This document shows positions 1 to 64,000 of a stretch of 64,000 nt of DNA, one piece after another (positions within the stretch are counted from its first letter, which is position 1; the number at the start of each line of letters is the position of its first letter). Source of the stretch: Escherichia phage Paul; the sequence record NC_070992.1, one strand, 5' to 3'. Both the position numbers and the translations under genes were made by a program. The notes below the pieces were generated by a model, which did not search any database, had not been told where the DNA came from, and saw only the letters and a list, made by a program, of their open reading frames with translations.

Positions 1-563
1 AGCCTTTCTCTCACTCTCTAAAGGGGTACTAAATAAACGGGTAGGTAATGTATTGGGTAGTATACACGGGGAAAGAATAACGGGGAGTAGGCACGGGGAA
101 AGGTTGAACGTTGAAAAGGAAGGTAAAGGCATTGCCAATAACCCTTTTTTAAATGAGGACTCCCCCCTTTTAGGGAACACGCGGGAAGCGGCTAGCCCCA
201 CTCGGTCAAATCAGAATTTTAAACTCTTATATATAAGGTTAAGAGAGAACTTAATGAATCTAATTAAAGTATTCAGACGGATGAAGTGTAAGCACAATTA
301 CTATCTTCTTCGTAAAGCTTACGGGGATGAAAGAATACACGGTTTGTACCTATCAACGTGGAGGTGTAGGGAATGTGGTAAGTTGAGATTCAGTACGTGG
401 GTGGATAGGCCTTAACGTGACATGGCCTTTATGACATAGCCTTAACATGAAGCCCCCTTTAAACCTCTTCCCTTTATCAGCGTACACGGGTTGTTGGTAT
501 GACGTGGCCTTTACGGGTTAGATATGCCTAGCCCTTTATACTCTTATTCAGAGGAGAAGAATT

Positions 564-818
564 ATGAATTTAGTATTAGACTTTTTATCAGAGATGGTGC
601 CTCGGTTCAGAACAGAGACATACGCTTTCATAATCAACAGTGACTCTGAAGATGGGATGGAAGCTACATGCTTAGGTCGTCTTGTTGATTTAGATGATGA
701 TGAAGATTTCGATATTACAATTGACGTGAGTAGCTTAGGTTGGCTCTTCTTCAGAGCATTCCGCACTTACAAAGTAGAAACATACAAAGATTATAGCAAG
801 GGAGAGACAGATGAATAA
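564..818 (+). CDS. hypothetical small acidic protein (84 aa)
   Basis: SD GAGGAG about 7 nt upstream of ATG; D/E-rich; no recognisable catalytic motif. Confidence 0.4.
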   Translation: MNLVLDFLSEMVPRFRTETYAFIINSDSEDGMEATCLGRLVDLDDDEDFDITIDVSSLGWLFFRAFRTYKVETYKDYSKGETDE

Positions 819-1380
819 TTTAATCAAAGCGATGGACCTTAACGAGTATGATTCACAGCTATGTCGCTCTGGTTGTAGCTTACAACATTTAGAAACTATG
901 GGAAACATCTCAGGACTGGCTGTACAAGATTTGTATAGTGGAAGTATTCTTAAACCAAATATTACGGAGAACAAAAACATGTTAGATTTGATTCATACTA
1001 CTCGCCCTAATTCTAAAACTAAATCAGCACCATCTACTCTGGAAGTAGTTGAATACGAATCCACTAAACATGATCACCTCCCTGACTATGCTCGTGCAAT
1101 GATTGAGATGATTGAAGAAGCTGAATATGAAATGCTCCATGATTACATTACCTCCAAAGATGAATGGCATCGTGATGTTCGAATCGAAGAGGATGGTACA
1201 GAAACAATTACGTGGATTCACAAGAGTGAGCTAGTAGACGACGCACTGCGAGACTACGAAAAATTTTTGGTCGACGGCTCTATTCTTTTAGAGGAAGAGA
1301 AGGGTGTAGAACTTCCGTGGGAGGGTGAGATAGTTACTTTAGGTAAGATGTTTAACCTGTCCGTTGGTGATTGTAAGTAA
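811..1380 (+). CDS. hypothetical protein (189 aa)
   Basis: start overlaps upstream stop (coupling); followed by hairpin terminator; no motif recognised. Confidence 0.4.
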   Translation: MNNLIKAMDLNEYDSQLCRSGCSLQHLETMGNISGLAVQDLYSGSILKPNITENKNMLDLIHTTRPNSKTKSAPSTLEVVEYESTKHDHLPDYARAMIEMIEEAEYEMLHDYITSKDEWHRDVRIEEDGTETITWIHKSELVDDALRDYEKFLVDGSILLEEEKGVELPWEGEIVTLGKMFNLSVGDCK

Positions 1381-1385
1381 TGTTT

Positions 1386-1410
1386 GCCTCCGTTGGGAGG
1401 CTTTTTGTGT
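1386..1410 (+). terminator. intrinsic terminator
   Basis: GCCTCC-GTTG-GGAGGC stem-loop followed by TTTTTGTGTTG. Confidence 0.6.
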
Positions 1411-1436
1411 TGTTGATAATGTAGAAGGAGTATAAA

Positions 1437-1910
1437 ATGTTTGGAGAAAACGGAGAACTCACGCCTGCACAGGTAGCTGAGATTACAGGAAGATTACCCG
1501 GAGTAACGGAAGAACTTGAAGGCCGTGGTATGAACCCAAGCAATGGGAAGTTTCAAAAGGGAAATAAATTCGGACGACCCAAAGGTAGTAGAGGTAAACT
1601 GACACAATTAATGTTGGACCGTGTTGCTGCAAGTCATTTGTCTCCTGATGAAGTGTTAATTCAAATTTACGAAGATCCTAATATTCCACCTGATCTTAGA
1701 TTCAAGGCTGCATCAAAAGTTGCAGATCTGGTATATCCTAAGGCGGCCTCTGTTGAAGTTAAGATTGAGGAAGAGAATGTAATCAACGAAGAATCATTGA
1801 ATGCACAAATCAAGGACTTCTTGACTGGAGCACTTGGTATCGACGTTATGCCTCCAGAAGAAGACAACTCTGAGGGCGCTGAAAAGGGGGAGGAAGCGGA
1901 CGAGAGTTAA
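1437..1910 (+). CDS. putative terminase small subunit / DNA-binding protein (157 aa)
   Basis: positional only: immediately upstream of terminase large subunit; SD AAGGAG; basic N-terminal half, acidic C-terminus. Confidence 0.3.
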   Translation: MFGENGELTPAQVAEITGRLPGVTEELEGRGMNPSNGKFQKGNKFGRPKGSRGKLTQLMLDRVAASHLSPDEVLIQIYEDPNIPPDLRFKAASKVADLVYPKAASVEVKIEEENVINEESLNAQIKDFLTGALGIDVMPPEEDNSEGAEKGEEADES

Positions 1911-2026
1911 GTAAAGGAAGCTGTATGGATGCTGGGTTTTAAGTTAACCAGATATGCAGCGAATAAGAGAGGGGAGGTTCTTTGACGAAGGGACTTTCCC
2001 TTTTCTATTTTTAAACTGGAGGAAGT

Positions 2027-3568
2027 ATGTCATTAGATAAACAAATTTATGAAGCTCTAACTGGTAACAATCTTAGTGTAGATGAAAAGAAAGCACTATT
2101 GAATATGTTGAAAGAGCGTGACCAATGGAGGAAGTATAATAGGATTTTGTCTTTCAAGGCGTATGACTTCCAAAAGAAATTTTATGCAGCAGGATTGAAG
2201 CATCGCTTTAGATTCTTGTGTGCAGCGAACCGTGTTGGTAAATCTTACAGCGAGGCATACGAGTTTGCTTGTCATGTCACAGGTCGCTATCCAACTTGGT
2301 GGACAGGGTATAAATTTAAAAGACCTATCTTAGCATGGGCAGTTGGTATTACAGGGGATTCCACAAGGAAGGTATTGCAAAAGGAATTGTTTGGTACACC
2401 TATCGGAAAGGATACAAACTTATTGGGGACAGGTGTCATTCCTCGTGATGCTATCGTCATTGATACGATAGAACGAGATGGTAACAAACTTCAAATCGTA
2501 CAAATCAAACATCAAAATGAGAGAGGAGAGTTTGACGGTTTAAGTACGTTAGAATTCCGTTCAACCCAACAGGGTGAACACACATTGATGGGTGCAACAG
2601 TTGACTACATTTGGTTAGACGAAGAAGATCCATACGAGTCTATGGCTATATTCGCACAGTGCGTCACACGTACACTCACAACTAAAGGTCTAGTTACAAT
2701 TACAGCTACACCAGAGAACGGTTTAACTGAACTGGTGGATAAATTTATGAAAGGTGAAGGGGATGAGAACACAGGTTCTCTATATTTCCAGAATGCTTCT
2801 TGGTGGGATGCCCATGCAGACCTAGGTGGACATATCACTGACCAAGATATAAAAGATATGACTGAAGGTATTCCAGCGTGGCAGTTAGAGATGCGTTCAA
2901 AAGGTATGCCATTGTTAGGAAGTGGTTTGATTTATGATGTATCGGATGACACAATTAAATGTGAACCATTCGAAATTCCTGATACGTGGAAACGTGTCTG
3001 TGCAATTGATATTGGTATTGATCACCCAACTGCTGCTGTTTGGACAGCTTACGACGCAAACACGGATACTATCTATGTTTACGACTCATATAAAGAAGGT
3101 GGCTTTACTCCAGTGTATCATGCTCCAGCTATTAATGGTCGTGGTCAGTGGATTCCTGTCATCCTACCGCACGATGCGGACAATACTGAGAAAGGTAGTG
3201 GTTCATCTGTTGCTCAATTCTATAAGAATGCAGGAGTTAACGTACAGAGTGAGACCTTCTACAACAAAATTGGAATGGATGGTAAAAAGAACTTCTTTGT
3301 AGAACCGGGAATCACAGATATCCGAGAAAGAATGATGAGTGGACGCTTTAAAGTCTTTAACACAGCCGCTAACGCTAAGCTATTCGAAGAGAAAGCTAGA
3401 TATCACCGTAAGGTTGGTAAGATTATTAAAGAACATGATGACTTAATGGATGCAATGCGCTATTCAGCGTGCTCTGTTACACATCGTGGTCGCTCTAAGC
3501 ATGACGTTAGCTACGGAAGTGCTTCTCTGTATGAGGCAAACGTAAGCAGATGGAATCAGAGCTACTAA
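2027..3568 (+). CDS. terL: terminase large subunit
   Basis: Walker-A-like CAANRVGKS, Walker B VDYIWLDEE, RNase-H-like nuclease motifs VCAIDIGIDH and HDDLMDAMRY. Confidence 0.85.
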   Translation: MSLDKQIYEALTGNNLSVDEKKALLNMLKERDQWRKYNRILSFKAYDFQKKFYAAGLKHRFRFLCAANRVGKSYSEAYEFACHVTGRYPTWWTGYKFKRPILAWAVGITGDSTRKVLQKELFGTPIGKDTNLLGTGVIPRDAIVIDTIERDGNKLQIVQIKHQNERGEFDGLSTLEFRSTQQGEHTLMGATVDYIWLDEEDPYESMAIFAQCVTRTLTTKGLVTITATPENGLTELVDKFMKGEGDENTGSLYFQNASWWDAHADLGGHITDQDIKDMTEGIPAWQLEMRSKGMPLLGSGLIYDVSDDTIKCEPFEIPDTWKRVCAIDIGIDHPTAAVWTAYDANTDTIYVYDSYKEGGFTPVYHAPAINGRGQWIPVILPHDADNTEKGSGSSVAQFYKNAGVNVQSETFYNKIGMDGKKNFFVEPGITDIRERMMSGRFKVFNTAANAKLFEEKARYHRKVGKIIKEHDDLMDAMRYSACSVTHRGRSKHDVSYGSASLYEANVSRWNQSY

Positions 3569-3574
3569 AGTAAG

Positions 3575-3600
3575 GGGGAGGTTTGTCCTCCCTTCTTTTA
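3575..3600 (+). terminator. intrinsic terminator
   Basis: GGGAGG-TTTGT-CCTCCC hairpin followed by TTCTTTT. Confidence 0.55.
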
Positions 3601-3629
3601 TTTAAGCTATCAACCGAGGGAGAGAATAG

Positions 3630-5873
3630 ATGGCTAAGCAAAAATATAGTGAAGAGGTGTTGGACGAGTTACGTGTTGACCTTCAACGTCGTTTTAATTA
3701 CGCTCAAGGTTACGTGGACATGGCTGTTAAGGGCTATGCTCGTGAAGCTTGGGAATATTTCTATGGTAACTTACCTGCACCAGTAACTGCTGGCAGCTCT
3801 AGTTGGGTAGATCGTACTGTTTGGGAATCTGTTAACGGTACATTGCAAGATATTATTAACGTATTCTGTTCTGGTGACGAAGCAGTTACTTTCGTAGCTG
3901 ACAACCAACAGGATTCTGATGCTGCTGATGTAGCAACTAAATTAGTCAACCAAATTCTTCTGCGTGATAATCCGGGATACAATATTATCTCTTCTGCTGC
4001 ACAAGAATGTCTGGTTACTCGTAACTCTTTTATCAAATATTATTGGGATGAGCACACTTCTACTCAAACTGAAGAAGCTGAAGGTGTACCACCGGAAGCA
4101 TTGGCTGCATATGTTCAGGGATTAGAAGCTGGTGGACTCAAGAATCTGGAAGTCTTCACTGAAGAAAATGAAGATGGTACAGTTGATGTTAAAGTTACTT
4201 ACGAACAAACTGTTAAACGTGTGAAAGTTGAATATGTTCCTTCAGAGCAAATCTTTGTTGATGAACATGCTACCTCTTTTGCAGATGCACAATATTTCTG
4301 TCATCGTGTACGTCGCTCTAAAGAAGATCTGGTTGCTATGGGCTTCCCTAAAGATGAGATTGAAGCATTCAACGACTGGACAGACACGATGGATACCACT
4401 CAATCTACAGTTGCTTGGTCTCGTACTGACTGGCGTCAGGACATTGATGCTGACATTGGTACAGATACTGAAGATATCGCTTCTATGGTTTGGGTTTATG
4501 AGCACTACATCCGTACTGGTGTTCTAGATAAGAATAAAGAGTCTAAACTCTATCAGGTTATTCAAGCTGGTGAGCATATCCTTCACACTGAAGAAGTAAC
4601 TCATATTCCGTTTGTAACCTTCTGTCCGTATCCGATTCCGGGTTCCTTCTATGGTCAATCAGTCTATGACATTACGAAAGATATTCAGGATTTACGTACC
4701 GCGTTAGTTCGTGGTTATATTGATAACGTCAACAATGCTAACTATGGTCGATACAAAGCTCTTGTTGGTGCATACGATCGTCGCTCTCTGCTTGATAACC
4801 GTCCCGGTGGAGTGGTTGAAATGGAACGTCAGGACGCTATTGACCTGTTCCCATACCATAACCTACCTCAAGGTATTGACGGCCTCTTAGGCATGTCTGA
4901 GGAGCTTAAAGAGACACGTACCGGTGTAACTAAACTTGGCATGGGTATCAACCCTGATGTGTTTAAGAATGATAACGCTTATGCAACCGTAGGCTTGATG
5001 ATGAATGCTGCACAGAACCGTCTCCGTATGGTGTGTCGTAACATTGCTCACAATGGTATGGTTGAATTGATGCGTGGTATTTACAGCCTTATCAGAGAAA
5101 ATGGTGAAGTTCCTATTGAGGTACAAACTCCTCGTGGTATGGTTCAGGTTAATCCGAAACAATTACCAGCTCGTCATAATCTTCAAGTTGTTGTAGCTAT
5201 CTCTCCTAACGAGAAAGCAGAACGTGCACAGAAACTGATTAGTTTGAAACAGCTGATTGCAGCAGATGCACAGTTAGCACCTCTCTTTGGTTTGGAGCAA
5301 GACCGTTACATGACTGCACAGATCTTTGAGTTGATGGGTATTAAGGACACTCATAAGTACTTACTGCCTCTGGAACAGTATCAGCCTCCTGAGCCGTCTC
5401 CGATGGAAATCCTCCAGCTCGAGATGACTAAAGCACAGGTTGAGAACGTACAGGCTTCTTCTCAGAAGATGATTGCTGATGCATTCGACCAGCGTGAACG
5501 TACTACATTCGAACAGCAGAAAGCTGCGGATGAATTAAGTCTGCGTCAGGAAGAGTTGCAGTTCAAGCAAGAAAATGCAGCAGATGCTATGACTCTGGAA
5601 AACCGTAAAGAAGATAACAATGCAACTCTGGAACAAGCTAAGCACAAGTTAGCTCTTATGCAACAGCAGGTCCGTCAGTATGAGTCTGTACTGAAAGAAT
5701 TGCAGATGGTTATGGAACATCAGGTTGACCAAGAGAAGATTGTTCAGCAGTCTCGTGTTCAGGATAAAACTTTGGAACTCCAAAAGAAAGAAGCTAATGT
5801 AACTAAGAAAGAGCAACAAACTTCTCTCAAAGATTCACGGATTCCAGGCAAACGTCTTGGAAGTAAAAAGTAA
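3630..5873 (+). CDS. portal protein (747 aa)
   Basis: position directly after terminase; size; long C-terminal Q/E/K-rich coiled-coil tail as in P22-type portals. Confidence 0.7.
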   Translation: MAKQKYSEEVLDELRVDLQRRFNYAQGYVDMAVKGYAREAWEYFYGNLPAPVTAGSSSWVDRTVWESVNGTLQDIINVFCSGDEAVTFVADNQQDSDAADVATKLVNQILLRDNPGYNIISSAAQECLVTRNSFIKYYWDEHTSTQTEEAEGVPPEALAAYVQGLEAGGLKNLEVFTEENEDGTVDVKVTYEQTVKRVKVEYVPSEQIFVDEHATSFADAQYFCHRVRRSKEDLVAMGFPKDEIEAFNDWTDTMDTTQSTVAWSRTDWRQDIDADIGTDTEDIASMVWVYEHYIRTGVLDKNKESKLYQVIQAGEHILHTEEVTHIPFVTFCPYPIPGSFYGQSVYDITKDIQDLRTALVRGYIDNVNNANYGRYKALVGAYDRRSLLDNRPGGVVEMERQDAIDLFPYHNLPQGIDGLLGMSEELKETRTGVTKLGMGINPDVFKNDNAYATVGLMMNAAQNRLRMVCRNIAHNGMVELMRGIYSLIRENGEVPIEVQTPRGMVQVNPKQLPARHNLQVVVAISPNEKAERAQKLISLKQLIAADAQLAPLFGLEQDRYMTAQIFELMGIKDTHKYLLPLEQYQPPEPSPMEILQLEMTKAQVENVQASSQKMIADAFDQRERTTFEQQKAADELSLRQEELQFKQENAADAMTLENRKEDNNATLEQAKHKLALMQQQVRQYESVLKELQMVMEHQVDQEKIVQQSRVQDKTLELQKKEANVTKKEQQTSLKDSRIPGKRLGSKK

Positions 5874-5882
5874 GGACGTCGA

Positions 5883-6119
5883 ATGAACATTAGGCATCAA
5901 TTCAATAAAGAGCACGCCGCCGCTTTGGCGGCTCTCAATCTTAACGGCAGTCTTGACGCAGCATTAGAGGCATTGAAAGAAAGACTCATGACAGAGATAG
6001 TTCAAACCGAACCTCATGAGAATAAGAAACGCGAAGATTGTTATCAAAAGTATAAAATGGTGGGTAGCTTAAAAGAGGTCATAAAAGCTGCTATCAATAG
6101 TGCAGGAGATGTTTCATAA
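5883..6119 (+). CDS. hypothetical protein (78 aa)
   Basis: ORF between portal and scaffold; no motif. Confidence 0.3.
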   Translation: MNIRHQFNKEHAAALAALNLNGSLDAALEALKERLMTEIVQTEPHENKKREDCYQKYKMVGSLKEVIKAAINSAGDVS

Positions 6120-7204
6120 TGCCACAAGATAACTATATTGACCCGAACGATTTTAAATCTTTCCTCCAACTGGATGACCTGAAAGGTTCTTTTAAAGAAG
6201 AGCTTGGTCGATTAGAATCTGAACAAGAACCAGAAGTGGACATTGACGACGAGTTCCCGGAAGATACCGGTGACAGCTTCGACTTTGATACCGACCTTCT
6301 CGGTGAAAGCGATGAGCTTAAGTTCGAAGATGAAGATGGTTGGGAAGATCATGATGAGGAAGGCGAAGTCGAAGAAGATGGGGATGACTCTGATGAAGGT
6401 GATGAAAACACTGAAGCAGAAGAGGAAGACTCAAGCGATGCAGGATATGAAGATGATTCTGCTGACGGTGATGGTGAAGTCTTTGATGTAGACTACGAAA
6501 CCGTTATCACCCTTCCTGATGGACGTGAGATGACTATTGAAGAACTCTCCAATGGCTATCTTACTGGTGCTGACATGACAGAACGAGAATCAACTCTTCA
6601 GCGTCACATGGAAGCATTTGAGGAACGTGTAGTAGGTTTGAAGGATGTATTAGAATTAGCGTCTTTAGAAGCAGACCGAGTAATTGAAGATTACAACGGA
6701 TTTGATTGGGACAAGCTTGCAGTAGAAGATCCTCAAGCATATGTTGAAAACAAACGTTTCCTAGAGAAGTACACAGCTCGTCGTAACCAGCTTGAACAGG
6801 CTCAGGTCCGTATTAAGCAGGAAGCAGCAGCTAAAGAGCAGGAAGCTTTCCAAGCCAAGAGCATTGAATGTGTTAATATTCTGAAACGTGAGATTCCGAA
6901 TTGGGATGAAAACTTATATCAAAACTTAATGCAATACGCAATTGACTTAGGTGCTACTGAAGAAGAAGTATTGAAGGAAAACCGTCCGTCTATTTTCCTA
7001 GCTCTCCATAAAGCATACCAATTTGATAAAGGTAAGCAGCAGGTGATGGCTAAGATTAAACGTCCCGGTGCTCCACGCAAGGTTGTGAAGTCTGATGCTG
7101 CAAAGTCTCGTACTTCCAATAAGCCAGACAACGCTAAGGTTGCCAAGGCATTCGCAGAGGGTCGCGTTAGTCACGAAGACGCATTCAAATTCCTCGTAGA
7201 TTAA
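6119..7204 (+). CDS. putative scaffolding protein (361 aa)
   Basis: position between portal and capsid; about 100-aa D/E-rich tract then helical K/E/Q-rich region. Confidence 0.5.
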   Translation: MPQDNYIDPNDFKSFLQLDDLKGSFKEELGRLESEQEPEVDIDDEFPEDTGDSFDFDTDLLGESDELKFEDEDGWEDHDEEGEVEEDGDDSDEGDENTEAEEEDSSDAGYEDDSADGDGEVFDVDYETVITLPDGREMTIEELSNGYLTGADMTERESTLQRHMEAFEERVVGLKDVLELASLEADRVIEDYNGFDWDKLAVEDPQAYVENKRFLEKYTARRNQLEQAQVRIKQEAAAKEQEAFQAKSIECVNILKREIPNWDENLYQNLMQYAIDLGATEEEVLKENRPSIFLALHKAYQFDKGKQQVMAKIKRPGAPRKVVKSDAAKSRTSNKPDNAKVAKAFAEGRVSHEDAFKFLVD

Positions 7205-7245
7205 TCGACAAATTAATTATTTAATAGTATAGGAGCTAACATAAC

Positions 7246-8307
7246 ATGGCTAATCCAACTTTATTTGTATCGTATGACCAGAATGGTAAAAAACTTTCTT
7301 TTGCTAACTGGATTTCTGTTCTGTCCCCTCAGGATACTCCGTTCGTATCTATGACCGGTAAAGAGTCTATCAACCAGACTATCTTTAGCTGGCAGACCGA
7401 TGCATTGGCAAGCGTTGACGCTAATAACGCACACGTTGAAGGTTCTCGTGCGGTTGATGGTGAAATGCAACCTACCGTAATCAAATCCAACGTTACTCAG
7501 ATTCTGCGTAAGGTTGTTAAAGTTTCTGATACCGCTAACACCACCGCTAACTACGGTCGTGGTCGTGAACTGATGTATCAGCTGGAGAAGAAAGGTAAAG
7601 AGATCAAGCGTGACCTCGAGAAAATCCTTCTGTCCGGTCAGGCTCGTACCGACGTTCTGGCTGACCAATACCTGACTAACTCTGCAACTGATCCTGCAAC
7701 TGTTGGTCTGAACGACACTCATGCAGCTCGTAAGACTGGTGCATTCCAGTTCCTGTGTGCTCACGGTGGTCTTGCTGGTGCTGTCGTTGACAAAACCAAG
7801 AATGGTCCTGCTGACCCGGATACTGGTGCAGTAACTGTTAAAGTTGCACAGAATGCTTCTAACCCGACCACTAACATTGGTTTTGACGAAGCTGATATCT
7901 TTGATATGACTCTGCAACTGTATACCGCTGGTTCTGAAGCAGATATCATCATGATTAACCCGGCTCATGCTAAGATCTTCGCTGGCCTGCAAGAAAATAC
8001 TCAGGGTTCACGTAAGCGTATCTTTGAGAACACCAAGCAGTTCATCTACGAAGTTAACAGCATCACTGACCCTCTGGGCCAGAGCTACAAAATCATCGTT
8101 AACCGTTGGATGCCTACCGATGCAGTTTACTTCTTCCGTAGCGCTGACTGGACTCAGATGGTTCTGCGTGCTCCGAAACGTACTGAACTGGCTAAAGATG
8201 GTTCTTACGAGAAGTGGATGATTGAAATGGAAGTTGGTCTGCGTCACCGCAACCCGTATGCTTCCGGCGTTCTGTTCACTGCTGCGGGAAAGGTAGCGGC
8301 GGCGTAA
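7246..8307 (+). CDS. major capsid protein (353 aa)
   Basis: position after scaffold; SD TAGGAG; strongly biased codon usage (CGT/GGT/CTG) typical of highly expressed virion genes. Confidence 0.75.
   Translation: MANPTLFVSYDQNGKKLSFANWISVLSPQDTPFVSMTGKESINQTIFSWQTDALASVDANNAHVEGSRAVDGEMQPTVIKSNVTQILRKVVKVSDTANTTANYGRGRELMYQLEKKGKEIKRDLEKILLSGQARTDVLADQYLTNSATDPATVGLNDTHAARKTGAFQFLCAHGGLAGAVVDKTKNGPADPDTGAVTVKVAQNASNPTTNIGFDEADIFDMTLQLYTAGSEADIIMINPAHAKIFAGLQENTQGSRKRIFENTKQFIYEVNSITDPLGQSYKIIVNRWMPTDAVYFFRSADWTQMVLRAPKRTELAKDGSYEKWMIEMEVGLRHRNPYASGVLFTAAGKVAAA
8286..8292 (+). other. candidate -1 programmed ribosomal frameshift slippery heptamer G_GGA_AAG
   Basis: X_XXY_YYZ heptamer in capsid zero frame 5 codons before its stop; -1 frame is open from 8226 and encodes GSGG linker then Ig domain; hairpin TAACAGT/ACTGTTA at 8305-8328. 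Confidence 0.5.
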
Positions 8308-8390
8308 CAGTAGAGTCCGTAACTGTTAGTCCTTCGTCGGTTGCAAGCCTTCCGACGGGGGCTACTCAGCAGTTTACAGCTACAGCAGAA

Positions 8391-9929
8391 ATGAGTGACG
8401 GCTCCACAAGCACAACCGGATTTAGTTGGTCCGTTGAGGGCGGTGGGGCTGTTTCTGTTTCTGGGCTATATACTGCACCGAGTGCGTCGCAAGAAACCCC
8501 AGCAACTATTACGGCAACAAAGTCATCCAAGAAAGGAACGGCTACTGTTAATTCTATCTATGAACCAGCGACCATTGTATCAAAAGGTCCTATTACTGGT
8601 AAGATTGGTGGCAGCACTACAGCTTTTACCACAATGTTTACTGCAACCAACTCAGCGTTCTCTGACTACGAGTTTGAAATCACTCCTCCGTCAGCAGGGT
8701 CTTTTAATCTGTCTGGTGTGTTTGGTTTAGATGACAATGCATCTGGAACAGTGACTGTAAAAGCAACACATAAAACTCAGACCTCCGTTACAGCTACTAC
8801 CTCCTTTACTGGAGTTGCTGCTAAAGCTGGAATTGTGACTAAAGGTCCGATCACTACTGCTCTTGTTGGTGGTGATTCAGTAGCTTTCAATACAATGTTT
8901 ACTGCAACCAACTCTTCAGCAGCTGATTATGAAGTTACTGTAACTCCTCCAGCTAATGGATCTTTCGTTGGTAGTTCTGTAGTTCTTTCAGCTAATGCGT
9001 CAGGAAGCACTGTTGTTAAAGCTGTTCACAAAACACAACCTAGTGCAACAGAAACTTGTACATTGTCCAACGTATCACCTAAAGCATCTTTGACAGCTAA
9101 GACAGTAACTGGTAAAGTTGGTGGAGACACTGTTACGTTTGCTGCTTTATTCACAGCAACTAACTCCTCTGCCTCCAATTACATTTTCGTAGCCAACCCT
9201 CCTGGCATGGCAACTTCTATTGATGCAACTACGGGTCTTGTCACTCTAGCAGCTAACGCTACTGGTGATGTTACTATCAAAGCTACTCACAAAACCCAAA
9301 CCTCGGTTACTGCTACAGGGACAATCAGTGGTGTAGTTCCTAAAGCTACTATCACAGGTAAATCTCTTACCGGTAAAGTTGGTGGTGATGTGATTCCTTT
9401 TGCTGATATGTTCACTAGTAACAAGCCAGCATCGGAATTTACCTATGTGTTAACTCCAACTGATGATGTAGGAGAAATCAACACTACTACAGGTGCACTA
9501 ACCCTCTTGGATGCTCCTACAGATGAAGTTATGAATGTGAAAGCTACTCATAAGACTCAAACATCTGTAACGGCAACTGCTACAATTACAGCTACTCCGA
9601 AATTTAAAGGCCTTGTTGCTTCTAATGTTTCTAACACTGTAGTTGTGGGTGCTCCAGAAAACCCACTTGCTACTGATACTATCACGATCACTGACTCGGC
9701 TCAACCGGGTGTTGTTCGGTTTGATGGTGTACCTCAGGGTGCTCTTACCGGCAAACTAATGTATGATGTAGAAGGTACTGATGCAGGTTTGATGGAATTG
9801 TCTCTTTCTGGTCAGGTATTGACAATCACGTTGTCAGCTCCTATTACCAGCGAAGATACTAAAGTAACAATGAGAACTGACCCAGCTTCTACGATATTCC
9901 GTACTTATATTGTTAAATCTGGTGCATAA
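8391..9929 (+). CDS. Ig-like (BIG2-type) repeat protein, probably the C-terminal extension of the capsid via -1 frameshift
   Basis: four to five tandem modules each containing VKATHKTQTSVTAT; reading frame stays open upstream of the ATG back to 8226, overlapping the capsid 3' end. Confidence 0.6.
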   Translation: MSDGSTSTTGFSWSVEGGGAVSVSGLYTAPSASQETPATITATKSSKKGTATVNSIYEPATIVSKGPITGKIGGSTTAFTTMFTATNSAFSDYEFEITPPSAGSFNLSGVFGLDDNASGTVTVKATHKTQTSVTATTSFTGVAAKAGIVTKGPITTALVGGDSVAFNTMFTATNSSAADYEVTVTPPANGSFVGSSVVLSANASGSTVVKAVHKTQPSATETCTLSNVSPKASLTAKTVTGKVGGDTVTFAALFTATNSSASNYIFVANPPGMATSIDATTGLVTLAANATGDVTIKATHKTQTSVTATGTISGVVPKATITGKSLTGKVGGDVIPFADMFTSNKPASEFTYVLTPTDDVGEINTTTGALTLLDAPTDEVMNVKATHKTQTSVTATATITATPKFKGLVASNVSNTVVVGAPENPLATDTITITDSAQPGVVRFDGVPQGALTGKLMYDVEGTDAGLMELSLSGQVLTITLSAPITSEDTKVTMRTDPASTIFRTYIVKSGA

Positions 9930-9935
9930 GAATAA

Positions 9936-9960
9936 AGCCGCCTTCGGGTGGCTTTTCTTG
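9936..9960 (+). terminator. intrinsic terminator
   Basis: AGCCGCC-TTCG-GGTGGCT hairpin followed by TTTCTTGTTTT. Confidence 0.6.
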
Positions 9961-9986
9961 TTTTAAGACCTATACAAGCTAGTGTG

Positions 9987-9995
9987 TAATGTATA
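9987..9995 (+). promoter_or_regulatory. TAATGTATA motif, candidate phage-sigma promoter element
   Basis: exact 9-mer 34 nt upstream of the 10029 ATG, after a terminator; same motif recurs before other operon-initial genes. Confidence 0.45.
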
Positions 9996-10028
9996 TTCTT
10001 TGTCTACATATAACAAGGAGGACAACCT

Positions 10029-10781
10029 ATGGCAATGCCAGATGTTCAATACCCCATCAATACCTATGGGTGGCTAAAGAAGGCCGTGGCCCTCTGGGCA
10101 GATAGGGACGATGACGAATTTGTTAATCAAATTCCAAACTTTATTAACTTTGCAGAGAAAGAGATTTATCGTAACTTACGTATTCCTCCTCTGGAAAAAG
10201 AAGTCTATTTAGATATCAAAGATGGAGTGGCTTATATTCCTCCTGATTACTTAGAAGCTCAATGGATGATGAGAGCCAAAGATGGTACAATCTTCCAAGT
10301 AACCTCTCCTGAAGAGATTAGCTATCGTAGACAGCATGGAACAATTAATCCATCTCATTGGAATAATCAACCTGTTAACTTTGCTCGTTTCGGGAGTCGT
10401 TTCATTTTCTATCCTAGTATTGAAGCAGATACTCCGTACTACCCTGATGATGGAAGCCCTTTGATTCCAGCAGAAAACTCAGTGATTCTTAGCTATTATG
10501 CAGACCCACCGGAATTCCATGAAGATACAGATACTAGTGCTATTCTTACTATCGCACCAGAACTCCTTCTGTACTTCACTCTACGTCATGCTTGTTTGTT
10601 TGTTCAAGATGATAATGGTGTTCAGAAATGGTCAGCACTAGGGAAAGCTATCCTTGATGAAATGGTAGAACAGAATAAGAAACAAGAGTACTCAGGTTCA
10701 CCTATCGCAATTCCGAATAACATGACTCGACTTCAGAGCAGCTTGCCTGATATTTATGGTATTCGTACTTCTCGTGTATAA
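10029..10781 (+). CDS. virion structural protein (putative head-tail adaptor, 250 aa)
   Basis: position between capsid/Ig gene and tail fibre genes; SD AAGGAGG. Confidence 0.4.
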   Translation: MAMPDVQYPINTYGWLKKAVALWADRDDDEFVNQIPNFINFAEKEIYRNLRIPPLEKEVYLDIKDGVAYIPPDYLEAQWMMRAKDGTIFQVTSPEEISYRRQHGTINPSHWNNQPVNFARFGSRFIFYPSIEADTPYYPDDGSPLIPAENSVILSYYADPPEFHEDTDTSAILTIAPELLLYFTLRHACLFVQDDNGVQKWSALGKAILDEMVEQNKKQEYSGSPIAIPNNMTRLQSSLPDIYGIRTSRV

Positions 10782-10790
10782 GGAGATAAT

Positions 10791-13700
10791 ATGATCGTTT
10801 ATAATAACCAAGCACCTGATGCAGTGAATAACGTTGGGCAGTTTGGTGCTACAGAAGGCTCTATCGGAGCTTACAAGCAGGCAGCAGAATATGCAGCTGA
10901 TTCTAAATATTGGGCATTACTAGCTGAGTCTAAGTTTGGTACAATCGATGATCTGATCGCTGAAGTAGAACGTCTGTACCAACAGGGCGCTCTTTTGCAA
11001 CAAGACATTGAAGAGTTGAAGCAAGATTTTAAAGATCAAGATGCTCGATTAATGCAACTCATTGCTCAGACCAACGCAGCAGTAGCTGACGCTCAAAACG
11101 CTCTAGCGCTAATGGACCAGAAGCTTATTGAGGTTCAAGAACGTCTCGACATCTTGCTTGGGATGTCTGTTGATGTTACTACCCTTCCTCCGGGAAATGA
11201 GGCTTCAGGACATTTCGACCCTAATACCGGCGTGATCTCACTAGGGATTCCTCAAGGACTCCCCGGAAAAGATGGGTCTGTTAAAGATTTAGACTCAGCG
11301 CCTGTAGGAACTCCAGAGCTTGGAGATTTGGGTTTCTATGTTGATAAAGATGATAATACAGTACATAAAACATCTTTGGAAAACATTGCTAGTCTTATAC
11401 CTTCTGTTCGAGATATAAGTTTGAATGGTGGGGCACCTCAGTCTGGTAATGTTTCTTTAATCATTGATAAGAACACCGTAGGACTTCCTAACGTAGAAAA
11501 CGTTGCCTCCTACAGTAAAACTGTATCTGATAATAAATTAGGCGGGTTTGTAAAAACTTACGAGAGTAAGGCTCTAGCAGAGGCTGATATCCCAAACCGT
11601 CAAATCGGAGAAACCGTATTAGTTTGGAACAATACATCGTATGTTTTCTATGAGGTAGCCCCTGATTTATCTCTTTCTCTCAAAAAGGAAGAACCTAGGA
11701 TAGTAACCGTTAACTCTCGCATTCCGGACTCCACTGGTAATATTGACATAACAATTCCTACAGGAAACCCATCCCTCTATTTGGGTGAGATGGTCATGTT
11801 TCCTTATGACCCAAACCTTCCAGTATCCTATCCTGGTATTCTTCCTGCTGATGGTAGAGTTGTATCTAAAGCAGCAGCTGGGGATTTGGGTCCGTCTCTG
11901 ATAAGCGGACAACTTCCTGTTGTTTCTGAGAGTCAGTGGCAAAACGGGTCAAGACAATATTTCTCCTGGGGTACCTTAGAAGACGGCTCTGATGCCGACT
12001 CTACTAACTATAGAGAGATACGACTTCCGGATTGGACAGGAGGTGAGGCTATTAGATCTCCAGATGTGAGCAAAGATTCTTCTTACAGCGGAGCACCTTT
12101 ATCACAAGTTCCTTATATTGTTTCAGTGAATAACATAACTCCTGATGATTCCACTGGTAACATCTCCATCACAAGATCTTCTTTGGGTGCGGCGAAGTCT
12201 GGAGACAATTCTGACATTACGTCCTTGTCGGGACTAACAACCCCAATCTCGATTGCACAAGGTGGTCTAGGTGTTACAACTCAAGAAGAGGCGTGGAATG
12301 TTGTCCGTCCTGCTGGACCAACAACGTTATCTACCGCTGCTGTGGGTGAGATGGATGCAGTAACTAAAGGGTATGTTGATCTTATCAAGTCAGATGTAGA
12401 TTACCTGAAGTCACTACCTTCACTTATAGACATATCTAAAGTAGATGGTGTAAGGAACAGTGATATGTTGAATAGCTTTTTCTCTTCAATCAAGGGAGGT
12501 ACAGCAAAAGTCTTCTCAAGTGTTCCGTTAACCTTTACTATAGATAAAACTACAACTCTGTACGGGAATTTTGACTTAAGTAACTGCACATTCAACCTAA
12601 CTGGTGGTCGGGTTATTTATGCAGATGAACGAGACCCAGATTCTTGTTTAAAAGTAATAACTTTATCAGGGTACCCACTACAAGAGTCTAGCAAAGTGTT
12701 AACAACCAATGACTCCCTTCAAGGGTGGGATAATTCCTTAGTTAAGATAACATCTACAGAGATTGACCTATATCGTTATCTCAATGGAGTATCAACCCCT
12801 AAAACTAAAGGTGAAGTTAACTTCTTAACTAAGAATAAAGAGTTAATGTATTCTCTCAAAAATACGTACAACGATCCTGTGTCCTGCACCCTCTACAAAA
12901 TACCTTTAACTAGAAACCAGATCTCCTTACCTAAGATAGAAGGTTCGATTAATATCTTTGCTTTTGATATCAGAAGATCTTTGGTTGATGTTAATATTAT
13001 TATGGATAGCAGCATAGGGCAAACATCTGTAGATTCTACTGTGTTTGGAAGTGGTTTTACTTTCGGGGTTGTTTGGAAAGTTATTGGTTCGGGGATCACT
13101 CAAACTGACACCAACTCTAGATACTCTGTCACCACTGAATTTGCCCTTAAGCATCTATTCACATCTTCTCTTGTAGGCAAGGGATGGAGATCGGTAGATG
13201 GGAATTATAGTAGAGATATGACTTTTAGGGACAGCACTTTTGATTCAATTCAAATGCACTACGGCTGCTCTTCTATCTTAATCTCTGGATGTGAGGTTCC
13301 TTCTGTCATCTTCGGTACTGGAGCCTTTGGAGAAACCACTCAGGTGATTAATTCTGATATCAGTACGTTTGGTATTAGAACGGATTACGGAGAGCACAAG
13401 GGAGATTTTTATGTTACTGGCGGCTCTATAAGAATTCCTAGTACGTCATCTGGGATTGTTGATCTATTCGTCTGTAGAAGCGACAATATCAACTCGTCTG
13501 GTGAACCCTTACAGCCGAGACCTCTCCACCTTCCGAAAAACGTCAAAATCAGCAGTAACATCTATTGGCCTGATTCTGTAACCTTGAACCTTGTTAGTCT
13601 GAAAAACAACTTCAAAACTACAGACACCAATAAGTTTATTACTCCTAGCTTAATAGATTTTTCTGGAAGTACATTTAATGGTAAGCTAGCTAGGTTTGAG

Positions 13701-14243
13701 TTTGCTCAAGCTTATTATGATTATGAGACAATGACTCCTTTCAAGATAAAGATTACCCCTTCATCAGCTAGTGGGTGTACACTTCAGGCATATATTGGCT
13801 ATCTTGCAGAGGCATCTTCATCTAGATATGAACTTGAGATTATGAACGTAAGAACTTCTTTTATGAACATATCTTCCTCTTCTTCAAACAGCTGCTTGGA
13901 TGTTTCGAAGGCTGTGGTTAACAGGTTCTCTGGGTACTCTGGTTCTCTTCGTTTTGCAGGAAGGTTTAGCTTCGACGAATGTATATTTGACTGGGATTCG
14001 TCAAATAATTTTGTCGGTGGATACTCTTCAGTGACTAATTCTATCATTGATGGAAGAAAGATCGATACAAGCACAGGAACCAGACCAATCATTAACACCT
14101 TCTTACATAGATCTCAAGGAAATATTGCGCTCAGGGCTATGGCTACGGACTCTAGAGATGTGGTAGACAAGAAGAGGGCTTTTTGTCCTAGGTCTGATGA
14201 AGTAGGTAATTTTAACATTGGCGAGATAGAGTTGTCTTATTGA
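10791..14243 (+). CDS. tail fibre / tailspike protein (1150 aa)
   Basis: N-terminal coiled coil, long Ser/Thr/Asn/Gly-rich beta-rich region; size and position. Confidence 0.5.
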   Translation: MIVYNNQAPDAVNNVGQFGATEGSIGAYKQAAEYAADSKYWALLAESKFGTIDDLIAEVERLYQQGALLQQDIEELKQDFKDQDARLMQLIAQTNAAVADAQNALALMDQKLIEVQERLDILLGMSVDVTTLPPGNEASGHFDPNTGVISLGIPQGLPGKDGSVKDLDSAPVGTPELGDLGFYVDKDDNTVHKTSLENIASLIPSVRDISLNGGAPQSGNVSLIIDKNTVGLPNVENVASYSKTVSDNKLGGFVKTYESKALAEADIPNRQIGETVLVWNNTSYVFYEVAPDLSLSLKKEEPRIVTVNSRIPDSTGNIDITIPTGNPSLYLGEMVMFPYDPNLPVSYPGILPADGRVVSKAAAGDLGPSLISGQLPVVSESQWQNGSRQYFSWGTLEDGSDADSTNYREIRLPDWTGGEAIRSPDVSKDSSYSGAPLSQVPYIVSVNNITPDDSTGNISITRSSLGAAKSGDNSDITSLSGLTTPISIAQGGLGVTTQEEAWNVVRPAGPTTLSTAAVGEMDAVTKGYVDLIKSDVDYLKSLPSLIDISKVDGVRNSDMLNSFFSSIKGGTAKVFSSVPLTFTIDKTTTLYGNFDLSNCTFNLTGGRVIYADERDPDSCLKVITLSGYPLQESSKVLTTNDSLQGWDNSLVKITSTEIDLYRYLNGVSTPKTKGEVNFLTKNKELMYSLKNTYNDPVSCTLYKIPLTRNQISLPKIEGSINIFAFDIRRSLVDVNIIMDSSIGQTSVDSTVFGSGFTFGVVWKVIGSGITQTDTNSRYSVTTEFALKHLFTSSLVGKGWRSVDGNYSRDMTFRDSTFDSIQMHYGCSSILISGCEVPSVIFGTGAFGETTQVINSDISTFGIRTDYGEHKGDFYVTGGSIRIPSTSSGIVDLFVCRSDNINSSGEPLQPRPLHLPKNVKISSNIYWPDSVTLNLVSLKNNFKTTDTNKFITPSLIDFSGSTFNGKLARFEFAQAYYDYETMTPFKIKITPSSASGCTLQAYIGYLAEASSSRYELEIMNVRTSFMNISSSSSNSCLDVSKAVVNRFSGYSGSLRFAGRFSFDECIFDWDSSNNFVGGYSSVTNSIIDGRKIDTSTGTRPIINTFLHRSQGNIALRAMATDSRDVVDKKRAFCPRSDEVGNFNIGEIELSY

Positions 14244-14286
14244 TAATTATCACCCCTCTCGAAAGGGAGGGGTTTAGGAGGATTTA

Positions 14287-16455
14287 ATGTCTAGAGAATT
14301 AATGCCCAAGTCCGGTATAATGATGCCACACGTAGTAATCAACAGAGATGCTGCGGTAGTTGGTGTCTCTACTGTAGATGGAGTTGCTGGTGCTGTTGAT
14401 CTTACTGGTAAATACTTACAGAAAACTGATGCGGCAGCTACTTATCAAACAAAAACTGAAGGTGCTTCTAAGACTTACGTTTTAGATTCAATCCAACCTA
14501 TCATGGAAGGTGCTTTGTTTAAAGCTGACCCTTTCGTAGATAATAATATTCCTTTCCGTTCCGCTGGAGCTAATGGTGTAGAATATGTGGATATGATTAA
14601 GGTTACTCCAGAGAACTCAATCAAGCTTGGCAGCTATGAGTCTTCTGTTCAAGGGGTTGAGATTCACTCTGCTGGTCGTGTTTCAGTTGTTGACAAAAAC
14701 GATTCTGGTGTGGAAACTAAATATCCAATTTACTCCAAACGATTTCGTCCTGAGATTGAAGATTTGCCATTTGCAGCTATTGGTTCTTATGTTAAAGATT
14801 CTAAAGGACGCACCATTGGTGTAAACCGTACGGGAATCAACTCTGATATCAAACAGTTTACTCAGAAAGTTACCTTCCAGCAGCCTGTAACAGTTGCAGA
14901 CGGTGTGGGTGATTATGATGCTGTGACTATGAGACAGTTACGTAACAGTGGGGGTGGTTCTGGTGGTCCTACAATGAGTGGTATTTCTAACTTTGGTATT
15001 GGTGATTTCCATTTACGTGACAGTCGAGCCTTTATTCCTGCTTTTGAAGTCCCTTCAGATGGTCAGCTCTTGAGTAGGACAGAGTATCCAGACCTATGGG
15101 CCTATGCTCAGCTTATCACTCCAATAGAGGATGCTGATTGGCTTGCAGACCCACTTAAAAGATCTCAGTATTCACTAGGTGATGGTTCTACTACTTTCCG
15201 TGTCCCTGATAAGAACGGTATCCAGTCTGGCTCTTTGAAAGGGTTATTTGGTCGTGGTAGTGGAGACTTCACTCAGAAAATCCATGAATCAGCTGCTCCT
15301 AATATTTCGGGAACCTTCGGGAGATTGGTGTATGCTTCTCAAGGATCTGTATATGAAGCAAATTCAGGGACGGGGGCCTTCTATAGTTTTGCTCCACAGA
15401 ACAAATATAAACGTATGTCCGATATCACCAGTTTGGAAGGTTCAGGTGCAACATATCCTAGTGGTTATGAATTCAGTGCTTCACTGTCTAGTCCAGTTTA
15501 TGGTCGTCAAAACGTCTCCGAGATTCGTCCTAACTCCTTTGTAGGTGTTTGGACTATTCGTGCACATGGTGGTTTCGTAGCTGCTAACACTTCTTGGGCT
15601 GTTATTAACCAAGATGCCACTAAACCTTCTTCTGGAGTTACAGCAGATGGTGGGGAGGTTATTTCAAGATATTCTGTTAATGGGGTTACTGAGGCTCAGA
15701 TGAGTTTTAGAATGAGAGCGGCTATTGGTGGTAACTATTACGCCCGATTGGCTGTTTACAATGCTACCAACGATAGAACCGCAGTCTATGACTTTAATGA
15801 GGTGGGGGATTTTTCTATAGGCGGAACATTCTTCGCTAGAGGAGGTCTTGTAGCTAACAATGCCCTTACTTTAACAGATGGACAATACCCGAAAATAGAG
15901 ATGCAACCTCTTTATATTGGTGGTGGGACTGTTCCGAGCACTGTTGTTGGTGGAGCAATGTTCTTCGAATCCGCTCTAGCGGCCAACGGGACTAAATACT
16001 ATAGATTGTTCTTCCGTCGTAAAGATGGGAACCGGACAGGTGAGGTTACTCTTGATTTCCCGACTTCTACCTCTGGTACAATAGCTCTTCAAGGTACTTC
16101 TGGTCGTGAGTATAAGAAAGATATAGTTGATGCAGAGAGTAAAGAAGCTTTTGACAGAATCAACAATCAACGTCTAGTTAACTTTGTTTATAAGGATGAT
16201 GAACAGGAGCGTGTTCGGTTTGGTATCATCGCTGAGGAAGCGGAGCTTATTGCCCCTCAGTATATTAAACATGGTAAAGCGATTGTTCATGAAACTTTTG
16301 ATAAAGACGGTAATAAAACTGGAGAGGTTTTGAAAGATCGTCCTTCAGTTGATAACAACCCGATTGTTATGGACTTGATGGGTGCTGTTCAATATCTCAA
16401 AGGAGAGGTTGATCAATTGAGAGCAGAGCTTGCTGAGCTTAAAGATGGTAAGTAA
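14287..16455 (+). CDS. tail fibre with collar domain and C-terminal S74-type intramolecular chaperone
   Basis: FRVPD/LWAYAQ collar-like segment; C-terminal TSGREYKKDIV ... GIIAEEAELIAPQYI resembles the self-cleaving chaperone domain of endosialidase/L-shaped fibres. Confidence 0.6.
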   Translation: MSRELMPKSGIMMPHVVINRDAAVVGVSTVDGVAGAVDLTGKYLQKTDAAATYQTKTEGASKTYVLDSIQPIMEGALFKADPFVDNNIPFRSAGANGVEYVDMIKVTPENSIKLGSYESSVQGVEIHSAGRVSVVDKNDSGVETKYPIYSKRFRPEIEDLPFAAIGSYVKDSKGRTIGVNRTGINSDIKQFTQKVTFQQPVTVADGVGDYDAVTMRQLRNSGGGSGGPTMSGISNFGIGDFHLRDSRAFIPAFEVPSDGQLLSRTEYPDLWAYAQLITPIEDADWLADPLKRSQYSLGDGSTTFRVPDKNGIQSGSLKGLFGRGSGDFTQKIHESAAPNISGTFGRLVYASQGSVYEANSGTGAFYSFAPQNKYKRMSDITSLEGSGATYPSGYEFSASLSSPVYGRQNVSEIRPNSFVGVWTIRAHGGFVAANTSWAVINQDATKPSSGVTADGGEVISRYSVNGVTEAQMSFRMRAAIGGNYYARLAVYNATNDRTAVYDFNEVGDFSIGGTFFARGGLVANNALTLTDGQYPKIEMQPLYIGGGTVPSTVVGGAMFFESALAANGTKYYRLFFRRKDGNRTGEVTLDFPTSTSGTIALQGTSGREYKKDIVDAESKEAFDRINNQRLVNFVYKDDEQERVRFGIIAEEAELIAPQYIKHGKAIVHETFDKDGNKTGEVLKDRPSVDNNPIVMDLMGAVQYLKGEVDQLRAELAELKDGK

Positions 16456-16458
16456 TCT

Positions 16459-16480
16459 AAAGCCCCTTCGGGGGCTTTAG
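16459..16480 (+). terminator. intrinsic terminator-like hairpin
   Basis: AAGCCCC-TTCG-GGGGCTT then short T tract. Confidence 0.45.
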
Positions 16481-16548
16481 TAGTGAGTATGTTCAAGAAG
16501 TAATGAAACTAGTATATCACAAAAGGAATACACATAGGAGATACGAAG

Positions 16549-16767
16549 ATGAAAATGATGAAACAAATCAGTTATGGGTTAGCTTGTGTTGCTACAGGTT
16601 TTGCTGTGTCAGTGGCTGTTCCTGTTAACGCAGTCCATCCATTAGTCACAGCACCAGCTCCTGTTGAGAAGCTTAGCTCTCAATGCAAGCAGAGAACTAT
16701 TCAAAATAACTTGGTTGTTATTTGTCCTGATGCTGAATCTAACGCTCTGAGAAAGATACTACCTTAA
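16549..16767 (+). CDS. small secreted/membrane protein (72 aa), possible lysis accessory
   Basis: N-terminal hydrophobic signal-like segment; immediately upstream of endolysin. Confidence 0.35.
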   Translation: MKMMKQISYGLACVATGFAVSVAVPVNAVHPLVTAPAPVEKLSSQCKQRTIQNNLVVICPDAESNALRKILP

Positions 16768-16796
16768 TTTAAAGGGATCACAAAAGGAGGTTAGAA

Positions 16797-17288
16797 ATGG
16801 ATAACGTCGCATTGCCACCTGTACATCTAAACTTAAGCCCAGCTGGAATGGAATTCATCATGAAGCATGAAGGTATGAGAACCAAGGCTTATAAAGATTC
16901 CGCAGGTATCTGGACGATATGTGTAGGGGCTACGCGCGATATGAATGGTTATCCGGTTAGGCAAGGATTAACATATTCTATAGAGGATTGTCTAGCTCTG
17001 CTAGATAGAGACACACAAGACTCTGTTCGTGCTACTCAGAAAAACATAAAGGTTCCTTTGCTTATTCATGAGTTCGATGCACTCACCTCTTTCAACTTCA
17101 ATGTTGGTAGTGGGGCACTGAGCACGTCTAAGTTAAGGAAGGTTATCAATGGAGAAGTCAAAGGTGATGTATACTCGGAGTTTCTTCGTTGGGATAAAAT
17201 TACGGTGAAGGGAGAGAAGCAGAGGAGTCAGGGTCTTCATAACAGAAGGGTTGCAGAAGCTGATCTTTATACCGAAGGTAAATATTAA
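16797..17288 (+). CDS. endolysin, GH24 (T4-type) lysozyme
   Basis: MKHEGMRTKAYKDSAGIWTICVG aligns with the T4 lysozyme catalytic Glu/Asp/Thr triad region. Confidence 0.8.
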   Translation: MDNVALPPVHLNLSPAGMEFIMKHEGMRTKAYKDSAGIWTICVGATRDMNGYPVRQGLTYSIEDCLALLDRDTQDSVRATQKNIKVPLLIHEFDALTSFNFNVGSGALSTSKLRKVINGEVKGDVYSEFLRWDKITVKGEKQRSQGLHNRRVAEADLYTEGKY

Positions 17289-17300
17289 TGGAGGTGCCTT

Positions 17301-18104
17301 TTGGCTATCGAAACTAATGCGGTAGTAGTTACCGACTTAAATCCACTCTATCCTCGTGATAGGGATTACATTTACGAAGGGGCGGCTCAAATCCGCCTCA
17401 TCAAACAAACACTACAAAACACATTCCCCAACATTACAGAGCCAGTTAATGTGGATTCTGATACTTTTAAGGTTATGTCAGAGAAGCTCAAGTTCACTGG
17501 TGATACAATGGATGTTGGTGGTCTTATGATTAAGAATGCTGCTCCGGGAACTGGCGATAAGGATATTGTCACTAAAGGTCAGATGGAAGCGTTCATGAAG
17601 AACTGGATGGAGAATAAGCTCTATCGTATCGGCTCTTATTATATCACTGAAGAAGATATTAATCCGGGTGATTCTATTTCCTTGGGGTTTGGCTCTTGGG
17701 CTAAAGTCACTGGTGTTATCATGGGTACTGGTGTAGTTAACCCTGACGGCTCTGTCCCTAACGCTCAGCGTGTTGAGTTCCAAGCAGGCGGTACAGGTGG
17801 TCGTGTGTTTAATACTATCCGTACTGAGAACGTACCTCTGATGACAATCAATGGTTCTAGCTTTAAGGTGTCAAGTAACACTCACTCACATAATATGATC
17901 TTTGGTCGTGGTGATGCAAGTGGGCACAACAGTTCTCCAAACTGGTACAACCCAGGAACTGGATACAGTAAGAGAACTGAAGCAGACACTCACACTCACA
18001 CCATTTCTGGTTCTGTTAGCTTTGGTCGTGATGACATTTCACGTCAACCTATTAACACTTTGCCACCATTCAGAGCGGCTCACATTTGGAGACGTATTAG
18101 CTAA
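17301..18104 (+). CDS. virion structural protein (267 aa), His-rich C-terminal region
   Basis: position within tail module; HTHSHN and THTHT tracts. Confidence 0.4.
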   Translation: MAIETNAVVVTDLNPLYPRDRDYIYEGAAQIRLIKQTLQNTFPNITEPVNVDSDTFKVMSEKLKFTGDTMDVGGLMIKNAAPGTGDKDIVTKGQMEAFMKNWMENKLYRIGSYYITEEDINPGDSISLGFGSWAKVTGVIMGTGVVNPDGSVPNAQRVEFQAGGTGGRVFNTIRTENVPLMTINGSSFKVSSNTHSHNMIFGRGDASGHNSSPNWYNPGTGYSKRTEADTHTHTISGSVSFGRDDISRQPINTLPPFRAAHIWRRIS

Positions 18105-18113
18105 GGAGGAATT

Positions 18114-21113
18114 ATGGCGCTGTATCCAATCAAGTCTTTAGGTGCTGTAGGCGTAATTGCTGATCAAGCTCCAACAGACTTAGCTCCTAATGCTTTCACT
18201 AATGCTATAAACGCTCGCTTTGTTGAGCAGAGGGTTTTTAAGACGGGGGGCAATGCCCCTCTTTCTTACGTAGATGAAGATAAAGATTTAACACCTCTGT
18301 CTTTTGTATCTATGCCTTTTGATTACTATAGCGCAGGTAATAGCTTTCTTATTGTGGGAACTGATAAGAAGTTATATAAGCTGACAGATGAAAGCTTGAC
18401 TGATATAAGCCGTAAGGTTGCTACAGTCACTAAGAGGGCTTCTGCCTCTATTAAGATTTATCCAGTTGTTTCTAGAATTGTTCCTAAAGAGACCACCATC
18501 TCTATGAACTTTAACCAGACTAAAGCTCTCGAAGTTTCTGTTCTTCCAGAGGATGCTAACAATGCTGAACTAGTCTGGAGTTTAAGTAATTCCTCTTATG
18601 GTCAGATAACAGTAGACCCAACAGATTCTAAGAAGGCTTCTCTAAAATCTCTGAGTAAGGAAGGTAATTTAGTTGTTACTGTGAAAACTAAAGATGAAAC
18701 TGTATCTGCTCAGATTGCTGTTAATATCATTGATGGTGATTCAGGTATCTTCCTAAGCCAAGACACAGTAACTGTTCGTAAAGGAAGCAACACTACGATT
18801 ACAGCTGTTACTGGAAAAACTCCTGTGAGCTGGTCTACTAACAACGGAGCTATCGTATCAGTTGTTCCTAACACAAACACCTTAACCGCTGTCATCACAG
18901 CTAACGGTACAGGAACTGCAACCATTACAGCAGACAATGGAACGAAGACTGCTACTTGTACTGTTAACGCAATACCTCAGATTGATAGTGTCTCTTTAAG
19001 TCAGACTGATGTTACTGTTAACAGAGGTACTCAGTATATTCTGACAGCTACAGTATCCCCAGCTAATGCTCCTAATAAGAATATCACTTGGACTTCTTCC
19101 AATCCAAACATTGCTACAGTATCTGGCACAGGAACAGAAGCTACTATCACGGCAATTACAGCCGGGTTTACAGAGATTACTGCTACTACCCAAGAAGGTA
19201 ACAGAACTGCTGTTTGTACTGTCCGTGTTGAGCTTGCTGGTAGAATGTTAAGATCTTCCTTTATGGCAACAGCAGAACCAGAACCAGTTTCTGAAGAGGT
19301 TGTAGTTCCTGAATCAGAGGATGTTGTTTACTTTGCAGCACCTACATCTGGAATTGATACAACAGGGATGGCTGAAGGTAACAACTTCTACGACTACTCT
19401 AACGTAGACGATATGGAAGGTTTTGCAAGAGCTTCTCTTTTTGCTACCCCTCTTGATTCTGTAACGTTGGATGTTGTTAGTGCTTCTCTTGATGTTGGGG
19501 AGGAGATAGTTATAACAGCGACTGCTTCCCCTGAAGGAGAGTATTCATATCTTTGGTCTGTTGATAAAACTGGATATGTTTCTACAACATCAGTAACAGG
19601 GAAAACACTTAAACTTACCGCTCTTCGTAAGGGTGAGGTTAATGTGACCTGTACAGTAAGTCAGATGACTCAGAGAGACTACGATGCATTTGATGATTAT
19701 CCTTGGTATCATGCAGTAATTTCCAACTGTGCAGTAGCAACCACCCACTATGAAACACCTCAGGTTAAAGAGTTTGAATCTGAATACTTTGTAGATCTTC
19801 CGGGGTGGGGTGAGCAGACAGTAGTGGATAATGATGGGAACCCTTCGGTTAAGAAATTCAACTGGAAGTGTGAGAGAGTAAGATCTTTCAACAACAGGTT
19901 GTTTGCTCTGAATATGAGGGAGTCCAATGCATCTGGTGTTACCACTAACTACCCGCTTCGTCTTCGTTGGTCTAACTTTGCTAATGAGAACAAAGCTCCT
20001 ACGTTATGGGATGACTTTGCTTATGATCGAGTTGTGTCTTCAGACTTGGCTTCTAACATCGTAGGTCAGACTCAAGCACTAGAAAATGGATATGCTGGTT
20101 ACATTGACTTAGCAGACTCCAACGGAAGCTTGATTGATATTCTACCTCTTAAAGATTACTTGTTCGTTTATACAGAGTTTGAAACGTACATTGGTTCTCC
20201 AACTAATAACACATATCAACCTCTGATGTTCAAGAAACTCTTTAACGATTCTGGCATCCTTGCCCCTGAGTGTGTGGTAGAGGTTGAAGGCAGTCACTTT
20301 GTTGTTACTCAGAACGACGTGATCTTACATAACGGTGCAACCAAGAAGTCAATCGCTTCTAACCGTGTTAAGAACATGCTGATTAACGAGATATGTTTAG
20401 TTAACCCTTTAGCAACTCGAGTGCATTTGCATCAGGACAAGAAAGAAGTTTGGGTTCTTTATGTAGGTCCGGGAGAACCAAAAGAAAGCTTCGCTTGTAC
20501 TAAAGCTGCTGTATGGAACTACGAGTTTGATACTTGGTCTTTCCGTACTATCCCATACGCTCAGTGTATTGGTTTGGTTGACCCTCCTGTCCTTGAAAGG
20601 GGTCCGATTTGGGCTGACTTCCAAGAGATCACTTGGGATGACCCATCAATCAAAGAGCTTGTTTGGAGAAAGGATGCAACTAACTTCCGCCAGAGGGTTA
20701 CGATAGTAGGTTCGTTCCTACGAGGTTTCTATCAAGTGGATGTTGGTGCTTTAGATTACTTCTATGATAGGCTTAATGATAAGGTTATAGAAAAACCACT
20801 GGAGATGAGGTTAGAGAGAACTGGTATTGATTTTGATAACGTCACTAATGAATGGAATCAGAAGCATATCAATAGATTCAGACCTCAAACAACAGGCTCT
20901 GGTACGTATACTTTCGAGGCAGGTGGTAGTCAATTCTCAAACGAATATGGTCATCCACATACATCCAAGACGTATACGATTGGTGTTGATAGACATGTCT
21001 CGGTGAGACTGAACCATCCATACCTTTTCTATAATGTTATAGATAATGATGTTAACAGTAATGCTGCTATCAATGGTTTAACGATAGAGTTTGCTGTTGG
21101 CGGGCGGAGATAA
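18114..21113 (+). CDS. large tail structural protein with three or more BIG2 Ig-like domains (999 aa)
   Basis: repeated about 85-aa Ig-like modules at residues about 110-370; size and position. Confidence 0.5.
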   Translation: MALYPIKSLGAVGVIADQAPTDLAPNAFTNAINARFVEQRVFKTGGNAPLSYVDEDKDLTPLSFVSMPFDYYSAGNSFLIVGTDKKLYKLTDESLTDISRKVATVTKRASASIKIYPVVSRIVPKETTISMNFNQTKALEVSVLPEDANNAELVWSLSNSSYGQITVDPTDSKKASLKSLSKEGNLVVTVKTKDETVSAQIAVNIIDGDSGIFLSQDTVTVRKGSNTTITAVTGKTPVSWSTNNGAIVSVVPNTNTLTAVITANGTGTATITADNGTKTATCTVNAIPQIDSVSLSQTDVTVNRGTQYILTATVSPANAPNKNITWTSSNPNIATVSGTGTEATITAITAGFTEITATTQEGNRTAVCTVRVELAGRMLRSSFMATAEPEPVSEEVVVPESEDVVYFAAPTSGIDTTGMAEGNNFYDYSNVDDMEGFARASLFATPLDSVTLDVVSASLDVGEEIVITATASPEGEYSYLWSVDKTGYVSTTSVTGKTLKLTALRKGEVNVTCTVSQMTQRDYDAFDDYPWYHAVISNCAVATTHYETPQVKEFESEYFVDLPGWGEQTVVDNDGNPSVKKFNWKCERVRSFNNRLFALNMRESNASGVTTNYPLRLRWSNFANENKAPTLWDDFAYDRVVSSDLASNIVGQTQALENGYAGYIDLADSNGSLIDILPLKDYLFVYTEFETYIGSPTNNTYQPLMFKKLFNDSGILAPECVVEVEGSHFVVTQNDVILHNGATKKSIASNRVKNMLINEICLVNPLATRVHLHQDKKEVWVLYVGPGEPKESFACTKAAVWNYEFDTWSFRTIPYAQCIGLVDPPVLERGPIWADFQEITWDDPSIKELVWRKDATNFRQRVTIVGSFLRGFYQVDVGALDYFYDRLNDKVIEKPLEMRLERTGIDFDNVTNEWNQKHINRFRPQTTGSGTYTFEAGGSQFSNEYGHPHTSKTYTIGVDRHVSVRLNHPYLFYNVIDNDVNSNAAINGLTIEFAVGGRR

Positions 21114-21118
21114 CAACA

Positions 21119-21142
21119 AGGGGCTTCGTGCCCCTTTTATTG
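21119..21142 (+). terminator. intrinsic terminator
   Basis: AGGGGC-TTCGT-GCCCCT hairpin followed by TTTTATTGTTTT. Confidence 0.5.
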
Positions 21143-21156
21143 TTTTGGAGGAACTT

Positions 21157-22170
21157 ATGGGTGCAGGTGGTTTTCGTAAGAACACTGGTCGCAATAACAC
21201 CACACTCCCGTACAACGTTGGGTTTCTCAATAATGTACAGGACACAGAAACTTATAACGTAGCCGTGTATGACGAACTACAGAAAGTCAGCACAGCCACT
21301 AACCAAATGTTCCAAGCTATTGACGAGATTCACGATGAGATTGATGTTCGTATCAAAGCCCTCAATGCGATGAACCTACAATTTGACGAGCTTGAGAACA
21401 GGATTACTACAGAGATTGAAACAGCTATTGCAGACATTCAAACTCAAATGGGTAATTTATCCACTGATGATATTTGGGATAACTCAGTACAACCTCCGGT
21501 TAAACTGGAAAGCTCTATCTCTGGTATTAAAACGAGTATTGAAGGTAATGATTTAAAGATTCAAACTGTGCAAGGGATTGTTAATGACCAAGGTGAAGAG
21601 ATTGCTTTGGTTCAAACAGAGTTAACTTCTCAAGGCCAACAAATCTCTGACGTAGACGGTAGAGTTACCACTGTTCAAAACTCACTGTCTCAGTATATGA
21701 AGCTTACCTCCTATGAAGCTACATGGGGTGTAAACTCTTCAGTCAACGGTCAATATGCCGGAGTTAAATTAACTAACAACGGAACTAATAGTCAATTCCA
21801 AGTAACAGCTAACAAGTTCATCGTAGGTAACGGTACGACAGGGAATAACCCTTTTGTATTTGAGAACGGAAGAGCTAGAATGGAGTTCGCTGATATAAAG
21901 AACGTCAACATCACAACTGCCATGATTGCTAATGCTAGGATTCAGTGGGCACAGATTGATAACGTTTCAGTGAGTAATGCTCAGATTCAAAACTTGGCAG
22001 CCAACAAAATTACAGCTGGGGCTATGAGTGGTACGAACTGGAGACTTACTGTTGGTGGGGATTTCCAATTAGGTGCTGGTTCTGGTAGTAACCGGTTGTG
22101 GATGAATGGTAGCCGTATCGACTTCTATGATGCAAGTGGTACGCTTCGTATTAGAATAGGGACTTGGTAA
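21157..22170 (+). CDS. virion structural protein (337 aa)
   Basis: start moved to ATG at 21157 with SD GGAGGAA, downstream of the terminator; track start at 21091 overlaps the previous gene. Confidence 0.45.
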   Translation: MGAGGFRKNTGRNNTTLPYNVGFLNNVQDTETYNVAVYDELQKVSTATNQMFQAIDEIHDEIDVRIKALNAMNLQFDELENRITTEIETAIADIQTQMGNLSTDDIWDNSVQPPVKLESSISGIKTSIEGNDLKIQTVQGIVNDQGEEIALVQTELTSQGQQISDVDGRVTTVQNSLSQYMKLTSYEATWGVNSSVNGQYAGVKLTNNGTNSQFQVTANKFIVGNGTTGNNPFVFENGRARMEFADIKNVNITTAMIANARIQWAQIDNVSVSNAQIQNLAANKITAGAMSGTNWRLTVGGDFQLGAGSGSNRLWMNGSRIDFYDASGTLRIRIGTW

Positions 22171-22171
22171 T

Positions 22172-23206
22172 ATGGCATATGGAATATGGACAACGCCAGT
22201 CGGACCGGGACCGGCTTCTCCGGCTGAGCTTTTTATTGACAGTGATACCACCTTTCCTCAATTTAAGAATAGGGTCAGTGGTAATTATAACTTTAATGGA
22301 GGCAGTAGAGATTTCCCTATTTCTGGATGGGATGGCTCAGGCCAAATCGTTGTAGTACCTACTGGCTCTTTATGTTGGCAATGGGAAGTCCCTCCTAACC
22401 TTGTCCCTGATGTGTATGTTGTAAATAATATCAGTATTGTGAATAACTCAACTTTCAGAGTTAGCATAAATATGAATCCCGGAAGTAACCCATTGTTTGA
22501 TGTAGCTTTTAATGTGTATCAAATATGGCCTAGGGCTAACAGAAACTACGGGATAACCTTTTCAAACACAGCTGATTACTTCTCTATATCAGATGCTGGA
22601 GTTGTTGGTCAATGTATTTGGGCTTGGGAAGGAAATATTAATGGCTCCATGCAAATACCAGCAATCAGTGGTTTTGATATGTCTAGGGCTTCAGTGTTTG
22701 CTAACTGGTCTGGAGGACAAGGTTTACTCTATGATGCTGGGAGTCGTAATATCAGGGTTTACCAAAACAGAACCTACGATAACGGAAACAACAACCAAAC
22801 AGGAACAATCAATAATGTGAGAGTTGCAGTGTTCTGTAATGGGGCTGGTGTTCCTACTCACAATGGGGGATTAAACATATATTCACCTAATGGTTCTCAG
22901 TGTGTATTTTCTACTTACAGAACACCTTTTATGGTTGATCGTTTTATGGCTATGAGTGGAGGGAATACTGGACTTACATATCCTATGATACCTCTGACAA
23001 ACGGAGCAGGTTCTATTAGAGGTCAGGCGGGGAGTTGGTATTTCCAACATGCTAGATCTCATACGATGAACGGCTCTTCTTTTGGTACAGGGTATGGTCG
23101 ATATATGTTCCAGTGGGATAGAAACTACGATATGGGTGGTGGTGGAGCTATCTCCCTTCAGGTTCCAGTCCTAGATGCTAGGAAAATTTTTAGAAGCATA
23201 CAATAA
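22172..23206 (+). CDS. virion structural protein (344 aa)
   Basis: ORF in structural operon; Gly/Asn-rich beta-type composition. Confidence 0.4.
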   Translation: MAYGIWTTPVGPGPASPAELFIDSDTTFPQFKNRVSGNYNFNGGSRDFPISGWDGSGQIVVVPTGSLCWQWEVPPNLVPDVYVVNNISIVNNSTFRVSINMNPGSNPLFDVAFNVYQIWPRANRNYGITFSNTADYFSISDAGVVGQCIWAWEGNINGSMQIPAISGFDMSRASVFANWSGGQGLLYDAGSRNIRVYQNRTYDNGNNNQTGTINNVRVAVFCNGAGVPTHNGGLNIYSPNGSQCVFSTYRTPFMVDRFMAMSGGNTGLTYPMIPLTNGAGSIRGQAGSWYFQHARSHTMNGSSFGTGYGRYMFQWDRNYDMGGGGAISLQVPVLDARKIFRSIQ

Positions 23207-23215
23207 GGAGAACTT

Positions 23216-23998
23216 ATGGCAATTAGAATGGGTATAGAAGAACTAGACCCGATGGTTCAACAGGCTTCAAAGAAGTATGGTATACCAGCTGCTTTGATTC
23301 ATGCTGTAATTCAAAGGGAGTCTAGTGGTCGTCCTAAGGTAGCTTCCGGAACTGGTCCTGTTGGTTTGATGCAGATCAGTAAAGGGTTAGCTAAAGATTA
23401 TGGTTATAAACTAGAAGATAGGCTTGACCCAGCCAAGAATATCGACATGGGTGCTCGCTATATCAGAGACAATCTTAAAGCTTTTAATGGTGATGTTAAG
23501 AAAGCAATGGTTGGCTATTCAGAAGGTATTGGTGGAGCTAAGCAGATGTTCGCTGGTAAAAGAGGGTTTACCCCTCAGGCTCTTGACTCTATGAACAACA
23601 AACACTTCCTTCCTTTCTATGGTGATGCAGCTTCTCAGATTGCTAATCCTATTGGGGCTTTACAAGCTGTTCAACCAGTCAACCAGTTTAGTCCTGATAC
23701 TCTAGACAGAGAGAAGGCTGCACAAGCTCCAACTCAGGCAGAGATTGCTGCTTCTAAGACAGGAGCTTTAGGAGGTAATCCGGTAGAGTTTTACTCTGAT
23801 GAAGTGCAGGAAGGGGAAGACCAGAAGCCTCAACAGAACTTTGGTAATGCAGTATTAGGAGTAGCTGCTATGCTTGCTGGTAAACCCCCTACTTCTCAAA
23901 CAGTTCAGAGGGCAAGTGCACCACATGCAGCAGGTTCTCAGTACAGTCCACAAACACAAGCAGTGCTCAGGCGTTTGGCTAGCATTGGTGTAAAGTAA
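23216..23998 (+). CDS. internal virion protein with lytic transglycosylase (SLT) domain
   Basis: ESSGRP ... GLMQI ... DYGY pattern of soluble lytic transglycosylases; SD AAGGAG. Confidence 0.7.
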   Translation: MAIRMGIEELDPMVQQASKKYGIPAALIHAVIQRESSGRPKVASGTGPVGLMQISKGLAKDYGYKLEDRLDPAKNIDMGARYIRDNLKAFNGDVKKAMVGYSEGIGGAKQMFAGKRGFTPQALDSMNNKHFLPFYGDAASQIANPIGALQAVQPVNQFSPDTLDREKAAQAPTQAEIAASKTGALGGNPVEFYSDEVQEGEDQKPQQNFGNAVLGVAAMLAGKPPTSQTVQRASAPHAAGSQYSPQTQAVLRRLASIGVK

Positions 23999-24017
23999 TA
24001 ATCTTTAAGGAGGACTT

Positions 24018-25070
24018 ATGTCTTTATTTGGAAAATCAGCTTCTAGCAAAACCACAGTGGCTCCTTCCTCTCAGGTTGATGCCCTGCTGAAGCAGATTGT
24101 TGCTAATGCTCAGAATATGCAGAACAACGATCCGGGATTCATCTCCCAACAGCTGGCTGGGTTTAATGGCAACCAACAGGGTGCTCTGAATAACTTAGCA
24201 GCTTCTACAACTCAGAAGCAATTGGCTGATATGTACACACCTCGTACACAGCAAGGACTGGACCAACTAAACGCTCTTGCTCAACAGTATCAGAATATTG
24301 TCAATGGTGGTGGTCTAACTGCTGATGGTGTTAATAACTTTAGTAAAGGGTTGAATAACTCAGCTCTTGCTCAAGCTACTAGTAAGGCAGCTTCCAATGT
24401 ATCTCTCGGAAATGGCTCCGACTCTGGCTCTCTTCGTAGAGCTGCTGCTCAAGGTGCTGCCCTGAACGGTGCTAATACAAACTTAGCTCGTACTATCAGT
24501 GGTAAGAACATGGGAATCAGTGCTCTTCAACAAGACCAAAACTTCCAGAGAGGCTTACTTGGTGCTCAGTCAGGGTTGGCTGGACAGAATCTCAATCTTG
24601 GTGCTCAGGGTGTTCAAGCAACTCAACAAGCCATCCAGAATCAACTCATGGCTGGTAATCTACAACAGCAGCAAGCTCAGGCTCAAGCTGATATTAATTG
24701 GCAGAACGCTATTGGCTCTCAGCAGTATGGATGGAATCAGCTTAACAACCAACTTAATGTATTAAACAGTGTAAGTCCAATGGCTGGATATACAATTAAG
24801 AATGCCGCTCCGGGTGTTAACACAGGACAGCAGATTCTCGGTGCTGGTATTACTGGATTAGGTATTGCAGGTCGTATGGGCGCTTTCTCTCCTAACCAAC
24901 AGACTCAGAATGCTTGGAGTTCCTATAATAATTCAGGTGGGCAATCTGGCATGGCTGGTCCTATGATTGGAGGTTCTAATCTTTCTCAACAGAGAGGTCA
25001 GTCTAACTGGTTATCCACAGCAGGTAGTAATATCTTAGGTGGGGTCTTAGGGGCATTCGGAGCAAACTAA
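24018..25070 (+). CDS. Q/N-rich internal virion protein (350 aa)
   Basis: SD AAGGAGG; low-complexity Q/N/G/A-rich; Gly-rich hydrophobic C-terminus; paralogous to the next gene. Confidence 0.45.
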   Translation: MSLFGKSASSKTTVAPSSQVDALLKQIVANAQNMQNNDPGFISQQLAGFNGNQQGALNNLAASTTQKQLADMYTPRTQQGLDQLNALAQQYQNIVNGGGLTADGVNNFSKGLNNSALAQATSKAASNVSLGNGSDSGSLRRAAAQGAALNGANTNLARTISGKNMGISALQQDQNFQRGLLGAQSGLAGQNLNLGAQGVQATQQAIQNQLMAGNLQQQQAQAQADINWQNAIGSQQYGWNQLNNQLNVLNSVSPMAGYTIKNAAPGVNTGQQILGAGITGLGIAGRMGAFSPNQQTQNAWSSYNNSGGQSGMAGPMIGGSNLSQQRGQSNWLSTAGSNILGGVLGAFGAN

Positions 25071-25082
25071 AGGAGATTTAAT

Positions 25083-26051
25083 ATGGCTTTATTCGGAGGC
25101 GGAGGTAGTAAAACTACTTCCCAAATGATTCGCCCTGAATACATTAAACAGTATATTGACCAGCTTAATAAGCAGATTGGTAATACTAGTTCAGGGGATT
25201 ATGTTTATCGAGATAATATAGGGTTTAATAATAATCAGACAGAGGCACTTAATAACCTAGCACAATCTGGCGCTCTAGGCACTCTCTCACAGCAATACAT
25301 GGATGCAGCAGGTCAAGGCTTGGGTTATCTAGATAATGCCTATAAAGGCTATCAGAGCCTCTCTGGTCAAGGTGGTATTACTGGAGAACAGATTGGTGCT
25401 CTCGCTGGTCAACTGTATGATGATGACGCTGTGCAAGCAGCCATTACAGCTAATAACGAACAGGTTCAACAGAACTTAGCACGTAATGCTCTTCCTCAGT
25501 TAGCTCAACAGTTTGCTGGTCAACAAGGTTCAGGTGCTCGTATGGCTAAATCTTTTGCCCAAGGTGATGCTCTGAATCAGATGCAAGGTCAAGCAACAGA
25601 TATCACCAACAGTGCCTATAACTCGGCTATTAGTCAAGCTGAAAGTATCCTCTCTGGTAATAGACAGAATCAGGCAGCTGCTCTCTCAGGTCTTTCTACT
25701 ATTGGTTCTAACCTTTCCAATTTAGGTCAACAAGGTGCTGATTTATCTCAACAGCAAATACTAAACCAATGGAAGGCTGGGTTGCAGCAACAACAGCAAC
25801 AACAGAATGAATATGATAATGCCTACCAGAATGCTCAGAACGCAGCTAACTGGGGATGGCAGGATATTAACAACCAACTAGGTGCAGCAGGTGTACTTAA
25901 CGGCGCTCTCGGACAAACTACAACCACTAAAACATCTGGTGGCAAAGGTGGTTTCCTTGGTGGAGCTATGAGTGGTGCAGCAGCAGGTTCTTCCTTTGGG
26001 CCTTGGGGTGCATTGGCTGGGGGTGTAATCGGTGGGTTGGCTAGTAATTAA
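25083..26051 (+). CDS. Q/N-rich internal virion protein, paralog (322 aa)
   Basis: shares N-terminal SKTT and ALNNLA segments and Gly-rich C-terminus with 24018-25070. Confidence 0.45.
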   Translation: MALFGGGGSKTTSQMIRPEYIKQYIDQLNKQIGNTSSGDYVYRDNIGFNNNQTEALNNLAQSGALGTLSQQYMDAAGQGLGYLDNAYKGYQSLSGQGGITGEQIGALAGQLYDDDAVQAAITANNEQVQQNLARNALPQLAQQFAGQQGSGARMAKSFAQGDALNQMQGQATDITNSAYNSAISQAESILSGNRQNQAAALSGLSTIGSNLSNLGQQGADLSQQQILNQWKAGLQQQQQQQNEYDNAYQNAQNAANWGWQDINNQLGAAGVLNGALGQTTTTKTSGGKGGFLGGAMSGAAAGSSFGPWGALAGGVIGGLASN

Positions 26052-26064
26052 TTAGGAGACAAAT

Positions 26065-27720
26065 ATGCAACAGACAACTTACGCTCAGGTCAGAAGTCGT
26101 GACCCGAGAAATACTTTCTATGGTGTTAATCCGGGAGCGGCTTCGGCCTCTCCTTATATGGCTAGACCTACTCAGACAGCAGATGTTTCTATGTACCAGC
26201 GTCCTGCTGTACCTTCATCTCTCGCAGGTCTTGTCTCTCAAGCAGAAGAAGATCAGAATGCTATGGTGAATCCGGGATTTCAGCAACGTCTTATGGAACA
26301 ACAGAATCAAGGAACCCCAACAAGTCTTCAGGGTATTGATATTGGAGAACCAGCCACTGTAGCAGCTAATCCTAATTTATCCACTGATCAAGGTTTACAA
26401 GATGCGGGACTTATGCCTAGTGATCCTCTTCCGGTAACACCCCCTACTAAACCACTAGAAGCTGGTCCTATGGAGTTTACTCCTTCTCAAGTAGAACAAG
26501 CACAAGGTGTTGTTAACACTCTTGCTCAAGGTCAGGACACTGGTGATGGTATGGCTGCTGCTACTCGTGCTAAAGATCAGGAACGTGTTAACAACGATAT
26601 CTTGCAAGTTGCGAAAGCTAAAGACCCTTCAGAAGCTTGGAACAAACTACAGAAAGAACCATTCTATCAGAACTCTAGTTTCTATACAGGTTTGATGGGT
26701 GTAGGTCTTTCCATTATGTCAGGTAAGTCTCCTATTGAAGCTTTCCAGATTGGTCAGGGAATGGCTAACCAAGATGAGACTAAGAAGCAACTAGAAGCTA
26801 ATCGTGATGCCCTGATTGAACAAGGTTTCTCTCAAGACTCAATTGCAGCTGCTATTGCTAACGGAGACCCATCTCTACTGAAGATGAGAGCTGTAGACCC
26901 TGCTCAGAAAGAAGCGTTGTATGCTGCTCGTGAAGAACGACAAAATGCTGAATGGGATAGACGTCAACAGATTCAAGAGCAAACTATGCGTGAGCGTGCT
27001 GATGAAACTCGTCGTGCCGCTGAAGAAAGGGCTAACATGAACTTCGAACGTCAGAAAGAGTTGATTGGCTATCGTGATAAAGTTAAGGCTGAACGTGCTG
27101 AACAAGCTGCTCAGAGTTTTAACTTTAATCCGAAAGAAGTTCGTCTTGCTCAGAACACAGCTGAAGGTACGGTTGCTAAGCAGTGGGCAGAGAAAGGTGG
27201 TCTGTTTAACCAGTCTAACAAAGACTTGGATTTGGCTGATAAGGCTGTTAAGGATAAAGATTATCAGACAGCTCGTTCTGCTTACATGCAGGCTATTATG
27301 AACTCCGCAAGGGCTGAAATCGGTGCTACTCGTTCTCTTACCGAAGAAGACTTGGGGCACTTTGCAGAAGACCCGTCAATCTTCGTTCGTGTTGGCAACA
27401 AGTTTGCACTGAAATCTGGATGGCGTCCTACTGATTCTGCTCTTGCTTATGCTCGTAAGCAGGCTAACGTTGGTCACACCTCTGCAATGAAAGGTGTTGC
27501 TGATGCTAAGAGAGCTACGATTGAAGCTTATATTGGTTCTGGTATGGATAAGAAGAGGGCTACTGCATTGGTCAACCGTGCAATCCCTTCTGGCGGTTTC
27601 TATGACCCTCTAGGTGTTTTCTCTGAACAAGCGGAAGAAGCAGTTGGTGGTGCAGCAACCAATCCTAAGCTTAATGGTGCTTTATCAGCTGTCGAAGACA
27701 CTAGCTGGTTCACTCAATAA
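26065..27720 (+). CDS. internal virion / ejection protein (551 aa)
   Basis: SD TAGGAG; position among internal proteins; helical charged C-terminal half. Confidence 0.45.
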   Translation: MQQTTYAQVRSRDPRNTFYGVNPGAASASPYMARPTQTADVSMYQRPAVPSSLAGLVSQAEEDQNAMVNPGFQQRLMEQQNQGTPTSLQGIDIGEPATVAANPNLSTDQGLQDAGLMPSDPLPVTPPTKPLEAGPMEFTPSQVEQAQGVVNTLAQGQDTGDGMAAATRAKDQERVNNDILQVAKAKDPSEAWNKLQKEPFYQNSSFYTGLMGVGLSIMSGKSPIEAFQIGQGMANQDETKKQLEANRDALIEQGFSQDSIAAAIANGDPSLLKMRAVDPAQKEALYAAREERQNAEWDRRQQIQEQTMRERADETRRAAEERANMNFERQKELIGYRDKVKAERAEQAAQSFNFNPKEVRLAQNTAEGTVAKQWAEKGGLFNQSNKDLDLADKAVKDKDYQTARSAYMQAIMNSARAEIGATRSLTEEDLGHFAEDPSIFVRVGNKFALKSGWRPTDSALAYARKQANVGHTSAMKGVADAKRATIEAYIGSGMDKKRATALVNRAIPSGGFYDPLGVFSEQAEEAVGGAATNPKLNGALSAVEDTSWFTQ

Positions 27721-27740
27721 GACCTAAGTCCTGCCTTCTA

Positions 27741-27749
27741 TAATGTATA
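27741..27749 (+). promoter_or_regulatory. TAATGTATA motif, candidate phage-sigma promoter element
   Basis: exact 9-mer 38 nt upstream of the ATG at 27788. Confidence 0.45.
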
Positions 27750-27787
27750 TAGGGGGTAGGACATTTTTATTTATAAAAGGAGACGTT

Positions 27788-30700
27788 ATGGCTAACATTA
27801 AACCGTGGGAAGAAGCTTCCAAAGCTCCTGCGTATCTGAATGCCTCTCCGGAGCAACAAGCTCAAATGAGAGAACAATATAAGGCAGCAGGTGGCTCTAT
27901 TCCTGAGGAACAACCAGTAGCACAACCACAACAAGAAGAACGTGGTGCTATAGGTGAGTTTGCTCAAGGTGTGTCAAATGCTCTTCAATCCGGTGGTGCA
28001 AATATTGCAGCTAGTGCTGCTAAAGGTATTGGTGGTTTAGTTGAGATTGGTGAGAATCTAGCTGGAGCACAAACTAGTTACGGTAAGCGTATCCAAGAAA
28101 ACTCTCAGAACCTTCTGAAAGAACGTATGGATAAGATTGAGGATGGGATTGGTAAAACTGTTGGTCAGTATGCTGGTGTTGCTGGTGATATTGGTATGAC
28201 TGTTGCTAACCCATTAGCTGCTGCTGCTATCATCGCAGGTCGTGAGACAGGTCGTGCATATGCAGACCAAACCCCTGAAGAGGGAGAAGATAAGTCTATT
28301 CTAGATGCAGCCTTAGTTGGTGGTGCTAACTATGCGGCTCAGAGAATCCTTCCGGGTGCTGTTGGTACAGCTGAGTCCACACTTGGACGTATCGGTCAGA
28401 ACGTTGCTAGTAACGCAGTGGCTGGTGCTAAAGGCGGTGCTCTTGTAGGTGCTGCTGAAGCTCAGAACAAGCATGGAGATGATACAACCTTTGCTAATGT
28501 ATTAGAGGGTGCTATCGAAGAAGGTGCTATGGGTGCTGCATTCGGTGGTGCAGTTGGTGGGGTTCACGGTTTGATTAGCCGTCCGGATTCTGCTGTCTTC
28601 AAGAATACTCCAGAGTATGCGAAGACTGATATTGCTGCTGATGACGAACTGATTCGTAGTGCTAAGAATGTTGATGAATTGAAAGAGGCTTACTCTAAAG
28701 CTGAAACTGCTAACGCTGCTTCTGCTCTGAACCTTCTCGATGAGAATGGATTCCGTATTACAGATGCTGTTGCTGTAGATTCTCCTCCTGCTCAGCGTAT
28801 TCTTAATACTGACCAAGCTCGTGCTGAGAAAGCTGCTTCCGTTCAGAAAGAGCATTCCAACATTCCGGGCCTTAATCCTTTAGCTTCTCCTGCTAAGACT
28901 CGTGGTAAAGCTTTCGCTGATAATGAGCACAACCAGAAGCAGGCTGTTGCTATGAAGGATGCAATGGCTGATTACACCAAAGACAACACGAAAGCTCTTA
29001 CAGATGTTCTAGATAACCTAGATCGTGAATTAACATCCCTACGAGCTTCTGGTAATTTTACTGGTAGTCCGATTGATATTAAGAATCGTACACAAGCTGA
29101 CCGTGACTTCATTGATGCTTACAAGACTTTCTACAATGAAGCAAATCGATTCAAAGCTCGTGAAGGTGAAGACTTTAATAACTTTGTAGAGAAAGCTGCT
29201 GAACTACAAAAGATGGCTGATAATGTTTCTCCAGAGATGAAGAAAGCTATCGGTGGGTTGAAGAAACTGAAAGGTATGCCTGAAGGTTTTAATCCTATCC
29301 AAGATGCTTACACTCTGAACAATACAGCTAAGTTCATGAGCAATCAAGATCGTGGTTGGACTTCCCTGACTGATGATGGCTTCCGTGAGGCTTCTTCACC
29401 TAGTCTGGTAATGAACACTCTCGGTGCTGCTAAGTATGCTCTGAATCGCTTCTCTTCTCAGCGTGCTCGCTCTCAACGTGTTAAGCAACAAGAATCTAAC
29501 AGTGAAGCTATCCGCTCTCTTGCTCGTGGTGATTTGGAAGTTGCTCGTGCTAAATCTACTGCTGATGAAGCTCGTGCTAAGATGGAAGAAGAACCAGTTG
29601 TTGATGACATTAAATTTAAGACGCAAAATGACGTGGAAACCGAACCGGTTCGGGAGCCTTCTTCTAGTACTGTGACGGAAGAAAATCTTCCTTCTTCTGC
29701 TCCTCAAGAAACCCCTCTTACAGCTCGTGATTTAGTTGCGCAAAGACGTGCTATCCGTCAGGCTGAACAGCGTCGCGCTGAAGAAGAGGCATTGGCTGCT
29801 CAAGAAGCTCCGGTCGAACAAGCTCCACAGGCTGAACCTCTCCCTGCTCGTAATCCTTTAGAGGAGCGTCGTGCAATGGAACAGCAACGTGCTCAAGAAG
29901 AGGCCGCACAGGCTCCAGAACCCACTGTAGAGGAACCAACAGTTAAAGCTGAGCCATTACCTGCCCGTGCTCCTAAAGCTCCTAAGGAAGCTGTACAGGA
30001 CGTTAAACCGGCAAGTGGTGTAGAACGTTTAGCTGCTATGTCTAGTGCTGCTCGTCAGGCTACCAAAGATCGTGCAGAACGCTTTGCTCGTTCTCTGTAC
30101 TCTAAGGCTGCTAAAGCTAAAGCTACTGCTGAAAACTTCTTGGCTTATAAAGGTGATCCTAAGGAATTGATGCGTCGTATTCGTCAGGAAGATAATGCTA
30201 TCAACACTGAACGTCATGAAGAAATGGCTCGTAACCAGCTGGCTTCTCAGCAAGGTATTGCTACTGCTAAGAACAACACTGTACGAACTAATTTTGCTGA
30301 ATGGGTTAAGGAACGTGGTCTGCCAGAAGACATTGCTACTAAGGCATTACGTGCTGAAGAGAAAGGTTTAGGTGGGAACGTTACTAACTTGGATAGTCTG
30401 AAACGTCGTGCTGAAAGGTTGTATCAGAAGCAGCGTGAGGATGAATTTGATAGATTGTATCAACAAGCTCTAGAAGAGAACAAAGCTTTCGATAAGAAAG
30501 ATGCTCCTAAACTGGTTGACCAGAAGAAAGAGCTTCAGTCTGAGATTGATACTTTGATTGATTCTGAACCTTTACGTCCTGCTCAGAAAGATGCTATGCG
30601 TAAGCTGATGAATGACTTTGTAGATGGGAAGTTTAAATCTTCAGAGAAGGCTGGTAGGGAAGAGGCTTTGGAAGTTGGTCAGATGAAGGATATTTGGGAT

Positions 30701-32209
30701 GGGTTTATTAACACCTATAACAGAGAAGTGAATGCCTTCAACAAAGCTAACAAGAACTCTCAGTATGAAGCTGCTGCTAAGCATTTACAGGCTCGTGAAG
30801 AACGTCTTGCTACTCTGAGAAACAAAGCTCAGGCTCGTTCAGATGCTAAGGCTGCTGTTGAGAACGAACGTAAAACTTTAGAGGCTATTGCAGCTCAGAA
30901 GAGTGAGATTGAGAAGATGATGGAAGGTTTACCTAAACCTGTTCGTGAGGCTCAGGAATCTCGTACATTGAAACAGTTGGCTGCTCACCACGATAAGAAC
31001 TCTCCAGTTCCTCCAGAGAAGTTCCGTAGTTACATTGAACGTATCCATAACGCCGAGTCAGACTACCTTGATCGTCAGCGTCGTTTAACTGATGCAGAGG
31101 AAGATGCTCGTCAGGCCAAGTGGAACAAGATGTATGAGCAAGCGGAAGAAATGAACCGTAAGTTTGATGTGGACAAGAGAGTTAAGCGCAGTGAAGAGCT
31201 TAAAGCGGCCCAAGAGCGTGAGAATGACCTTATGGCAGTACAACGTCAACGTGATGACATTCATCGCCGCCTGATGCGTACTATGGAAGATAAGGGCATA
31301 TCTAGAGAGGATGCTGAAGCATTTGCTGGTTCCTATATGGATAACCGTTATGCACTTCTTGAGAAGCCTATGACTCCTACTGAACATCAGAATGCTCGTT
31401 CTCGTATCGAAGCTGATGTTGAGAAGTTTGCTAAGAAGTACGAATCAATGACTCCTATCGAGAAAGAGATTGTTAAGGTTACTGGAGATACTGAAGGTAA
31501 GCTTGATAACTTGGATGCGGATACTAGGAAGGCTATTGAGGAGGCTCAGAAGGTTGACTCTGATATTAAGAAACTGCAAGAGGAAGAGTTGGAGATGGAG
31601 AAGATTCGTTCTGCTCTGCCTGATGATGAAAGATCTCAAGCAAATTCTGATATCTTGGAAAGCATTAAACAACAGGAAGAGGTCTTTGCTGATAAAGTAG
31701 AGAAAGCTTTCTTGAGTGGGAAGAGCTTGGATGAGTTGGCTAGTGTGGCTGAAGTTTTAGACAGGGTTCATGGTGCAGATAAGGCTGGTAACAACCGTCG
31801 CTTTGTACGTGCATTGCAGACTGCTGCTGAAAACAAGAAGAAGTATGGTGATAATCCAGTAGCTTGGTTTAGTGCTGATGATTATTCTGCTATTGCTAAA
31901 CTTGGTGCTTCTTCCGCAGGTGGTAACAAATCTAGAGCACTGGAGAAGATCTTTGGTTCTACAGCTGAACAGGCTAAGAGTAAGTTGCTTGGCAGGGATG
32001 ATGTAGCGAAGATGAGACGTGTGATTGAAGAGAACCCTGATGTTAAGATTCCTTCTTACAAGACAACGAATCGTACTGAGTACTTGCAGTTCTTGGAGAA
32101 GTTTAATGACGAAGGGAAGCCGAAGATTAAACGTGGCTCATTGTCAGAGAAGCTTGAACGCAGTAAGCGTCAATCGAGACTCCGTGTAAGAGTTCGACCT
32201 AAGGAGTGA
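27788..32209 (+). CDS. large internal virion / ejection protein (about 1473 aa)
   Basis: start set at ATG 27788 with SD AAGGAG (track start 27743 lacks SD); Ala-rich helical coiled-coil composition. Confidence 0.5.
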   Translation: MANIKPWEEASKAPAYLNASPEQQAQMREQYKAAGGSIPEEQPVAQPQQEERGAIGEFAQGVSNALQSGGANIAASAAKGIGGLVEIGENLAGAQTSYGKRIQENSQNLLKERMDKIEDGIGKTVGQYAGVAGDIGMTVANPLAAAAIIAGRETGRAYADQTPEEGEDKSILDAALVGGANYAAQRILPGAVGTAESTLGRIGQNVASNAVAGAKGGALVGAAEAQNKHGDDTTFANVLEGAIEEGAMGAAFGGAVGGVHGLISRPDSAVFKNTPEYAKTDIAADDELIRSAKNVDELKEAYSKAETANAASALNLLDENGFRITDAVAVDSPPAQRILNTDQARAEKAASVQKEHSNIPGLNPLASPAKTRGKAFADNEHNQKQAVAMKDAMADYTKDNTKALTDVLDNLDRELTSLRASGNFTGSPIDIKNRTQADRDFIDAYKTFYNEANRFKAREGEDFNNFVEKAAELQKMADNVSPEMKKAIGGLKKLKGMPEGFNPIQDAYTLNNTAKFMSNQDRGWTSLTDDGFREASSPSLVMNTLGAAKYALNRFSSQRARSQRVKQQESNSEAIRSLARGDLEVARAKSTADEARAKMEEEPVVDDIKFKTQNDVETEPVREPSSSTVTEENLPSSAPQETPLTARDLVAQRRAIRQAEQRRAEEEALAAQEAPVEQAPQAEPLPARNPLEERRAMEQQRAQEEAAQAPEPTVEEPTVKAEPLPARAPKAPKEAVQDVKPASGVERLAAMSSAARQATKDRAERFARSLYSKAAKAKATAENFLAYKGDPKELMRRIRQEDNAINTERHEEMARNQLASQQGIATAKNNTVRTNFAEWVKERGLPEDIATKALRAEEKGLGGNVTNLDSLKRRAERLYQKQREDEFDRLYQQALEENKAFDKKDAPKLVDQKKELQSEIDTLIDSEPLRPAQKDAMRKLMNDFVDGKFKSSEKAGREEALEVGQMKDIWDGFINTYNREVNAFNKANKNSQYEAAAKHLQAREERLATLRNKAQARSDAKAAVENERKTLEAIAAQKSEIEKMMEGLPKPVREAQESRTLKQLAAHHDKNSPVPPEKFRSYIERIHNAESDYLDRQRRLTDAEEDARQAKWNKMYEQAEEMNRKFDVDKRVKRSEELKAAQERENDLMAVQRQRDDIHRRLMRTMEDKGISREDAEAFAGSYMDNRYALLEKPMTPTEHQNARSRIEADVEKFAKKYESMTPIEKEIVKVTGDTEGKLDNLDADTRKAIEEAQKVDSDIKKLQEEELEMEKIRSALPDDERSQANSDILESIKQQEEVFADKVEKAFLSGKSLDELASVAEVLDRVHGADKAGNNRRFVRALQTAAENKKKYGDNPVAWFSADDYSAIAKLGASSAGGNKSRALEKIFGSTAEQAKSKLLGRDDVAKMRRVIEENPDVKIPSYKTTNRTEYLQFLEKFNDEGKPKIKRGSLSEKLERSKRQSRLRVRVRPKE

Positions 32210-32216
32210 TAAAAGA

Positions 32217-32258
32217 AAAGCCCTCAAGGAGAAATCCAAGAGGGCTTTATTTGTTTCT
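32217..32258. terminator. bidirectional intrinsic terminator at the convergent module junction
   Basis: AAAGCCCTC ... GAGGGCTTT 9-bp stem flanked by an A-run upstream and T-run downstream. Confidence 0.55.
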
Positions 32259-32572
32259 AAGTTTTAAAAACCATCAAATTCGTCATACATCCCAATTTTC
32301 TTCAGAAGTCTGGATGTTCATCTTCAAAGCATCCTGAGATGCCTCCATAGAACCAATCTGATTTACTTCCAAGGATAACAACTTCTTCATTCATATACCC
32401 TCCTAGATTGTGTTTATAAAATTAGTAAGTTTCTCTTCACTTTCATCAAAAGCTTTTCCAGCTGCTCCCATCTCCCAAGTATCGGCATTGTCAATAAAGC
32501 TCTGAGCTTCTAATAGATCGTGGATTAAGTCGAAGAGTTTATTTTTATCTGCTTGTGTGATCATGTCAGTTC

Positions 32573-32830
32573 CTAGATTAAATCGTAATACTGAATAATG
32601 TCAGAGAGTTTGAACTCTCGAATCTCATCTTTATCTACATCTATCGCTGTCATAATCCAACAAGGTTTGCCACCGTTATGAAAACGGGAGCTAGCAACGG
32701 AGGTTCGGAGTGGAATAACGGACCGGTCAGCAACCTCGCCTCTCCAATTGCGATAGCGAAAGCGAAGCACTTGTTGCGTAGATTTTTGATCATCACTCAT
32801 TTCCTTTTTTGAATTGTTTTCTTGCATCAT
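32573..32830 (-). CDS. hypothetical protein (start uncertain)
   Basis: track ORF 32573-32941 overlaps the HNH gene; an internal ATG at 32830 removes the overlap. Confidence 0.25.
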   Translation of the reverse strand: MMQENNSKKEMSDDQKSTQQVLRFRYRNWRGEVADRSVIPLRTSVASSRFHNGGKPCWIMTAIDVDKDEIREFKLSDIIQYYDLI

Positions 32831-33194
32831 TCTCTTCTTTTGTTTTAATCTTATGACAAGGGTCTTTACACAGAACCTGAAAACCTTCTTTCTCACACAG
32901 AGCACGAGAGATGATCTCATCCCAAGTTGCTTCGTGGTCAAGAGGAACTATAGGTTCTATGTGGTCAATAGCCATATCCTTTACAGGGTGGTCAGAACCA
33001 CACATGGCACACTTAAAGTGCATTGCCAGTCTACCTGTCTTTGGATTAATCTTCTGCTCTGTCTTGGCGTCTGCTAGTGCATCGAACATGGGCTTCCACT
33101 TTCTAGTCAGAGAACGAATCCCTGACTTGATGAAAGAGTTGTAACGAGCTTCAGTCCACATTCCACTACAGCGAGTCTTCTCAGACTTCGCCAT
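32793..33194 (-). CDS. HNH endonuclease
   Basis: CAMCGSDHPVKDMAIDHIEPI ... LCKDPCH: Cys pairs plus His-Asn-His core. Confidence 0.7.
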   Translation of the reverse strand: MAKSEKTRCSGMWTEARYNSFIKSGIRSLTRKWKPMFDALADAKTEQKINPKTGRLAMHFKCAMCGSDHPVKDMAIDHIEPIVPLDHEATWDEIISRALCEKEGFQVLCKDPCHKIKTKEENDARKQFKKGNE

Positions 33195-33373
33195 AATCAG
33201 CTTCTTCCCAAACTCGTTTGTTTACACGATGACTCACCTTACCCTCACGAGGAATACGACCAGTTCTCTGATCAAACAGTTGATGTTTAATCTTTTGGTC
33301 TTTACGAGATTCACGGTTGGAGGAGTTTTCATCATATGAACGATAATCAAATTTACCCATTATAATATCCTTA

Positions 33374-34192
33374 TTACCAAGATTTATCTAACCATGTCCA
33401 GTCGAACAGGTCTTCCGGAGTCTGACCAACAAAGAGAAGCCGAGCATTCTCGAGCATCTTCTCTTCATCTTCAGTATCGAACTTCTTATAATATTCCATT
33501 CGTACTATATGATACATGGTCCACTTATCTGTAACACCAGCCAACAGACTAGCTGCTGCTTTCTTCCCGACACCTTGACGTCGTAGCTGGAGCTTACCGC
33601 CCCACATAACTTCTTTACGTTCACCACATCCGGGAATGTTATCTGTCCCATCCCCAATCAACATTTGATAGAAGAAATTTTGCCATGATACCAAGTCAGA
33701 TACATAATGAGGAGGTACTTCTCTTTGTTTCTCTCCACAGGCCCAACGATAGTGCCATCCGGGAGTTATTAATAAATCTTTGTCTCTGGTACAGATGATA
33801 GTGTTCTTATCTCTACGCTGCCTCTCAGCTAGAGCATCATCGGCCTCTCTTCCAAATACATCAATATATTCGTACTTGCCTTTAATGTAATCACCAACGT
33901 TTTGCCAGTGAAAAGGTCTTTCTCCTGGAGGTCTGTTTGCTTTGTAACCTTGTTGCTTGGCAACATCGAAACGGAAGTTACCGCCTTCGCTGAAGTAGAA
34001 TACAACCTTATTACAACCTGAGCGATCAATGATAGTATCTATCTTATACTGAAGTCGTTCAATCATGAAATTGTAATCAACTGGAACACGTCCTGTGTCA
34101 AGAAAGGGATGCTCCTGAGTAAGAGCACCCACTTCATACCGAAGAACGTCAGCGTCCACTATAGCAACTTCAGGGAGCTTAACGTCTTCCAT
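33374..34192 (-). CDS. 5'-3' exonuclease / flap endonuclease
   Basis: GREADDALA and TRDKDLL motifs typical of the PolI/T5-type 5' nuclease family. Confidence 0.75.
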   Translation of the reverse strand: MEDVKLPEVAIVDADVLRYEVGALTQEHPFLDTGRVPVDYNFMIERLQYKIDTIIDRSGCNKVVFYFSEGGNFRFDVAKQQGYKANRPPGERPFHWQNVGDYIKGKYEYIDVFGREADDALAERQRRDKNTIICTRDKDLLITPGWHYRWACGEKQREVPPHYVSDLVSWQNFFYQMLIGDGTDNIPGCGERKEVMWGGKLQLRRQGVGKKAAASLLAGVTDKWTMYHIVRMEYYKKFDTEDEEKMLENARLLFVGQTPEDLFDWTWLDKSW

Positions 34193-34193
34193 A

Positions 34194-34717
34194 TTATTCT
34201 CCTAACAGCTTACGAATTTCACTACGGAAGTTATCATACTCTTCAGGATATTCAAACCCACACTCAAGAAGGGCATAATGAACAACCTTCAGCAAATCCT
34301 GAACCTTATTCTTATCTCTGTGTCGATAAGCGTATTTGATCATATTGGTTTGTTGGAAGTTCAACTGAGGGTTTGCATGGTAAAACTCAATAGGTTGAAT
34401 CATTTTATTATTGGGGTTATAATGGGAACCTCCCACCATAGATGCTAATGCTGGATTACCTTGAGATGCCATTTCTAATTGCTCCGTGTGGTCGTGTGTG
34501 TAATCTACTAAAGAAGCCTTGTTACCAGTCACTTTAGGTAAAATTGCGCTAGCTGTTTCTGTGTACTTACCGCCATCAACATTAATTTGAAACTCCACAA
34601 GTTCATCCTGTAGTTCATACCCTGATAAGCTTGATAGCTCCTCTAGCTCATCTCTGAGGAAGTTTGTGTGCTTTCTTTGGGTTGCAAGTGCTTTCTTTAA
34701 AAGAACTATTTCTTCAC

Positions 34718-34727
<10 letters not shown>
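34194..34727 (-). CDS. hypothetical protein (177 aa), DUF3310-like by recollection
   Basis: conserved-looking KYAYRHR and HYALLE segments; no function assignable. Confidence 0.35.
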
Positions 34728-36213
<1,486 letters not shown>

Positions 36214-36214
<1 letters not shown>

Positions 36215-36474
36215 TATTCTATTCCACGCTCTTTCAGAGCTTCTAACAATCCATTGTGATTAGCAGCACATTCTGTGTACTGGTCCTGATACCACTCCAA
36301 CGTAGTGGCTAGTGCTTTTCCTTGAGCACTTTCTAAAAGAGGTAGGTCAACCCTACATTCAGCTTTTAGGTTTGTTGGTAAGGGCATTGATTGCCTGCTG
36401 TTGTCGCTCGTTGAACAAGCTGACATACTCATCACTAGCGCAGACATTATAAAAAACTGGTTTAGTTTTCTCAT
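36214..36474 (-). CDS. candidate o-spanin (outer-membrane lipoprotein)
   Basis: signal peptide MRKLNQFFIMSALVMSMSAC with lipobox-like Cys, Pro-rich mature part with two further Cys; overlaps i-spanin 3' end in another frame. Confidence 0.4.
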
Positions 36475-36709
36475 AATGCATCTCTTTATAAACGGTTTCC
36501 GTGTTCTTCTTCCAGTTAGATAAACCGGTAAGAACTCTCTGAGCAACTTCATCAGCTGCTCTACTTCTTTCAATCTCTAACTCTTGTTGATGTTTCTCTT
36601 TATCCAGATTGCTACTGTCTGTTTGGTACTCGTTAAACTTCATACCACCAAAGAATACAAGAGCTGAGAAAACGATAAACCCTAAGTTATCACTTAATGT
36701 GTTTTGCAT
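36359..36709 (-). CDS. candidate i-spanin (N-terminal TM plus periplasmic coiled coil)
   Basis: TM segment LGFIVFSALVFFGGM, then helical charged domain with one Cys; SD GGAG 5 nt upstream of ATG 36709. Confidence 0.4.
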   Translation of the reverse strand: MQNTLSDNLGFIVFSALVFFGGMKFNEYQTDSSNLDKEKHQQELEIERSRAADEVAQRVLTGLSNWKKNTETVYKEMHYEKTKPVFYNVCASDEYVSLFNERQQQAINALTNKPKS

Positions 36710-36726
36710 GTTATCTCCAACGAAAA

Positions 36727-36748
36727 AAGCCACCCGGAGGTGGCTAAG
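36727..36748 (-). terminator. intrinsic terminator after SSB gene
   Basis: minus-strand AGCCACC-TCCG-GGTGGCT hairpin followed by TTTTTTCG. Confidence 0.55.
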
Positions 36749-36766
36749 CTATAACAAGGAGAGTTA

Positions 36767-37513
36767 TTAGAATGGGCTATCGTTGTCGTCTTCATAAGTA
36801 GAAGCAGGCTCTTTATCAATCGTAGGGATTGAAGGAGTAGCTTCTTTCTGTTCTGTTTCAGAAGCACGAGTAATTTCACGACCAGCCAGAGGCATGTTCT
36901 TAGCGTCATTAGCTTGAGTAAGCAGGTTGCGCTGGAACGGGAACATTAGTTGATAGGATGCTACGTTCTCATCAGTTTCAGCATACGGTTCGAAGAATAC
37001 CAGAGGACTACGAGCTTCACCAACTGCTGCACGATATTTGGTTGGGATTGGAGAAATGGTTTTGATGGAGTTTTTAACTTCACCAGCTTTGTTAGTGTAA
37101 GAGTTAACCAGAATGTTAACAGGCTGGCCTAACAGAACATCCTTGAACCAAGACAGATCACCTTTCAGTGCTTGAATGCTTGGGTCAATCATCTTGCAAA
37201 GATCAAGAATACCAGAGTTCTTAGCTCGTGGGTTTACATCATAGCTCTTGAACTGGCAAGCCGGACGTGGTTCTAATGCCTTACCATCGGAATCTTTACC
37301 AGTAGCATCAACACCAATCAGCTCGAAAGCCAAATCCATACGGAAAGCCGGATTCTTAGGAGTTACTGCTTTGGTCTTCGGGTCAATCCAAGGGTCACGA
37401 TTGTGAACACCCAAACCTACTACACGAACGATACGTGCTTCGTATTCACCATCAGGGATTACATCGTAGTTGGATTTACGGGAAGCAGTTGCGATAGTTG
37501 GAATCATAGACAT
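36767..37513 (-). CDS. putative ssDNA-binding protein (T7 gp2.5-like)
   Basis: acidic C-terminal tail ending YEDDNDSPF; strong SD AAGGAAA; biased codon usage; own promoter and terminator. Confidence 0.5.
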   Translation of the reverse strand: MSMIPTIATASRKSNYDVIPDGEYEARIVRVVGLGVHNRDPWIDPKTKAVTPKNPAFRMDLAFELIGVDATGKDSDGKALEPRPACQFKSYDVNPRAKNSGILDLCKMIDPSIQALKGDLSWFKDVLLGQPVNILVNSYTNKAGEVKNSIKTISPIPTKYRAAVGEARSPLVFFEPYAETDENVASYQLMFPFQRNLLTQANDAKNMPLAGREITRASETEQKEATPSIPTIDKEPASTYEDDNDSPF

Positions 37514-37572
37514 ATTGTAATTTCCTTATTTAATTTGAAAGATTGTTGCTCTCTTTGAGCGGTTATGTATAG

Positions 37573-37581
37573 TATACATTA
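37573..37581 (-). promoter_or_regulatory. TAATGTATA motif, candidate phage-sigma promoter element
   Basis: exact 9-mer on minus strand 60 nt upstream of the SSB ATG; part of the 15-bp palindrome ATGTATAGTATACAT. Confidence 0.45.
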
Positions 37582-37847
37582 CGCTTATACCGATAAGAGT
37601 ACTATATAATATAAGTATCTTTGGTAGTAGATATAACACACCAGTAATGTATATATTGTATAGCTGATAAAGTTATTGCAGGCTTGTATATTGGGCAATT
37701 CACAGAACCCCTTGCAAGTACCGAAGGGCAGGAGCCACCTGCGAGATAAAAATAGAGAATTAAGGAATCCTTGATTTAGGTTGAGGACTCCTAGGACTTT
37801 GATTCTCTATTAAAATCAAAAGAAAACTTAACTTAAAACAATAACTT

Positions 37848-38486
37848 CTACCATTCTAAAAGACCTTTAAAACTAGTTTGTTCTACTGTTCTCTGAAAAG
37901 GTAAGTTAGTTCTAGCTTGAGATTCTAATTGAATCTTCTTTCGGATTTCCTCCAATTGCTCTCTACTTTTATCCCCCACTGGAAACAATATAGTTTCTAA
38001 TACGCTTTTTCTCTCAGCGAACTCCTTACGAATTTCTTGCAGAGACACAGCTTTGTAATCAATTTGTTCCATTGAAGTACAAAAGTATCTCCAATCTTTT
38101 ATAGTAGAATTATGAGTATGAGCATAGATATTATACCTTCCTCTCATTTCATCAGAGTGAATAGGAATATGAGTTACCCAAAATTCTTTGTACTTATAAT
38201 CACCACTGATGTGTCTAAAGACTTTCATCATATCAGGGAGAAGTTCTAATCTGTCATGGTTTCCTAAGACAAGATGTTTCTCTCCTTTTACTTCAGCGAT
38301 GATATCAAGAGCATACTTTTCAAACACCCAATCACCGGTAAAGAAGATTTTATCACGCTTAGTTACATGATCAAATGCAGCTAGGATTGCTTTGTCGTGT
38401 TCTTCGATGGTTTTAAATTGCTTACGAAAACTACAGATGTTGCGATGACCTAAGTGACCATCTCCTGCAAAATAAACTTCAGCCAT
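37848..38486 (-). CDS. calcineurin-like metallophosphoesterase
   Basis: GDGHLGH, GDWV, GNHD and HTH metallophosphatase motifs in order. Confidence 0.7.
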   Translation of the reverse strand: MAEVYFAGDGHLGHRNICSFRKQFKTIEEHDKAILAAFDHVTKRDKIFFTGDWVFEKYALDIIAEVKGEKHLVLGNHDRLELLPDMMKVFRHISGDYKYKEFWVTHIPIHSDEMRGRYNIYAHTHNSTIKDWRYFCTSMEQIDYKAVSLQEIRKEFAERKSVLETILFPVGDKSREQLEEIRKKIQLESQARTNLPFQRTVEQTSFKGLLEW

Positions 38487-38495
38487 AAAGACCTC

Positions 38496-38711
38496 TTAGA
38501 TAGTGCACCCGTCGCAAGTTAAATCGCCTAGAAGGGATAGAGAAAGTAATCTGGATTGCTCATCACTGTATAGTTGATCAATCTCTTCTTTAAGTTTTGC
38601 CAACTCTATGAAATTGATAAGTTGTCCATGTTCAAGACAGTCTGTTTTTAGTATAAATAAAACTTCAGCGTCTGTTGAATCTTCACTTGAATATTTATCA
38701 ATGTATTCCAT
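38496..38711 (-). CDS. hypothetical protein (71 aa)
   Basis: ORF only. Confidence 0.3.
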   Translation of the reverse strand: MEYIDKYSSEDSTDAEVLFILKTDCLEHGQLINFIELAKLKEEIDQLYSDEQSRLLSLSLLGDLTCDGCTI

Positions 38712-38867
38712 TTTTTACTCCTATTAACTATGACCAAGATTTAGCTTTTACTTCGACGTATGTTTTAACTTCACCTTTCAAGACTTCCTGAGAAGCAATT
38801 GCACTTTCCTCAGAGTGATGTACAACGGTGATCTCTTTCTTTCCAATTCTATAAGTGTGAATCCAAA

Positions 38868-39086
38868 TCATGATACTTCCTTAATATCAATTAGTTCATA
38901 GCTGCATCCTGCATCTTTGCAAGATTGCTCCAATTTCTGTGTTGCCTCTATTGGGTTTTCGCCATCAACTACCTCTTTTTTACAAGAGGCTACTACGTTA
39001 TAGGCATCAGTCCAAAATCTACTTTTATACTCAATTAAATAATATTTCATCGAGATGTTGTCCTCCCCCAATCTTTTACGTAGCAT
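38868..39086 (-). CDS. hypothetical protein (72 aa, start uncertain)
   Basis: ORF only; an unlisted 58-aa signal-peptide ORF (about 39050-39226) may overlap its 5' end. Confidence 0.3.
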   Translation of the reverse strand: MLRKRLGEDNISMKYYLIEYKSRFWTDAYNVVASCKKEVVDGENPIEATQKLEQSCKDAGCSYELIDIKEVS

Positions 39087-39222
39087 CGACCGTTAACCCA
39101 CTTTGTCTCTGATTTAAACTCTTGAGACAACCTCACTTCACAGTCTTCTTTACTAGCATCCCCTCCGATATCAATCAGATATAAGAATAGAGCTATACCT
39201 AAAGTCCAAAGGATTATTCTCT

Positions 39223-39633
39223 TCATCGAATCACCAAAGGCTCTTCAGAGTACACAGGAGCGGCTATTTCTACAGGAGGTGCTGCCCTAAGGTCATTAAG
39301 CCTTACACCCTTCAGCATGCCATCTAGGTGGTCCTTCTTAGGGATTCCAACAGGGAAGTCGTCAATCCAAATATCTACAAAGAAACCTAGCTGACGACAT
39401 ACATCATCCTTCTGAACGCCATTGCAAAAGATGATAGGAATCTGCAAACACTCTGCATCAATCTTAATGTCGTGGTTATCGTACCCATTAGGCTCTGCAA
39501 AGCGATAAGTTACAAAACGTACATCATAACCCTTTGCTTGCATTAATGTCACCACAGAGCGCCACAGCTCTTTATCTGAGGTGTAAGTATCATCGTAATC
39601 TAAACCAATATTCATGTCGAATCCTTTAGACAA
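39223..39633 (-). CDS. small HAD-family phosphatase / nucleotidase-like protein
   Basis: N-terminal DxDxT motif (GLDYDDT) and downstream DIWIDD. Confidence 0.45.
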   Translation of the reverse strand: MSKGFDMNIGLDYDDTYTSDKELWRSVVTLMQAKGYDVRFVTYRFAEPNGYDNHDIKIDAECLQIPIIFCNGVQKDDVCRQLGFFVDIWIDDFPVGIPKKDHLDGMLKGVRLNDLRAAPPVEIAAPVYSEEPLVIR

Positions 39634-39852
39634 GAAAAGCCGCCCTAAGGCAGCTTCTTATTTAACTATTCACTTTAGCTTCAAGTGTTTCATTTTCAAT
39701 ACTCAAGTCAATCACTACGCCAGTAAGCTCAACGACTGCTTGGCGAAGGGCATCTTTACCCATAGAATGTACTTGAGATAAGAAGAAAGCTTTACCTTCT
39801 TCCGTGGATAGAGTTTCTTTTAATTCAGAAGCAGTCATTGATATTCCTTATT

Positions 39853-40044
39853 TTACATTGTATAAATTCGCATGATTGTACCACCATCAGCTTCGATAGC
39901 AGCAACAACTTCATCTCGTTCTTCATCCGTGTACACTAGTACGCTTTTAAACGAACCAGTAATGTCTGTGTACAAAATGTTGTACTTGGGAGGTGGCTTA
40001 CGGTAAATACCTTCCATCACTCTTTCTCCTCTCGTTCTTTCCAC
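39853..40044 (-). CDS. hypothetical protein (63 aa)
   Basis: ORF only. Confidence 0.3.
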   Translation of the reverse strand: MERTRGERVMEGIYRKPPPKYNILYTDITGSFKSVLVYTDEERDEVVAAIEADGGTIMRIYTM

Positions 40045-40200
40045 AGTTCGGCTAGCTCTAGGTAGAACTCAGCCTCATCAGGACGTCCTTGTTCATTACA
40101 GATGGCGCTCTGACGATAACACCAATCCGATGGCATCTCTTCCACTTTAATCTCCTTGTTACGAACCAATCAATAAGAATAGTTCATTCGTCTTATTTAT

Positions 40201-40392
40201 TCACTCTACCAATGCAGGTACTTCCATCCTTTTAACTGTGAATGTCTTGTTTGGAAACTTTCGAACTAGTTCTGCTGCTTTGGTTATTGCTAAGTTCTCT
40301 GTCTCAAAGATATACAGTTGACCATTTAATGCTATAAGAGTGGAGCCGCCACTGAAGACGGCCCAAGATTCATAATAACCACGAATACTCAT
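40201..40392 (-). CDS. hypothetical protein (63 aa)
   Basis: ORF only. Confidence 0.3.
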   Translation of the reverse strand: MSIRGYYESWAVFSGGSTLIALNGQLYIFETENLAITKAAELVRKFPNKTFTVKRMEVPALVE

Positions 40393-40400
40393 AACTTACC

Positions 40401-42245
40401 TTAATGTGTGTGCATCCAGTTAAGCCCAATCTGACAATCAGATGCCAGAGGACATTCCATGTTCAAGTACTCACCAGCCTTCTTAACACAAAGCTCGGTG
40501 TGCTCTTTAAGTTTCTGTACATCATTACGGTTCACTGAGAATTGACCTTCATCATGCATATCAATTACCTTAGCACAACGAACCCCATCCTTCTCAATCC
40601 ACTTGTTAAGGAACATCATAGCATATTTCATAACAACAGCACCGGCACATTGCAGGAGTGTGTTAAGGGCTTTATGAACCATAACTTTACCAGTGGCATC
40701 TCGTCTCATTGTAATCTTACGACCATCAACGCCAATCAAGTATCCCTGAGCAGCCTTTTCTGTCATACGATCAATGAGGATTGCAATACATGGGTTCTCT
40801 GCTAAGAAACGTGCTCGCATCACTGAACCTTCGTCAGCCCCACCACCTACAATTGAACCAAGCTTAGCATCACCAGCACCATAGTTGAATGCATAGATAA
40901 ACGTTTTAGCGTTGTCACGAGTAGGAAGACCAGCAAGTTTCTGGTTGTGAGAGTGAATATCACCTTCAAGGAGGATATCACGATACATAATAGCAGAAGC
41001 TAAACCACGTTCTGCCAGAGCTTTCTTAGCTGGATTATTCTCTTCTATTGCTTCAGCAAGCATGTCCCTACACTCTTTAATGAGGTAGTGTGCAAGCATA
41101 CGCAATTCTAATCCAGAACCATCATACCCCAAGAATACCTCTTTACCAGCGGGTATGTAATATTTGTAAGCACCTACAGGCTTGTCTTTCTTCCCCGGCT
41201 TACCTTTCTCATAAATTACGTTAGTACCTTTTCGTATATAACAACCATCAGGAACAACGTTAGTAATAATGAAAGGACGAGAGTGATCATCATCTGAGTT
41301 ATAGTCAGACTCAAACAGACCGCGACACTCATGACCAAACAAACCACGGGAGGGAATATTAACCACGATACGATGTTTGAATCGAAAAGTCGGCGTAGCG
41401 CAGCTGTTAGCTTCTGCCGAAAGTTTACCATCTTCGCGCTCCTTTGCTATAAGTCCACTAATAAGACCTAGCCTGTGAGCCGCTACAACGCGTCTCTTAA
41501 GCAAACTTCCGACACTCCCTAGCTCACCCCCTAACCCTTCTTCAAGAGTCTCCTCGAGGTTTGTAGGAGCTGTAGGCCACTTGTTTGAGGTAGCTAGTGC
41601 TATCTTAATCTCATCAAAAGTGATAGGTCTACGTCGGTTAGGATTTAAACCTAAACCAAATACATAAGCCTTCATGTAGTTCTTAGTTTTAAACCGAAAA
41701 TGCTTCTCTAAGAACTTTCTAATATCAGCGTCAACCATCTCGGCTGTCTGCTTCTGTTTAGCATTACCTCGCATCCAAGCTGAATACCATGCTTGGTATG
41801 TTCCATACTTCCGCATATCTTTCTTGATTTCAAAAGTATTCCAAGGTTTCTTTGATACGTTAAACTCTGGAGGAAGAAAACCCTCATCCATAAGGGCTTC
41901 TTTAACTCGGGCATCTTTCGATGGGTCAAAGTCTACGTACTCAACACAGGTGAATGCTCCACCAATGTCTTCTCTCTTAAGTCCAACTCTATCACAATAG
42001 GCTTGAGGCCATTTCTGTAAAGCTCCAGACTTCTTAAACGGCTTCATGTAAGTAGAGCCATCTAGTCTCATCTTAGGTAAGAGAGGAATTAATTCTTTGT
42101 CAATATTAACAATAATCTCTTTAAGGAGGTGAACATACCACCGAGCATTTCTTCGGTTGAAACTCACTCCGTGCTTTGCTTGCTTAGAGATTATATCAGC
42201 GACAGTCATCTCTGTCAAAAATGGAAGAGCGTCCGGGTTGCTCAC
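40401..42245 (-). CDS. DNA polymerase, family A polymerase domain only
   Basis: motif A GYDGSGLELR, motif B RDNAKTFIYAFNYGAG, motif C IDMHDE; no 3'-5' exonuclease domain in this ORF. Confidence 0.85.
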   Translation of the reverse strand: MSNPDALPFLTEMTVADIISKQAKHGVSFNRRNARWYVHLLKEIIVNIDKELIPLLPKMRLDGSTYMKPFKKSGALQKWPQAYCDRVGLKREDIGGAFTCVEYVDFDPSKDARVKEALMDEGFLPPEFNVSKKPWNTFEIKKDMRKYGTYQAWYSAWMRGNAKQKQTAEMVDADIRKFLEKHFRFKTKNYMKAYVFGLGLNPNRRRPITFDEIKIALATSNKWPTAPTNLEETLEEGLGGELGSVGSLLKRRVVAAHRLGLISGLIAKEREDGKLSAEANSCATPTFRFKHRIVVNIPSRGLFGHECRGLFESDYNSDDDHSRPFIITNVVPDGCYIRKGTNVIYEKGKPGKKDKPVGAYKYYIPAGKEVFLGYDGSGLELRMLAHYLIKECRDMLAEAIEENNPAKKALAERGLASAIMYRDILLEGDIHSHNQKLAGLPTRDNAKTFIYAFNYGAGDAKLGSIVGGGADEGSVMRARFLAENPCIAILIDRMTEKAAQGYLIGVDGRKITMRRDATGKVMVHKALNTLLQCAGAVVMKYAMMFLNKWIEKDGVRCAKVIDMHDEGQFSVNRNDVQKLKEHTELCVKKAGEYLNMECPLASDCQIGLNWMHTH

Positions 42246-42261
42246 TTTATACTCCTTTAAA

Positions 42262-42684
42262 TTATTGGTAAAGTAAATCTGTAAATGCTTGGTTATCTTC
42301 TATCACATCTAACATGGTAGCTTCGTCACTGTAAGCCCTAACCGTCCCGTTGACAACTGTCCAAGGAGGAGGTGGAGGTGGTGCATGGTTAGCCCTAGCT
42401 TCACGAGGTTGCTCTCGTACTAAATGAGCCACAACCCTTTGATTAGCAACTTCTTCTCTTTCTCGAATAGCTCTTTGGATGTAAGCCAGTTTCATACCCC
42501 AAGCTTCTTCAAATTCTTGAGGGTGTTTATCGCTGATAACCACATACTGACGTTCAGGAATACCAGAGCGAATCTCTGATAATAGTTCATGGAACAGGTC
42601 CAGTTCGTGCTCAGTGAGATTCATTTCAATATCATCCCACTTGAGAACTAGGAAACGGTTTTGGTGTCTAGCTGGTAATGGCAT
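42262..42684 (-). CDS. hypothetical protein with poly-Pro tract (140 aa)
   Basis: ORF; APPPPPPW segment. Confidence 0.4.
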   Translation of the reverse strand: MPLPARHQNRFLVLKWDDIEMNLTEHELDLFHELLSEIRSGIPERQYVVISDKHPQEFEEAWGMKLAYIQRAIREREEVANQRVVAHLVREQPREARANHAPPPPPPWTVVNGTVRAYSDEATMLDVIEDNQAFTDLLYQ

Positions 42685-42847
42685 CCTACTCCACCTCTAC
42701 TTCAATGTAAGTTCTCTCGCCAACATCGTCTTTTAAGACCCATGACTTGGCATCTTCTTCCGACTTAAAAGCTTTCACAACGCTGTATCCACCTTCCCAT
42801 TCATCACCGAACCAGCGCTGTCCTACGTAAATGTATTCTTTCATCAC

Positions 42848-43132
42848 TCAACCTTTCGGGAATGGCATTAAAAATTCTACAGCAGATTTGATTTCGTTAT
42901 TGATTCGTGAATCACGGTAAGAGATAAACTTACCTTTGCTGTCACGTAACATCACATGGGTTCTGGCTGTTTTGTGAGGAAGCAAAGTGATACTGGTTGG
43001 GATAGTATCAATTCCTACAGAGCATGAATTAATAGTCTTACTCTCTACTAGCAGATAAGACCAAGTACGGGGTTTCTGCTCCGGACGGTTGGGGTATGTG
43101 TCTCGAATCTGTACCATAGCTAATTTATTCAT
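42848..43132 (-). CDS. hypothetical protein, paralog family B (94 aa)
   Basis: shares KTARTxVxLR ... GKFISY ... PFPKG with the adjacent gene. Confidence 0.4.
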   Translation of the reverse strand: MNKLAMVQIRDTYPNRPEQKPRTWSYLLVESKTINSCSVGIDTIPTSITLLPHKTARTHVMLRDSKGKFISYRDSRINNEIKSAVEFLMPFPKG

Positions 43133-43133
43133 A

Positions 43134-43388
43134 TTAAACTCCTTTAGGGAATGGGATGAGATTTTCTACTGCAACACGAAAAGATTTTTCTACGTTCTTA
43201 TTCTTATAAGAAATGAATTTACCATCAGCACCACGAAGGATTACATTAGTGCGAGCTGTTTTAGGGTTAATCTCAATCATCCGTTCGATGACCTTGTTTG
43301 ATTTGTTGTGGTGGTTAGTGAAAGTCCACTTAACAATCTTGCCATCTCTGGTTACATCAAAAATATTTACGATTTTTACAATAGACAT
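43134..43388 (-). CDS. hypothetical protein, paralog family B (84 aa)
   Basis: tandem paralog of 42848-43132. Confidence 0.4.
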   Translation of the reverse strand: MSIVKIVNIFDVTRDGKIVKWTFTNHHNKSNKVIERMIEINPKTARTNVILRGADGKFISYKNKNVEKSFRVAVENLIPFPKGV

Positions 43389-43412
43389 ATTTATTACCTA
43401 GGAAATTTAATT

Positions 43413-43440
43413 TGGTTTATATAAAAGAAAAGGCCACCCA
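43413..43440 (-). terminator. intrinsic terminator-like hairpin
   Basis: minus-strand GGCTACCC-AAAT-GGGTGGCC followed by TTTTCTTTT. Confidence 0.45.
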
Positions 43441-43456
43441 TTTGGGTAGCCTCATA

Positions 43457-43774
43457 TTACGATGAGCTTAAAGCTCCTTTGCGTGCTCCAGCTGCTTTTC
43501 CAGCTCGATCACCACTTTTGCCGCCGTTTGAACGGTTTGAGCTGACTGATTCAACACGTAAGTTGCTTGACGCATTAGAACCTCCAGACTTGACAGCTCG
43601 TTTGTGTCCAACGTCTTTACCTCTGACAGCAGCTTTTCCATCGCGCTTTTCAACGATGCGACGTGCACGGTGGCGCTGAGCATCTCCGCTCTTGCTCCCA
43701 ATTCCCGTTTCACCGCGCTTGATCGCAGTTCTTCTTTCTTGTGCATAATCTCTCTTTCCTACATGGTCTGCCAT
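43457..43774 (-). CDS. basic low-complexity protein (105 aa), possible nucleic-acid-binding
   Basis: SD AAGGAG 6 nt upstream of ATG; K/R/G/S-rich; third-position usage matches the genome; flanked by TAATGTATA motif and terminator. Confidence 0.45.
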   Translation of the reverse strand: MADHVGKRDYAQERRTAIKRGETGIGSKSGDAQRHRARRIVEKRDGKAAVRGKDVGHKRAVKSGGSNASSNLRVESVSSNRSNGGKSGDRAGKAAGARKGALSSS

Positions 43775-43810
43775 TTAGAACTCCTTAATATATCAGTGTA
43801 CACTAAGGAG

Positions 43811-43819
43811 TATACATTA
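43811..43819 (-). promoter_or_regulatory. TAATGTATA motif, candidate phage-sigma promoter element
   Basis: exact 9-mer on minus strand 37 nt upstream of the ATG at 43774. Confidence 0.45.
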
Positions 43820-43828
43820 TGGATGCTA

Positions 43829-44077
43829 TTAAAACTCTGCTAAGTATTTAATATCAGAGGCATATACCTCATCAAAGGAAATAACTTCTCCGTTGTAAAT
43901 AAGTTCTATCTTCAGTATACCAGAGCATTTGGTGTCTTTAGAGTCAACTCTGATAGAGAGCTTATTAACTATCTGAGCTTTAATCTCTTCTATCATTAAC
44001 TCTTGGTTATTATTCACTCCACCCTCCCGGTGGTACAAAACCCTCAGGAACGTCAATGATAGTAGGTTCTCCATCAT
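43829..44077 (-). CDS. hypothetical protein (start uncertain)
   Basis: ORF; 5' end overlaps 44010-44195 so the true start may be internal. Confidence 0.25.
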   Translation of the reverse strand: MMENLLSLTFLRVLYHREGGVNNNQELMIEEIKAQIVNKLSIRVDSKDTKCSGILKIELIYNGEVISFDEVYASDIKYLAEF

Positions 44078-44195
44078 TCATGCAGGTGTCTTCATTGAAC
44101 TCTTCACACTCAAAACATGCTCGTTCGATATTTTTGTAGAAGTCGATGGTTGATGAACCATCACCACAATCTCGGATAACTAAAGCGACTTTCAT
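44010..44195 (-). CDS. hypothetical Cys-containing protein (61 aa)
   Basis: start overlaps PhoH stop (coupling). Confidence 0.3.
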   Translation of the reverse strand: MKVALVIRDCGDGSSTIDFYKNIERACFECEEFNEDTCMNDGEPTIIDVPEGFVPPGGWSE

Positions 44196-44923
44196 TTATC
44201 TTGTTCCTTTTCCATAGCTTTAACAATAGCTTTACAGAAACCAGAACGAACAATGTCATCCGATTCGCCGTCTACAATCTCAGCGAACTCATACAGATCA
44301 TGTTCATCAATAAAGTTAGTAGCCCAAGTAAGACCGCTCTCACGACCACGCATATCATGCTGGTTAGTATCACCCATACAGAACAGCTGAGAGGTTTCTC
44401 CCAATCGAGTCATGATTGAGAAGGCTTCATCTTTAGTGGTGTTCTGGAACTCATCAACGATAACGATAGCATCATTGAAAGAACGACCACGGAGATACTC
44501 CAGAGGTACGAACTCAATGTTACTGTTACCGAGCTGGCATTCATAGAACCCCTTACCATATCGCTGAGTAATAACATCAATGATAGGCATCAGGTAAGGT
44601 TCAAACTTCTCGCGCATCCCTCCCGGAAGTAACCCAAGAGAATTACCCATGCCGACCGAAGGGCGACTCAGGATGATCTTCTGAATCTTACCACTCTTTA
44701 GTGCATCAATAACCGTGGAAGTGATTACAAAGGTCTTACCACAGCCCGCAGGAGCGTCTGTGAACACAACTTGTTTAGTCTTGATAGCATTTAGTAGTTC
44801 AGACTGAAACTGGTTCTGAGGTACTACAGGCTTCGCTAAAACCACTTCTTCAAACTCTCGCTTACCTTTACGAGTGACAAGTGCTTCCCGACGAAGATCT
44901 TTCCGTGATTGACGACGACTCAT
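44192..44923 (-). CDS. phoH: PhoH-like ATPase
   Basis: Walker A GCGKTFV and overall PhoH-like pattern. Confidence 0.8.
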   Translation of the reverse strand: MSRRQSRKDLRREALVTRKGKREFEEVVLAKPVVPQNQFQSELLNAIKTKQVVFTDAPAGCGKTFVITSTVIDALKSGKIQKIILSRPSVGMGNSLGLLPGGMREKFEPYLMPIIDVITQRYGKGFYECQLGNSNIEFVPLEYLRGRSFNDAIVIVDEFQNTTKDEAFSIMTRLGETSQLFCMGDTNQHDMRGRESGLTWATNFIDEHDLYEFAEIVDGESDDIVRSGFCKAIVKAMEKEQDK

Positions 44924-45117
44924 TTACGCTCTCCAATTTCTTCGTAATGACATTCAGTAGTTAAACAATCTTTACAGATTGCTGTATAAACCCTGACGTT
45001 AGTAAATCGTTTGTTCTTCCCTTTGGTTGGAGAGCCTTTGGCAAGCTCTCTGATAACCTTGTTACTTAAATGAAGGTTTGTCCCTTCACATTTAGAGCAC
45101 TTCACCACAATGTCCAT
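44920..45117 (-). CDS. small zinc-ribbon protein (65 aa)
   Basis: CSKC ... CKDC Cys pairs. Confidence 0.4.
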   Translation of the reverse strand: MDIVVKCSKCEGTNLHLSNKVIRELAKGSPTKGKNKRFTNVRVYTAICKDCLTTECHYEEIGERK

Positions 45118-45302
45118 TCAGTAAGAGACCACAGAGAGTCACCTATGTGGGCATTGTCATTCCTGATGAGGTCTTTGATTTTATCAACATCAGTTAAGTG
45201 AGTCACATTCAAAACATCCTCAACATCCGGGGCATATTTAAATATGGCAACAATACTGTTGTGATCTTCAGCATATCTTTCTAGAACATAAACTACGCTC
45301 AT
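45102..45302 (-). CDS. hypothetical protein (66 aa)
   Basis: ORF only. Confidence 0.3.
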   Translation of the reverse strand: MSVVYVLERYAEDHNSIVAIFKYAPDVEDVLNVTHLTDVDKIKDLIRNDNAHIGDSLWSLTEWTLW

Positions 45303-45443
45303 GCGAAATCCTCTAACTTCGTAGAGAGTTTAATGATGCTGTTAATACTAATAATCTGATCTTGAGAAAGAATTCTACCTTTCATTTTACGGGACATCTT
45401 TCTTTTTGATCGTCTTTCTTGATAGAATCGGTTCTTTAAAGTC

Positions 45444-45767
45444 TTAACCATGACGTACACCTGTTTTAAGTCTGTAAACAGATAGGGCCATACAGGCCAC
45501 TGTTTCACTGTGTGGGAGATGCATTCCTGTAGAACCATCCCAGTCTTTGAACTCTTTGTCAAAGACTCCGGTAGGCTCTGGATACAAGGCTTGCAACTCA
45601 ACCAAATCATTAGCAACTTGTTGCCATTTATCATCAGACCAGATAGGGTCATCCAACCAGTAATACAAATAGGAATGGATGATCAATTGCCTTCTGTGCC
45701 GATTAATTACTTCAGCGGGACTTATTTCACTTCCATTTGAAGTCCTAAATGTATTACTGTCGATCAT
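45444..45767 (-). CDS. hypothetical protein resembling the N-terminal Ia domain of NAD-dependent DNA ligase (107 aa)
   Basis: HSYLYYWLDDPIWSDDKWQQVANDLVELQALYPE resembles the LigA Ia pattern YLYxVxDxPxIxDxEYDxLxxELxELExxxPE. Confidence 0.35.
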   Translation of the reverse strand: MIDSNTFRTSNGSEISPAEVINRHRRQLIIHSYLYYWLDDPIWSDDKWQQVANDLVELQALYPEPTGVFDKEFKDWDGSTGMHLPHSETVACMALSVYRLKTGVRHG

Positions 45768-45970
45768 TATGAAAATTTCCGTTCCGTTAAAAAGTACTGA
45801 ACTTCATTATCTGGAGACCAAACCTTTTCTCCATTTACCAATTTCTTAGCATCTTCATACGAAGCACAATCCAAAGCAGGGTTATCAGGTGTCGGTTTCC
45901 CTAGGAAATATTTCCAAGTCCAACGCTCTCCGTCATCATCTTGACAGTCAAGAGTCCATAATGTTTTCAT
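45767..45970 (-). CDS. hypothetical protein (67 aa)
   Basis: ORF only. Confidence 0.3.
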   Translation of the reverse strand: MKTLWTLDCQDDDGERWTWKYFLGKPTPDNPALDCASYEDAKKLVNGEKVWSPDNEVQYFLTERKFS

Positions 45971-46221
45971 TTCACAACCTTAAATTTGAATGTTGTTGGG
46001 TGGTAATAATGCAACCTATTGATAGTGTGCTTTGTTTCAAGGTATGTCCTACAGGAGTGGCACATAACATGAGACAAACCAGTCACAGGATTGGGCTTAA
46101 AATTGATGATCGGCTTTTCTTTCTTACAGAAGCTACAGACTTTCTTTTCCATCTTTTCTCCAGTGGTCAACGAATTGCTGAAACACTTTATGTTCGAATG
46201 TGAAACTTCGAGCAATCCCAC
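45967..46221 (-). CDS. small zinc-ribbon protein (start uncertain)
   Basis: CSFCK ... CHSC Cys pairs; 5' end overlaps the upstream ORF. Confidence 0.3.
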   Translation of the reverse strand: MGLLEVSHSNIKCFSNSLTTGEKMEKKVCSFCKKEKPIINFKPNPVTGLSHVMCHSCRTYLETKHTINRLHYYHPTTFKFKVVK

Positions 46222-46366
46222 ACTCTATGAAAGTAGAAGGCATATAGTCTACATCATCTTTAGATGTATGACCATAAACTTGAATAAGCTTTTTAATTTT
46301 ATCCTTCTCTCTTCGAGGAAGCATTCTAAATGCCTCCTGAATATCTGTAATATGTTTGATTTTCAT
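46133..46366 (-). CDS. hypothetical protein (77 aa)
   Basis: ORF only. Confidence 0.3.
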   Translation of the reverse strand: MKIKHITDIQEAFRMLPRREKDKIKKLIQVYGHTSKDDVDYMPSTFIECGIARSFTFEHKVFQQFVDHWRKDGKESL

Positions 46367-46512
46367 CAGAAATTCCTGCTAATCCTCTGGATTATGAGAA
46401 CAGCAATACTCACATACTCCGCAACATGGACAAATTTCTACACTTGGGTCATATGCGTCATCAACTGTCATCCCACACTTGGTGCAGAACACGTCATCAT
46501 CTTCTTCCAATA

Positions 46513-47169
46513 TTAACTCTCCAAAGTTTTCTTCAGGGCTGCCCATGAGATTGGGTAGAGCTTAGCCATCTCTTCGTCTAGGGATTTAGCAAATACTCGA
46601 ACTTCGTATTGAGCGTGAGAGGAGAGTCGCTGACGACACAACTCAAACCAGCCATACAAAGAACCAGTCCACACCCACTCAGTGATCATCCCCTGAGGTA
46701 GTACAAATCGGGCTTGCTCTGGTGCAATAAACTCAATCAACTTGTCATATGCTGCTAGAGAAGCTTCATATGCATCGTTAATTAACATTAATGCTTCAGC
46801 TCGCTCTCCGTCGATGAGCTGAACCCCTGAACCTGCATGGAGGTCCGAAGGTCTCGCAAAAATCTCTTTAGGGATGAAGACTTCAACTGCTCCATCTTTA
46901 TACCGCCGGGACATTTCGTTCCACGAGAATCCAACCTGATGCTTGCCCAGCTGTCTCGCAATTGCGATAGGTGCTTTGCATCGGAAACTGACTTGCGGGT
47001 GTCGGAATGGGGTAACATGCTTCTCTCTTGCGAGGAAGTTGATGAGACGTTCATCACGTTCATTTAAATCACCTTCACGGGTTACGCCAAAGGAAACTCG
47101 AGCTGCGTTTACTACGCTACGATCACTTCCCATAGCTTCGATTAATGTTGCTTGTAATTGTTCATTCAT
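46513..47169 (-). CDS. thyX: flavin-dependent thymidylate synthase ThyX-like
   Basis: HVTPFRH ... KAPIAIARQ ... NEMSRRY aligns with the ThyX core; the expected RHR signature reads KHQ. Confidence 0.75.
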   Translation of the reverse strand: MNEQLQATLIEAMGSDRSVVNAARVSFGVTREGDLNERDERLINFLAREKHVTPFRHPQVSFRCKAPIAIARQLGKHQVGFSWNEMSRRYKDGAVEVFIPKEIFARPSDLHAGSGVQLIDGERAEALMLINDAYEASLAAYDKLIEFIAPEQARFVLPQGMITEWVWTGSLYGWFELCRQRLSSHAQYEVRVFAKSLDEEMAKLYPISWAALKKTLES

Positions 47170-47184
47170 CCGTGAATTTCCTTA

Positions 47185-47394
47185 TTAATATTCCTTGATT
47201 GGGGATACCACAAAACCACCAAGAGGTGAGGTAAAAGATTTATGTAAGCTTATTTTGCTATAAATCTTTGGAGCCATCTTAAGAGCCTTCTTAAAACGAC
47301 GAGCATCTTTACGAGTAGCAAAATGCTCTGTAACAGGTATAGAATGGTCTTGGTAGATACAATACATCACCGTCCAGTATTTTCCCATAATCAA
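47185..47394 (-). CDS. small protein, paralog family A (69 aa)
   Basis: shares TRxxARxFKK core and C-terminal aromatic/Tyr end with 48871-49486 ORFs. Confidence 0.4.
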   Translation of the reverse strand: MIMGKYWTVMYCIYQDHSIPVTEHFATRKDARRFKKALKMAPKIYSKISLHKSFTSPLGGFVVSPIKEY

Positions 47395-47663
47395 ACACCT
47401 AGTGCAGTAGTTAAAAATGCTTTCAGGTTTGCCTCAGTCTGCATACCAGAGAGGCTGTAGTGTGCACCACTGTTACGGTCAGGTACGACGAAAGCAGGTA
47501 TGCTTCGTACACCATATTTAACAGCTTGTTCACGACCATCTCCTTCAAGGATGTTAATCTCTTCCACTTCTACATCAAACTCCCTAACAACCTTCTCAAA
47601 GGTAGGAGCCATTGCTTTACATGGAGCACACTGATCACTATAAAACTTAATTACTTTAGACAT
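47391..47663 (-). CDS. thioredoxin-like protein
   Basis: CAPC active-site CxxC near N-terminus, thioredoxin-fold length. Confidence 0.65.
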   Translation of the reverse strand: MSKVIKFYSDQCAPCKAMAPTFEKVVREFDVEVEEINILEGDGREQAVKYGVRSIPAFVVPDRNSGAHYSLSGMQTEANLKAFLTTALGV

Positions 47664-47671
47664 ATAAATCC

Positions 47672-47851
47672 TTATGCGGTCAGGATGTGAAGCAGGAATG
47701 GGATAACAACAGCTACGATAACCATGATAGTTGATGCTGTTTGAATCTCACCTTTCTTATCAGGAGTTTCTTCAATAAGCTTACCAGAAGCCCAATAAAT
47801 ACCACCACCAATAAAGATAGCCCAAATACCCCATACGATTGCTGATAACAT
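47672..47851 (-). CDS. small two-TM membrane protein (59 aa), holin-like candidate
   Basis: unlisted ORF; SD AGGA; two hydrophobic helices LSAIVWGIWAIFIGGGIYWA and TIMVIVAVVIPFLLHIL. Confidence 0.3.
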   Translation of the reverse strand: MLSAIVWGIWAIFIGGGIYWASGKLIEETPDKKGEIQTASTIMVIVAVVIPFLLHILTA

Positions 47852-47912
47852 ATATCTATATCCTTATAAATAAGTTCGCCCCACCTCGGGTTAGGAGACA
47901 GGGCGGAGGTTT

Positions 47913-48476
47913 TTAGTAAGACACATCACCACTTGAATGGGACATGTTGCTCTTGACGAAGTAACAATACTTGCCAAGACCTTCATTAATTTCTTGAAGC
48001 ATACTCTGATCGACAGGGTAGGAGGCTAAATCACCATCAAACTCATCCATCTTCTCAATAATACACATCAAGGTCATGCACATATCAGAGAGCATACCAT
48101 CCATATCTAGATCAGCATTCCCCTCTGAGAACCAAGCGTGGGATAGGTAGTTAGCTGCTGTAGCATCCACTTTAACACAGTGGTAACGCATACGTTCAGC
48201 AATACGATCTCCTACTTGTCGTGCGTAATCTTCCAGCTCATCAAACATACCATGAACACCCTGAAATCCTGCACCAGAGACGTTCCAGTGGTAGTTTTTA
48301 GCTTTGATATGCAAGAGTTCCATGTTAGCTTGTAAGCAGCTCAGGATGTGTTCTATGCTGTTTCCACTAATCATGCCTTGCATCGTTTCAAGGCGAGAGA
48401 TTGATAGGTCGGACCGGTCTAACATACTATAGCTGTCACGACCAATATCAGGTAAATCAAAGACATTCTTATGCAT
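47913..48476 (-). CDS. Dps / ferritin-like protein
   Basis: KNYHWNVSGAGFQGVHGMFDELEDYARQVGDRIAERM matches the Dps ferroxidase-helix pattern; start set at ATG 48476 to avoid overlap. Confidence 0.5.
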   Translation of the reverse strand: MHKNVFDLPDIGRDSYSMLDRSDLSISRLETMQGMISGNSIEHILSCLQANMELLHIKAKNYHWNVSGAGFQGVHGMFDELEDYARQVGDRIAERMRYHCVKVDATAANYLSHAWFSEGNADLDMDGMLSDMCMTLMCIIEKMDEFDGDLASYPVDQSMLQEINEGLGKYCYFVKSNMSHSSGDVSY

Positions 48477-48798
48477 TTGGGTTTTCTCCATCAAGTTCAA
48501 CTGAGTTAGCAACGTTACGTGCAATATTATCCATTACCTGCTGGGTAATTACGATGCAGTTCTGTGGGTCTACTGACTTAGAACGCCCCATTTCAGGGTC
48601 ATACACCTTAACACGCTTAGCAGTTGAACCTGTAACCTGAAGAACCTTCAATAGATATCCCTGATTACCAATAGACCAAGCAACAACATCACGATTCTTG
48701 ATAAAGCGACCAAGCATATCACGATGATAAAACTGTTGCATCACCTTGGATTTTGTAATCTCTTCAGTGGGCGGGGCCACTTTACTCAAATCTAACAT
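48469..48798 (-). CDS. hypothetical protein (109 aa)
   Basis: ORF; near-match AAATGTATA motif about 40 nt upstream at 48838-48846. Confidence 0.35.
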   Translation of the reverse strand: MLDLSKVAPPTEEITKSKVMQQFYHRDMLGRFIKNRDVVAWSIGNQGYLLKVLQVTGSTAKRVKVYDPEMGRSKSVDPQNCIVITQQVMDNIARNVANSVELDGENPNA

Positions 48799-48870
48799 AA
48801 CTCTCTCCTGTAAAATACAAATTCTTATTGTACTCTATATACATTTGAGAGTTACCATATCTACTACCAA

Positions 48871-49080
48871 TTAGTAGTAAACTACTTTAGACATAAAAGA
48901 ACCCGAGCTAGGGTCTTCGTACCAGCGATGAATGTCAGCACTTTTAACAGTTCCTATTAGAGCTTTCATATTCTTTTTAGCGACACGAGCCTCTTTGCGA
49001 GTGTTAAACAGTTTGATATTATCTTTACCTAAGTGTTGTTTCTGTTCCCAGACAACACGAATAGCCCACATCTTTTTCAT
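48871..49080 (-). CDS. small protein, paralog family A (69 aa)
   Basis: tandem paralog; ATGA-type junctions. Confidence 0.4.
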   Translation of the reverse strand: MKKMWAIRVVWEQKQHLGKDNIKLFNTRKEARVAKKNMKALIGTVKSADIHRWYEDPSSGSFMSKVVYY

Positions 49081-58940: not shown

Positions 58941-59019
58941 TTTCTAATCCACCTGAAGGGTAAACCCTTTCATCTAATTAACCTTTAAATTGTGCCCCTT
59001 TGCCAGAGGCACCCATTGA

Positions 59020-60123
59020 TTACAGCGCTTGCTCTAACTGATGTTCCAGATGATCTGGAATGTACCCTGTGATGTTATTATCACTGTGACCTGACTCACG
59101 AAGCAAGTCAAAAATAGCACGGATACGTTGTTCTGGTGCAGATCGTACTTGAGACAAGTCAGTTGTACGAAGCATAACCAGAATCTCTTGATATAAGTTG
59201 TTAGCGTTCCCTCGTACATATCCAAGGAATCCATAGAAGTCTGAGATAAGACGTAAGTCAACAAGAACCTCTCCGTTGGAGTTGGTTCGACGTAAACGAA
59301 TACGACCAGACTGTTCTACTTCATGAGAACGACAATACAAAACATCACGGGCCATACAATACCCTGAATGCAAATCCGATTCGTCCAGATTGTAATCCAG
59401 AGGAAGGTAAGGAAGCATTGGGGCAAATCGTACAGTATTTAAATGCTCAATAAACTGATCATTGCTCATCTCTGCGTTATCTAAAGCCAGTTTCTTCAAC
59501 ATCAAGAAGCGGTTAACCAGATTGAGAAGTTGACCACGTTTCCACTTAGGCTCACTGATACGGAACTCAATTGAACCATATTGTGCAAGTGGCAGAAGGT
59601 TCAGGGATGTATACTTATCCCATGAACGAACCAGACGATTGAAGAACTCTTCATCGTCGTAGTTAAATGCGTCAGAGGCATTCATTACCTGTGCTTGTAC
59701 CACTGCAAAAGCAGGGCAGAAGTTGCTACGGTAACGATGATAGCCTGAACACTTGAACAACATCTTTTCATAGAAGGTCCAAGCGAGAATGGTTTTCTTG
59801 AGGATATTACTATCAGCATCCCTCATATCCATATGAACGTGAGTAGAGCAACGCCAAGTCCCCTCGGCGTGCGATTCAGCTACTGCTTCACTCAGGTTGT
59901 TGATAGCGTCTAACAACTCCTGTCCGTTGTAAGGCCGTGAACATACCATTTCACAACCATTACGCAGGGAACCATCCTCTGTACAATCCCACATATCTGC
60001 TTCGATATGGTCGGAGCCTTCGAGTTCTAGTTCGATACCGACACCGCACTGAAGTGCAATTGAACTATGCGCCTCAGTTAAACGACCTTCTCGATATCCA
60101 AAAGTTTGCGCTACAGTTGTCAT
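59020..60123 (-). CDS. glutamine-synthetase-like amidoligase (carboxylate-amine ligase)
   Basis: IELELEG strand, GSLRNGCEMV, STHVHMD, consistent with the GS/GCS-like amidoligase fold. Confidence 0.55.
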   Translation of the reverse strand: MTTVAQTFGYREGRLTEAHSSIALQCGVGIELELEGSDHIEADMWDCTEDGSLRNGCEMVCSRPYNGQELLDAINNLSEAVAESHAEGTWRCSTHVHMDMRDADSNILKKTILAWTFYEKMLFKCSGYHRYRSNFCPAFAVVQAQVMNASDAFNYDDEEFFNRLVRSWDKYTSLNLLPLAQYGSIEFRISEPKWKRGQLLNLVNRFLMLKKLALDNAEMSNDQFIEHLNTVRFAPMLPYLPLDYNLDESDLHSGYCMARDVLYCRSHEVEQSGRIRLRRTNSNGEVLVDLRLISDFYGFLGYVRGNANNLYQEILVMLRTTDLSQVRSAPEQRIRAIFDLLRESGHSDNNITGYIPDHLEHQLEQAL

Positions 60124-60737
60124 AACGAATCCACCAACGTAATATTGTAATTGCTAAGGTTTTCAGAAATGTGATGAAAGTGTTCCAGAAGTCGCATCGG
60201 TTGCTGACCGTAAGAGTCACGAGGTGCTTCCAGATCTACTTGTCCTACCAGTGCACCTTTATAGTGCACCTTACCATCCGTAGGGTTGATGTAAATATAA
60301 CGAGTAACCAATCCTTCGAATTCAGGATTGAACAGACTGTAAACCATCTCTCCAGAGATAGCACGACCAACACCCGGAGCATTTCGAATCTTATTACCCA
60401 TTAAGCCCTTTGCTCTCTGGCGAACAGGGTTAATATGAGTCCAGCTTACAGTGTTACCGTTATGGAACAGATAACCAACGTCAGGTGATTCAAGAATTAA
60501 GGTTGGGTCGAACACTGGAATATTCATCGTAGTGTTTCGAAGATTCCCTTGCTCATTCTTGTACCACTGCTCTACAACAAAGTACAGAGCCTGTTCTGCT
60601 TCGTGAGAGAAGTCATCACTGCGGAAGTTACCGCTCTGCTCAACACCAATCACAAAACATGGAAGGTTGATACTACCTGCTCGTTTAGCAATCCATGTAC
60701 CATTATAGTAATGAGAAAAATCAGCTACTAAGCTCAC
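60120..60737 (-). CDS. hypothetical protein (205 aa), cluster member
   Basis: ORF overlapping neighbours by 4 nt; no motif recognised. Confidence 0.35.
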   Translation of the reverse strand: MSLVADFSHYYNGTWIAKRAGSINLPCFVIGVEQSGNFRSDDFSHEAEQALYFVVEQWYKNEQGNLRNTTMNIPVFDPTLILESPDVGYLFHNGNTVSWTHINPVRQRAKGLMGNKIRNAPGVGRAISGEMVYSLFNPEFEGLVTRYIYINPTDGKVHYKGALVGQVDLEAPRDSYGQQPMRLLEHFHHISENLSNYNITLVDSL

Positions 60738-60746
60738 GATAACCTC

Positions 60747-61553
60747 TTATGCTACCTGAAGGAGTTTGATCTGCTGGTCCGCTTCTTTAACGTTGTTGCC
60801 GTTAATGATTTCATGAAGCTTCTCAATCGGAAGGCGAGAGTGTAATGCCATCAGAGTGGACATATCGCACTGCTGAACAACCTTGTCAACCTGATCGTAA
60901 ACAAACTTACGGTTTTCACGATCACTAATCCAGAAGTTAGACAGTGAACGGTATTCAATACCATAGTCTTTATAACGGATTGCAGATGCTTTGCCATAGA
61001 GTTCTTTACGGCGAGTATCTTTGTCCATAATAACTGCTGGAAGTGACAGGAAGTAATCACACAGCACACCCAACATCATCTGAGTTTGCAGAGTGATATC
61101 CAAAGCACCAACCACACCAAGATGTACGTGACCACCGGCAGTACGAAGTCCCTTATTCTGAGAAGTCGGGGATGGATTCTTCTGACCAGTGAAGGCGTTG
61201 AAATCAGGAGTGCACCCGAAGATGAACGCTGATTCGTTGAAAGTTTTCATCTCTTCTTCAGTGAAGATGTGAGAGCTAACACCCGGAGCAGTTTCCATGT
61301 CCAGTTTGTTCAGGACATTATTGGTGAGATCGATACCACGTTGCATGTTATCGTTAAACGCTTCAAAACCGCTCTGTGGGTCAATATCAAACTCAGCCAG
61401 TACGTTGTCCTCTTGAAGACGAACATCCTTAGCCAGGGTGATCTTATCGTCCTTAGAACAGCCTAACAGACCAGCCACAGAAGTGATGATGCCATTGCTG
61501 GTACGAACAAACATTTCAGGATCAGAGCCGATAAGGAATTTGCGCTTAGTCAT
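60747..61553 (-). CDS. candidate second COOH-NH2 ligase-like protein (268 aa)
   Basis: FLIGSDPEMF and GGHVHLG resemble the ExE and HxH elements of GS-like ligases; weaker than 59020-60123. Confidence 0.4.
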   Translation of the reverse strand: MTKRKFLIGSDPEMFVRTSNGIITSVAGLLGCSKDDKITLAKDVRLQEDNVLAEFDIDPQSGFEAFNDNMQRGIDLTNNVLNKLDMETAPGVSSHIFTEEEMKTFNESAFIFGCTPDFNAFTGQKNPSPTSQNKGLRTAGGHVHLGVVGALDITLQTQMMLGVLCDYFLSLPAVIMDKDTRRKELYGKASAIRYKDYGIEYRSLSNFWISDRENRKFVYDQVDKVVQQCDMSTLMALHSRLPIEKLHEIINGNNVKEADQQIKLLQVA

Positions 61554-62517
61554 TGTAATACTCCACTAGTTCAGAAAAGAGAGATGAGATTGTGTTACCA
61601 ACTTCTTCAGTAGTAAGGCCAGAACTTGGGCCAGTACGTTGAATTAGTCGGGCTGTAAAGTTTTGTACTATAATGTTTTCCAACTTATTGTCTATTGCTT
61701 CACGTTTGTGACCATGACAGTTGGACCAGAGTCTTAACCACTCTGACATTGTTTCATACTCGTCCGGGTCTTGATCTTTAGCACGAGCAAATCTTCGTAA
61801 GGCATCTTGGTTATGGTTGCGAACATAACCGTCCTTGTTGTCACCAACACCGAAGGGGTTTTGAACCCATACTTGTTTCGTGTATTCATCAGAGTCTACA
61901 ACCAAAGGAAGGAATGCTGCTGCTGACATATTGTTGTTAACAACAATAGAGGTGCTCTCGCTACTCCCATTGGCTCTTCCTCGTTGAGACCACCCACCGA
62001 AGAAGTCACGACCCAACCCAGCTAACACTAGAGCGATTCCGATGCGTTTACGCTTCAGCCACTCTTCCCTGTCTTCAATTCCTTCTGCTAGGAAATCCAT
62101 TCCACGATACTGCCCTTCCAGAATACTGCGGAAAAGCATAAGTCCTGTGAAGATTTGATCTGCTGGATGCTCACGGAGGTTGACAGCAACACTATTCGCT
62201 GAAGTGATCGTAAATACATCACGATAGCAAGACATAGAGTTCATAATGTCTGCTGTTTCAACCAAGTTCTTTTCAATATCAGATGAAACATGACCGTGAA
62301 AAGAGTGAGTCCAGTAATTCAACATCTCCAGTTGCAAGTTGATATCACGGTTGAAACGTCTATAACGTCCTTCTTCCGTGATAACTTCGCCATCAATATC
62401 ATTTACGCATTGGCCTTGCATGTAGTTGTGAATACCGAAGCACCCACGACCTAAGAACTTCTGTTCCCCTAAATCTTGTTGAAGATTCAGAGGTACGATC
62501 GTTGTGGAGATTGACAT
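61546..62517 (-). CDS. hypothetical protein (323 aa), cluster member
   Basis: ORF; no motif recognised. Confidence 0.35.
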   Translation of the reverse strand: MSISTTIVPLNLQQDLGEQKFLGRGCFGIHNYMQGQCVNDIDGEVITEEGRYRRFNRDINLQLEMLNYWTHSFHGHVSSDIEKNLVETADIMNSMSCYRDVFTITSANSVAVNLREHPADQIFTGLMLFRSILEGQYRGMDFLAEGIEDREEWLKRKRIGIALVLAGLGRDFFGGWSQRGRANGSSESTSIVVNNNMSAAAFLPLVVDSDEYTKQVWVQNPFGVGDNKDGYVRNHNQDALRRFARAKDQDPDEYETMSEWLRLWSNCHGHKREAIDNKLENIIVQNFTARLIQRTGPSSGLTTEEVGNTISSLFSELVEYYND

Positions 62518-62527
62518 AACTAACCTT

Positions 62528-63721
62528 TTATTTTCCTAAAAATAATCCGCTCATAACACCATCCCACTCAGAGGATGGAATCACTGAATACTCCGAACTT
62601 TGGTCCAGAATCCCACTACTAAATCGCTGAACAATGTTGTAGATGTTGAACAGGTCTTTAGCCTCGGCACGAATGCCGTAGATTAGCCTGTTAGCTGTTT
62701 TCTCATTTTTAGACACGCGACGGGTAAAGTTAACCAAAAGATTGTCACCTTTAAGTATCTCTGACCCATCTTTTACTAGATCGGGGTGCATCACTGGCAA
62801 GAACATTGAGTTGTTAACTCGCAATTCTGCTGTTTCATCGTTCTCATAATGAATCCACTTAAAGTCTTCATCACGGAAGTGACCACATCCATCTCTGTAC
62901 GACTGCTGACGCCAAGGCACTTGAAATGCTTCAGCGTATTTATCAGCCATACCTACTGTAAACAGCGACGCTGGGAAGATACAAGCATCCCAATCATTAC
63001 CAACCAGAGTTGCTTTCGTTTCGCCCAAGAGGTTAGTGTAAGTGCTAACCATTCGTGAGTAAACATAAGCCTGAAGGATTGTCCAGCCTTCAACCAACCA
63101 TTTATGAAGGAAGGTTTCAACTTGACTCTCTTCATCTTCGCAATAGAAGGTTCGATCTAACATCAAATAGAACAGACAACGATCAGCAGGAACATTCTCA
63201 GTTGCTACCCCCATAAAACCTTTCTCGTGCCAGCGTAAACAGGAGGGACGATCTTTGTCCACAAATGCTTCCATAGCTTCCAGTACAGCACGAGGTGTGG
63301 TTCGATGCTCAGGGTTTTTGTCATTCCAACGTTCAATGTTGTTTTTAAGCTCGCCTTCGTAATCAATAGCACCCCAACCTAAAGCTGCGGATACAGGTTT
63401 TTCATCACGCCAACGTCTAAAACCTAACATCTTCATGTGAGTTCCGGAGTTCCAGATATGCTTGATTTTACACATATCCATTTCTCGACTTAACAGGAAC
63501 TCTTCCCCATCAGCACTACGAACGTTAGCTTCTTCATGCCACACTCGAACGTGCATATTCCACCCATGAGTTGCCTCATACATGTTAGGGTCGAAGTATT
63601 CATCTTCGTCATCATCCTCATCAACGCCACCGTTATAGTTGCGAAGCTGAAGGAACCCATAACAAGGAGGGTTGACCGTTAAAACATTACCTTCAGTATC
63701 TTCTAATGTTACTGGAAACAT
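62528..63721 (-). CDS. hypothetical protein (397 aa), cluster member
   Basis: ORF; acidic N-terminal tract, several Cys; no motif recognised. Confidence 0.35.
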   Translation of the reverse strand: MFPVTLEDTEGNVLTVNPPCYGFLQLRNYNGGVDEDDDEDEYFDPNMYEATHGWNMHVRVWHEEANVRSADGEEFLLSREMDMCKIKHIWNSGTHMKMLGFRRWRDEKPVSAALGWGAIDYEGELKNNIERWNDKNPEHRTTPRAVLEAMEAFVDKDRPSCLRWHEKGFMGVATENVPADRCLFYLMLDRTFYCEDEESQVETFLHKWLVEGWTILQAYVYSRMVSTYTNLLGETKATLVGNDWDACIFPASLFTVGMADKYAEAFQVPWRQQSYRDGCGHFRDEDFKWIHYENDETAELRVNNSMFLPVMHPDLVKDGSEILKGDNLLVNFTRRVSKNEKTANRLIYGIRAEAKDLFNIYNIVQRFSSGILDQSSEYSVIPSSEWDGVMSGLFLGK

Positions 63722-63732
63722 TATACCAACCT

Positions 63733-64000
63733 CTATTGGTTTTTAATCAACTCAATCGACTTACGGATATAAAGAATATCTCGGAAGTTTCTGTAGTTGT
63801 TCATAAATTGGTGCTTCTGGAAAGTAGCTTCTTCCAGAGCTTTCTTTGCTTCTGCGTAGTTTTTACGGGCAAGATGTACAACCCGCTCTGGTAACACATT
63901 TGCATGACGGATGACATACTTGTGAGCTTTCATGTTGCTTTGCTCACGAGTAATCTTACCTTTAGCAACTTTGATACCATTTGCAATCCAAGCAAGTTCT
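63733..64000 (-). CDS. hypothetical protein, 3' part (partial)
   Basis: reading frame open from beyond the window end through the listed 66-aa ORF. Confidence 0.35.
   Translation of the reverse strand, partial: ELAWIANGIKVAKGKITREQSNMKAHKYVIRHANVLPERVVHLARKNYAEAKKALEEATFQKHQFMNNYRNFRDILYIRKSIELIKNQ

Follow-up and report, generated by a model that had tools for sequence, protein, structure and literature searches.

At the 3′ end of the major capsid gene of Escherichia phage Paul, a second reading frame, encoding Ig-like repeats, is already open before the first one closes, which raises the question of whether the two frames specify two proteins or a single protein made in two forms. The window analysed here, i.e., the whole stretch of 64,000 nucleotides, corresponds to the left 64 kb of a phiEco32-like E. 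coli podophage (Kuravirus, Gordonclarkvirinae), with its genes arranged in the order terminase, portal, scaffold, capsid, adaptor, and fibres. As argued below, the overlap very probably reflects a programmed −1 ribosomal frameshift in the major capsid gene of Kuravirus (phiEco32-like) phages, from which a minor capsid-Ig isoform of 894 aa would be made. Any claim to novelty has to be set aside, since this frameshift is already known: it is annotated for Paul and has been published for relatives within the genus. The value of the result accordingly lies in the quality of annotation, and little in discovery.

Reading frames, slip site and conservation

The short, zero-frame form of the major capsid protein (353 aa, 38.7 kDa) is encoded on the plus strand at 7246..8307 and is identical to QEG08105.1 of phage Paul. 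It is an HK97-fold protein of the SU10_MCP family, as seen from its matches to Pfam PF17236 (E=5.7e-77, 259.5 bits for a cut-off of 24.1) and, over residues 1-352, to the SU10 major head protein in the PDB (7z45, E=1.4e-231). A Shine-Dalgarno (SD) sequence, AGGAG, is found on the plus strand at 7231..7235, 10 nt 5′ of the ATG at 7246, and is the sole ribosome entry site for both capsid isoforms. Capsid codons start at positions that are 1 mod 3, and the ATG at 8391, from which the Ig-repeat open reading frame (ORF) can be annotated, is at 0 mod 3, i.e., in the −1 frame, which stays open between 8226 and 9929; both frames are accordingly open on the plus strand over 27 codons at the 3′ end of the capsid gene (8226..8307). 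The zero frame ends there with ACT GCT GCG GGA AAG GTA GCG GCG GCG TAA, the TAA stop codon being at 8305-8307.

Within this overlap lies the slippery heptamer G_GGA_AAG (8286..8292, plus strand), in the X_XXY_YYZ register, with GGA and AAG as zero-frame codons of the capsid gene. It is the sole canonical heptamer detected by a scan of the 3′-terminal 120 nt of the capsid gene, which covers the whole of the 8226-8307 overlap. GGGAAAG as such is not enriched in the window (6 occurrences versus 6.95 expected), and the heptamer thus matters only for its frame and its position. A shift at this site opens an extension of 545 aa plus a stop codon (8292..9929, plus strand), and the long isoform, join(7246..8292, 8292..9929), is exactly 894 aa long, for a mass of 93.0 kDa. 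Its sequence across the shift is ...FTAAGK|GSGGVTVESVTV..., translation through the heptamer giving ...FTAAGKGSGGVTVESVTV..., and the predicted junction peptide of the fusion is ...LFTAAGKGSGGVTVESVTVSPSSVASLPTGATQQFTATAEMSDGSTSTTGFSWSVEGGGAVSVSGLYTAPSASQETPATITATK. The first-pass annotation had already described an Ig ORF open upstream to 8226 in the −1 frame with an overlap of 27 codons, and all of these coordinates were recovered when the frames were recomputed. The same is true of the zero-frame heptamer at 8286-8292, found in register on the two capsid codons, and of the predicted passage from FTAAGK to a Gly/Ser linker and then an Ig domain, which translation and Pfam resolve into a GSGG linker followed by Big_2; the estimate of about 894 aa turned out to be exact.

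In the proposed mechanism, ribosomes would initiate at ATG 7246 and the majority of them would stop at TAA 8305-8307, yielding the 353-aa capsid protein. A minority would slip by −1 while the P site is occupied by GGA and the A site by AAG: the Gly tRNA would move back onto GGG and the Lys tRNA onto AAA, a step that we infer from the established tandem-slippage model, and the −1 frame would then be read up to 9929. The resulting 894-aa isoform would consist of the full capsid fold (residues 1-349), the GSGG linker, the Big_2 domain, four repeats of about 86 aa, and a C-terminal domain of 110 aa.

For comparison, 37 related loci were gathered from phages in GenBank, from IMG/VR, and from metagenomes. 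The Kuravirus-like loci among them share 81-100% capsid identity and comprise 16 distinct sequences around the site. In all of these Kuravirus-like loci, GGGAAAG is invariant, in frame, and 15-21 nt before the stop codon; the ORF that follows it extends over 172-545 aa in the −1 frame, versus 2-7 aa in the +1 frame. It is this conservation of the heptamer and of the arrangement of frames that raises the observation above chance. A −1 extension of Ig type is found as well in relatives whose capsid identity is 49-66%, where it is reached via other slip sites: G_GUA_AAG, followed 6 nt further by a GC-rich tetraloop hairpin, C_CCA_AAA, or A_AAA_AAG. GGGAAAG is found again in Cronobacter phage vB_CsaP_009 (57% capsid identity), and a few relatives lack the extension and have instead a terminator directly 3′ of the capsid stop codon. 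Given that −1 extensions are present in close as well as distant relatives, the frameshift is, judging from these sequences, an old and recurrent feature of the SU10_MCP-type capsid lineage.

Possible alternative origins of the Ig-like product

The main competing explanation is that two genes are present, with a 512-aa Ig-repeat protein initiated separately at ATG 8391 and acting as a free, capsid-binding decoration protein. The majority of related records in GenBank, like the cryo-EM paper on SU10, do present the Ig part as a gene of its own, with an arbitrary internal start: CDSs for an "Ig domain containing protein" are annotated in Bas89, NJ01, SR02, LAMP, and others, and the SU10 structure paper names gp10 as a possible minor capsid protein (PMC9509320). 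Several features of the locus argue against this. While the capsid ATG is preceded by AGGAG, no SD sequence is present before ATG 8391, and the −1 frame contains no ATG, GTG, or TTG from 8226 up to that codon. ATG 8391 is located about 29 residues inside the Big_2 domain, whose detection needs residues encoded upstream of this codon; a protein started at 8391 would hence have a truncated first domain, and its translation indeed gives no Pfam match. In addition, the 83 nt that separate the capsid stop codon from ATG 8391 encode a conserved protein sequence when read in the −1 frame. The first start codon available in this frame also differs among relatives, its position ranging between 154 nt upstream and 86 nt downstream of the capsid stop codon, which explains why the starts of the "Ig protein" are inconsistent in GenBank. 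Lastly, exact look-up in a collection of 15 billion proteins did not return the 512-aa product of ATG 8391, but did return the 894-aa fusion. Taken as a separate gene, the Ig part therefore seems very unlikely. The proposal of the first-pass annotation, that a −1 frameshift fuses the capsid protein to the Ig extension, is by contrast backed by the lack of a start codon and SD sequence, the split Big_2 domain, conservation, and the deposited fusion.

Other routes to the same proteins have been considered. Stuttering of the RNA polymerase, rather than slippage of the ribosome, would make the same −1 product, and sequence alone does not formally separate the two. Transcriptional slippage as known in bacteria nonetheless requires runs of about 7 or more A or T, and the only homopolymers available here are AAA and GGG, three bases each; moreover, the site is an exact, correctly framed match to the X_XXY_YYZ rule for ribosomal slippage, making a transcriptional origin of the additional isoform extremely improbable. 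Another concern is that a single long capsid-Ig ORF might have been interrupted by an indel, arising from a sequencing or assembly error or from a recent pseudogenising mutation, as an error of one base would look alike in a single genome. However, the frame arrangement, the heptamer, and the zero-frame stop codon recur in 16 distinct sequences, from both isolates and metagenomes, and the solved SU10 capsid is made of the 352-aa short form, so that an artefact of this kind has next to no probability and appears effectively refuted. Read-through of the capsid stop codon was also discarded, as a zero-frame TAG is found one codon past the TAA. A programmed ribosomal frameshift is thus the explanation retained in what follows.

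RNA structures around the slip site

Two hairpins follow the heptamer, and each is a candidate for stimulating the shift. The first one (hairpin 1, 8305..8328, plus strand) has a 7-bp stem, TAACAGT at 8305-8311 with ACTGTTA at 8322-8328, closed by a 10-nt loop, and its 5′ arm overlaps the capsid stop codon. The first-pass annotation had placed a 7-bp hairpin 13 nt downstream of the slip site: this stem is real and does begin at the 13th nucleotide after the heptamer, leaving a spacer of 12 nt, but it is no more stable than shuffled sequence, with z-scores of −0.27 to −0.98 and 72/200 and 30/200 shuffles folding as well. The spacer is also longer than the 5-9 nt usual for stimulators, and is reduced to 9 nt in relatives carrying a 3-nt deletion. 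Its 14 stem positions, four of which are third-codon positions, are nonetheless invariant in the 16 sequences (with the exception of the basal pair in LAMP), while the loop is variable; this invariance leaves no possibility for covariation, but an invariant stem around a variable loop is suggestive.

The second hairpin (hairpin 2, 8329..8362, plus strand) starts 36 nt past the heptamer and is formed by a core (8335-8340 with 8352-8357) and a lower stem (8329-8333 with 8358-8362). The region 8328-8364 folds at −17.7 kcal/mol (z = −2.91), and 0/200 shuffles are as stable. Compensatory changes are seen at two pairs, one being UA in 8 sequences, GC in 6, and AU in 2, and the other GC in 10 and UG in 5: the synonymous wobble position of a Ser codon (TCG/TCA/TCT) covaries with a Pro/Leu/Gln/Glu codon located 14 nt downstream. 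This covariation corresponds to few independent events, at least two. A role for hairpin 2 in frameshifting is possible on these grounds, and stimulation of the shift by hairpin 1, hairpin 2, or both is only suggested by the data.

Alternative structures involving the heptamer itself were not retained. A longer version of hairpin 1, lengthened in the direction of the heptamer by pairing columns 41-48 with columns 74-80 of alignment A1, has 89.7% of paired cells, with no compensatory changes and with one pair broken in 13 of the 16 sequences. Similarly, the stem-loop that Mirzaei et al. drew for SU10, in which CTGCTGC and GCGGCGG enclose the heptamer, is 92% paired but displays one-sided changes and no covariation, and would be melted by a ribosome sitting on the slip site. 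No SD-like motif was seen upstream of the heptamer, and an Rfam scan of 8150-8500 returned no match up to E=10.

An adjacent pair of hairpins downstream of the slip site is the one thing that was not found described in the literature. It is tempting to imagine that the pair is a genus-specific element setting the ratio of short to long isoform and that, separately, the presence of 1-4 repeat copies tunes the length of head fibres, but this remains a tentative and rather unlikely idea.

The Ig-like extension and its counterparts in known systems

The first domain of the extension is a Big_2 Ig-like domain (Pfam PF02368; 8304..8561, plus strand), within which ATG 8391 falls. Analysed in isolation, the 8304-8561 segment scores 29.7 bits over residues 3-80 (E=6.4e-7, cut-off 22.8), and the domain is still recognized in the whole −1 product from 8292, at residues 7-84 and with 23.4 bits. 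It is followed by four tandem repeats of about 86 aa (8562..9596, plus strand; individually 8562-8816, 8817-9074, 9075-9335, and 9336-9596), which are 38-55% identical to each other (alignment A2) and share the invariant motif KA.HKTQ.S.T.T. These repeats are probably Ig-like as well: they match PHROG 13745, "Ig domain containing protein", in 4 stretches (E=7e-105), and the best of the four, repeat 3, reaches a sub-threshold 18.4 bits with Big_2. The 110-aa C-terminal domain (9597..9926, plus strand) has no sequence match in Pfam or the PDB. A PDB sequence search with the 545-aa extension gave no match either, and a profile of the four repeats gave non-significant PDB matches only, the best of which, 6qvk (E=0.35), falls on the Big_2 portion of the capsid protein of phi29. 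AlphaFold2 models were all-beta and of low confidence, both for the whole extension without an alignment (pLDDT 39.9) and for one repeat with the four-repeat alignment (pLDDT 58.8). The top Foldseek matches in the PDB were Ig-like proteins (T5 pb6, intimin, and invasin), all of them non-significant (E>0.6). Among relatives, the number of repeat copies ranges from 1 to 4, which agrees with the differences in size that the YF01 authors had noted (PMC9965538), and the presence of the C-terminal domain varies independently. On the prolate head, a chain of Ig-like domains may serve in adhesion to glycans or mucus, or in stabilisation of the capsid.

Just past the stop codon of the extension is an intrinsic terminator-like hairpin with a T-run (9934..9965, plus strand), made of a 9-bp stem with 5 GC pairs and the tail TCTTGTTTTA. 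It is the strongest such site in the stretch scanned, and its location right behind the extension counts in favour of the fusion reading; weaker ones, with a 7-bp stem and 3 GC pairs, exist elsewhere, e.g., at 8430-8447 inside the extension. With 4 terminator-like sites versus 2.8 expected, the scanned stretch displays no overall enrichment.

Exact-sequence look-up identified the 894-aa fusion as QEG08106.1 / YP_010674326.1, "major head protein [Escherichia phage Paul]". Both forms are residue-for-residue identical to the Paul isoforms (genome MN045231), junction included, as expected from what is the same locus. The frameshift is not discussed in the announcement of the Paul genome and is present in its annotation only (PMC6787329). 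In SU10, slippage on GGGAAAG was reported to fuse the head protein to an Ig-like domain, "as in phiEco32", and forms of 38.5 and 55.4 kDa were detected by mass spectrometry (Mirzaei et al., 2014, PMC4281155). The YF01 paper describes the heptamer and a −1 isoform of 892 aa, the nearest in size to the 894 aa of Paul, and sets this frameshift beside T3/T7 gene 10 and lambda G/GT (PMC9965538); in the YF01 record, the capsid CDS is joined from two pieces. For Privateer, the minor capsid protein was found in virions and GGGAAAG was given as the slip site, and the Privateer paper states that phiEco32 and SU10 had also been observed to make the frameshift product (PMC7881722). In contrast, the cryo-EM study of SU10 has no Ig density and regards the Ig part as a distinct protein, gp10 (PMC9509320); the YF01 authors put the missing density down to a premature stop codon in the −1 frame that, in their view, is peculiar to SU10 (PMC9965538). 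This claim conflicts with the earlier mass spectrometry of SU10, and the experimental record in the genus is thus not clean. By analogy with the mass spectrometry of SU10, phiEco32, and Privateer, we infer that the long form of Paul would be present in capsids as a surface decoration of low occupancy.

The closest counterparts of Paul are SU10, phiEco32, and YF01, which have the same capsid family, a GGGAAAG near the stop codon, and a −1 fusion to an Ig-like domain. Differences lie in the extension and the spacer: extensions of the phiEco32, SU10, and NJ01 types span about 175 aa (Big_2 and one repeat), with a spacer 3 nt shorter than that of Paul, whereas YF01 has, like Paul, four repeats and the C-terminal domain.

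Beyond this group, gene 10A/10B of T7 and T3 provides another podophage case, in which a −1 shift near the end of the major capsid gene yields a minor, C-terminally extended isoform, as in Paul. As cited in the YF01 and Privateer papers, the T3 gene 10 extension is an Ig-like domain and slippage in T7 and T3 is of about 10% (PMC9965538, PMC7881722). The capsid family of T7 and T3 nevertheless differs from the SU10_MCP family of Paul. Their slip sites are also different, and they have a far shorter extension (about 50 aa for T7). Lambda G/GT is likewise a case of −1 tandem slippage in a late gene of an E. coli phage, for which the YF01 paper gives a slippage of about 3.5% (PMC9965538). Unlike in Paul, where the product is a structural decoration, it encodes a tail assembly chaperone that is outside the virion. 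Its heptamer, reportedly described by Levin and colleagues in 1993, is said to be the identical G_GGA_AAG.

With respect to the domain itself, Fraser and colleagues reportedly described Ig-like domains on phage structural proteins in 2006, and on capsid proteins such domains are sometimes attached through frameshifts. phi29 gp8, with its C-terminal Big_2, and T4 Hoc both expose Ig-like domains at the capsid surface, as predicted for Paul. Both are nonetheless unlike the Paul fusion, as phi29 carries its Ig domain on every subunit and without a frameshift, and Hoc is a separate protein.

Slip sites and the domains behind them

Homologous capsid genes among the related loci gathered from IMG/VR, metagenomes and GenBank phages (L numbers) are joined to differing Ig-type domains via differing slip sites. 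Locus L027 carries C_CCA_AAA and an extension of 211 aa, L014 carries A_AAA_AAG and an extension of 40 aa, and in Cronobacter phage vB_CsaP_009 (L033) GGGAAAG lies 6 nt 5' of the stop codon and precedes an extension of 168 aa. The 88-aa extension of L012/L035 (Aeromonas phage LAh_6) is similar to an I-set Ig domain. As both slip sites and Ig-type domains vary on homologous capsid genes, these sequences suggest repeated domain swapping behind one conserved frameshift.

In six loci with about 65% capsid identity (L009-L011, L024, L025 and L028) the -1 Big_2 extension is retained, with a length of 167-169 aa, and no canonical heptamer was found around their capsid stop (e.g., L009 3900-3990). G_GUA_AAG (A_AAG tetramer) is the sole plausible candidate there for the slip site. 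A strong hairpin, GCGYCC-CUAC-GGGCGU, is located 6 nt 3' of it, and a C-to-U change within this hairpin retains the pair as G-U.

Two further GGGAAAG copies, 27 nt apart, are found close to the left genome end of the window (69-75 and 96-102). Both fall within a TTG-initiated ORF (53..415, 120 aa) and are probably part of a putative terminal-repeat or early-promoter region.

Relatives without the extension and capsid paralogues

The frameshift extension is absent from L013/L026, Aeromonas phage BUCT695 (L034) and L036, where an intrinsic terminator immediately follows the capsid stop. In BUCT695, a separate downstream ORF of 410 aa, annotated as 'major capsid protein', takes the place of the extension. 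Aeromonas phage APT65 (L036) encodes three 'major head protein' paralogues in tandem (569-3427), of about 310 aa each; a terminator-like hairpin lies behind the last of them, which lacks a -1 extension.

Of separate note, the capsid region of Escherichia phage myPSH2311 (L032, 2501-3448) gives a gapped tblastn match at 81%, and its capsid annotation covers no more than a 132-aa fragment (3050-3448); sequencing or assembly errors in this record are likely.

Repeat number and the region downstream

The number of ~86-aa repeats within the capsid extension was compared between the window (8562-9596) and relatives L001, L002, L015-L017, L029 and L030: one copy is present in the NJ01/phiEco32 type, two in L017, three in Bas89, SR02 and L029, and four in the window, YF01, L015 and L016. 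The L015 extension is missing the 110-aa C-terminal domain.

In Escherichia phage MLP3 (L037), an inserted HNH homing endonuclease gene (4182-4694) separates the Ig extension from the adaptor gene; neither the window nor the other relatives have one at this position.

In the window, the stop of the extension is followed, 5 nt further 3', by a strong hairpin of terminator type, whose 9-bp stem includes 5 GC pairs, and a T-run (9934-9965). In T7, the T-phi terminator sits after gene 10, and the window hairpin is reminiscent of it.

Follow-up and report, generated by a model that had tools for sequence, protein, structure and literature searches.

A repeated nine-nucleotide motif in Escherichia phage Paul is the known promoter signal of the phage sigma factor gp36, with one plausible additional promoter

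The repeated 9-mer TAATGTATA in Escherichia phage Paul (NC_070992.1) is the already characterised promoter signal of the phage's own sigma factor, gp36. An initial annotation had proposed a promoter element for the sigma factor encoded at 35107-35754 and had pointed to a similar consensus in coliphages with their own sigma; gp36 homology and the published promoter consensus support the proposal, and the motif pointed to is the published gp36 consensus tAATGTAtA. The identification is correct, and already known. The sole new item is an unlisted seventh copy, designated Px, from which a strongly conserved non-coding RNA appears to be transcribed. As a whole, the observations are best explained, with high confidence on our part, by the 9-mer serving as the -10-like element of gp36 at six known promoters and, we infer, at Px. 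The DNA analysed (the window) is the left 64 kb (64,000 nucleotides) of a phiEco32-like coliphage (Kuravirus); its closest records share ~92-94% DNA identity with it in the region compared, and it represents a different isolate from phiEco32.

All five exact copies of the 9-mer were recovered at the coordinates and strands first reported for them:

9987-9995, plus strand; 27741-27749, plus strand; 37573-37581, minus strand; 37645-37653, plus strand; 43811-43819, minus strand: exact copies of TAATGTATA

The motif count against expectation, suggested for the whole genome and run here on the window, showed enrichment of the exact 9-mer, with five copies against 0.74 expected from shuffles and none of 100 shuffles reaching five. 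All five lie in non-coding DNA, which makes up ~6% of the window (chance ~1e-6); the copy at 27741 is non-coding once homology with phi32_26 is used to place the downstream start codon at 27788. The view that an AT-rich 9-mer simply recurs by chance, without function, could draw on the lack of enrichment in the window of one-mismatch copies (23 found, 18.4 expected), which lie mostly within coding sequence, and of the bare hexamer AATGTA (48 found, 43.9 expected). Against this stand the number and non-coding placement of the exact copies, the published experiments that support the promoters, and the retention of the sites, between diverging flanks, in phiEco32 and in relatives whose sigma is only ~80% identical. 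Because of these statistics and this conservation, the chance reading is already refuted and we give it practically no credence. The phiEco32 genome (NC_010324) carries the same five exact and two near copies at homologous positions, and its early region contains none.

The promoter function of these sites was established in phiEco32. [quoted passage not shown] By homology, six sites in the window are the counterparts of the mapped phiEco32 promoters P6, P13, P26, P40, P58 and P68:

P6, late: TAATGTAGA at 1417-1425, plus strand; -35-like TGGGA at 1394-1398; predicted +1 ~1432; downstream, gene 6 homologue, 1437-1910, plus strand
P13, late: TAATGTATA at 9987-9995, plus strand; -35-like TAAGA at 9964-9968; predicted +1 ~10002; downstream, adaptor/virion protein gene, 10029-10781, plus strand (Pfam SU10_adaptor and phi32_13 matches)
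P26, late: TAATGTATA at 27741-27749, plus strand; -35-like TAAGA at 27718-27722; predicted +1 ~27756; downstream, gene 26 homologue (1473 aa), 27788-32209, plus strand
P40, middle: TAATGTATA at 37573-37581, minus strand; -35-like TAGTA at 37604-37600; predicted +1 ~37566; downstream, gene 40 homologue, 36767-37513, minus strand
P58, middle: TAATGTATA at 43811-43819, minus strand; -35-like TAGCA at 43842-43838; predicted +1 ~43804; downstream, gene 58 homologue, 43457-43774, minus strand
P68, middle: AAATGTATA at 48846-48838, minus strand; -35 TTGGTAGTAGATAT at 48870-48857; predicted +1 ~48831; downstream, gene 68 homologue, 48469-48798, minus strand

These sites lie one-to-one on the NC_010324 promoters, before homologues of the same six genes, and their assignment as promoters in phage Paul rests on near-identity to phiEco32, where the promoters were mapped. 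Four match the consensus exactly and two have one mismatch, at lower-case consensus positions. The four exact copies and the near-matches at 1417 and 48838, both of which had been correctly noted together with one at 46, equal the six published promoters base for base; Table S3 of PMC8948821 lists exactly these six sequences, with P6 given as TAATGTAgA. P6 is identical in sequence to phiEco32 1677-1685, which occupies the same position before phi32_6. The gp36 holoenzyme transcribes P26 and P68 in vitro; the cryo-EM open complex contains P68, and in it the gp36 C-terminal domain touches -37G and -34A (PMC12276001).

The start codon follows the 9-mer at 33, 38, 59 and 36 nt, close to the 34-60 nt originally given. 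The description of the sites as lying mostly just after a terminator holds in part: terminator-like hairpins precede P6 (1386-1401), P13 (9934-9955) and P68 (48915-48900, minus strand) but not P40 or P58, and the P26 9-mer is enclosed by such a hairpin (27728-27762). In the window and its relatives taken together, 42 distinct promoter sequences all have A at position -34 and purines at positions -37 and -36. This conservation of a weak -35 element, tRRnA (-38 to -34), indicates that gp36 promoters are not strictly single-element.

That the sites are, or double as, sigma-70 promoters, with a TATAAT-like -10 overlapping the 9-mer and read by the host holoenzyme, is very improbable. Weak 9/12 matches do overlap P6 (1393-1420), Px (37628-37657) and P58 (43843-43816), but such matches are no commoner than in shuffles, gp36-dependent transcription of these promoters has been reported, and gp79 shuts off the sigma-70 holoenzyme when these genes are expressed. 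The invariant bases, AATGTA and the A at -34, are moreover the ones that gp36 contacts.

The cognate sigma and its activator are both encoded in the window:

35107-35754, minus strand: phage sigma gene (gp36 homologue), 99.5% identity to phiEco32 gp36
55009-55257, minus strand: gp79 homologue gene, same position as phi32_79

The sigma ORF matches chain F of PDB 9m7y, the solved open complex (E=2.6e-145), and the gp79 homologue matches PDB 9m7y chain G / 9m7z 'gp79' over all 82 residues (E=1.1e-51). The gp79 protein has opposite effects on the two holoenzymes, inhibiting that of sigma-70 and activating that of gp36 (PMC12276001). In the literature gp36 is described as distantly related to sigma factors, with a C-terminal domain that shares only its fold with sigma region 4. 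Against Pfam, the sigma ORF gives Sigma70_r2 only (E=0.0012, 19.1 bits, under the 24-bit cut-off) and no match to region 4; by Pfam it thus does not show both of the recognisable regions, 2 and 4, of canonical ECF (group IV) factors. Canonical ECF promoters are bipartite, of the GGAAC-N16/17-CGT type, and the promoters here depart from that pattern, with tRRnA at -38 to -34 and tAATGTAtA at -15 to -7. The earlier term 'ECF-like' is therefore an annotation label for what is only a distant member of the sigma-70 family.

Several other sites and patterns were considered and set aside. The near-match at 46-54, offered at first as a further instance of the element, is unlikely to be a promoter: it falls within the terminal repeat, its core is broken in phiEco32 (TAATGAATA), and it lacks the conserved A at -34. 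Upstream of the sigma gene, the sequence TAATGTTTA at 35818 has a broken core and was rejected as a gp36 promoter; for this region, the literature predicts a sigma-70 promoter inside gene 37. The bipartite pattern TRRNA-N19-AATGTA has nine matches in the window against 1.03 expected, an enrichment that is partly circular because seven of the nine are the sites from which the pattern was derived; the extra matches at 24732 (plus strand) and 39854 (minus strand) are at chance level. In relatives, neither the tandem TATTGTATA that follows Px nor the TTATGTATA opposite P40 is conserved as a motif.

The fifth exact copy is the core of the candidate seventh promoter, for which we predict the following features:

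37621-37653, plus strand: Px candidate; -35 TTGGTAGTAGATAT at 37621-37634, 10-nt gap, TAATGTATA at 37645-37653
37660-37812, plus strand: structured 5' part of the predicted Px transcript
37660-37676, plus strand: 5'-terminal hairpin of the Px RNA, beginning at the predicted +1

This copy had been described as pointing toward the minus-strand genes. It exists and lies on the plus strand; it does not drive those genes, and would transcribe rightward, head-on and antisense to the middle genes. Px carries the consensus -10 and -35 elements at the correct spacing, and in the window, as in phiEco32, the 14-mer TTGGTAGTAGATAT is found at Px and P68 alone, with the same spacing at each. The -10 and -35 elements of Px are fixed and its spacer variable in 16/16 relatives examined. 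Sequence comparison thus makes Px a plausible small addition to the known set, although it is absent from the published gp36 promoter lists as these are given in the papers citing Pavlova 2012. We judge the chances about even that Px is a genuine undescribed seventh gp36 promoter driving a structured non-coding RNA of at least ~150 nt, antisense to the middle operon. Px may also have been assayed in earlier work and proved inactive.

After the 5' hairpin, the predicted Px RNA has a middle module, for which the relatives show two alternative versions, then a GCAGG/CCUGC hairpin and finally a long composite hairpin (37751-37812). The block folds with z = -3.3 on the plus strand against z = -1.9 on the minus strand, and variant B has the same fold with z = -3.0. 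In the alignment of the 5' hairpin, 100% of cells are paired, with two compensatory pairs and GC/GU alternation; covariation supports this hairpin only, being uninformative in the body of the RNA, where the helices never vary. Across genera, identity in the non-coding body is 96-99%, compared with 79-88% in the flanking coding sequences, and the block exceeds the surrounding proteins in conservation across Kuravirus and Suseptimavirus. The block gave no Rfam match (best E=1.4, far under the gathering score), no tRNA or tmRNA, and no conserved ORF, a 32-aa TTG ORF being put out of frame in SU7-type sequences by a 1-nt indel. Neither a canonical terminator near the RNA nor any plus-strand terminator-like site up to 40000 was found. 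Searches of E. coli genomes and of bacterial and archaeal genomes returned no similarity, and matches to the sequence came from this phage family only. A 14-nt complementarity to the tail-fibre gene at 12656 (0.07 expected) is taken as chance rather than as a trans target because the match uses the variable hairpin.

A different account of the same block is that Px does not function as a promoter. On this view the 9-mer and GGTAGTAGATA (37621-37653) would be kept for some other purpose, for example as an upstream or decoy binding site that modulates P40, and the block would work on the minus strand as terminator and 3' end of the upstream middle operon. We consider this unlikely, though deserving of real weight. 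The back-to-back arrangement of P40 and Px, usually 71-72 bp apart, would suit such a role, but Px is also kept where unrelated DNA separates it from P40 by 61 or 190-192 bp. The minus-strand hairpin 37812-37751, followed by UUUUU, is terminator-like for the upstream operon, yet the plus strand folds better, and a covarying hairpin sits exactly at the predicted +1, with G-U pairs whose minus-strand counterparts would be A-C mismatches. Absence from the promoter lists, as the citing papers give them, is also what a non-promoter would show; on the other side, every P68 base contacted by gp36 is identical in Px, at identical spacing. If Px is a promoter, its RNA might serve to regulate read-through into the sigma-gene operon or to insulate against it, or might supply the primer for a replication origin.

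In the mechanism, shown for the six promoters by their homology to elements characterised experimentally, the host E. coli RNA polymerase core binds the phage sigma gp36 (35107-35754), and the 9-mer occupies positions -15 to -7 as the -10-like element of middle and late promoters. In the published open complex, the gp36 N-terminal domain reads A-14, A-13 and T-12 in the duplex and G-11 as the first unwound base. The C-terminal domain contacts the weak tRRnA element at -38 to -34, and transcription starts ~7 nt past the 9-mer. By displacing sigma-70 region 4 and stabilising gp36, gp79 (55009-55257) brings about the switch from early, sigma-70-driven transcription to middle and late transcription. 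Px (37645, plus strand) would, we infer, behave as a P68-type gp36 promoter making a structured non-coding plus-strand RNA from near 37660.

The six promoters matter as annotation only; most of 97 related GenBank records leave the promoters unannotated, and several call the sigma gene 'hypothetical'. If true, Px would mean that a phage with a transcription programme regarded as worked out has a further transcription unit, non-coding and antisense. It would also single out, as a candidate for a regulatory RNA or origin element, the non-coding stretch with the highest conservation of those examined in these therapy-relevant coliphages.

Comparison with known systems places phage Paul closest to phiEco32, with which it shares identical 9-mers at homologous positions before homologous genes, a 99.5% identical sigma, the gp79 co-factor, and a genome layout with late genes running rightward and middle and early genes leftward; for the six promoters nothing of substance differs, and Px is extra to the published set. 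In Salmonella phage 7-11, late promoters of the form GTAAtg-N16-aCTA are read by the sigma gp47 (PMC8948821). There too a phage sigma redirects the host core RNA polymerase, and the promoters lie at similar genome positions, but the consensus is clearly bipartite, the sigma is ~15% identical to gp36, and both a gp79 homologue and a middle class are absent (PMC8948821). Sigma appropriation by AsiA and MotA in T4 is similar in that a small phage protein remodels the region-4/flap contact and re-targets RNA polymerase (PMC12276001). The host sigma-70 is kept in T4, whereas phiEco32-like phages replace it with gp36. At the T4 origins ori(uvsY) and ori(34), a middle promoter makes primer RNA, and Px, as a candidate middle-type promoter with no gene behind it, may be likened to them by a loose analogy.

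Region 33000-40000 of the window matches 97 phage records at 80-95% identity, all of them phiEco32/SU10-like coliphages of the subfamily Gordonclarkvirinae, and the left genome end is the window start, with position 46 aligning to position 46 of the reference phage phiEco32 (NC_010324) in the terminal repeat. The phage sigma factor, and the small protein gp79 that inhibits the sigma-70 holoenzyme and activates the gp36 holoenzyme, are encoded as follows:

35107-35754, minus strand: sigma factor ORF, 99.5% identical to phiEco32 gp36
55009-55257, minus strand: gp79 homologue, matching gp79 as PDB 9m7y chain G (E=1.1e-51)

The sigma ORF matches PDB 9m7y chain F (E=2.6e-145), which is labelled 'RNA polymerase ECF sigma factor', and has in Pfam a sub-threshold region 2 match only. 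Over its whole sequence the gp79 homologue also weakly resembles TAL-effector repeat proteins (3ugm_A, E=1.4e-8), although no individual stretch passes alone.

Three papers citing Pavlova et al. (PMC8948821, PMC4331800, PMC4281155) assign the gp36-dependent promoters of phiEco32 a single consensus, tAATGTAtA, with transcription starts 6-8 nt downstream; the late promoters precede genes 6, 13 and 26, and the middle promoters genes 40, 58 and 68. Table S3 of PMC8948821, which covers phiEco32, NJ01, ECBP2, KBNP1711, SU10 and 172-1, lists P6 as TAATGTAgA, P13, P26, P40 and P58 as TAATGTATA, and P68 as aAATGTATA. P26 and P68 are transcribed by the gp36 holoenzyme, with 4-fold and 3-fold stimulation by gp79, respectively, and the open complex on P68 has been solved; -14A, -13A, -12T and -11G are read by the gp36 N-terminal domain, and -37G and -34A, where mutations abolish transcription, by the C-terminal domain (PMC12276001).

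The window contains five exact copies of the 9-mer TAATGTATA, whose positions and strands agree with those recorded by the initial annotation; dinucleotide-preserving shuffles (n=100) gave 0.74 copies on average and reached five in 0/100. The same five exact and two near copies are found at homologous positions in phiEco32, whose early region holds no exact copy. Because of this positional match, and because the downstream genes are homologues of phi32_6, 13, 26, 40, 58 and 68, six of the window sites are equated with the six published promoters:

P6: window 1417, plus strand; phiEco32 1677
P13: window 9987, plus strand; phiEco32 9101
P26: window 27741, plus strand; phiEco32 26014
P40: window 37573, minus strand; phiEco32 36632
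P58: window 43811, minus strand; phiEco32 42937
P68: window 48838, minus strand; phiEco32 46862

These comprise four exact copies and two of the three near-matches put forward initially. The third, at 46-54, is not regarded as a promoter: its location is the terminal repeat, its phiEco32 counterpart reads TAATGAATA, and the conserved -34 A is missing. Several ACGGGGA(A/G) copies (cacggggaaag, aacggggagt, cacggggaaag), also present in phiEco32, lie in the terminal-repeat region at 40-110 and may be packaging or end-recognition repeats. The proposal that the 9-mer is a promoter element for the phage sigma factor is supported by the sigma factor's 99.5% identity to gp36, the mapping of sites to phiEco32 and the published consensus; promoters of this class have been described before, and their recognition now has a structural explanation.

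All five exact copies fall within the non-coding ~6% of the window, a share derived from a crude gene map in which the 27741 copy is non-coding given a gene start at 27788, set by homology with phi32_26. The enrichment signal resides in the full 9-mer: neither one-mismatch copies as a class (23 vs 18.4 expected) nor the hexamer AATGTA (48 vs 43.9 expected) are enriched in the window. The start codon follows the 9-mer at distances of 33, 38, 59 and 36 nt. The suggestion that the sites mostly follow a terminator was half right, as a terminator-like hairpin precedes P6, P13 and P68, none precedes P40 or P58, and at P26 one encloses the 9-mer. The P26 hairpin has 15 pairs (27728-27762, plus strand; GTCCTGCC...GGTAGGAC then ATTTTTATTT); transcripts coming in from gene 25 could terminate there, and P26-initiated transcripts would carry its 3' arm only. 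The predicted P6 start (~1432) falls between the AGGAG Shine-Dalgarno sequence (1426-1430) and the annotated ATG (1437), ~5 nt short of the latter, so that P6 transcripts would have almost no leader for gene 6 unless its true start codon lies further downstream.

With sites numbered as in the P68 structure (9-mer at -15 to -7), T-R-R-N-A occupies -38 to -34 in all seven window sites, including Px, a candidate seventh gp36 promoter (37621-37653, plus strand). The window and its relatives together supplied 42 distinct promoter sequences, a set that includes P40 and P58 variants with unrelated upstream DNA; all 42 have A at -34 and purines at -37 and -36, and 37/42 have T at -38. This agrees with the contacts in the structure and makes the older 'single-element' description less strict. 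At the -35 position P13 and P26 both carry TAAGACCTA; the same sequence directly abuts a one-mismatch copy, TAATGTTTA, at 35818-35835 (minus strand), inside the end of gene 37 and just upstream of the sigma gene, for which the literature predicts a sigma-70 promoter inside gene 37. A perfect sigma-70 consensus promoter (12/12; TTGACA, 17 nt, TATAAT, with TG extension) lies at 42218-42190 (minus strand), within the DNA polymerase ORF (40401-42245, minus strand) and ~27 nt from its 5' end.

The gene 40 homologue and the phosphoesterase gene are separated by 334 bp; the Px 9-mer (37645, plus strand) lies there back to back with P40, oriented against the minus-strand genes. The 14-mer TTGGTAGTAGATAT, which includes -37G and -34A, the bases that gp36 contacts at P68, has two copies only in the window and two only in phiEco32, at P68 and Px, in both cases 10 nt upstream of a 9-mer. 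In 16/16 relatives, including Suseptimavirus phages (~80% sigma identity) and metagenome contigs, Px keeps a GGTAGTA-type -35 element, with substitutions in its 3' half in two sequences, and exact TAATGTATA, while the spacer varies freely. Its distance from P40 is 61, 71-72 or 190-192 bp, the last with an inserted small gene between them.

A hairpin starts exactly at the predicted Px +1 (37660), with 100% of cells paired in 13 distinct sequences (slid controls, 20-58%). Compensatory double changes occur at two pairs (U-A to G-C; C-G to U-A or A-U), and one pair alternates between G-C and G-U, which on the opposite strand would be an A-C mismatch. The following ~135 nt (37677-37812, non-coding) are 96-99% identical between Kuravirus and Suseptimavirus, compared with 79-88% for the flanking, sigma and DNA polymerase genes. 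Folding relative to shuffles gives z = -3.3 on the plus and -1.9 on the minus strand. Among relatives the middle module is either GGCTTGTATATTGGG... or CGGGACTGACGAC...; the second version of the element retains the same outer hairpins (z = -3.0). Helices other than the 5' hairpin never vary, so covariation is uninformative for them. The stretch was found only in this phage family, with nothing related to it in E. coli or in other bacterial genomes, and has no Rfam match, tRNA or conserved ORF, the sole candidate being frame-shifted by a 1-nt indel. Between the stretch and 40000 the plus strand carries no terminator-like site. A near-perfect palindrome at P40, TAATGTATA-C-TATACATAA (37563-37581, -15 to ~+4), has the 9-mer as one of its arms; relatives retain the TGTATA/TATACA arms around a variable centre. 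It may be an operator and lies outside the predicted RNA.

Taken together, the -35 element, the footprint, the independence from P40, the 5' hairpin, the conservation and the strand-specific folding suggest that Px is a real promoter. It is absent from the promoter lists consulted in papers citing Pavlova et al., and a search for literature on phiEco32 and antisense returned nothing relevant. Px and its conserved RNA constitute the residual novelty, with about an even chance of being both real and unreported.

The block's last hairpin runs into UUUUU when read on the minus strand, where it could act as a terminator for the upstream operon, so the block may serve both strands. A 14-nt complementarity between the 5' hairpin of the predicted Px RNA and the tail-fibre gene (12656-12669, plus strand; 0.07 expected) is probably chance, since the hairpin sequence varies among relatives. 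As candidate roles, the putative Px RNA could exert antisense control or insulate the sigma-gene operon from read-through, act in trans, or serve as a primer transcript for a putative origin, by analogy with the origins of phage T4.

Follow-up and report, generated by a model that had tools for sequence, protein, structure and literature searches.

Two paralogous DNA-ejection proteins with glycine-rich C-terminal tails in a Kuravirus genome

In the 64,000-nucleotide stretch of Escherichia phage Paul (NC_070992.1) analyzed here (the window), two adjacent genes, designated A and B, encode proteins of strikingly similar and unusual composition. The locus raises the question of what these proteins are, how they are related to each other, and whether they have a part in the passage of phage DNA across the host envelope. 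The window represents a Kuravirus and exhibits 97% nucleotide identity to phage IMEP8. A and B are the gp21/gp22-type DNA-ejection proteins of the phiEco32/SU10-like E. coli phages, and in this sense are already known. Their relatives, the conservation of their C-termini and their possible role in the envelope are described below.

The gene cassette and its products in the virion

The two ORFs, of 350 and 322 aa, were located on the + strand exactly where a preliminary description, made from the sequence, had placed them, and the neighbours claimed for them were also recovered, i.e., an SLT-domain protein upstream and two large proteins downstream (Table 1). Both genes are preceded by strong Shine-Dalgarno sites; that of gene B overlaps the final base of the A stop codon, which indicates that the two genes are closely coupled. 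The SLT gene is the first of a five-gene ejection cassette, whose order (SLT, A, B, ~550 aa, ~1470 aa) is identical in SU10 and phiEco32 and is also found in a distant contig (L008). In the case of the largest protein, the mechanical ORF of 1488 aa starts at 27743, and phrog_14629 covers its residues 16-1488, i.e., from MANIKPW at 27788.

Table 1. Positions in the window of genes A and B, their sequence features and the neighbouring genes
Feature	Position	Strand	Properties and basis
SLT lytic transglycosylase	23216..23998	+	Upstream of A; PF01464, E=7e-24; phrog_12507; SU10 gp20 orthologue
Gene A Shine-Dalgarno, AAGGAGG	24007..24013	+	Sequence reading; strong site
Gene A	24018..25070	+	ORF, 350 aa; basic, Q/N/G/A/S-rich ejection protein; SU10 gp21 / phiEco32 gp23 orthologue
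N-terminal family motif of A (MSLFGKSASSKTT)	24018..24056	+	Conserved M-x-LFG-Gn-(S/T)TT; alignments A1 and A3
ALNNLA of A (aa 56-61)	24183..24200	+	Alignment A1: A56 invariant, L57 nearly invariant (at least 90%)
GWNQLNNQL block of A (aa 238-246)	24729..24755	+	End of long predicted helix; N244 invariant in A1
First Gly-rich hydrophobic segment of A (aa 273-291, ILGAGITGLGIAGRMGAFS)	24834..24890	+	KD19 = 1.2; alignments A1 and A3
Second Gly-rich tail of A (aa 331-350, ...ILGGVLGAFGAN)	25008..25067	+	KD19 = 1.03; end of A-specific extension
Gene B Shine-Dalgarno, AAGGAG	25070..25075	+	Sequence reading; strong site
Gene B	25083..26051	+	ORF, 322 aa; acidic paralogue of A; SU10 gp22 / phiEco32 gp24 ('DNA injection protein') orthologue
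N-terminal family motif of B (MALFGGGGSKTT)	25083..25118	+	Alignments A1 and A3
ALNNLA of B (aa 55-60)	25245..25262	+	A/B BLASTP and alignment A1
GWQDINNQL block of B (aa 258-266)	25854..25880	+	Alignment A1, conservation, DNA repeat
Gly-rich tail of B (aa 289-322, GGFLGGAMSGAAAGSSFGPWGALAGGVIGGLASN)	25947..26048	+	Best conserved part of B (0.73-0.78)
551-aa ejection protein	26065..27720	+	phrog_12130; SU10 gp23 orthologue
~1473-aa ejection protein	27788..32209	+	phrog_14629; SU10 gp24 orthologue; SU10 and phiEco32 annotation

Protein identity of A and B to SU10 gp21/gp22 and phiEco32 gp23/gp24 is 97-99% (about 97% in the case of B), and lengths, masses (35.8 and 33.3 kDa) and gene order are unchanged. 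Apart from sequence differences of 1-3%, no material difference from SU10 or phiEco32 was evident, and the window phage is another isolate of the same genus. The virion proteins of SU10 have been determined by mass spectrometry (PMC4281155), and gp20 to gp24 are present in its virions and missing from particles after genome release (PMC9509320). In the latter study gp20 was named an ejection protein, gp23 was among the proteins lost at genome release, and gp21 and gp22 were located in the head, where they were unresolved in the maps; the tail was modelled without them. Its authors proposed that the ejection proteins extend the nozzle through the periplasm (PMC9509320). The preliminary description had taken A and B for internal virion proteins involved in ejection, to be checked by virion proteomics, and the published results on the near-identical SU10 orthologues bear this out (PMC9509320; mass spectrometry, PMC4281155). 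The identity of A and B as ejection proteins, in terms of virion location and loss on genome release, is thus shown by publication for 97% identical orthologues.

Common motifs, composition and tails of A and B

The two proteins are 32% identical over 273 aa (composition-adjusted BLASTP, E=3e-13), and both match phrog_4287, labelled 'DNA ejection protein'. Residues 1-350 of A fall on profile positions 1-392 (E=1e-117 to 2e-117), and residues 1-310 of B on positions 1-321 (E=1e-108 to 3e-108). The suspected paralogy is confirmed by these matches, and the segments said to be common to the pair, SKTT (A 10-13, B 9-12) and ALNNLA, were both located in both proteins. The N-terminal motif M-x-LFG-Gn-(S/T)TT reappears in distant relatives and is similar to GGKGG of P22 gp7. 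Residues 241-260 represent the most conserved block of A (0.84), and the GWNQLNNQL/GWQDINNQL pair is the sole stretch in which paralogy is detectable at the DNA level (repeat D3, 81% over 26 nt). Apart from this one 26-nt trace, the DNA repeat search revealed no recent duplication or gene conversion between A and B.

The extreme Gln/Asn/Gly/Ala/Ser composition noted earlier is genuine. A ranks first and B second in the window in the content of Q+N (26.6% and 23.9%, versus 9.9 +/- 4.1% across the 52 ORFs of 100 aa or longer in the window), in Q+N+G+A+S (62.9% and 60.6%, versus 31.2 +/- 8.6%) and in the scarcity of K+R+D+E (6.6% and 9.9%, versus 24.3 +/- 6.2%). Cys and His are absent from both proteins. 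A is basic (pI 9.9, net charge +7) and B acidic (pI 4.5, net charge -6). Net charge was positive in 44 of 46 A-type orthologues and negative in all 43 of the B type, such that the two lineages have maintained opposite net charge.

Both proteins end in Gly-rich hydrophobic tails, as had been described. In alignments A1 and A3, the tail of B and the tails of S74-bearing relatives fall opposite the first such segment of A (aa 273-291), whose 'GAF-S' junction corresponds to 'GAF|SD' in these relatives. The second tail of A is conserved as I(L/F)GGVLGAFGA among the closer A-type orthologues. In B orthologues of less than 70% identity, the identity of the tail is 0.70-0.78, versus 0.37-0.65 in the rest of the protein. 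Conservation in these orthologues thus peaks in the tail, which is not drifting low-complexity sequence. The tails of A and B are moderately hydrophobic, with Kyte-Doolittle means over 19 residues of 0.9-1.2, i.e., under that of a classical transmembrane helix. The term 'Gly-zipper' used in the preliminary description is suitable for the Gly-rich character of the tails, but not as an assignment to the Pfam glycine-zipper families, which were unmatched (E of at least 2 for the B tail). The B tail alone gave non-significant values of E=4.7 and 2.3 against PF13441 (Gly-zipper_YMGG) and PF05433 (Glycine zipper 2TM), respectively, and the A tail gave zero matches to either. One relative (P0117) reached E=0.012 and 0.021 with these two families, far below the curated cut-offs.

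No family was found for A or B in Pfam or NCBIfam, and PDB sequence searches with the two proteins yielded nothing meaningful. The AF2 models of A and B, computed on family alignments, are all-helical with unstructured tails and of low confidence (pLDDT 46 and 45), and their quality is insufficient for inferring a fold. Comparison of these models with the PDB and BFVD by Foldseek produced, as was to be expected, no match at E<=0.001. The low model confidence and the lack of a matching fold, together with the modest hydrophobicity of the tails (KD 0.9-1.2) and the unmatched Pfam glycine zippers, speak against a pore.

Relatives of the family

In an exhaustive profile search, 521 relatives of the family were recovered. 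Among the matches listed, the family module is located at or near the N-terminus in nearly all full-length relatives. The module, of ~300 aa, also forms the N-terminus of proteins of 800-2000 aa, some of which carry peptidoglycan hydrolase domains. In some relatives it is fused to Hydrolase_2 or Phage_lysozyme2 cell-wall hydrolase domains, in keeping with a site of action in the envelope. A self-cleaving Peptidase_S74 domain comes directly after the Gly-rich tail in many relatives, scoring 40.1 bits in P0050, 39.7 bits in P0148 and 20.5 bits in gp20 of phage 7-11; the S74 start motif was observed in 23 sequences among the fetched family proteins. A C-terminal Peptidase_S74 domain (PF13884), with its S-D-x-R-x-K start, is absent from both A and B. 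The end of B coincides with the alignment column immediately before the S74 cleavage-site Ser, and its tail is nearly identical to that of P0050, which continues into the S74 start SDERLK. No paper connecting ejection proteins with S74 domains or glycine zippers came up in the literature searches.

Salmonella phage 7-11 gp20 and its relatives (GAP52, A24 and Aeromonas phages; Grimontviridae) belong to the A/B family (phrog_4287, E=2e-136; HMM, E=1e-58), with which they share the N-terminal motif, the helical body, a GGTxxT linker and the Gly-rich tail. Unlike A and B, gp20 bears a Peptidase_S74-like domain directly after the tail (E=6e-4, just under the Pfam cut-off). Moreover, phage 7-11 carries one family member within the 19-kb structural stretch examined, versus two in the Kuravirus, and is without an adjacent SLT gene.

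When gp53 of the Bruynoghevirus LUZ24 (313 aa, phrog_7477) was compared with the iterated family HMM, it scored 49.5 bits (E=2.5e-17), whereas 1000 shuffles reached 8.6 at most. It was further connected by BLASTP to the intermediates P0208 (3e-13) and P0100 (2e-7), and by reciprocal PHROG cross-hits (phrog_4287, 2e-10; phrog_7477, 2e-4). The HMM match is full-length and collinear, and the protein displays a GGS..TT start, a GSSRAGVAEG motif and a Gly-rich C-terminal tail; its gene, like those of A and B, precedes larger ejection proteins. In contrast to A and B, gp53 has an N-terminal extension of ~25 residues, occurs as a single copy and shows less than 30% identity. These comparisons place A, B and LUZ24 gp53 in a common superfamily, in separate PHROGs. 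A family member lies upstream of the larger ejection proteins in the Kuravirus, in LUZ24 and in the L008 and L009 contigs, and in the LUZ24-like phages and MW202675 it follows an acetyltransferase-like gene (compare T7 gp13-gp14 and P22 gp14-gp7).

LUZ24 gp53 is assumed to correspond to Pa223 gp56 on the basis of length, genus and position. Pa223 gp56 (Bruynoghevirus, 313 aa) was proposed on bioinformatic grounds (MemBrain transmembrane helices, AF3 nonamer) to be a T7 gp14-like outer-membrane channel, and its predicted transmembrane helices, at 278-311, coincide with the tail. The tunnel of Bruynoghevirus is a separate 505-aa protein, and the homologue of A and B occupies the gp14 slot. In the window, the 551-aa protein is a candidate component of the periplasmic tunnel, from its size and gene order only. 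It has no detectable pairwise similarity to LUZ24 gp51, nor has the 1488-aa ORF to LUZ24 gp50, and the tunnel and inner-membrane assignments of these two proteins are consequently made from size and order only.

Possible roles at the envelope and known ejection systems

On balance, we lean towards a reading in which A and B are membrane-active, first-encoded ejection proteins that provide a pore and the first part of a trans-envelope DNA conduit. A channel or membrane role for the pair is plausible. Published work on SU10 has a channel role as its working model, which is strengthened by the Bruynoghevirus gp53/gp56 homology and by a tail motif common with P22 gp7. The two genes would have arisen by an old tandem duplication within one ~300-aa family, whose Q/N-rich, low-charge and presumably mostly alpha-helical body ends in the conserved Gly-rich hydrophobic tail. 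A and B are packaged in the prolate head along with the products of the neighbouring genes, i.e., the SLT enzyme and two large proteins, and during infection are expelled via the opened nozzle. The family would fill the 'small, membrane-active, first-encoded' slot of T7 gp14, P22 gp7, DEV gp73 and Pa223 gp56. Oligomers would form through the helical bodies and, because the opposite charge is conserved, would probably contain both A and B, and the C-terminal tails would insert into a host membrane, most likely the outer one. The pore and first conduit segment so formed would then be extended by the 551-aa and ~1473-aa proteins. Membrane insertion, the membrane concerned, the stoichiometry and the hetero-oligomerisation are features that we infer. 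A and B are about twice the size of gp14-like proteins and two in number, and may therefore do more than form a pore.

It is conceivable, if rather unlikely, that A and B instead serve as tube or extension subunits, whose bodies would polymerise below the nozzle over the periplasm and whose tails would dock to the inner membrane or to other ejection proteins. Nozzle extension by ejection proteins, as envisaged by the SU10 authors (PMC9509320), would accord with such an arrangement. The bodies are long predicted helices like those of periplasmic-tunnel proteins, A and B exceed the classical outer-membrane pore formers of 150-240 aa, and two paralogues of complementary charge could stack. However, the downstream 551-aa protein fits a tunnel better in both size and order (431-982 aa in other podophages), conservation is highest in the hydrophobic tail and not in the body, and the Bruynoghevirus homologue is found in the gp14 slot, the tunnel there being a separate protein. 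A mainly internal function, in which A and B would organise or cushion the packaged genome in the prolate capsid or act as a portal plug, leaving the head passively and doing nothing in the envelope, is improbable in our view. In its favour, the proteins are located in the head and unresolved in the SU10 maps (PMC9509320), a filler close to DNA could well have their polar, low-charge and Q/N-rich composition, and the basic A could bind DNA. Fusion of the module to cell-wall hydrolases and synteny with dedicated ejection genes in several podophage groups argue against it, and the conserved hydrophobic C-terminal tail would be hard to explain in a DNA cushion.

The S74 domains of the relatives, typical of tail spikes and fibres, bring external trimeric fibre-like proteins to mind. 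A PDB profile search with alignment A3 returned S74 domains only (S16 gp37, GA-1 appendage, MYRF), and weak PHROG cross-hits to 'tail fiber' families were observed, e.g., P0148 to phrog_1980 'tail fiber protein' (E=2e-5). Such an identity is nevertheless very improbable for A and B, which are without the S74 domain, whose SU10 counterparts exit the particle with the genome and are not part of the modelled tail (PMC9509320), and whose module is fused to lysozymes and encoded among internal-protein genes. The designation 'prion-like' in the preliminary description is apt with regard to Q/N enrichment (24-27%) but is not supported beyond it, since the Q/N-rich body is predicted to form long alpha-helices (in the low-confidence AF2 models) and its composition is a conserved family trait. 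The Q/N-rich regions contain position-specific conserved motifs in orthologues down to ~40% identity, unlike the composition-only conservation of prion domains. A prion-like role of A and B thus finds no support, and prion- or amyloid-like self-assembly as the function itself is hardly credible, despite the Q+N content, the absence of Cys and His and the very few charges.

Tentatively, the phrog_4287-type module might define a class of 'long IVP-B' ejection proteins that is widespread in podophages, the working end being a membrane-inserting Gly-rich tail that would have to be C-terminal, with nothing after it. Trimerisation-dependent S74 self-cleavage would produce this free end in many lineages and would also free downstream lysozyme or cargo domains. 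The Kuraviruses would have lost the protease and duplicated the gene, their hetero-oligomeric pore now consisting of an acidic and a basic partner, and P22 gp7 would be a shortened member. This broader scheme is less secure than the pore reading of A and B. The sequence comparisons add the reach of the family to 7-11 gp20 and LUZ24 gp53, the fusion and S74 architectures in relatives, the C-terminal motif carried by P22 gp7 and the charge split between A and B, and they show the conservation of the tail. For the window itself the outcome is housekeeping, in that the genus is well studied, the reading of the two genes as coding for ejection proteins was correct, and nothing about them is new. 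The family picture joins the 'small' ejection proteins of Kuravirus, 7-11-like phages and Bruynoghevirus, possibly together with P22 gp7, and could be useful for work on podophage ejectosomes. It marks out the C-terminal tail as the conserved business end of the family and suggests S74 self-cleavage as a putative maturation step in many uncultured phages. For Kuraviruses, among them SU10, which are phage-therapy candidates, the prediction is a hetero-complex of A and B.

T7 gp14 and DEV gp73 have been shown experimentally to be pore-forming outer-membrane ejection proteins. They are small helical proteins that are expelled first, insert into the membrane and form hexameric/nonameric channels, and their genes are located upstream of those for the tunnel and inner-membrane proteins; the likeness to A and B is a working analogy only. 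At ~150-200 aa, they are of the classical gp14-like size, which A and B exceed about twofold. With the family HMM, T7 gp14 (phrog_805) scored -9.4, which is lower than its shuffled versions, and thus showed no similarity. Among T7 gp13-16, P22 gp14/7/20/16 and LUZ24 gp50-52, none was detected by the family HMM.

P22 gp7 (PF25688; T7 gp14-like 'IVP-B'), a proven ejection protein with reported partitioning into lipid nanodiscs, is shorter than A and B (229 versus 322-350 aa). Neither A nor B matched its Pfam family at E<=0.1, and gp7 (phrog_598) scored -7.0 against the family HMM, i.e., there was no significant full-length similarity. Alignment of the A/B family with the gp7 alignment by hhalign gave 2.6% probability (34 columns), with a weak local match of ALNN to QALNNYYNS, and the family tail gave a probability of 31.7% (E=5e-4) over just 23 columns. 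Homology to P22 gp7, judged from sequence, is possible. Like A and B, gp7 is an ejected virion protein, first in its ejection block and rich in Q/N/A/G; it has a QALNN motif and, close to its mature N-terminus, GGKGG. Over 17 aa at its C-terminus gp7 is 70.6% identical to the tail of P0175 (BLASTP, E=1e-3), and over 15 aa it is 66.7% identical to B orthologues, the end-to-end matches of these last 15-17 residues having E=1e-3 to 8e-3. The gp7 C-terminus, ...SSTPWGAAIGGGIGLLGSLF, aligns end to end with that of B, ...SSFGPWGALAGGVIGGLASN, and the C-terminal motif PWGA..GG.IG is common to P22 gp7 and the A/B family.

Identity, paralogy and composition of A and B

By sequence, the window is that of an ordinary Kuravirus: this region shares 97% nucleotide identity with Escherichia phage vB_EcoP_IMEP8 and 91-94% with dozens of additional Kuravirus genomes, including LAMP and 172-1. 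The two adjacent genes of the preliminary description coincide exactly, in coordinates and size, with ORFs A and B (see table). Both have strong Shine-Dalgarno sequences: that of gene A, AAGGAGG, lies 4 nt 5' of its ATG, and that of gene B, AAGGAG, lies 7 nt 5' of its ATG and overlaps the preceding stop codon of gene A. Protein A shares 97-99% identity with its SU10 and phiEco32 counterparts, and B is ∼97% identical to Kuravirus counterparts over the part left by the BLAST low-complexity filter. All four RefSeq orthologues (SU10 ACQ52_gp021/gp022, phiEco32 phi32_23/phi32_24) are annotated as DNA ejection proteins, and phrog_4287 ("DNA ejection protein") gives full-length matches to both window proteins (E=2e-117 for A, E=3e-108 for B); no Pfam or NCBIfam family matched either of them. 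The gene order (transglycosylase, A, B, 551-aa protein, ∼1473-aa protein) is the same in the window, SU10 and phiEco32.

The proposal that A and B are internal virion proteins agrees with published data. SU10 gp21 (35.9 kDa, 53% coverage) and gp22 (33.3 kDa, 49% coverage, named "DNA injection protein") were detected by LC-MS/MS (Mirzaei et al. 2014, PMC4281155), and the calculated masses of A and B are 35.8 and 33.3 kDa. Orthologues were described as head-packaged and gone upon genome release, and the SU10 ejection proteins were not resolved in cryo-EM maps (Siborova et al.). A and B are thus very probably ejection proteins. Since presence in virions had already been established for the 97%-identical SU10 orthologues, this interpretation stands but is not new: annotation, proteomics and the structural work on SU10 had already made it known.

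The SKTT and ALNNLA segments occur in both sequences, and composition-adjusted BLASTP aligns A and B at 32% identity over 273 residues (E=3e-13), so that their proposed paralogy is no artefact of composition. The duplication is old, since no long DNA repeat joins the two genes; the sole trace is 26 nt at the conserved GW.Q(L/I)NNQL block. A and B occupy the top two places among the window's 52 non-overlapping ORFs (≥100 aa) in all three measures of composition, as extreme as originally claimed: Q+N (26.6% and 23.9%, versus a mean of 9.9 ± 4.1% [sd]), Q+N+G+A+S (62.9% and 60.6%, versus 31.2 ± 8.6%) and low K+R+D+E (6.6% and 9.9%, versus 24.3 ± 6.2%). Both lack Cys and His. Their net charges are opposite, +7 for A (pI 9.9) and -6 for B (pI 4.5). 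The signs are maintained among the orthologues (fetched proteins P0001-P0096): 44 of 46 A-type proteins carry a positive charge and all 43 B-type proteins a negative one, suggesting that the two paralogues form a hetero-complex or meet different environments.

Features of the cassette, its proteins and their relatives
Feature	Location	Strand	Details
DUF6453 protein gene	22172-23206		annotated "membrane protein", phrog_1265
SLT gene	23216-23998		hydrophobic patch, residues 212-230, AVLGVAAMLAGK...
Gene A	24018-25070	+	ORF, 350 aa; Gly-rich stretches at residues 273-291, 331-350
Gene B	25083-26051	+	ORF, 322 aa; Gly-rich stretch at residues 289-322
551-aa protein gene	26065-27720		hydrophobic patch, residues 209-227, GLMGVGLSIMSGK...
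Terminator-like hairpin	27728-27762		15 pairs, 6 G-C; then ATTTTTATTT, T-run to ∼27772
Large protein ORF	27743-32209		hydrophobic patches, residues 146-164 and 261-279, GAMGAAFGGAVGGVHGLIS
Shared element 1	N-terminal		M-x-LFG-Gn-(S/T)TT
Shared element 2			AG(L/F)N..Q..AL..L
Shared element 3	central		long, Q/N-rich
Shared element 4			conserved block QN.L.AGN.QQQ...N..W/YQNA.G.Q..GW.Q(L/I)NNQLN
Shared element 5			G-x-TTT linker
Shared element 6			Gly-rich hydrophobic segment
Relatives with tail, then SD.R.K			P0044, P0050, P0117, P0122-P0132, P0145-P0229 (range); Salmonella phage 7-11 gp20 (L003 8986-10224)
Peptidase_S74, P0148	residues 294-345		39.7 bits
Peptidase_S74, P0050	residues 280-326		40.1 bits
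Peptidase_S74, phage 7-11 gp20	residues 328-383		20.5 bits, E=6e-4, just below cut-off
Hydrolase_2, P0148	residues 534-652		peptidoglycan hydrolase domain
Phage_lysozyme2, P0219	residues 1506-1648		peptidoglycan hydrolase domain
LUZ24 gp54	L005 13180-13614		acetyltransferase-like
MW202675 gene	L004 8507-9001		acetyltransferase-like
P22 gene 7	L007 1370-2059		C-terminus ...GSSTPWGAAIGGGIGLLGSLF

Common architecture and the Gly-rich tail

Word-seeded searches reached A-type and B-type orthologues down to ∼40% identity, and contigs of 13-82 kb carry both types together. A joint alignment revealed one architecture of six elements, common to both types. The Gly-rich hydrophobic C-terminal stretches noted at the outset are all present; B stops with this segment, and A runs ∼55 residues further to a second, similar one. 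Their hydropathy (19-residue means of 0.9-1.2) does not reach the level of a classical transmembrane helix. In orthologues less than 70% identical, the last 60 residues of B were the best conserved (0.70-0.78 identity, versus 0.37-0.65 elsewhere), so that this tail is under selection rather than drifting as low-complexity sequence; in A, block 241-260 was the best conserved (0.84). AlphaFold2 models built with family alignments were of low confidence (mean pLDDT 46 for A, 45 for B), consisting of helices, of which one is long (residues 191-251 in A, 199-271 in B), and unstructured tails. A Foldseek search with these models returned nothing significant, a result that carries no weight as it is expected at such pLDDT values.

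Gly/Ala-rich hydrophobic patches, one or more per protein, also occur in the other three cassette proteins and may be a trait common to the whole cassette. The DUF6453 protein, encoded just upstream of the SLT gene, has the third lowest charge in the window (11% KRDE). A strong terminator-like hairpin separates the 551-aa gene from the ∼1473-aa gene. The mechanical start of the latter lies within the hairpin; according to both the family profile and the annotation of SU10 and phiEco32, the true start is at 27788 (MANIKPW). Such a structure could act as a transcriptional attenuator ahead of this largest ejection gene.

The Peptidase_S74 junction and the wider family

A motif scan of the 240 fetched family proteins yielded 25 matches, 23 of which carry S-D-x-R-x-K immediately after the Gly-rich tail; the remaining two are unrelated and lie far downstream. 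Peptidase_S74 (PF13884), which acts in endosialidases and tail fibres as an intramolecular chaperone and self-cleaving domain, begins with this motif. In P0148, P0050 and phage 7-11 gp20 the domain is confirmed by Pfam, in the last of these with a score slightly under the cut-off (see table). When the S74-containing alignment was compared as a profile with the PDB, S74 domains alone were hit (MYRF 7dc3, S16 gp37 6f45 and the GA-1 appendage 3gud). B ends in ...GAAAGSSFGPWGALAGGVIGGLASN-stop, which nearly equals the tail of the relative P0050, ...GGAAAGSSFGPWGAVAGGVLGVL|SDERLK. In the alignment that includes distant relatives, the last residue of B occupies the column right before the cleavage-site Ser, and the first tail of A (...MGAF-S) aligns with ...MGAF|SD. 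Self-cleavage of the S74-bearing relatives would therefore leave a mature protein with the tail as its free C-terminus, the form that B encodes directly. Because S74 cleavage requires trimerisation, it is plausible that the proteins assemble in multiples of three. In the literature collection searched, no paper linking S74 to ejection proteins was found.

In Salmonella phage 7-11, from the sister group, a single family member was found within the 19-kb structural stretch covered, and it bears S74; the Kuravirus condition, in which S74 is absent and the gene is present twice, seems to be derived. That the family forms a unified "long IVP-B" class, matured through self-cleavage of S74 and represented in the Kuraviruses by an acidic/basic pair, would be of moderate interest if true, but we consider it rather unlikely.

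A profile search of 1.84 billion representatives gave 521 proteins at E≤0.001, 72 of them at ≤1e-10. In nearly every full-length match listed, the ∼300-residue module begins within the first few target residues (a handful begin later, the latest at 147-178), a consistency that argues against purely compositional matches. Many of the listed targets are 800-2000 aa long, and several long relatives match phrog_4287 independently (E=1e-13 to 1e-43). Some S74-bearing relatives also have cell-wall hydrolase domains farther on, and hydrolase domains were located in P0148 and P0219. A P0148 relative is annotated as "internal virion protein D" in a phage record, directly 3' of an acetyltransferase-like gene. 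The B-type homologue P0041 (44% identity) is placed by its NCBI record on a 317,682-bp Enterobacter cloacae contig, which may hold an integrated relative or be an assembly chimera. A 59.9-kb Logan contig (L008) carries capsid and portal genes of the SU10 type together with this ejection cassette of five genes, in the order SLT, 333 aa, B-type, 490 aa, 1108 aa. On a second metagenomic contig (L009), an S74-bearing member directly follows SU10-type adaptor and tail genes.

Proposed role and comparison with other ejection systems

The family HMM, iterated over 240 sequences, matched LUZ24 gp53 (313 aa, "phage particle protein") collinearly over its full length (49.5 bits, E=2.5e-17; best of 1000 shuffles, 8.6 bits). 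BLASTP connected gp53 to the intermediates P0208 (3e-13) and P0100 (2e-7), and the PHROG matches were reciprocal (gp53 to phrog_4287, 2e-10; 7-11 gp20 to phrog_7477, 2e-4). By length, genus and gene position, gp53 is probably the counterpart of Pa223 gp56, a 313-residue Bruynoghevirus virion protein described as a putative T7 gp14-like outer-membrane channel, with an AF3 model of a nonameric channel and transmembrane helices predicted for residues 278-291 and 296-311 (10.1101/2025.06.11.659172). These helix positions fall in the Gly-rich tail of gp53. The LUZ24 order, acetyltransferase-like gp54, gp53, gp52, gp51 (505 aa) and gp50 (1055 aa), parallels T7 gp13-14-15-16 and P22 gp14-7-20-16, in which the first gene is also acetyltransferase-like (PMC4819975). 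Such a gene adjoins the family member upstream in Bruynogheviruses such as LUZ24 and in MW202675, the IVP-A/IVP-B arrangement of T7 and P22; A in the Kuravirus window is not preceded by one. Contigs L008 and L009 place their family members in the corresponding position among the ejection genes.

A and B are paralogues of one widespread family that occupies the slot of the small first ejection protein, and its tail, the most conserved element of B, is put at a free C-terminus by either a stop codon or an S74 cleavage site. That A and B form a membrane-proximal pore seems to us about evenly balanced between right and wrong. After the departure of the needle, they would leave the head first and refold into a helical oligomer, probably mixed, whose tails would insert into the outer membrane; the 551-aa and ∼1473-aa proteins would extend the pore, and the SLT enzyme would meanwhile cut through the cell wall. 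The only serious rival, in which A and B are subunits of a periplasmic tube, is ranked lower than the pore because the tunnel role suits the 551-aa neighbour better and because the conserved element is the tail, not the body. Passive head filler, an external fibre and a prion-like assembly also rank below the pore and are not serious contenders. Modest additions to this picture, mostly concerning relatives beyond the window, are the link to Bruynoghevirus, the junction of tail and S74, the resemblance of the tail to that of gp7 and the complementary charges.

The family HMM detected none of T7 gp14/15/16 and P22 gp7/20/16, and neither A nor B matched the gp7 Pfam family PF25688. P22 gp7 nevertheless resembles the family in its GGKGG right after the processed N-terminus, its QALNNYYNS motif and a C-terminus that aligns end to end with those of family members; its terminus ...SSTPWGAAIGGGIGLLGSLF strikingly resembles the B tail ...SSFGPWGALAGGVIGGLASN. 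This C-terminus matched the relatives P0175 (70.6% over 17 aa, E=1e-3) and P0048 (44% over 43 aa, E=8e-3) and B orthologues (66.7% over 15 aa), and profile-profile comparison again picked the QALNN motif and the tail, although the probabilities were low (2.6% and 31.7%). On these similarities a shared ancestry with gp7 is possible, and the functional analogy would hold independently of it. Pore formation in bilayers has been reported for T7 gp14 and DEV gp73, and partitioning into nanodiscs for P22 gp7.

Follow-up and report, generated by a model that had tools for sequence, protein, structure and literature searches.

The 334-bp gap upstream of gene 40 is best read as a pair of back-to-back promoters for the phage sigma factor gp36, one of which would make a new structured non-coding RNA ending at a two-way terminator hairpin; we give this reading a probability of about 0.55. 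The leftward promoter, P40, was already known. The new half of the arrangement consists of an unlisted rightward promoter, referred to here as P_anti, and a lineage-specific structured RNA, both predicted from sequence.

The stretch under analysis (64,000 nucleotides, called the window below) is from a phiEco32-like phage (Kuravirus, Gordonclarkvirinae). Approximately 1.9 kb around the gap matched 97 phage records at 80–99% identity, and the gap itself was conserved in 97 of 97. These records are phiEco32-like podoviruses of E. coli or Shigella and belong to Gordonclarkvirinae (Kuravirus, Suseptimavirus, Nieuwekanaalvirus). phiEco32 serves as the model for a phage that replaces the host sigma factor with its own (gp36 together with gp79), and the BASEL paper states that the molecular biology of this group "has been only poorly studied". 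By a rough ORF cover of the window, the gap is the largest segment without a minus-strand ORF in the minus-strand module, in agreement with a preliminary description of this DNA, which had called it the longest non-coding stretch there. Its GC content ranges from about 28 to 46% in 100-nt windows, as compared with about 42% for the whole window. The features listed in the preliminary description were all present, with coordinates off by one base at most. It had not recognised the repeated motif as the gp36 promoter consensus, and it had passed over the GC-richer segment 37678–37750, which proved to be the most conserved part of the gap and to behave like a plus-strand RNA gene. The gap and its surroundings contain the following features.

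35107–35754, minus strand: sigma factor gp36 orthologue, downstream of gene 40
Downstream of gene 40, minus strand, as the gp36 orthologue: Macro-domain gene
36767–37513, minus strand: orthologue of phiEco32 gene 40 (SSB-like), downstream border of the gap
37527 to 37522 and 37513 to 37511, minus strand: Shine-Dalgarno AAGGAA in the gene 40 leader, and ATG
37514–37566, minus strand: predicted gene 40 mRNA leader, 53 nt, start placed by the P68 register, conserved in relatives
37560 to 37548, minus strand: leader hairpin GCUC-AAAGA-GAGC, which folds in the window, followed by AACAAUC at 37547 to 37541
37565–37579: palindrome ATGTATA-G-TATACAT, overlapping the P40 −10 element and start site
37581 to 37573, minus strand: −10-type element TAATGTATA of P40, a known gp36-dependent middle promoter; predicted +1 at 37566
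37582–37620: variable AT-rich inter-promoter spacer including the P40 −35 region, the least conserved segment
37621–37633, plus strand: P_anti −35 element TTGGTAGTAGATA, the exact 13-mer of the P68 −35
37645–37653, plus strand: P_anti −10-type element TAATGTATA; predicted +1 at 37660
37660–37676, plus strand: P1 hairpin AUAGCU-GAUAA-AGUUAU, 5′ end of the predicted RNA
37677–37680, plus strand: UGCA junction, invariant in 30/30 distinct homologues
37681–37722, plus strand: exchangeable arm, here version A; five versions (A, B, C, C′, D) of 33–68 nt
37723–37750, plus strand: core, GAAGGG, then hairpin GCAGG-AGCCA-CCUGC (37728–37742), then A-rich linker GAGAUAAA (37743–37750)
37751–37811, both strands: long hairpin, 61 nt, likely 3′ end of the plus-strand RNA
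37848–38486, minus strand: calcineurin-type phosphoesterase gene, 212 aa, upstream border of the gap
40401–42245: family A DNA polymerase, upstream of the gap

The sequence tAATGTAtA has been published as the consensus for promoters used by E. coli RNA polymerase with the phage sigma factor gp36. For phiEco32, six gp36 promoters were reported as experimentally detected, upstream of genes 6, 13, 26, 40, 58, and 68, and the SU10 supplement contains the entry aagcgtaatgtatactatacataaccgctcaaagagagcaa, placed between CDS37 and CDS38. The minus strand of the gap is identical to this SU10 string over 41 nt, and the same gene lies downstream. Because of this identity, and because the gene 40 promoter of phiEco32 is among the six, the minus-strand TAATGTATA is identified by its sequence as the orthologue of the known P40; neither the motif nor the 41-nt stretch nor the gene served differs from phiEco32/SU10 P40. 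The divergent promoters suggested in the preliminary description are thus borne out on the minus strand, where P40 matches both the SU10 string and an experimentally detected phiEco32 promoter. As expected for its class, P40 is found upstream of a middle/late gene and in the orientation of that gene. Its −10 element was conserved in all relatives; its −35 region shares only the A at −34 with P68. A transcription start 6–8 nt downstream of the motif, as well as activity with the gp36 holoenzyme, was reported for the phiEco32 P40 orthologue. Applying the P68 register (AATGTA at −14 to −9) places the P40 start at about 37566 and predicts the 53-nt leader listed above. The leader stem was formed by other sequences in relatives down to 59% gp40 identity (GUUCA/UGAAC, GUCC/GGAC, UACUCA/UGAGUA, GUCCU/AGGAC, and UGUCCA/UGGACA), and the ACAAU-like tail 3′ of the hairpin was mostly retained. 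In myPSH1131-type phages, the inter-promoter spacer accommodates an insertion of about 150 bp.

Two exact copies of TAATGTATA had been noted in opposite orientations, and both were recovered (plus strand, 37645–37653; minus strand, 37573–37581); the inverted pair is actually 10 nt long (GTAATGTATA). The 64-kb window contains five copies of TAATGTATA versus 0.74 expected, and 0/100 shuffles reached five. The remaining three copies lie at the expected places of the phiEco32/SU10 promoters P13, P26, and P58. The composite TGGTAGT-N16-18-AATGWAT occurs twice in the window, as compared with an expectation of 0.00. The "15-bp perfect palindrome" ATGTATAGTATACAT of the preliminary description was present at 37565–37579, but as a 7+1+7 arrangement around a central G, which is not fully self-complementary. 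Relatives kept the palindrome with a variable centre (1–3 nt). The earlier interpretation as a whole is supported in part, for the divergent promoters. The inverted repeat ATAGAGAAT/ATTCTCTAT, also noted earlier, was found at 37752–37760 and 37802–37810. It extends to 13-nt arms (37751–37763 and 37799–37811), which are 92% complementary.

On the plus strand, the predicted P_anti has the full P68-type −35/−10 architecture, which supports the second of the divergent promoters. Within the window, TTGGTAGTAGATA occurs only at 37621–37633 and at 48858–48870 on the minus strand, in the P68 −35 region, and the gap from TTGGTAGTAGATA to AATGTA is 12 nt at both P_anti and P68. In the cryo-EM structure of the P68 open complex, AATGTA occupies −14 to −9 (PMC12276001). 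The C-terminal domain of gp36 contacts −37G and the −34 base pair, and mutation of the contacts abolished activity (PMC12276001). The G and A of P_anti fall exactly at −37 and −34 in this register. Compared with the phiEco32 middle promoter P68, which the gp36 holoenzyme uses with gp79 as activator (PMC12276001), P_anti shares the 13-nt −35 element TTGGTAGTAGATA, the 12-nt gap, and the −10 element AATGTATA, and the contacted bases (−37 G, −34 A, and AATG at −14 to −11) are all matched. Unlike P68, P_anti opposes the flow of the gene module and has no downstream ORF; it faces away from all nearby genes and thereby departs from the gene orientation typical of the class. A further difference is seen in a second clade (clade 2), which has AATGAA.

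The conservation of P_anti was followed in 30 distinct homologous sequences collected from GenBank phages, IMG/VR, metagenomes, and Logan assemblies. TGGTAGT and AATG(T/A)ATA were invariant in all 30, and the sequence of the intervening spacer varied freely. A working promoter would be expected to show just this combination of invariant −35 and −10 elements and a freely changing spacer. The spacer to the −10 element had a constant length of 12 nt among Gordonclarkvirinae; clade 2, with TAATGAATA in place of the consensus, has a spacer of 11 nt, that is, 1 nt shorter. Two homologues (L050 and L040) keep a P_anti-type promoter despite a different downstream sequence. P_anti can thus be put forward as a well-supported prediction of a second gp36 promoter in the gap. 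It is apparently uncatalogued: the published gp36 promoter lists, the original mapping paper aside, name only six promoters, and the element at 37645–37653 is not one of them.

Downstream of P_anti, the plus strand is predicted to encode a conserved, folded non-coding RNA of about 150 nt, which is specific to this lineage. The predicted +1 (37660) coincides with the first base of P1 in both clades, even though their P1 sequences are unrelated. Among eight distinct versions of P1, 5/5 outer pairs were kept, and three positions displayed three pair types each. The commonest P1 type has a G-U pair, whose minus-strand counterpart would be an A-C mismatch; the folding energy of P1 in the window was −3.0 kcal/mol on the plus strand versus 0 on the minus strand. 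When the P1 sequences were aligned with MAFFT, 98.5% of the cells paired, and the covariation score was reached by 0/500 shuffles. Clade 2, in which the gene 40 protein is about 71% identical, has P1 wholly replaced by ACAUC-AAAY-GAUGU. This replacement hairpin again starts at the predicted +1 and ends just 5′ of UGCA.

The exchangeable arm showed a similar behaviour. Its first two or three bases pair with its last two or three in 15/15 distinct arms (GG/CC, CGG/CCG, CG/CG, UG/CA, and UGA/UCA), a post-hoc result, as the pairing was noticed first and tested afterwards. The inner stem of version B changes from CUG/CAG to CCG/CGG in ECBP2 and to CCUG/CAGG in L044, and 5/8 pairs of the arm stem covary in a model-fitted alignment. 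The version-B arm was found at no other locus and in 12 records only, its ICP1 matches being due to chance. A covariance model built from 15 version-A sequences detected exactly one copy in each phage; the rest of the window had no other, and more distant relatives lacked it. The alignment made with this model had 98.1% of its cells paired and ten pairs changed on both sides, a number reached by 2/500 shuffles; because the alignment was fitted to the tested structure, these figures are biased in its favour, unlike the MAFFT-based and register-based counts for P1 and the arm ends. Pairs are thus kept by compensatory changes in P1 and in the arm stem, whereas the invariant core and long hairpin are uninformative in this respect.

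The strongest conservation was found in the 3′ half of the RNA (the core and the hairpin, about 90 nt), which is 96–100% identical where gene 40 DNA is 81–83% identical. At this gene 40 divergence, 27–28 of the 28 core bases are unchanged, and the core is near-identical even in clade 2. The core hairpin folds at −7.9 kcal/mol on either strand. As the core never varies, it gives no covariation information on structure, and a DNA site would be equally possible. The long hairpin is identical at 60–61 of its 61 bases across genera; its folding energy was −23.5 kcal/mol (z −3.6) on the plus strand and −19.0 kcal/mol (z −4.1) on the minus strand. One pair of its upper stem was seen as U-A, U-G, and C-G, and this position pairs only on the plus strand. 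The conserved block starts with the −35 element and ends with the 3′ arm of the long hairpin; the coding DNA on its flanks is less conserved, and past this arm the phages diverge into unrelated sequence types. The limits therefore suggest a promoter-to-terminator footprint on the plus strand. With regard to termination on this strand, the long hairpin is followed by only 2–4 U, and its stem is AU-rich with a large interior; a simple terminator scan called it on neither strand.

No ORF with a ribosome-binding site was found in the gap, and the 26-nt differences in arm length would break reading frames. The RNA region is therefore considered non-coding. The phages 7-11, GAP52, Privateer, and LAh_8, as well as several relatives at 59–69%, have short or unrelated upstream regions, which indicates that the element is limited to Gordonclarkvirinae and one neighbouring clade.

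The long hairpin also has a likely role on the minus strand, where it is followed by UUUUUAUCU (a U5 run). It is located directly 3′ of the stop codon of the upstream gene, whether this is the 212-aa phosphoesterase, as here, the 35-aa ORF of phiEco32, or the gene for the 178-aa protein of L036. Because of this constant adjacency, the hairpin is probably the site at which transcripts of the upstream operon are terminated or processed. Its invariance would be easier to understand if both strands made use of it. For the whole region, the minimum free energy was lower on the plus strand in 27/27 sequences, but the z-scores were equal (−2.4 plus, −2.3 minus), so the folding energy does not pick the strand. 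The plus strand is favoured by the promoter, the G-U pairs, and the roughly 90 conserved nucleotides located downstream of the minus-strand terminator.

These observations bear on two alternatives. The block could serve the minus strand only, where the upstream operon would end in it with a terminator or RNase III site, together with a stabilising 3′ structure or a spacer before P40; P_anti would then be inactive or incidental. The U5 run directly beyond the hairpin, the stop-codon adjacency, the folding of the minus strand (z −4.1 for the hairpin, −2.3 overall), and the lack of a plus-strand member among the six published promoters all agree with this. We nevertheless regard it as unlikely, given that about 90 nt past the terminator (37750 to 37660) would be untranscribed if termination works and yet are conserved and covarying, that the G-U pairs fail and P1 does not fold on this strand, and that every lineage has the −35/−10 pair with a variable spacer, for which the chance expectation is 0.00 per window. 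The other alternative takes the complete invariance of the 90 bp, in place of covariation, as the mark of a DNA operator, at which P40, P_anti, or read-through would be controlled through the binding of a phage or host protein to the palindromes AAGGAATCCTT and AGGACTCCT. Two similar short palindromes about two helical turns apart and a CCTAGG site within the long inverted repeat would suit such a function. The insertions of 1–3 nt between phage groups, however, alter the half-site spacing and keep the RNA pairing, and RNA hairpins account for the conserved palindromes as well. The position would be unusual as well (90–150 bp downstream of P_anti and about 190–240 bp upstream of the P40 start), and no candidate binding protein is known. 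An operator is accordingly the explanation to which we attach very little probability.

Two further proposals accept transcription from P_anti and assign another purpose to it. The gap could be a transcription-activated replication origin, in which divergent gp36 transcripts open the DNA or prime the phage polymerase, and the plus-strand RNA folds into a stable RNA-DNA hybrid comparable to ColE1 RNA II and the T7/T4 origin transcripts. Known phage origins are built on phage promoters: the primary origin of T7 combines the phi1.1A/B promoters with an AT-rich region, and ori(uvsY) and ori(34) of T4 combine a middle promoter with an unwinding element. As in T7 and T4, phage-specific promoters here adjoin AT-rich DNA within a replication gene cluster. 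The two face away from each other at a distance of about 80 bp, the AT-rich spacer between them tolerates insertions, and the SSB-like gene adjoins them, with the DNA polymerase (40401–42245) in the same replication module. The RNA holds a G-rich run (GAAGGGCAGGAG), and in L050 the promoter pair is kept, but the place of the RNA core is taken by very AT-rich DNA of about 200 bp. Unlike in T7 and T4, however, the promoter precedes a predicted RNA that is conserved and folded; the promoters and AT-rich flanks are present, but the transcribed part is GC-richer. An origin needs neither a covarying 5′ hairpin nor an arm with paired ends, and distant relatives with the same replication genes have only 55–100 bp at this position. 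There is also no GC-skew switch at the gap: the skew, which in this window follows gene orientation and transcription direction, has its only turn near 31–32 kb, where the late and middle modules meet. An origin function seems improbable to us on this balance, and at the same time these phages have at present no better candidate for their replication origin. More speculatively than the preferred reading, though as a conjecture worth keeping in mind, the plus-strand RNA may be more than an antisense by-product, namely a dedicated functional RNA of Gordonclarkvirinae, whose invariant 90-nt core would bind a conserved partner; it would act either as an origin primer or R-loop or as a decoy capturing a protein of the host, RNA-binding or defensive, to which the exchangeable arm would be adapted according to the host.

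According to the preferred reading, that of back-to-back gp36 promoters with a structured RNA, P40 would start the mRNA of gene 40 with its 53-nt leader and conserved hairpin. With the assistance of gp79, the gp36 holoenzyme would use P_anti in the middle and late stages. The resulting RNA of about 150 nt, starting at 37660, would consist of P1, UGCA, the exchangeable arm, the invariant core, and the 61-nt hairpin. The latter would act as a two-way terminator, providing the 3′ end of the RNA and the end or processing site of the upstream operon. Since the two starts are 94 bp apart and face away from each other, the RNA does not overlap with the gene 40 mRNA. Its complementarity to the 3′ untranslated end of the upstream operon, as well as to read-through into gene 40, is complete. 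We infer from this complementarity that antisense pairing combined with head-on transcription is the simplest mechanism. The RNA would pair with the 3′ untranslated end of the operon and with read-through transcripts, and its transcription would collide with the polymerases producing them. Gene 40 would thereby be insulated and expressed from P40 alone. An antisense role leaves the invariant 90-nt core and the exchangeable arm unexplained, which suggests that the core may have an additional, sequence-specific partner.

A formal parallel is the OOP RNA of lambda, an antisense RNA of about 77 nt that has its own promoter, adjoins the replication origin, and was at one time suggested to be a primer. 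Like it, the predicted RNA would be a short non-coding transcript running from promoter to terminator in a replication region, directed against the neighbouring operon and complementary to its 3′ end. There is no sequence or structure similarity between the two, and OOP overlaps a coding 3′ end. Unlike OOP, the RNA described here is about 150 nt long, wholly intergenic, predicted to depend on the phage sigma factor, and equipped with an exchangeable arm. The gp36 promoter set has so far been taken as six promoters, all for protein genes. If the present reading is true, a seventh promoter of the strongest (P68) type, facing in the opposite direction, and an RNA product would be added to the gp36 regulon, and an easily testable template would be available for gp36/gp79 biochemistry. 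The block would then be the only strongly conserved non-coding element in a phage group that is used for therapy and is newly tractable on E. coli K-12. If the conjecture of a dedicated functional RNA is true, gp36 would for the first time be found to control an RNA gene, and the RNA would constitute a new class among phage RNAs.

Database searches yielded no known relative of the RNA. Rfam 15 gave no match at the gathering threshold in the window (best sub-threshold score of 18.7 bits versus 41.2), and the permissive matches for the window and a version-B relative (6A, mir-303, tp2, CRISPR-DR47, CopA, and DUF2815) were dismissed as noise. The DUF2815 RNA motif (RF03084), which is found upstream of phage SSB-like genes, matched weakly over the gene 40 leader, on the correct strand, in two phages. 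Membership was rejected at 14.8 bits versus a gathering threshold of 41.2, as only the AU-rich Shine-Dalgarno part aligned and the hairpin was missing. ARAGORN detected no tRNA or tmRNA in the window. No similarity of the RNA to E. coli genomes was found even at E ≤ 10, and an exact-pattern scan of 185,579 bacterial and archaeal genomes returned no match. To our knowledge, the RNA does not match 6S-like RNA either, and the combination of the core hairpin and AUAAA bears what we take to be a loose likeness only to the type I-E CRISPR repeat, the hairpin loop varying between AGCCA and AGACA. A CsrA sponge was considered on account of four AGGA motifs; according to the prediction these lie in paired stretches, and most relatives have AGGGA at two of them. 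Two possible trans targets, a 14-nt complement of the variable P1 at 12656–12669 (E 0.03) and a 15/16 match to the arm loop at 44539–44554, inside a 243-aa ORF (E 0.45), were taken as chance; the RNA parts involved are not conserved. Literature searches on these phages, the primary promoter-mapping paper aside, turned up no report of an antisense or small RNA.

The preliminary description had named the downstream gene an SSB gene. Searches of Pfam, PHROGs, and PDB sequences gave no function for the gene 40 protein. An AlphaFold model built from 32 homologues had a pLDDT of 81 and a beta-rich core. Its best PDB fold matches were all OB-fold proteins (SSB, PriB, or RPA), although weak (E from 6e-3, TM ≤ 0.25). 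The label is plausible, and a few GenBank records name the protein ssDNA-binding protein. A disordered linker leads to an acidic end, ...EDDNDSPF, in which P and F are invariant in the family; this tail resembles the tip of E. coli SSB.

The mRNA leader of gene 40, the SSB-like gene, contains a conserved hairpin, and the gene is closely followed by a terminator. The two features are as follows:

37541-37560, minus strand: hairpin in the gene 40 mRNA leader, with an ACAAU(C/U)-like tail
36728-36745, minus strand: canonical intrinsic terminator (AGCCACC-TCCG-GGTGGCT, then TTTTTT), about 20 nt past the gene 40 stop codon

The tail follows the hairpin and lies about 25 nt upstream of the Shine-Dalgarno sequence. 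A corresponding hairpin was found upstream of the gene 40 homologues in ten related phage records or contigs (L036, L038-L041, L044, and L047-L050). Its stem is wholly different among lineages, being formed by GCUC/GAGC, GUUCA/UGAAC, GUCC/GGAC, UACUCA/UGAGUA, GUCCU/AGGAC, or UGUCCA/UGGACA. The hairpin is also retained in relatives that do not carry the plus-strand RNA predicted to start at the putative divergent promoter P_anti. For gene 40, this element could serve as a translational operator or as a stabilizer of the 5' end.

With a terminator at this position, gene 40 may be transcribed on its own, as a unit that extends from P40, its phage sigma (gp36) promoter, to 36728-36745. Several relatives have an HNH homing endonuclease gene directly 3' of gene 40 (1569-1982 in L001; also L038, L044, and L049); the window lacks this gene. 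The gene 40 protein (36767-37513, minus strand) ends in ...STYEDDNDSPF, preceded by a low-confidence linker. This tail is reminiscent of the acidic tip of bacterial SSB, and its last two residues, Pro and Phe, are invariant in 32 homologues.

Phages of the myPSH1131 / EcM-vB1 type have about 150 bp inserted between P40 and P_anti (about 1270-1420 in L012; 686-829 in L035); one record annotates the insert as a 47-aa ORF. These phages carry the version-B arm of the plus-strand RNA and a slightly altered -35 element (ATGGTAGTATAT). The Logan contigs L040 (1-203) and L046 (1-207) stop within the equivalent intergenic region, with some 200 bp of sequence left upstream of the gene 40 homologue. In L040, what comes after a P_anti-like promoter (TTGGAAGTAG...AATGAAATA) is not the RNA core but a short hairpin with a U-run behind it.

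Upstream of this region, the window was compared with the related records L001, L003, L005, and L006:

37848-38486: phosphoesterase gene, a single 212-aa ORF

The phosphoesterase is likewise one 212-aa ORF in XT32 and Bas87. Many relatives have the equivalent stretch annotated as a 167-aa phosphoesterase plus 54-aa and 35-aa ORFs, and phiEco32 itself has no phosphoesterase. The C-terminal 38 residues of the window protein match a separate PHROG family.

Within a 243-aa minus-strand ORF (44192-44923), the complement of the coding strand matches the variable-arm loop of the plus-strand RNA at 15 of 16 positions (44539-44554). This match (E 0.45) was judged to be due to chance, since the arm loop is not conserved.

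One further promoter was located, the orthologue of the phiEco32 gp36 middle promoter P68, whose type of -35 element P_anti shares:

48839-48870, minus strand: P68 orthologue

Judged by eye from the alignment, the start site of its predicted transcript appears to coincide with a small hairpin (UACAA...UUGUA), which parallels the 5' hairpin predicted for the P_anti transcript.

Follow-up and report, generated by a model that had tools for sequence, protein, structure and literature searches.

In a phiEco32-like coliphage, the adjacent genes gp57 and gp56 are paralogs from end to end, members of a small single-domain family with a variable cassette

The two small adjacent genes described here, counterparts of phiEco32 gp57 and gp56, are paralogs over their whole length, each consisting of one and the same small single domain. 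They lie in the middle (replication) gene string of the window (the whole stretch of DNA that was analysed, 64,000 nucleotides long), downstream of a phage promoter and of a terminator-like hairpin. The 5 kb around them match the records of 97 phiEco32-like coliphages, PE006, WFI101126 and phiEco32 among them, at 92-94% identity, and on this basis the window can be assigned to a Kuravirus (phiEco32-like) coliphage of the subfamily Gordonclarkvirinae. The position of the two genes is the same as in phiEco32 and their identity to the phiEco32 genes is high, with gp58 on one side and gp55, gp54 and the DNA polymerase gene on the other; in phiEco32 itself, phi32_57 and phi32_56 are annotated as "hypothetical protein" and stand between phi32_58 and phi32_55/54/53, phi32_53 being a family-A DNA polymerase. 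The features to which we refer below are the following, in the order of transcription.

43811..43819, minus strand: promoter element of phi32_gp36 (phage sigma), exact TAATGTATA, found by pattern search upstream of gp58
43430..43453, minus strand: terminator-like G+C hairpin, then TTCTTTT, found by consensus scan between gp58 and the upstream paralog
43134..43388, minus strand: upstream paralog, counterpart of phiEco32 gp57 (phi32_57), 84 aa, pI 10.3
43263..43355, minus strand: hypervariable cassette within gp57, from codon 12 to codon 42, comprising b2, a1 and the loops of both
43137..43262, minus strand: C-terminal half of gp57, basic and conserved, with the hairpin K-TARTNV-LRG-DGKFISYK, then helix a2 and the L-x-PFP tail; dN/dS 0.08
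43139..43145, minus strand: AAAGGAG, Shine-Dalgarno of the downstream paralog, within the K-G-V codons of the upstream paralog
42848..43132, minus strand: downstream paralog, counterpart of phiEco32 gp56 (phi32_56), 94 aa, pI 9.9
42851..42973, minus strand: residues 54-94 of gp56, its conserved C-terminal half, from the BLASTP alignment, dN/dS 0.20
42852..42856, minus strand: AAAGG, Shine-Dalgarno-like element for gp55, within the K-G codons of the downstream paralog
42686-42847, minus strand: gp55 (ORF and PHROG match)
42262-42684, minus strand: gp54 (ORF and PHROG match)
40401-42245, minus strand: family-A DNA polymerase (ORF), without exonuclease domains according to the phiEco32 annotation

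A sequence-only reading of this DNA had claimed a tandem paralog pair, and a formal alignment by BLASTP bears this out: the two minus-strand ORFs, separated by a single base, give 23 identities in 41 positions (56%), with 31 positives, no gaps and E=1e-15 for this single comparison. The strings KTARTxVxLR, GKFISY and AVExLxPFPKG, quoted in that reading, are all found in both ORFs. The significant alignment joins residues 43-83 of one protein to residues 54-94 of the other, so that the C-terminal likeness is there but extends over 41 residues, not 50. The same reading had noted that the N-termini differ and had proposed a conserved module joined to variable regions. Pairwise comparison of the N-terminal halves of gp57 and gp56 indeed reveals no significant similarity, and a profile-profile comparison of these halves alone reaches only a marginal P=0.023; the match is nevertheless colinear, spans b1 and b2, and pairs IVKxVxIxD...KWTF with KLAMVQIRD...TWSY.

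The idea of a module with exchangeable N-termini is contradicted by two further results. First, both proteins match the PHROGs v4 family phrog_6814 (category: unknown function) from end to end, residues 1-84 of the shorter protein aligning with profile positions 1-86 of 86 (E=6.5e-36) and residues 1-94 of the longer one with positions 1-85 of 86 (E=6.7e-37). Second, structure prediction with AlphaFold2 from family alignments (mean pLDDT 88.0 and pTM 0.75 for the gp57-type protein, 81.7 and 0.72 for the gp56-type protein) gives an identical order of elements in both models, b1-b2-a1-b3-b4-a2-tail, with the first strand at residues 6-12, the conserved hairpin between the two helices and a tail of lower confidence. 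The b1-b2 and b2-a1 loops are longer in the 94-aa model. It is on these end-to-end matches and this common element order that whole-length paralogy rests; what remains of the original observation about the N-termini is a fast divergence of the N-terminal and middle part of proteins that are otherwise colinear.

Conservation across the family tells the same story. The first strand, ending in the near-invariant Asp11, has been kept in even the remotest relatives. Among 43-51 family members, M1, D11, I38, T44-V49, G56, F58, S60, L77 and P79-P81 are invariant or nearly so, and D11, N48, R52, G56, F58, S60 and P81 persist in the most distant ones; in the C-terminal half of the upstream-type proteins, T44, A45, R46, T47, L51, R52, G56, K57, F58, S60 and Y61 do not vary at all, and this half carries the invariant, positively charged beta-hairpin T-A-R-T-N-V-x-L-R-G-x-D-G-K-F-I-S-Y-K.

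A literal reading of the C-terminal "PFPKG module" as a portable unit fused to unrelated N-terminal specificity domains could still draw on the fact that the pairwise similarity is limited to the last 41 residues, and that some distant matches span only profile positions ~33-86. We nonetheless regard it as largely refuted and highly improbable. Apart from the full-length phrog_6814 matches and the presence of b1 and Asp11 in all members, the predicted gp57 structure fits from end to end onto the model that BFVD holds for a downstream-type protein of 92 aa from phage KBNP1711 (TM 0.71/0.66, E=1e-6). Moreover, a search for the box in other proteins, which the sequence-only reading had suggested, finds it only at the C-terminus of small proteins and never fused to anything larger or different. 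A word-indexed search of 5.8 billion proteins yielded 119 clusters, all of 62-109 aa and without a single Pfam domain among them; when 1.84 billion representatives were searched exhaustively by HMM, 51 matches came up at E<=0.001 and these, apart from four long ones, are proteins of 55-120 aa with the box always C-terminal. The four long matches (P0133, P0134, P0149 and P0150; SH3_3, BRCA2, kinesin and HEAT) were rejected as examples of the box in larger proteins, being sums of weak repeats: P0133, for instance, has 1592 aa and 16 SH3_3 repeats, and is matched via 8 summed weak stretches.

The "KG" of the box calls for a different explanation. The gp57/gp56 junction in the window reads CCT AAA GGA GTT TAA T ATG, i.e. 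a TAA stop, one base and the ATG, with the Shine-Dalgarno of gp56 lying in the codons for K-G-V; at the end of gp56, the K-G codons likewise hold the element for gp55. Family-wide, the residues that follow P-F-P vary (KGV, KG, RG, TGA, EA, TVE, NFGA), but a GGAG/AAGG-like core is retained at most junctions, 5-9 nt ahead of the following start codon, and the last 2-3 codons of each family gene double as the Shine-Dalgarno of the next one. The motif at the protein level is therefore L-x-P-F-P, which is conserved throughout the family, and the "KG" reflects, at least in part, a constraint at the nucleotide level.

Spacers in this gene string measure 1-3 nt, and the spacer between the two copies is 1 nt in all two-copy genomes. 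Together with the Shine-Dalgarno elements within the terminal codons, this single-nucleotide spacing shows a translational coupling of gp57 with gp56, and of both with gp55, gp54 and the polymerase gene. As to transcription, the phage sigma factor phi32_gp36 recognises TAATGTATA as a promoter made of a single element (PMC8948821), and the copy of this element upstream of gp58 corresponds to "P58" in the supplementary promoter table of the same paper. P58 is the nearest identifiable promoter for the string gp58-57-56-55-54-DNA polymerase. Between gp58 and gp57 stands the hairpin, at a place where terminators are annotated in WFI101126 and SU7, and no promoter was found between this hairpin and gp57; the gp57-56-55-54-polymerase string is thus probably read by transcripts that pass through it.

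So tight an arrangement may raise the suspicion that the two genes are dispensable filler, translated merely to drive the coupled expression of the genes downstream, and the loss of the downstream copy in some lineages would fit such a role as well as the short spacers and the Shine-Dalgarno elements do. We consider this very improbable, since the C-terminal half of the gp57-type proteins, with a dN/dS of 0.08, is under strong purifying selection at the amino-acid level, and distant phages with other neighbouring genes have preserved the motif in proteins whose overall identity is down to 30-40%.

The two halves of the gene have evolved in very different ways. In an alignment of nine Kuravirus loci, nucleotide diversity is 0.13-0.16 over the first ~30 nt of gp57, rises to 0.43-0.49 over codons ~12-40 and falls to 0.12-0.14 in the 3' half, the value for the DNA polymerase gene being 0.04-0.09; in gp56 the pattern is milder (0.24-0.30 versus 0.13-0.18). 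Estimates by the Nei-Gojobori method, pooled over 16 different genes of the gp57 type, give a dN/dS of 0.22 (dS 0.31) for codons 1-11, 0.40 (dS 1.10) for the cassette (alignment columns 12-45, window codons about 12-43) and 0.08 (dS 0.47) for the C-terminal half, values which point firmly to strong purifying selection on the latter. Across most Kuravirus genomes only 20-54% of the cassette bases can be locally aligned, and the flanks are 85-100% identical; the b2/a1 region is a fast-evolving, sharply bounded cassette that phages exchange with one another. The window carries in gp57 the cassette of the KM01/Bas91 allele (97-98% identical) and next to it a gp56 of the phiEco32/WFI101126 type (96-100% identical), and the alleles of the two genes assort independently. 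Within the cassette, the hydrophobic positions W21, F23 and I38 are conserved, as would be expected of a stable scaffold whose surface changes.

To call this variable part a "specificity region", as had been done from the letters alone, is to put forward a hypothesis, and it has a natural counterpart in a host-interaction or anti-defence protein (or a target sensed by host defences) with a fixed conserved half and a cassette diversified by frequency-dependent selection from host immunity, the duplication supplying two specificities. We rank this alternative second and think it unlikely. The sharp boundaries of the cassette and the shuffling of distinct allele classes among genomes that are otherwise 93% identical are what it would lead one to expect, and Gordonclarkvirinae have been reported to be unusually resistant to restriction-modification with no known inhibitor (PMC11990801), a gap that such a protein might fill. 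The dN/dS of the cassette, however, is 0.40 and not above 1, and dS is raised as well (1.1); the raised dS and the distinct allele classes speak for old alleles exchanged by recombination, and the pattern would accordingly point to old recombining alleles rather than to demonstrated positive selection. In addition, both proteins are basic, unlike the DNA-mimic anti-restriction proteins, and their genes belong to the middle or replication cluster behind P58 and not to the early host-takeover cluster.

Charge is also a matter of halves. In none of 164 family sequences is the C-terminal half net negative (median +5, range 0 to +9); the net charge of the N-terminal part runs from -7 to +6. The overall pI differs between members, some distant ones being acidic. 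The conserved half offers a positive hairpin with conserved Arg, Lys, Phe and Tyr, which is compatible with a putative binding of nucleic acid or of an acidic protein surface. One could imagine from this a small nucleic-acid-binding regulator of its own operon, its hairpin sitting on RNA or ssDNA and exerting, for instance, translational or RNA-level control of the DNA polymerase; the basic C-terminal half with its conserved aromatics, and the place of the genes directly after the hairpin in the DNA and tightly coupled to the polymerase string, would suit it. We find this distinctly improbable, as there is no likeness to a known RNA- or DNA-binding fold or family, the neighbours differ in PJNS034, TacPo2 and L019, and the variable cassette would be left unexplained.

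The family, as far as the databases searched can tell, is tiny and confined to phages. No close relative was found in cellular genomes (one for each of 185,579 bacterial and archaeal species), an absence that would also agree with a host-interaction protein, and IMG/VR adds only 8 loci. At least one copy is present in each of the 97 phage records that match the region (97/97), and the gene appears to be core to these phages. With a distant member as query, tblastn locates 185 places in the 97 records, from which about nine in ten of the cultured relatives would have two copies. Two are found in Kuravirus (83-85 aa and 91-94 aa) and in Suseptimavirus (SU7, ECBP2, Bas86 and E20-1; 83 and 85 aa), and one in EP335 (Nieuwekanaalvirus), in the Bas92/LAMP clade and in the more distant uncultivated phages. 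The downstream copy must be dispensable, since EP335 and Bas92 do without it.

In a neighbour-joining tree (200 bootstraps on 86 columns, to be taken as indicative only), the upstream copies cluster together whatever their genus, with 75% bootstrap, and the downstream copies fall into three separate lineages (the Kuravirus, KBNP1711 and Suseptimavirus types), none of which joins another or the upstream copies (bootstrap 0%). These separate lineages suggest that the duplication is old, or that the downstream slot has been refilled from relatives, rather than a recent duplication in place. A downstream slot occupied by three lineages, like the difference in copy number between genera, would again be in line with a host-interaction protein.

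The proposal that we favour, tentatively and at somewhat worse than even odds, is that gp57 and gp56 are accessory or binding proteins of the replication module, the two paralogs probably acting together. The selection pattern, the charge of the C-terminal half, the apparently core status of the gene and the coupling all count in its favour, as does the fact that the family adjoins replication genes in three different gene orders. In phiEco32-like phages and their metagenome relatives (where X stands for the family gene or genes) the order is gp58-like - X - gp54-like - exonuclease-less DNA polymerase A, the gp58-like and gp54-like genes of uncultivated relatives belonging to phrog_4590 and phrog_11427, and the polymerase gene being sometimes split by endonuclease genes. 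L036, PJNS034 and TacPo2 have primase/helicase - X - DNA polymerase exonuclease subunit; the member of this group was matched in the exhaustive search with E=2.3e-9 and overlaps the exonuclease-subunit gene. In L019, X is directly upstream of the primase/helicase gene (a 613-aa neighbour was rejected as a DNA polymerase there, as it belongs to a PHROG family named "S6 glutaminyl transferase"). That distant homologues keep to the company of replication genes also tells against a protein devoted to the host.

On this replication-module proposal, the basic hairpin and the PFP tail would bind a partner that is itself conserved, be it nucleic acid or a protein of the replisome, and the variable face would accommodate, or follow, an interaction that varies. 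Where a phage has two copies, the coupled gene products would probably work together, e.g. as a hetero-oligomer derived from an ancestral homo-oligomer. Several observations call for caution. The family has no match in Pfam or NCBIfam and no known fold in the PDB, its downstream copy is dispensable, and its overall pI varies. Small ORFs of unknown role are common between the replication genes of lytic phages, so that guilt by association is a weak argument. Phages 7-11 and GAP52 have gp58, and gp56/gp57 are not among the shared genes in Table S2 of PMC8948821; tblastn found no gp56/gp57 relative in these two phages, from which it follows that the family is not required by this type of polymerase.

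Replication-module and host-interaction roles are compatible with each other. A bolder combination of the two, which we would call a long shot, is that this previously unrecognised fold is a replisome-associated factor whose b2/a1 surface would be an arms-race interface with host immunity (for example a decoy or an inhibitor of defences that sense replication), the coupled heterodimer presenting two variable faces. If this were true, it could help to explain why Gordonclarkvirinae withstand restriction and other defences so broadly. Kuravirus phages are used in phage-therapy work.

What does the pair amount to? It is real and statistically solid, and it is an ordinary kind of observation; gp56 and gp57 are already catalogued as phiEco32 genes and under phrog_6814, and the sequence is not new. 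It is made mildly interesting by the unmatched fold, the sharply bounded cassette, the recurrence among replication genes and the ribosome-binding site hidden in the "box". If the replication role holds, a podophage replisome that has been little studied, with an exonuclease-less family-A polymerase, would gain a new and small accessory protein, and the hypervariable cassette would offer a handle on the host factor it meets. The practical value is modest at present, although the gp57 cassette, as a hotspot of recombination and diversity, could serve for typing. The annotation should read that gp56 and gp57 are whole-length paralogs of one family, and not "autotransporter adhesin", a GenBank label (e.g. 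in XT73, PE006 and ES17) that we reject, since the proteins have only 84-94 aa and Pfam detects neither an autotransporter nor an adhesin domain in them.

It remains to compare the two proteins with known systems. A Pfam search gave no match for the 94-aa protein and only matches with E>0.2 (CzcE, Phage_tail_X), far under the cut-off, for the 84-aa one, and no consistent Pfam family across 43 family members; an NCBIfam search gave no match, and a search of PDB sequences with the single proteins and a 43-sequence profile gave nothing at or near significance. The literature on phiEco32-like phages that we consulted (PMC2587145 and PMC3275717 lying outside its scope) contains nothing specific to gp56/gp57 beyond their listing as homologue groups common to the phiEco32 subgroup (Table S2, PMC8948821). 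Foldseek searches with both models retrieved only the family itself from BFVD, and from the PDB no credible fold (best E 0.2, TM about 0.35 or less), membership of a fold being taken to mean a high Foldseek probability and a TM above about 0.5. The b-b-a-b-b-a order resembles that of a beta-grasp or protein G/L B1-like fold, but there is no significant superposition: comparisons with protein L (1xf5_M, 4hkz_E) and SUMO (2mp2) have E>0.7 and TM 0.25-0.39 over 37-41 aligned columns.

Several labels suggested by short motifs were likewise set aside. SH3_3 is an all-beta SH3 barrel; the window proteins have no SH3_3 match, and each model has two helices. The C-terminal tip of E. coli SSB reads D-D-D-I-P-F-COOH, an acidic tract with I-P-F at the very end. 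The tail E-N-L-I-P-F-P-K-G-V does not mimic it, as its Phe is 4-5 residues from the end and is followed by Pro and Lys, with no acidic tract, and across the family only "PF" is shared with the SSB tip. The beta-clamp binding consensus (QL[SD]LF or QLxLxL) is absent from both proteins. Pfam DUF5487 (PF17589), of which a literature search found no mention, is weakly matched by 3 of 43 family members, the best case (E=0.00094) being P0098, with residues 25-66 on profile positions 14-55 of 66 and 18.6 bits against a gathering score of 27; we do not accept membership at this sub-threshold level, the window proteins having no match themselves.

The hairpin resembles, through V-x-L-R-G-x-[DN]-G-x-F-[IV]-S, a 21-residue stretch of the 7zoi_A domain (deposited as glycoside hydrolase family 18) and the stretch GNVCIEEIDVDGKFIRLKN of the lamin B1 tail domain (7dtg, 3jt0). 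With E 0.04-0.3 over ~20 residues and no structural match in Foldseek, this likeness is at the level of a generic strand-turn-strand motif and not of homology.

The closest known system is phiEco32 itself, whose gp56 gene is 98-99% identical to its counterpart in the window at the nucleotide level, and whose gp57 gene is 85-89% identical outside the cassette; the phiEco32 cassette differs from that of the window, only 21% of it being locally alignable, as against the 97-98% of the KM01/Bas91 allele. At the other end of the family, the members from E. coli phage PJNS034, Pantoea phage TacPo2 and the uncultivated P0117/P0119 groups have the same size (~100 aa) and the same b1...D motif, and share the hairpin T-x-[RK]-x-N-V-x-x-R-G-x-x-G-[KR]-F-[IV]-S-Y-[KR] and a terminal L/F-P. 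They too are found among replication genes, but in a gene order other than that of the window; they are single-copy, with an overall identity of 24-31% and a tail of the form (A/F)-L-P-x instead of PFP.

The gp58-like gene, first in the minus-strand string that runs through the tandem paralogs gp57 and gp56, gp55 and gp54 to the family-A DNA polymerase gene, contains a second long open frame. Three features of this string are listed here:

43457-43774, minus strand: gp58-like gene (phrog_4590), encoding a very basic, low-complexity protein of 105 aa
43468-43746, minus strand: +1-frame ORF within the gp58-like gene of the window, encoding a helical-looking product of 92 aa
42262-42684, minus strand: gp54 (phrog_11427, unknown function), which holds a second diversity hotspot

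We compared the gp58-like gene of the window with its homologues in the loci of relatives that carry a gp56/gp57-type gene (L001-L035). In every one of the 26 examined, distant metagenome phages included, the +1 frame stays open for 96-102 of about 105 codons. Diversity at codon positions 1, 2 and 3 is 0.16, 0.11 and 0.31, respectively, and amino-acid identity is 0.67-0.91 in frame 0 versus 0.34-0.69 in frame +1; selection therefore acts on the annotated frame (0). That the +1 frame is open as well is probably a side effect of T being very rare at codon position 2.

The promoter element of phi32_gp36, the phage sigma factor of phiEco32, has five exact matches in the window by pattern search (TAATGTATA):

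9987
27741
37573, minus strand
37645, plus strand
43811, minus strand

When up to one mismatch is allowed, matches are not enriched in the window (23 observed against 18.4 expected from shuffled sequence). The copies at 37573 and 37645 face each other and presumably mark a divergent middle/late promoter region. A sigma-gp36 promoter of its own precedes the gp58-like gene, and a hairpin follows immediately at the 3' side, an arrangement which suggests that expression of this gene is both high and separate.

Presence/absence polymorphism was also observed within the string, at 42686-42847 on the minus strand (gp55) and between 43389 and 43456 (relevant loci: L002, L023, L024 and L035). The gp55 gene (52-53 aa) is absent from YF01, SU10, Bas91, 1-6bf and others, and YF01, E20-1, SU10 and WFI101126 have an insertion in the gp58/gp57 interval, either an HNH homing endonuclease gene or an ORF of the SU10_055 type. 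In some metagenome relatives (L003 and L017), endonuclease VII and HNH genes split the family-A DNA polymerase gene, located downstream of the gp56/gp57-type gene, into fragments of about 450 and 95 aa. The gp54 hotspot (approximately 42283-42432, minus strand; nucleotide diversity 0.35-0.47) surrounds a proline-rich stretch (HAPPPPPPW), and homologues in distant relatives (179-269 aa) match gp54 only over the N-terminal 85-130 residues or so.

Several GenBank entries (XT73, PE006, ES17, DE5, EcoN5, CHD5UKE1 and others) label gp56/gp57-type ORFs of 82-94 aa "autotransporter adhesin". This assignment has no supporting domain evidence, and the label looks like a propagated mis-annotation. As for the gp58-like proteins, a Pfam search gave no match, including for their C-terminal part (for example DVDHIKTIKSGGSNESHNLRIRSASANRS in the relative L006), which may resemble a degenerate HNH (beta-beta-alpha-Me) motif lacking the cysteines.
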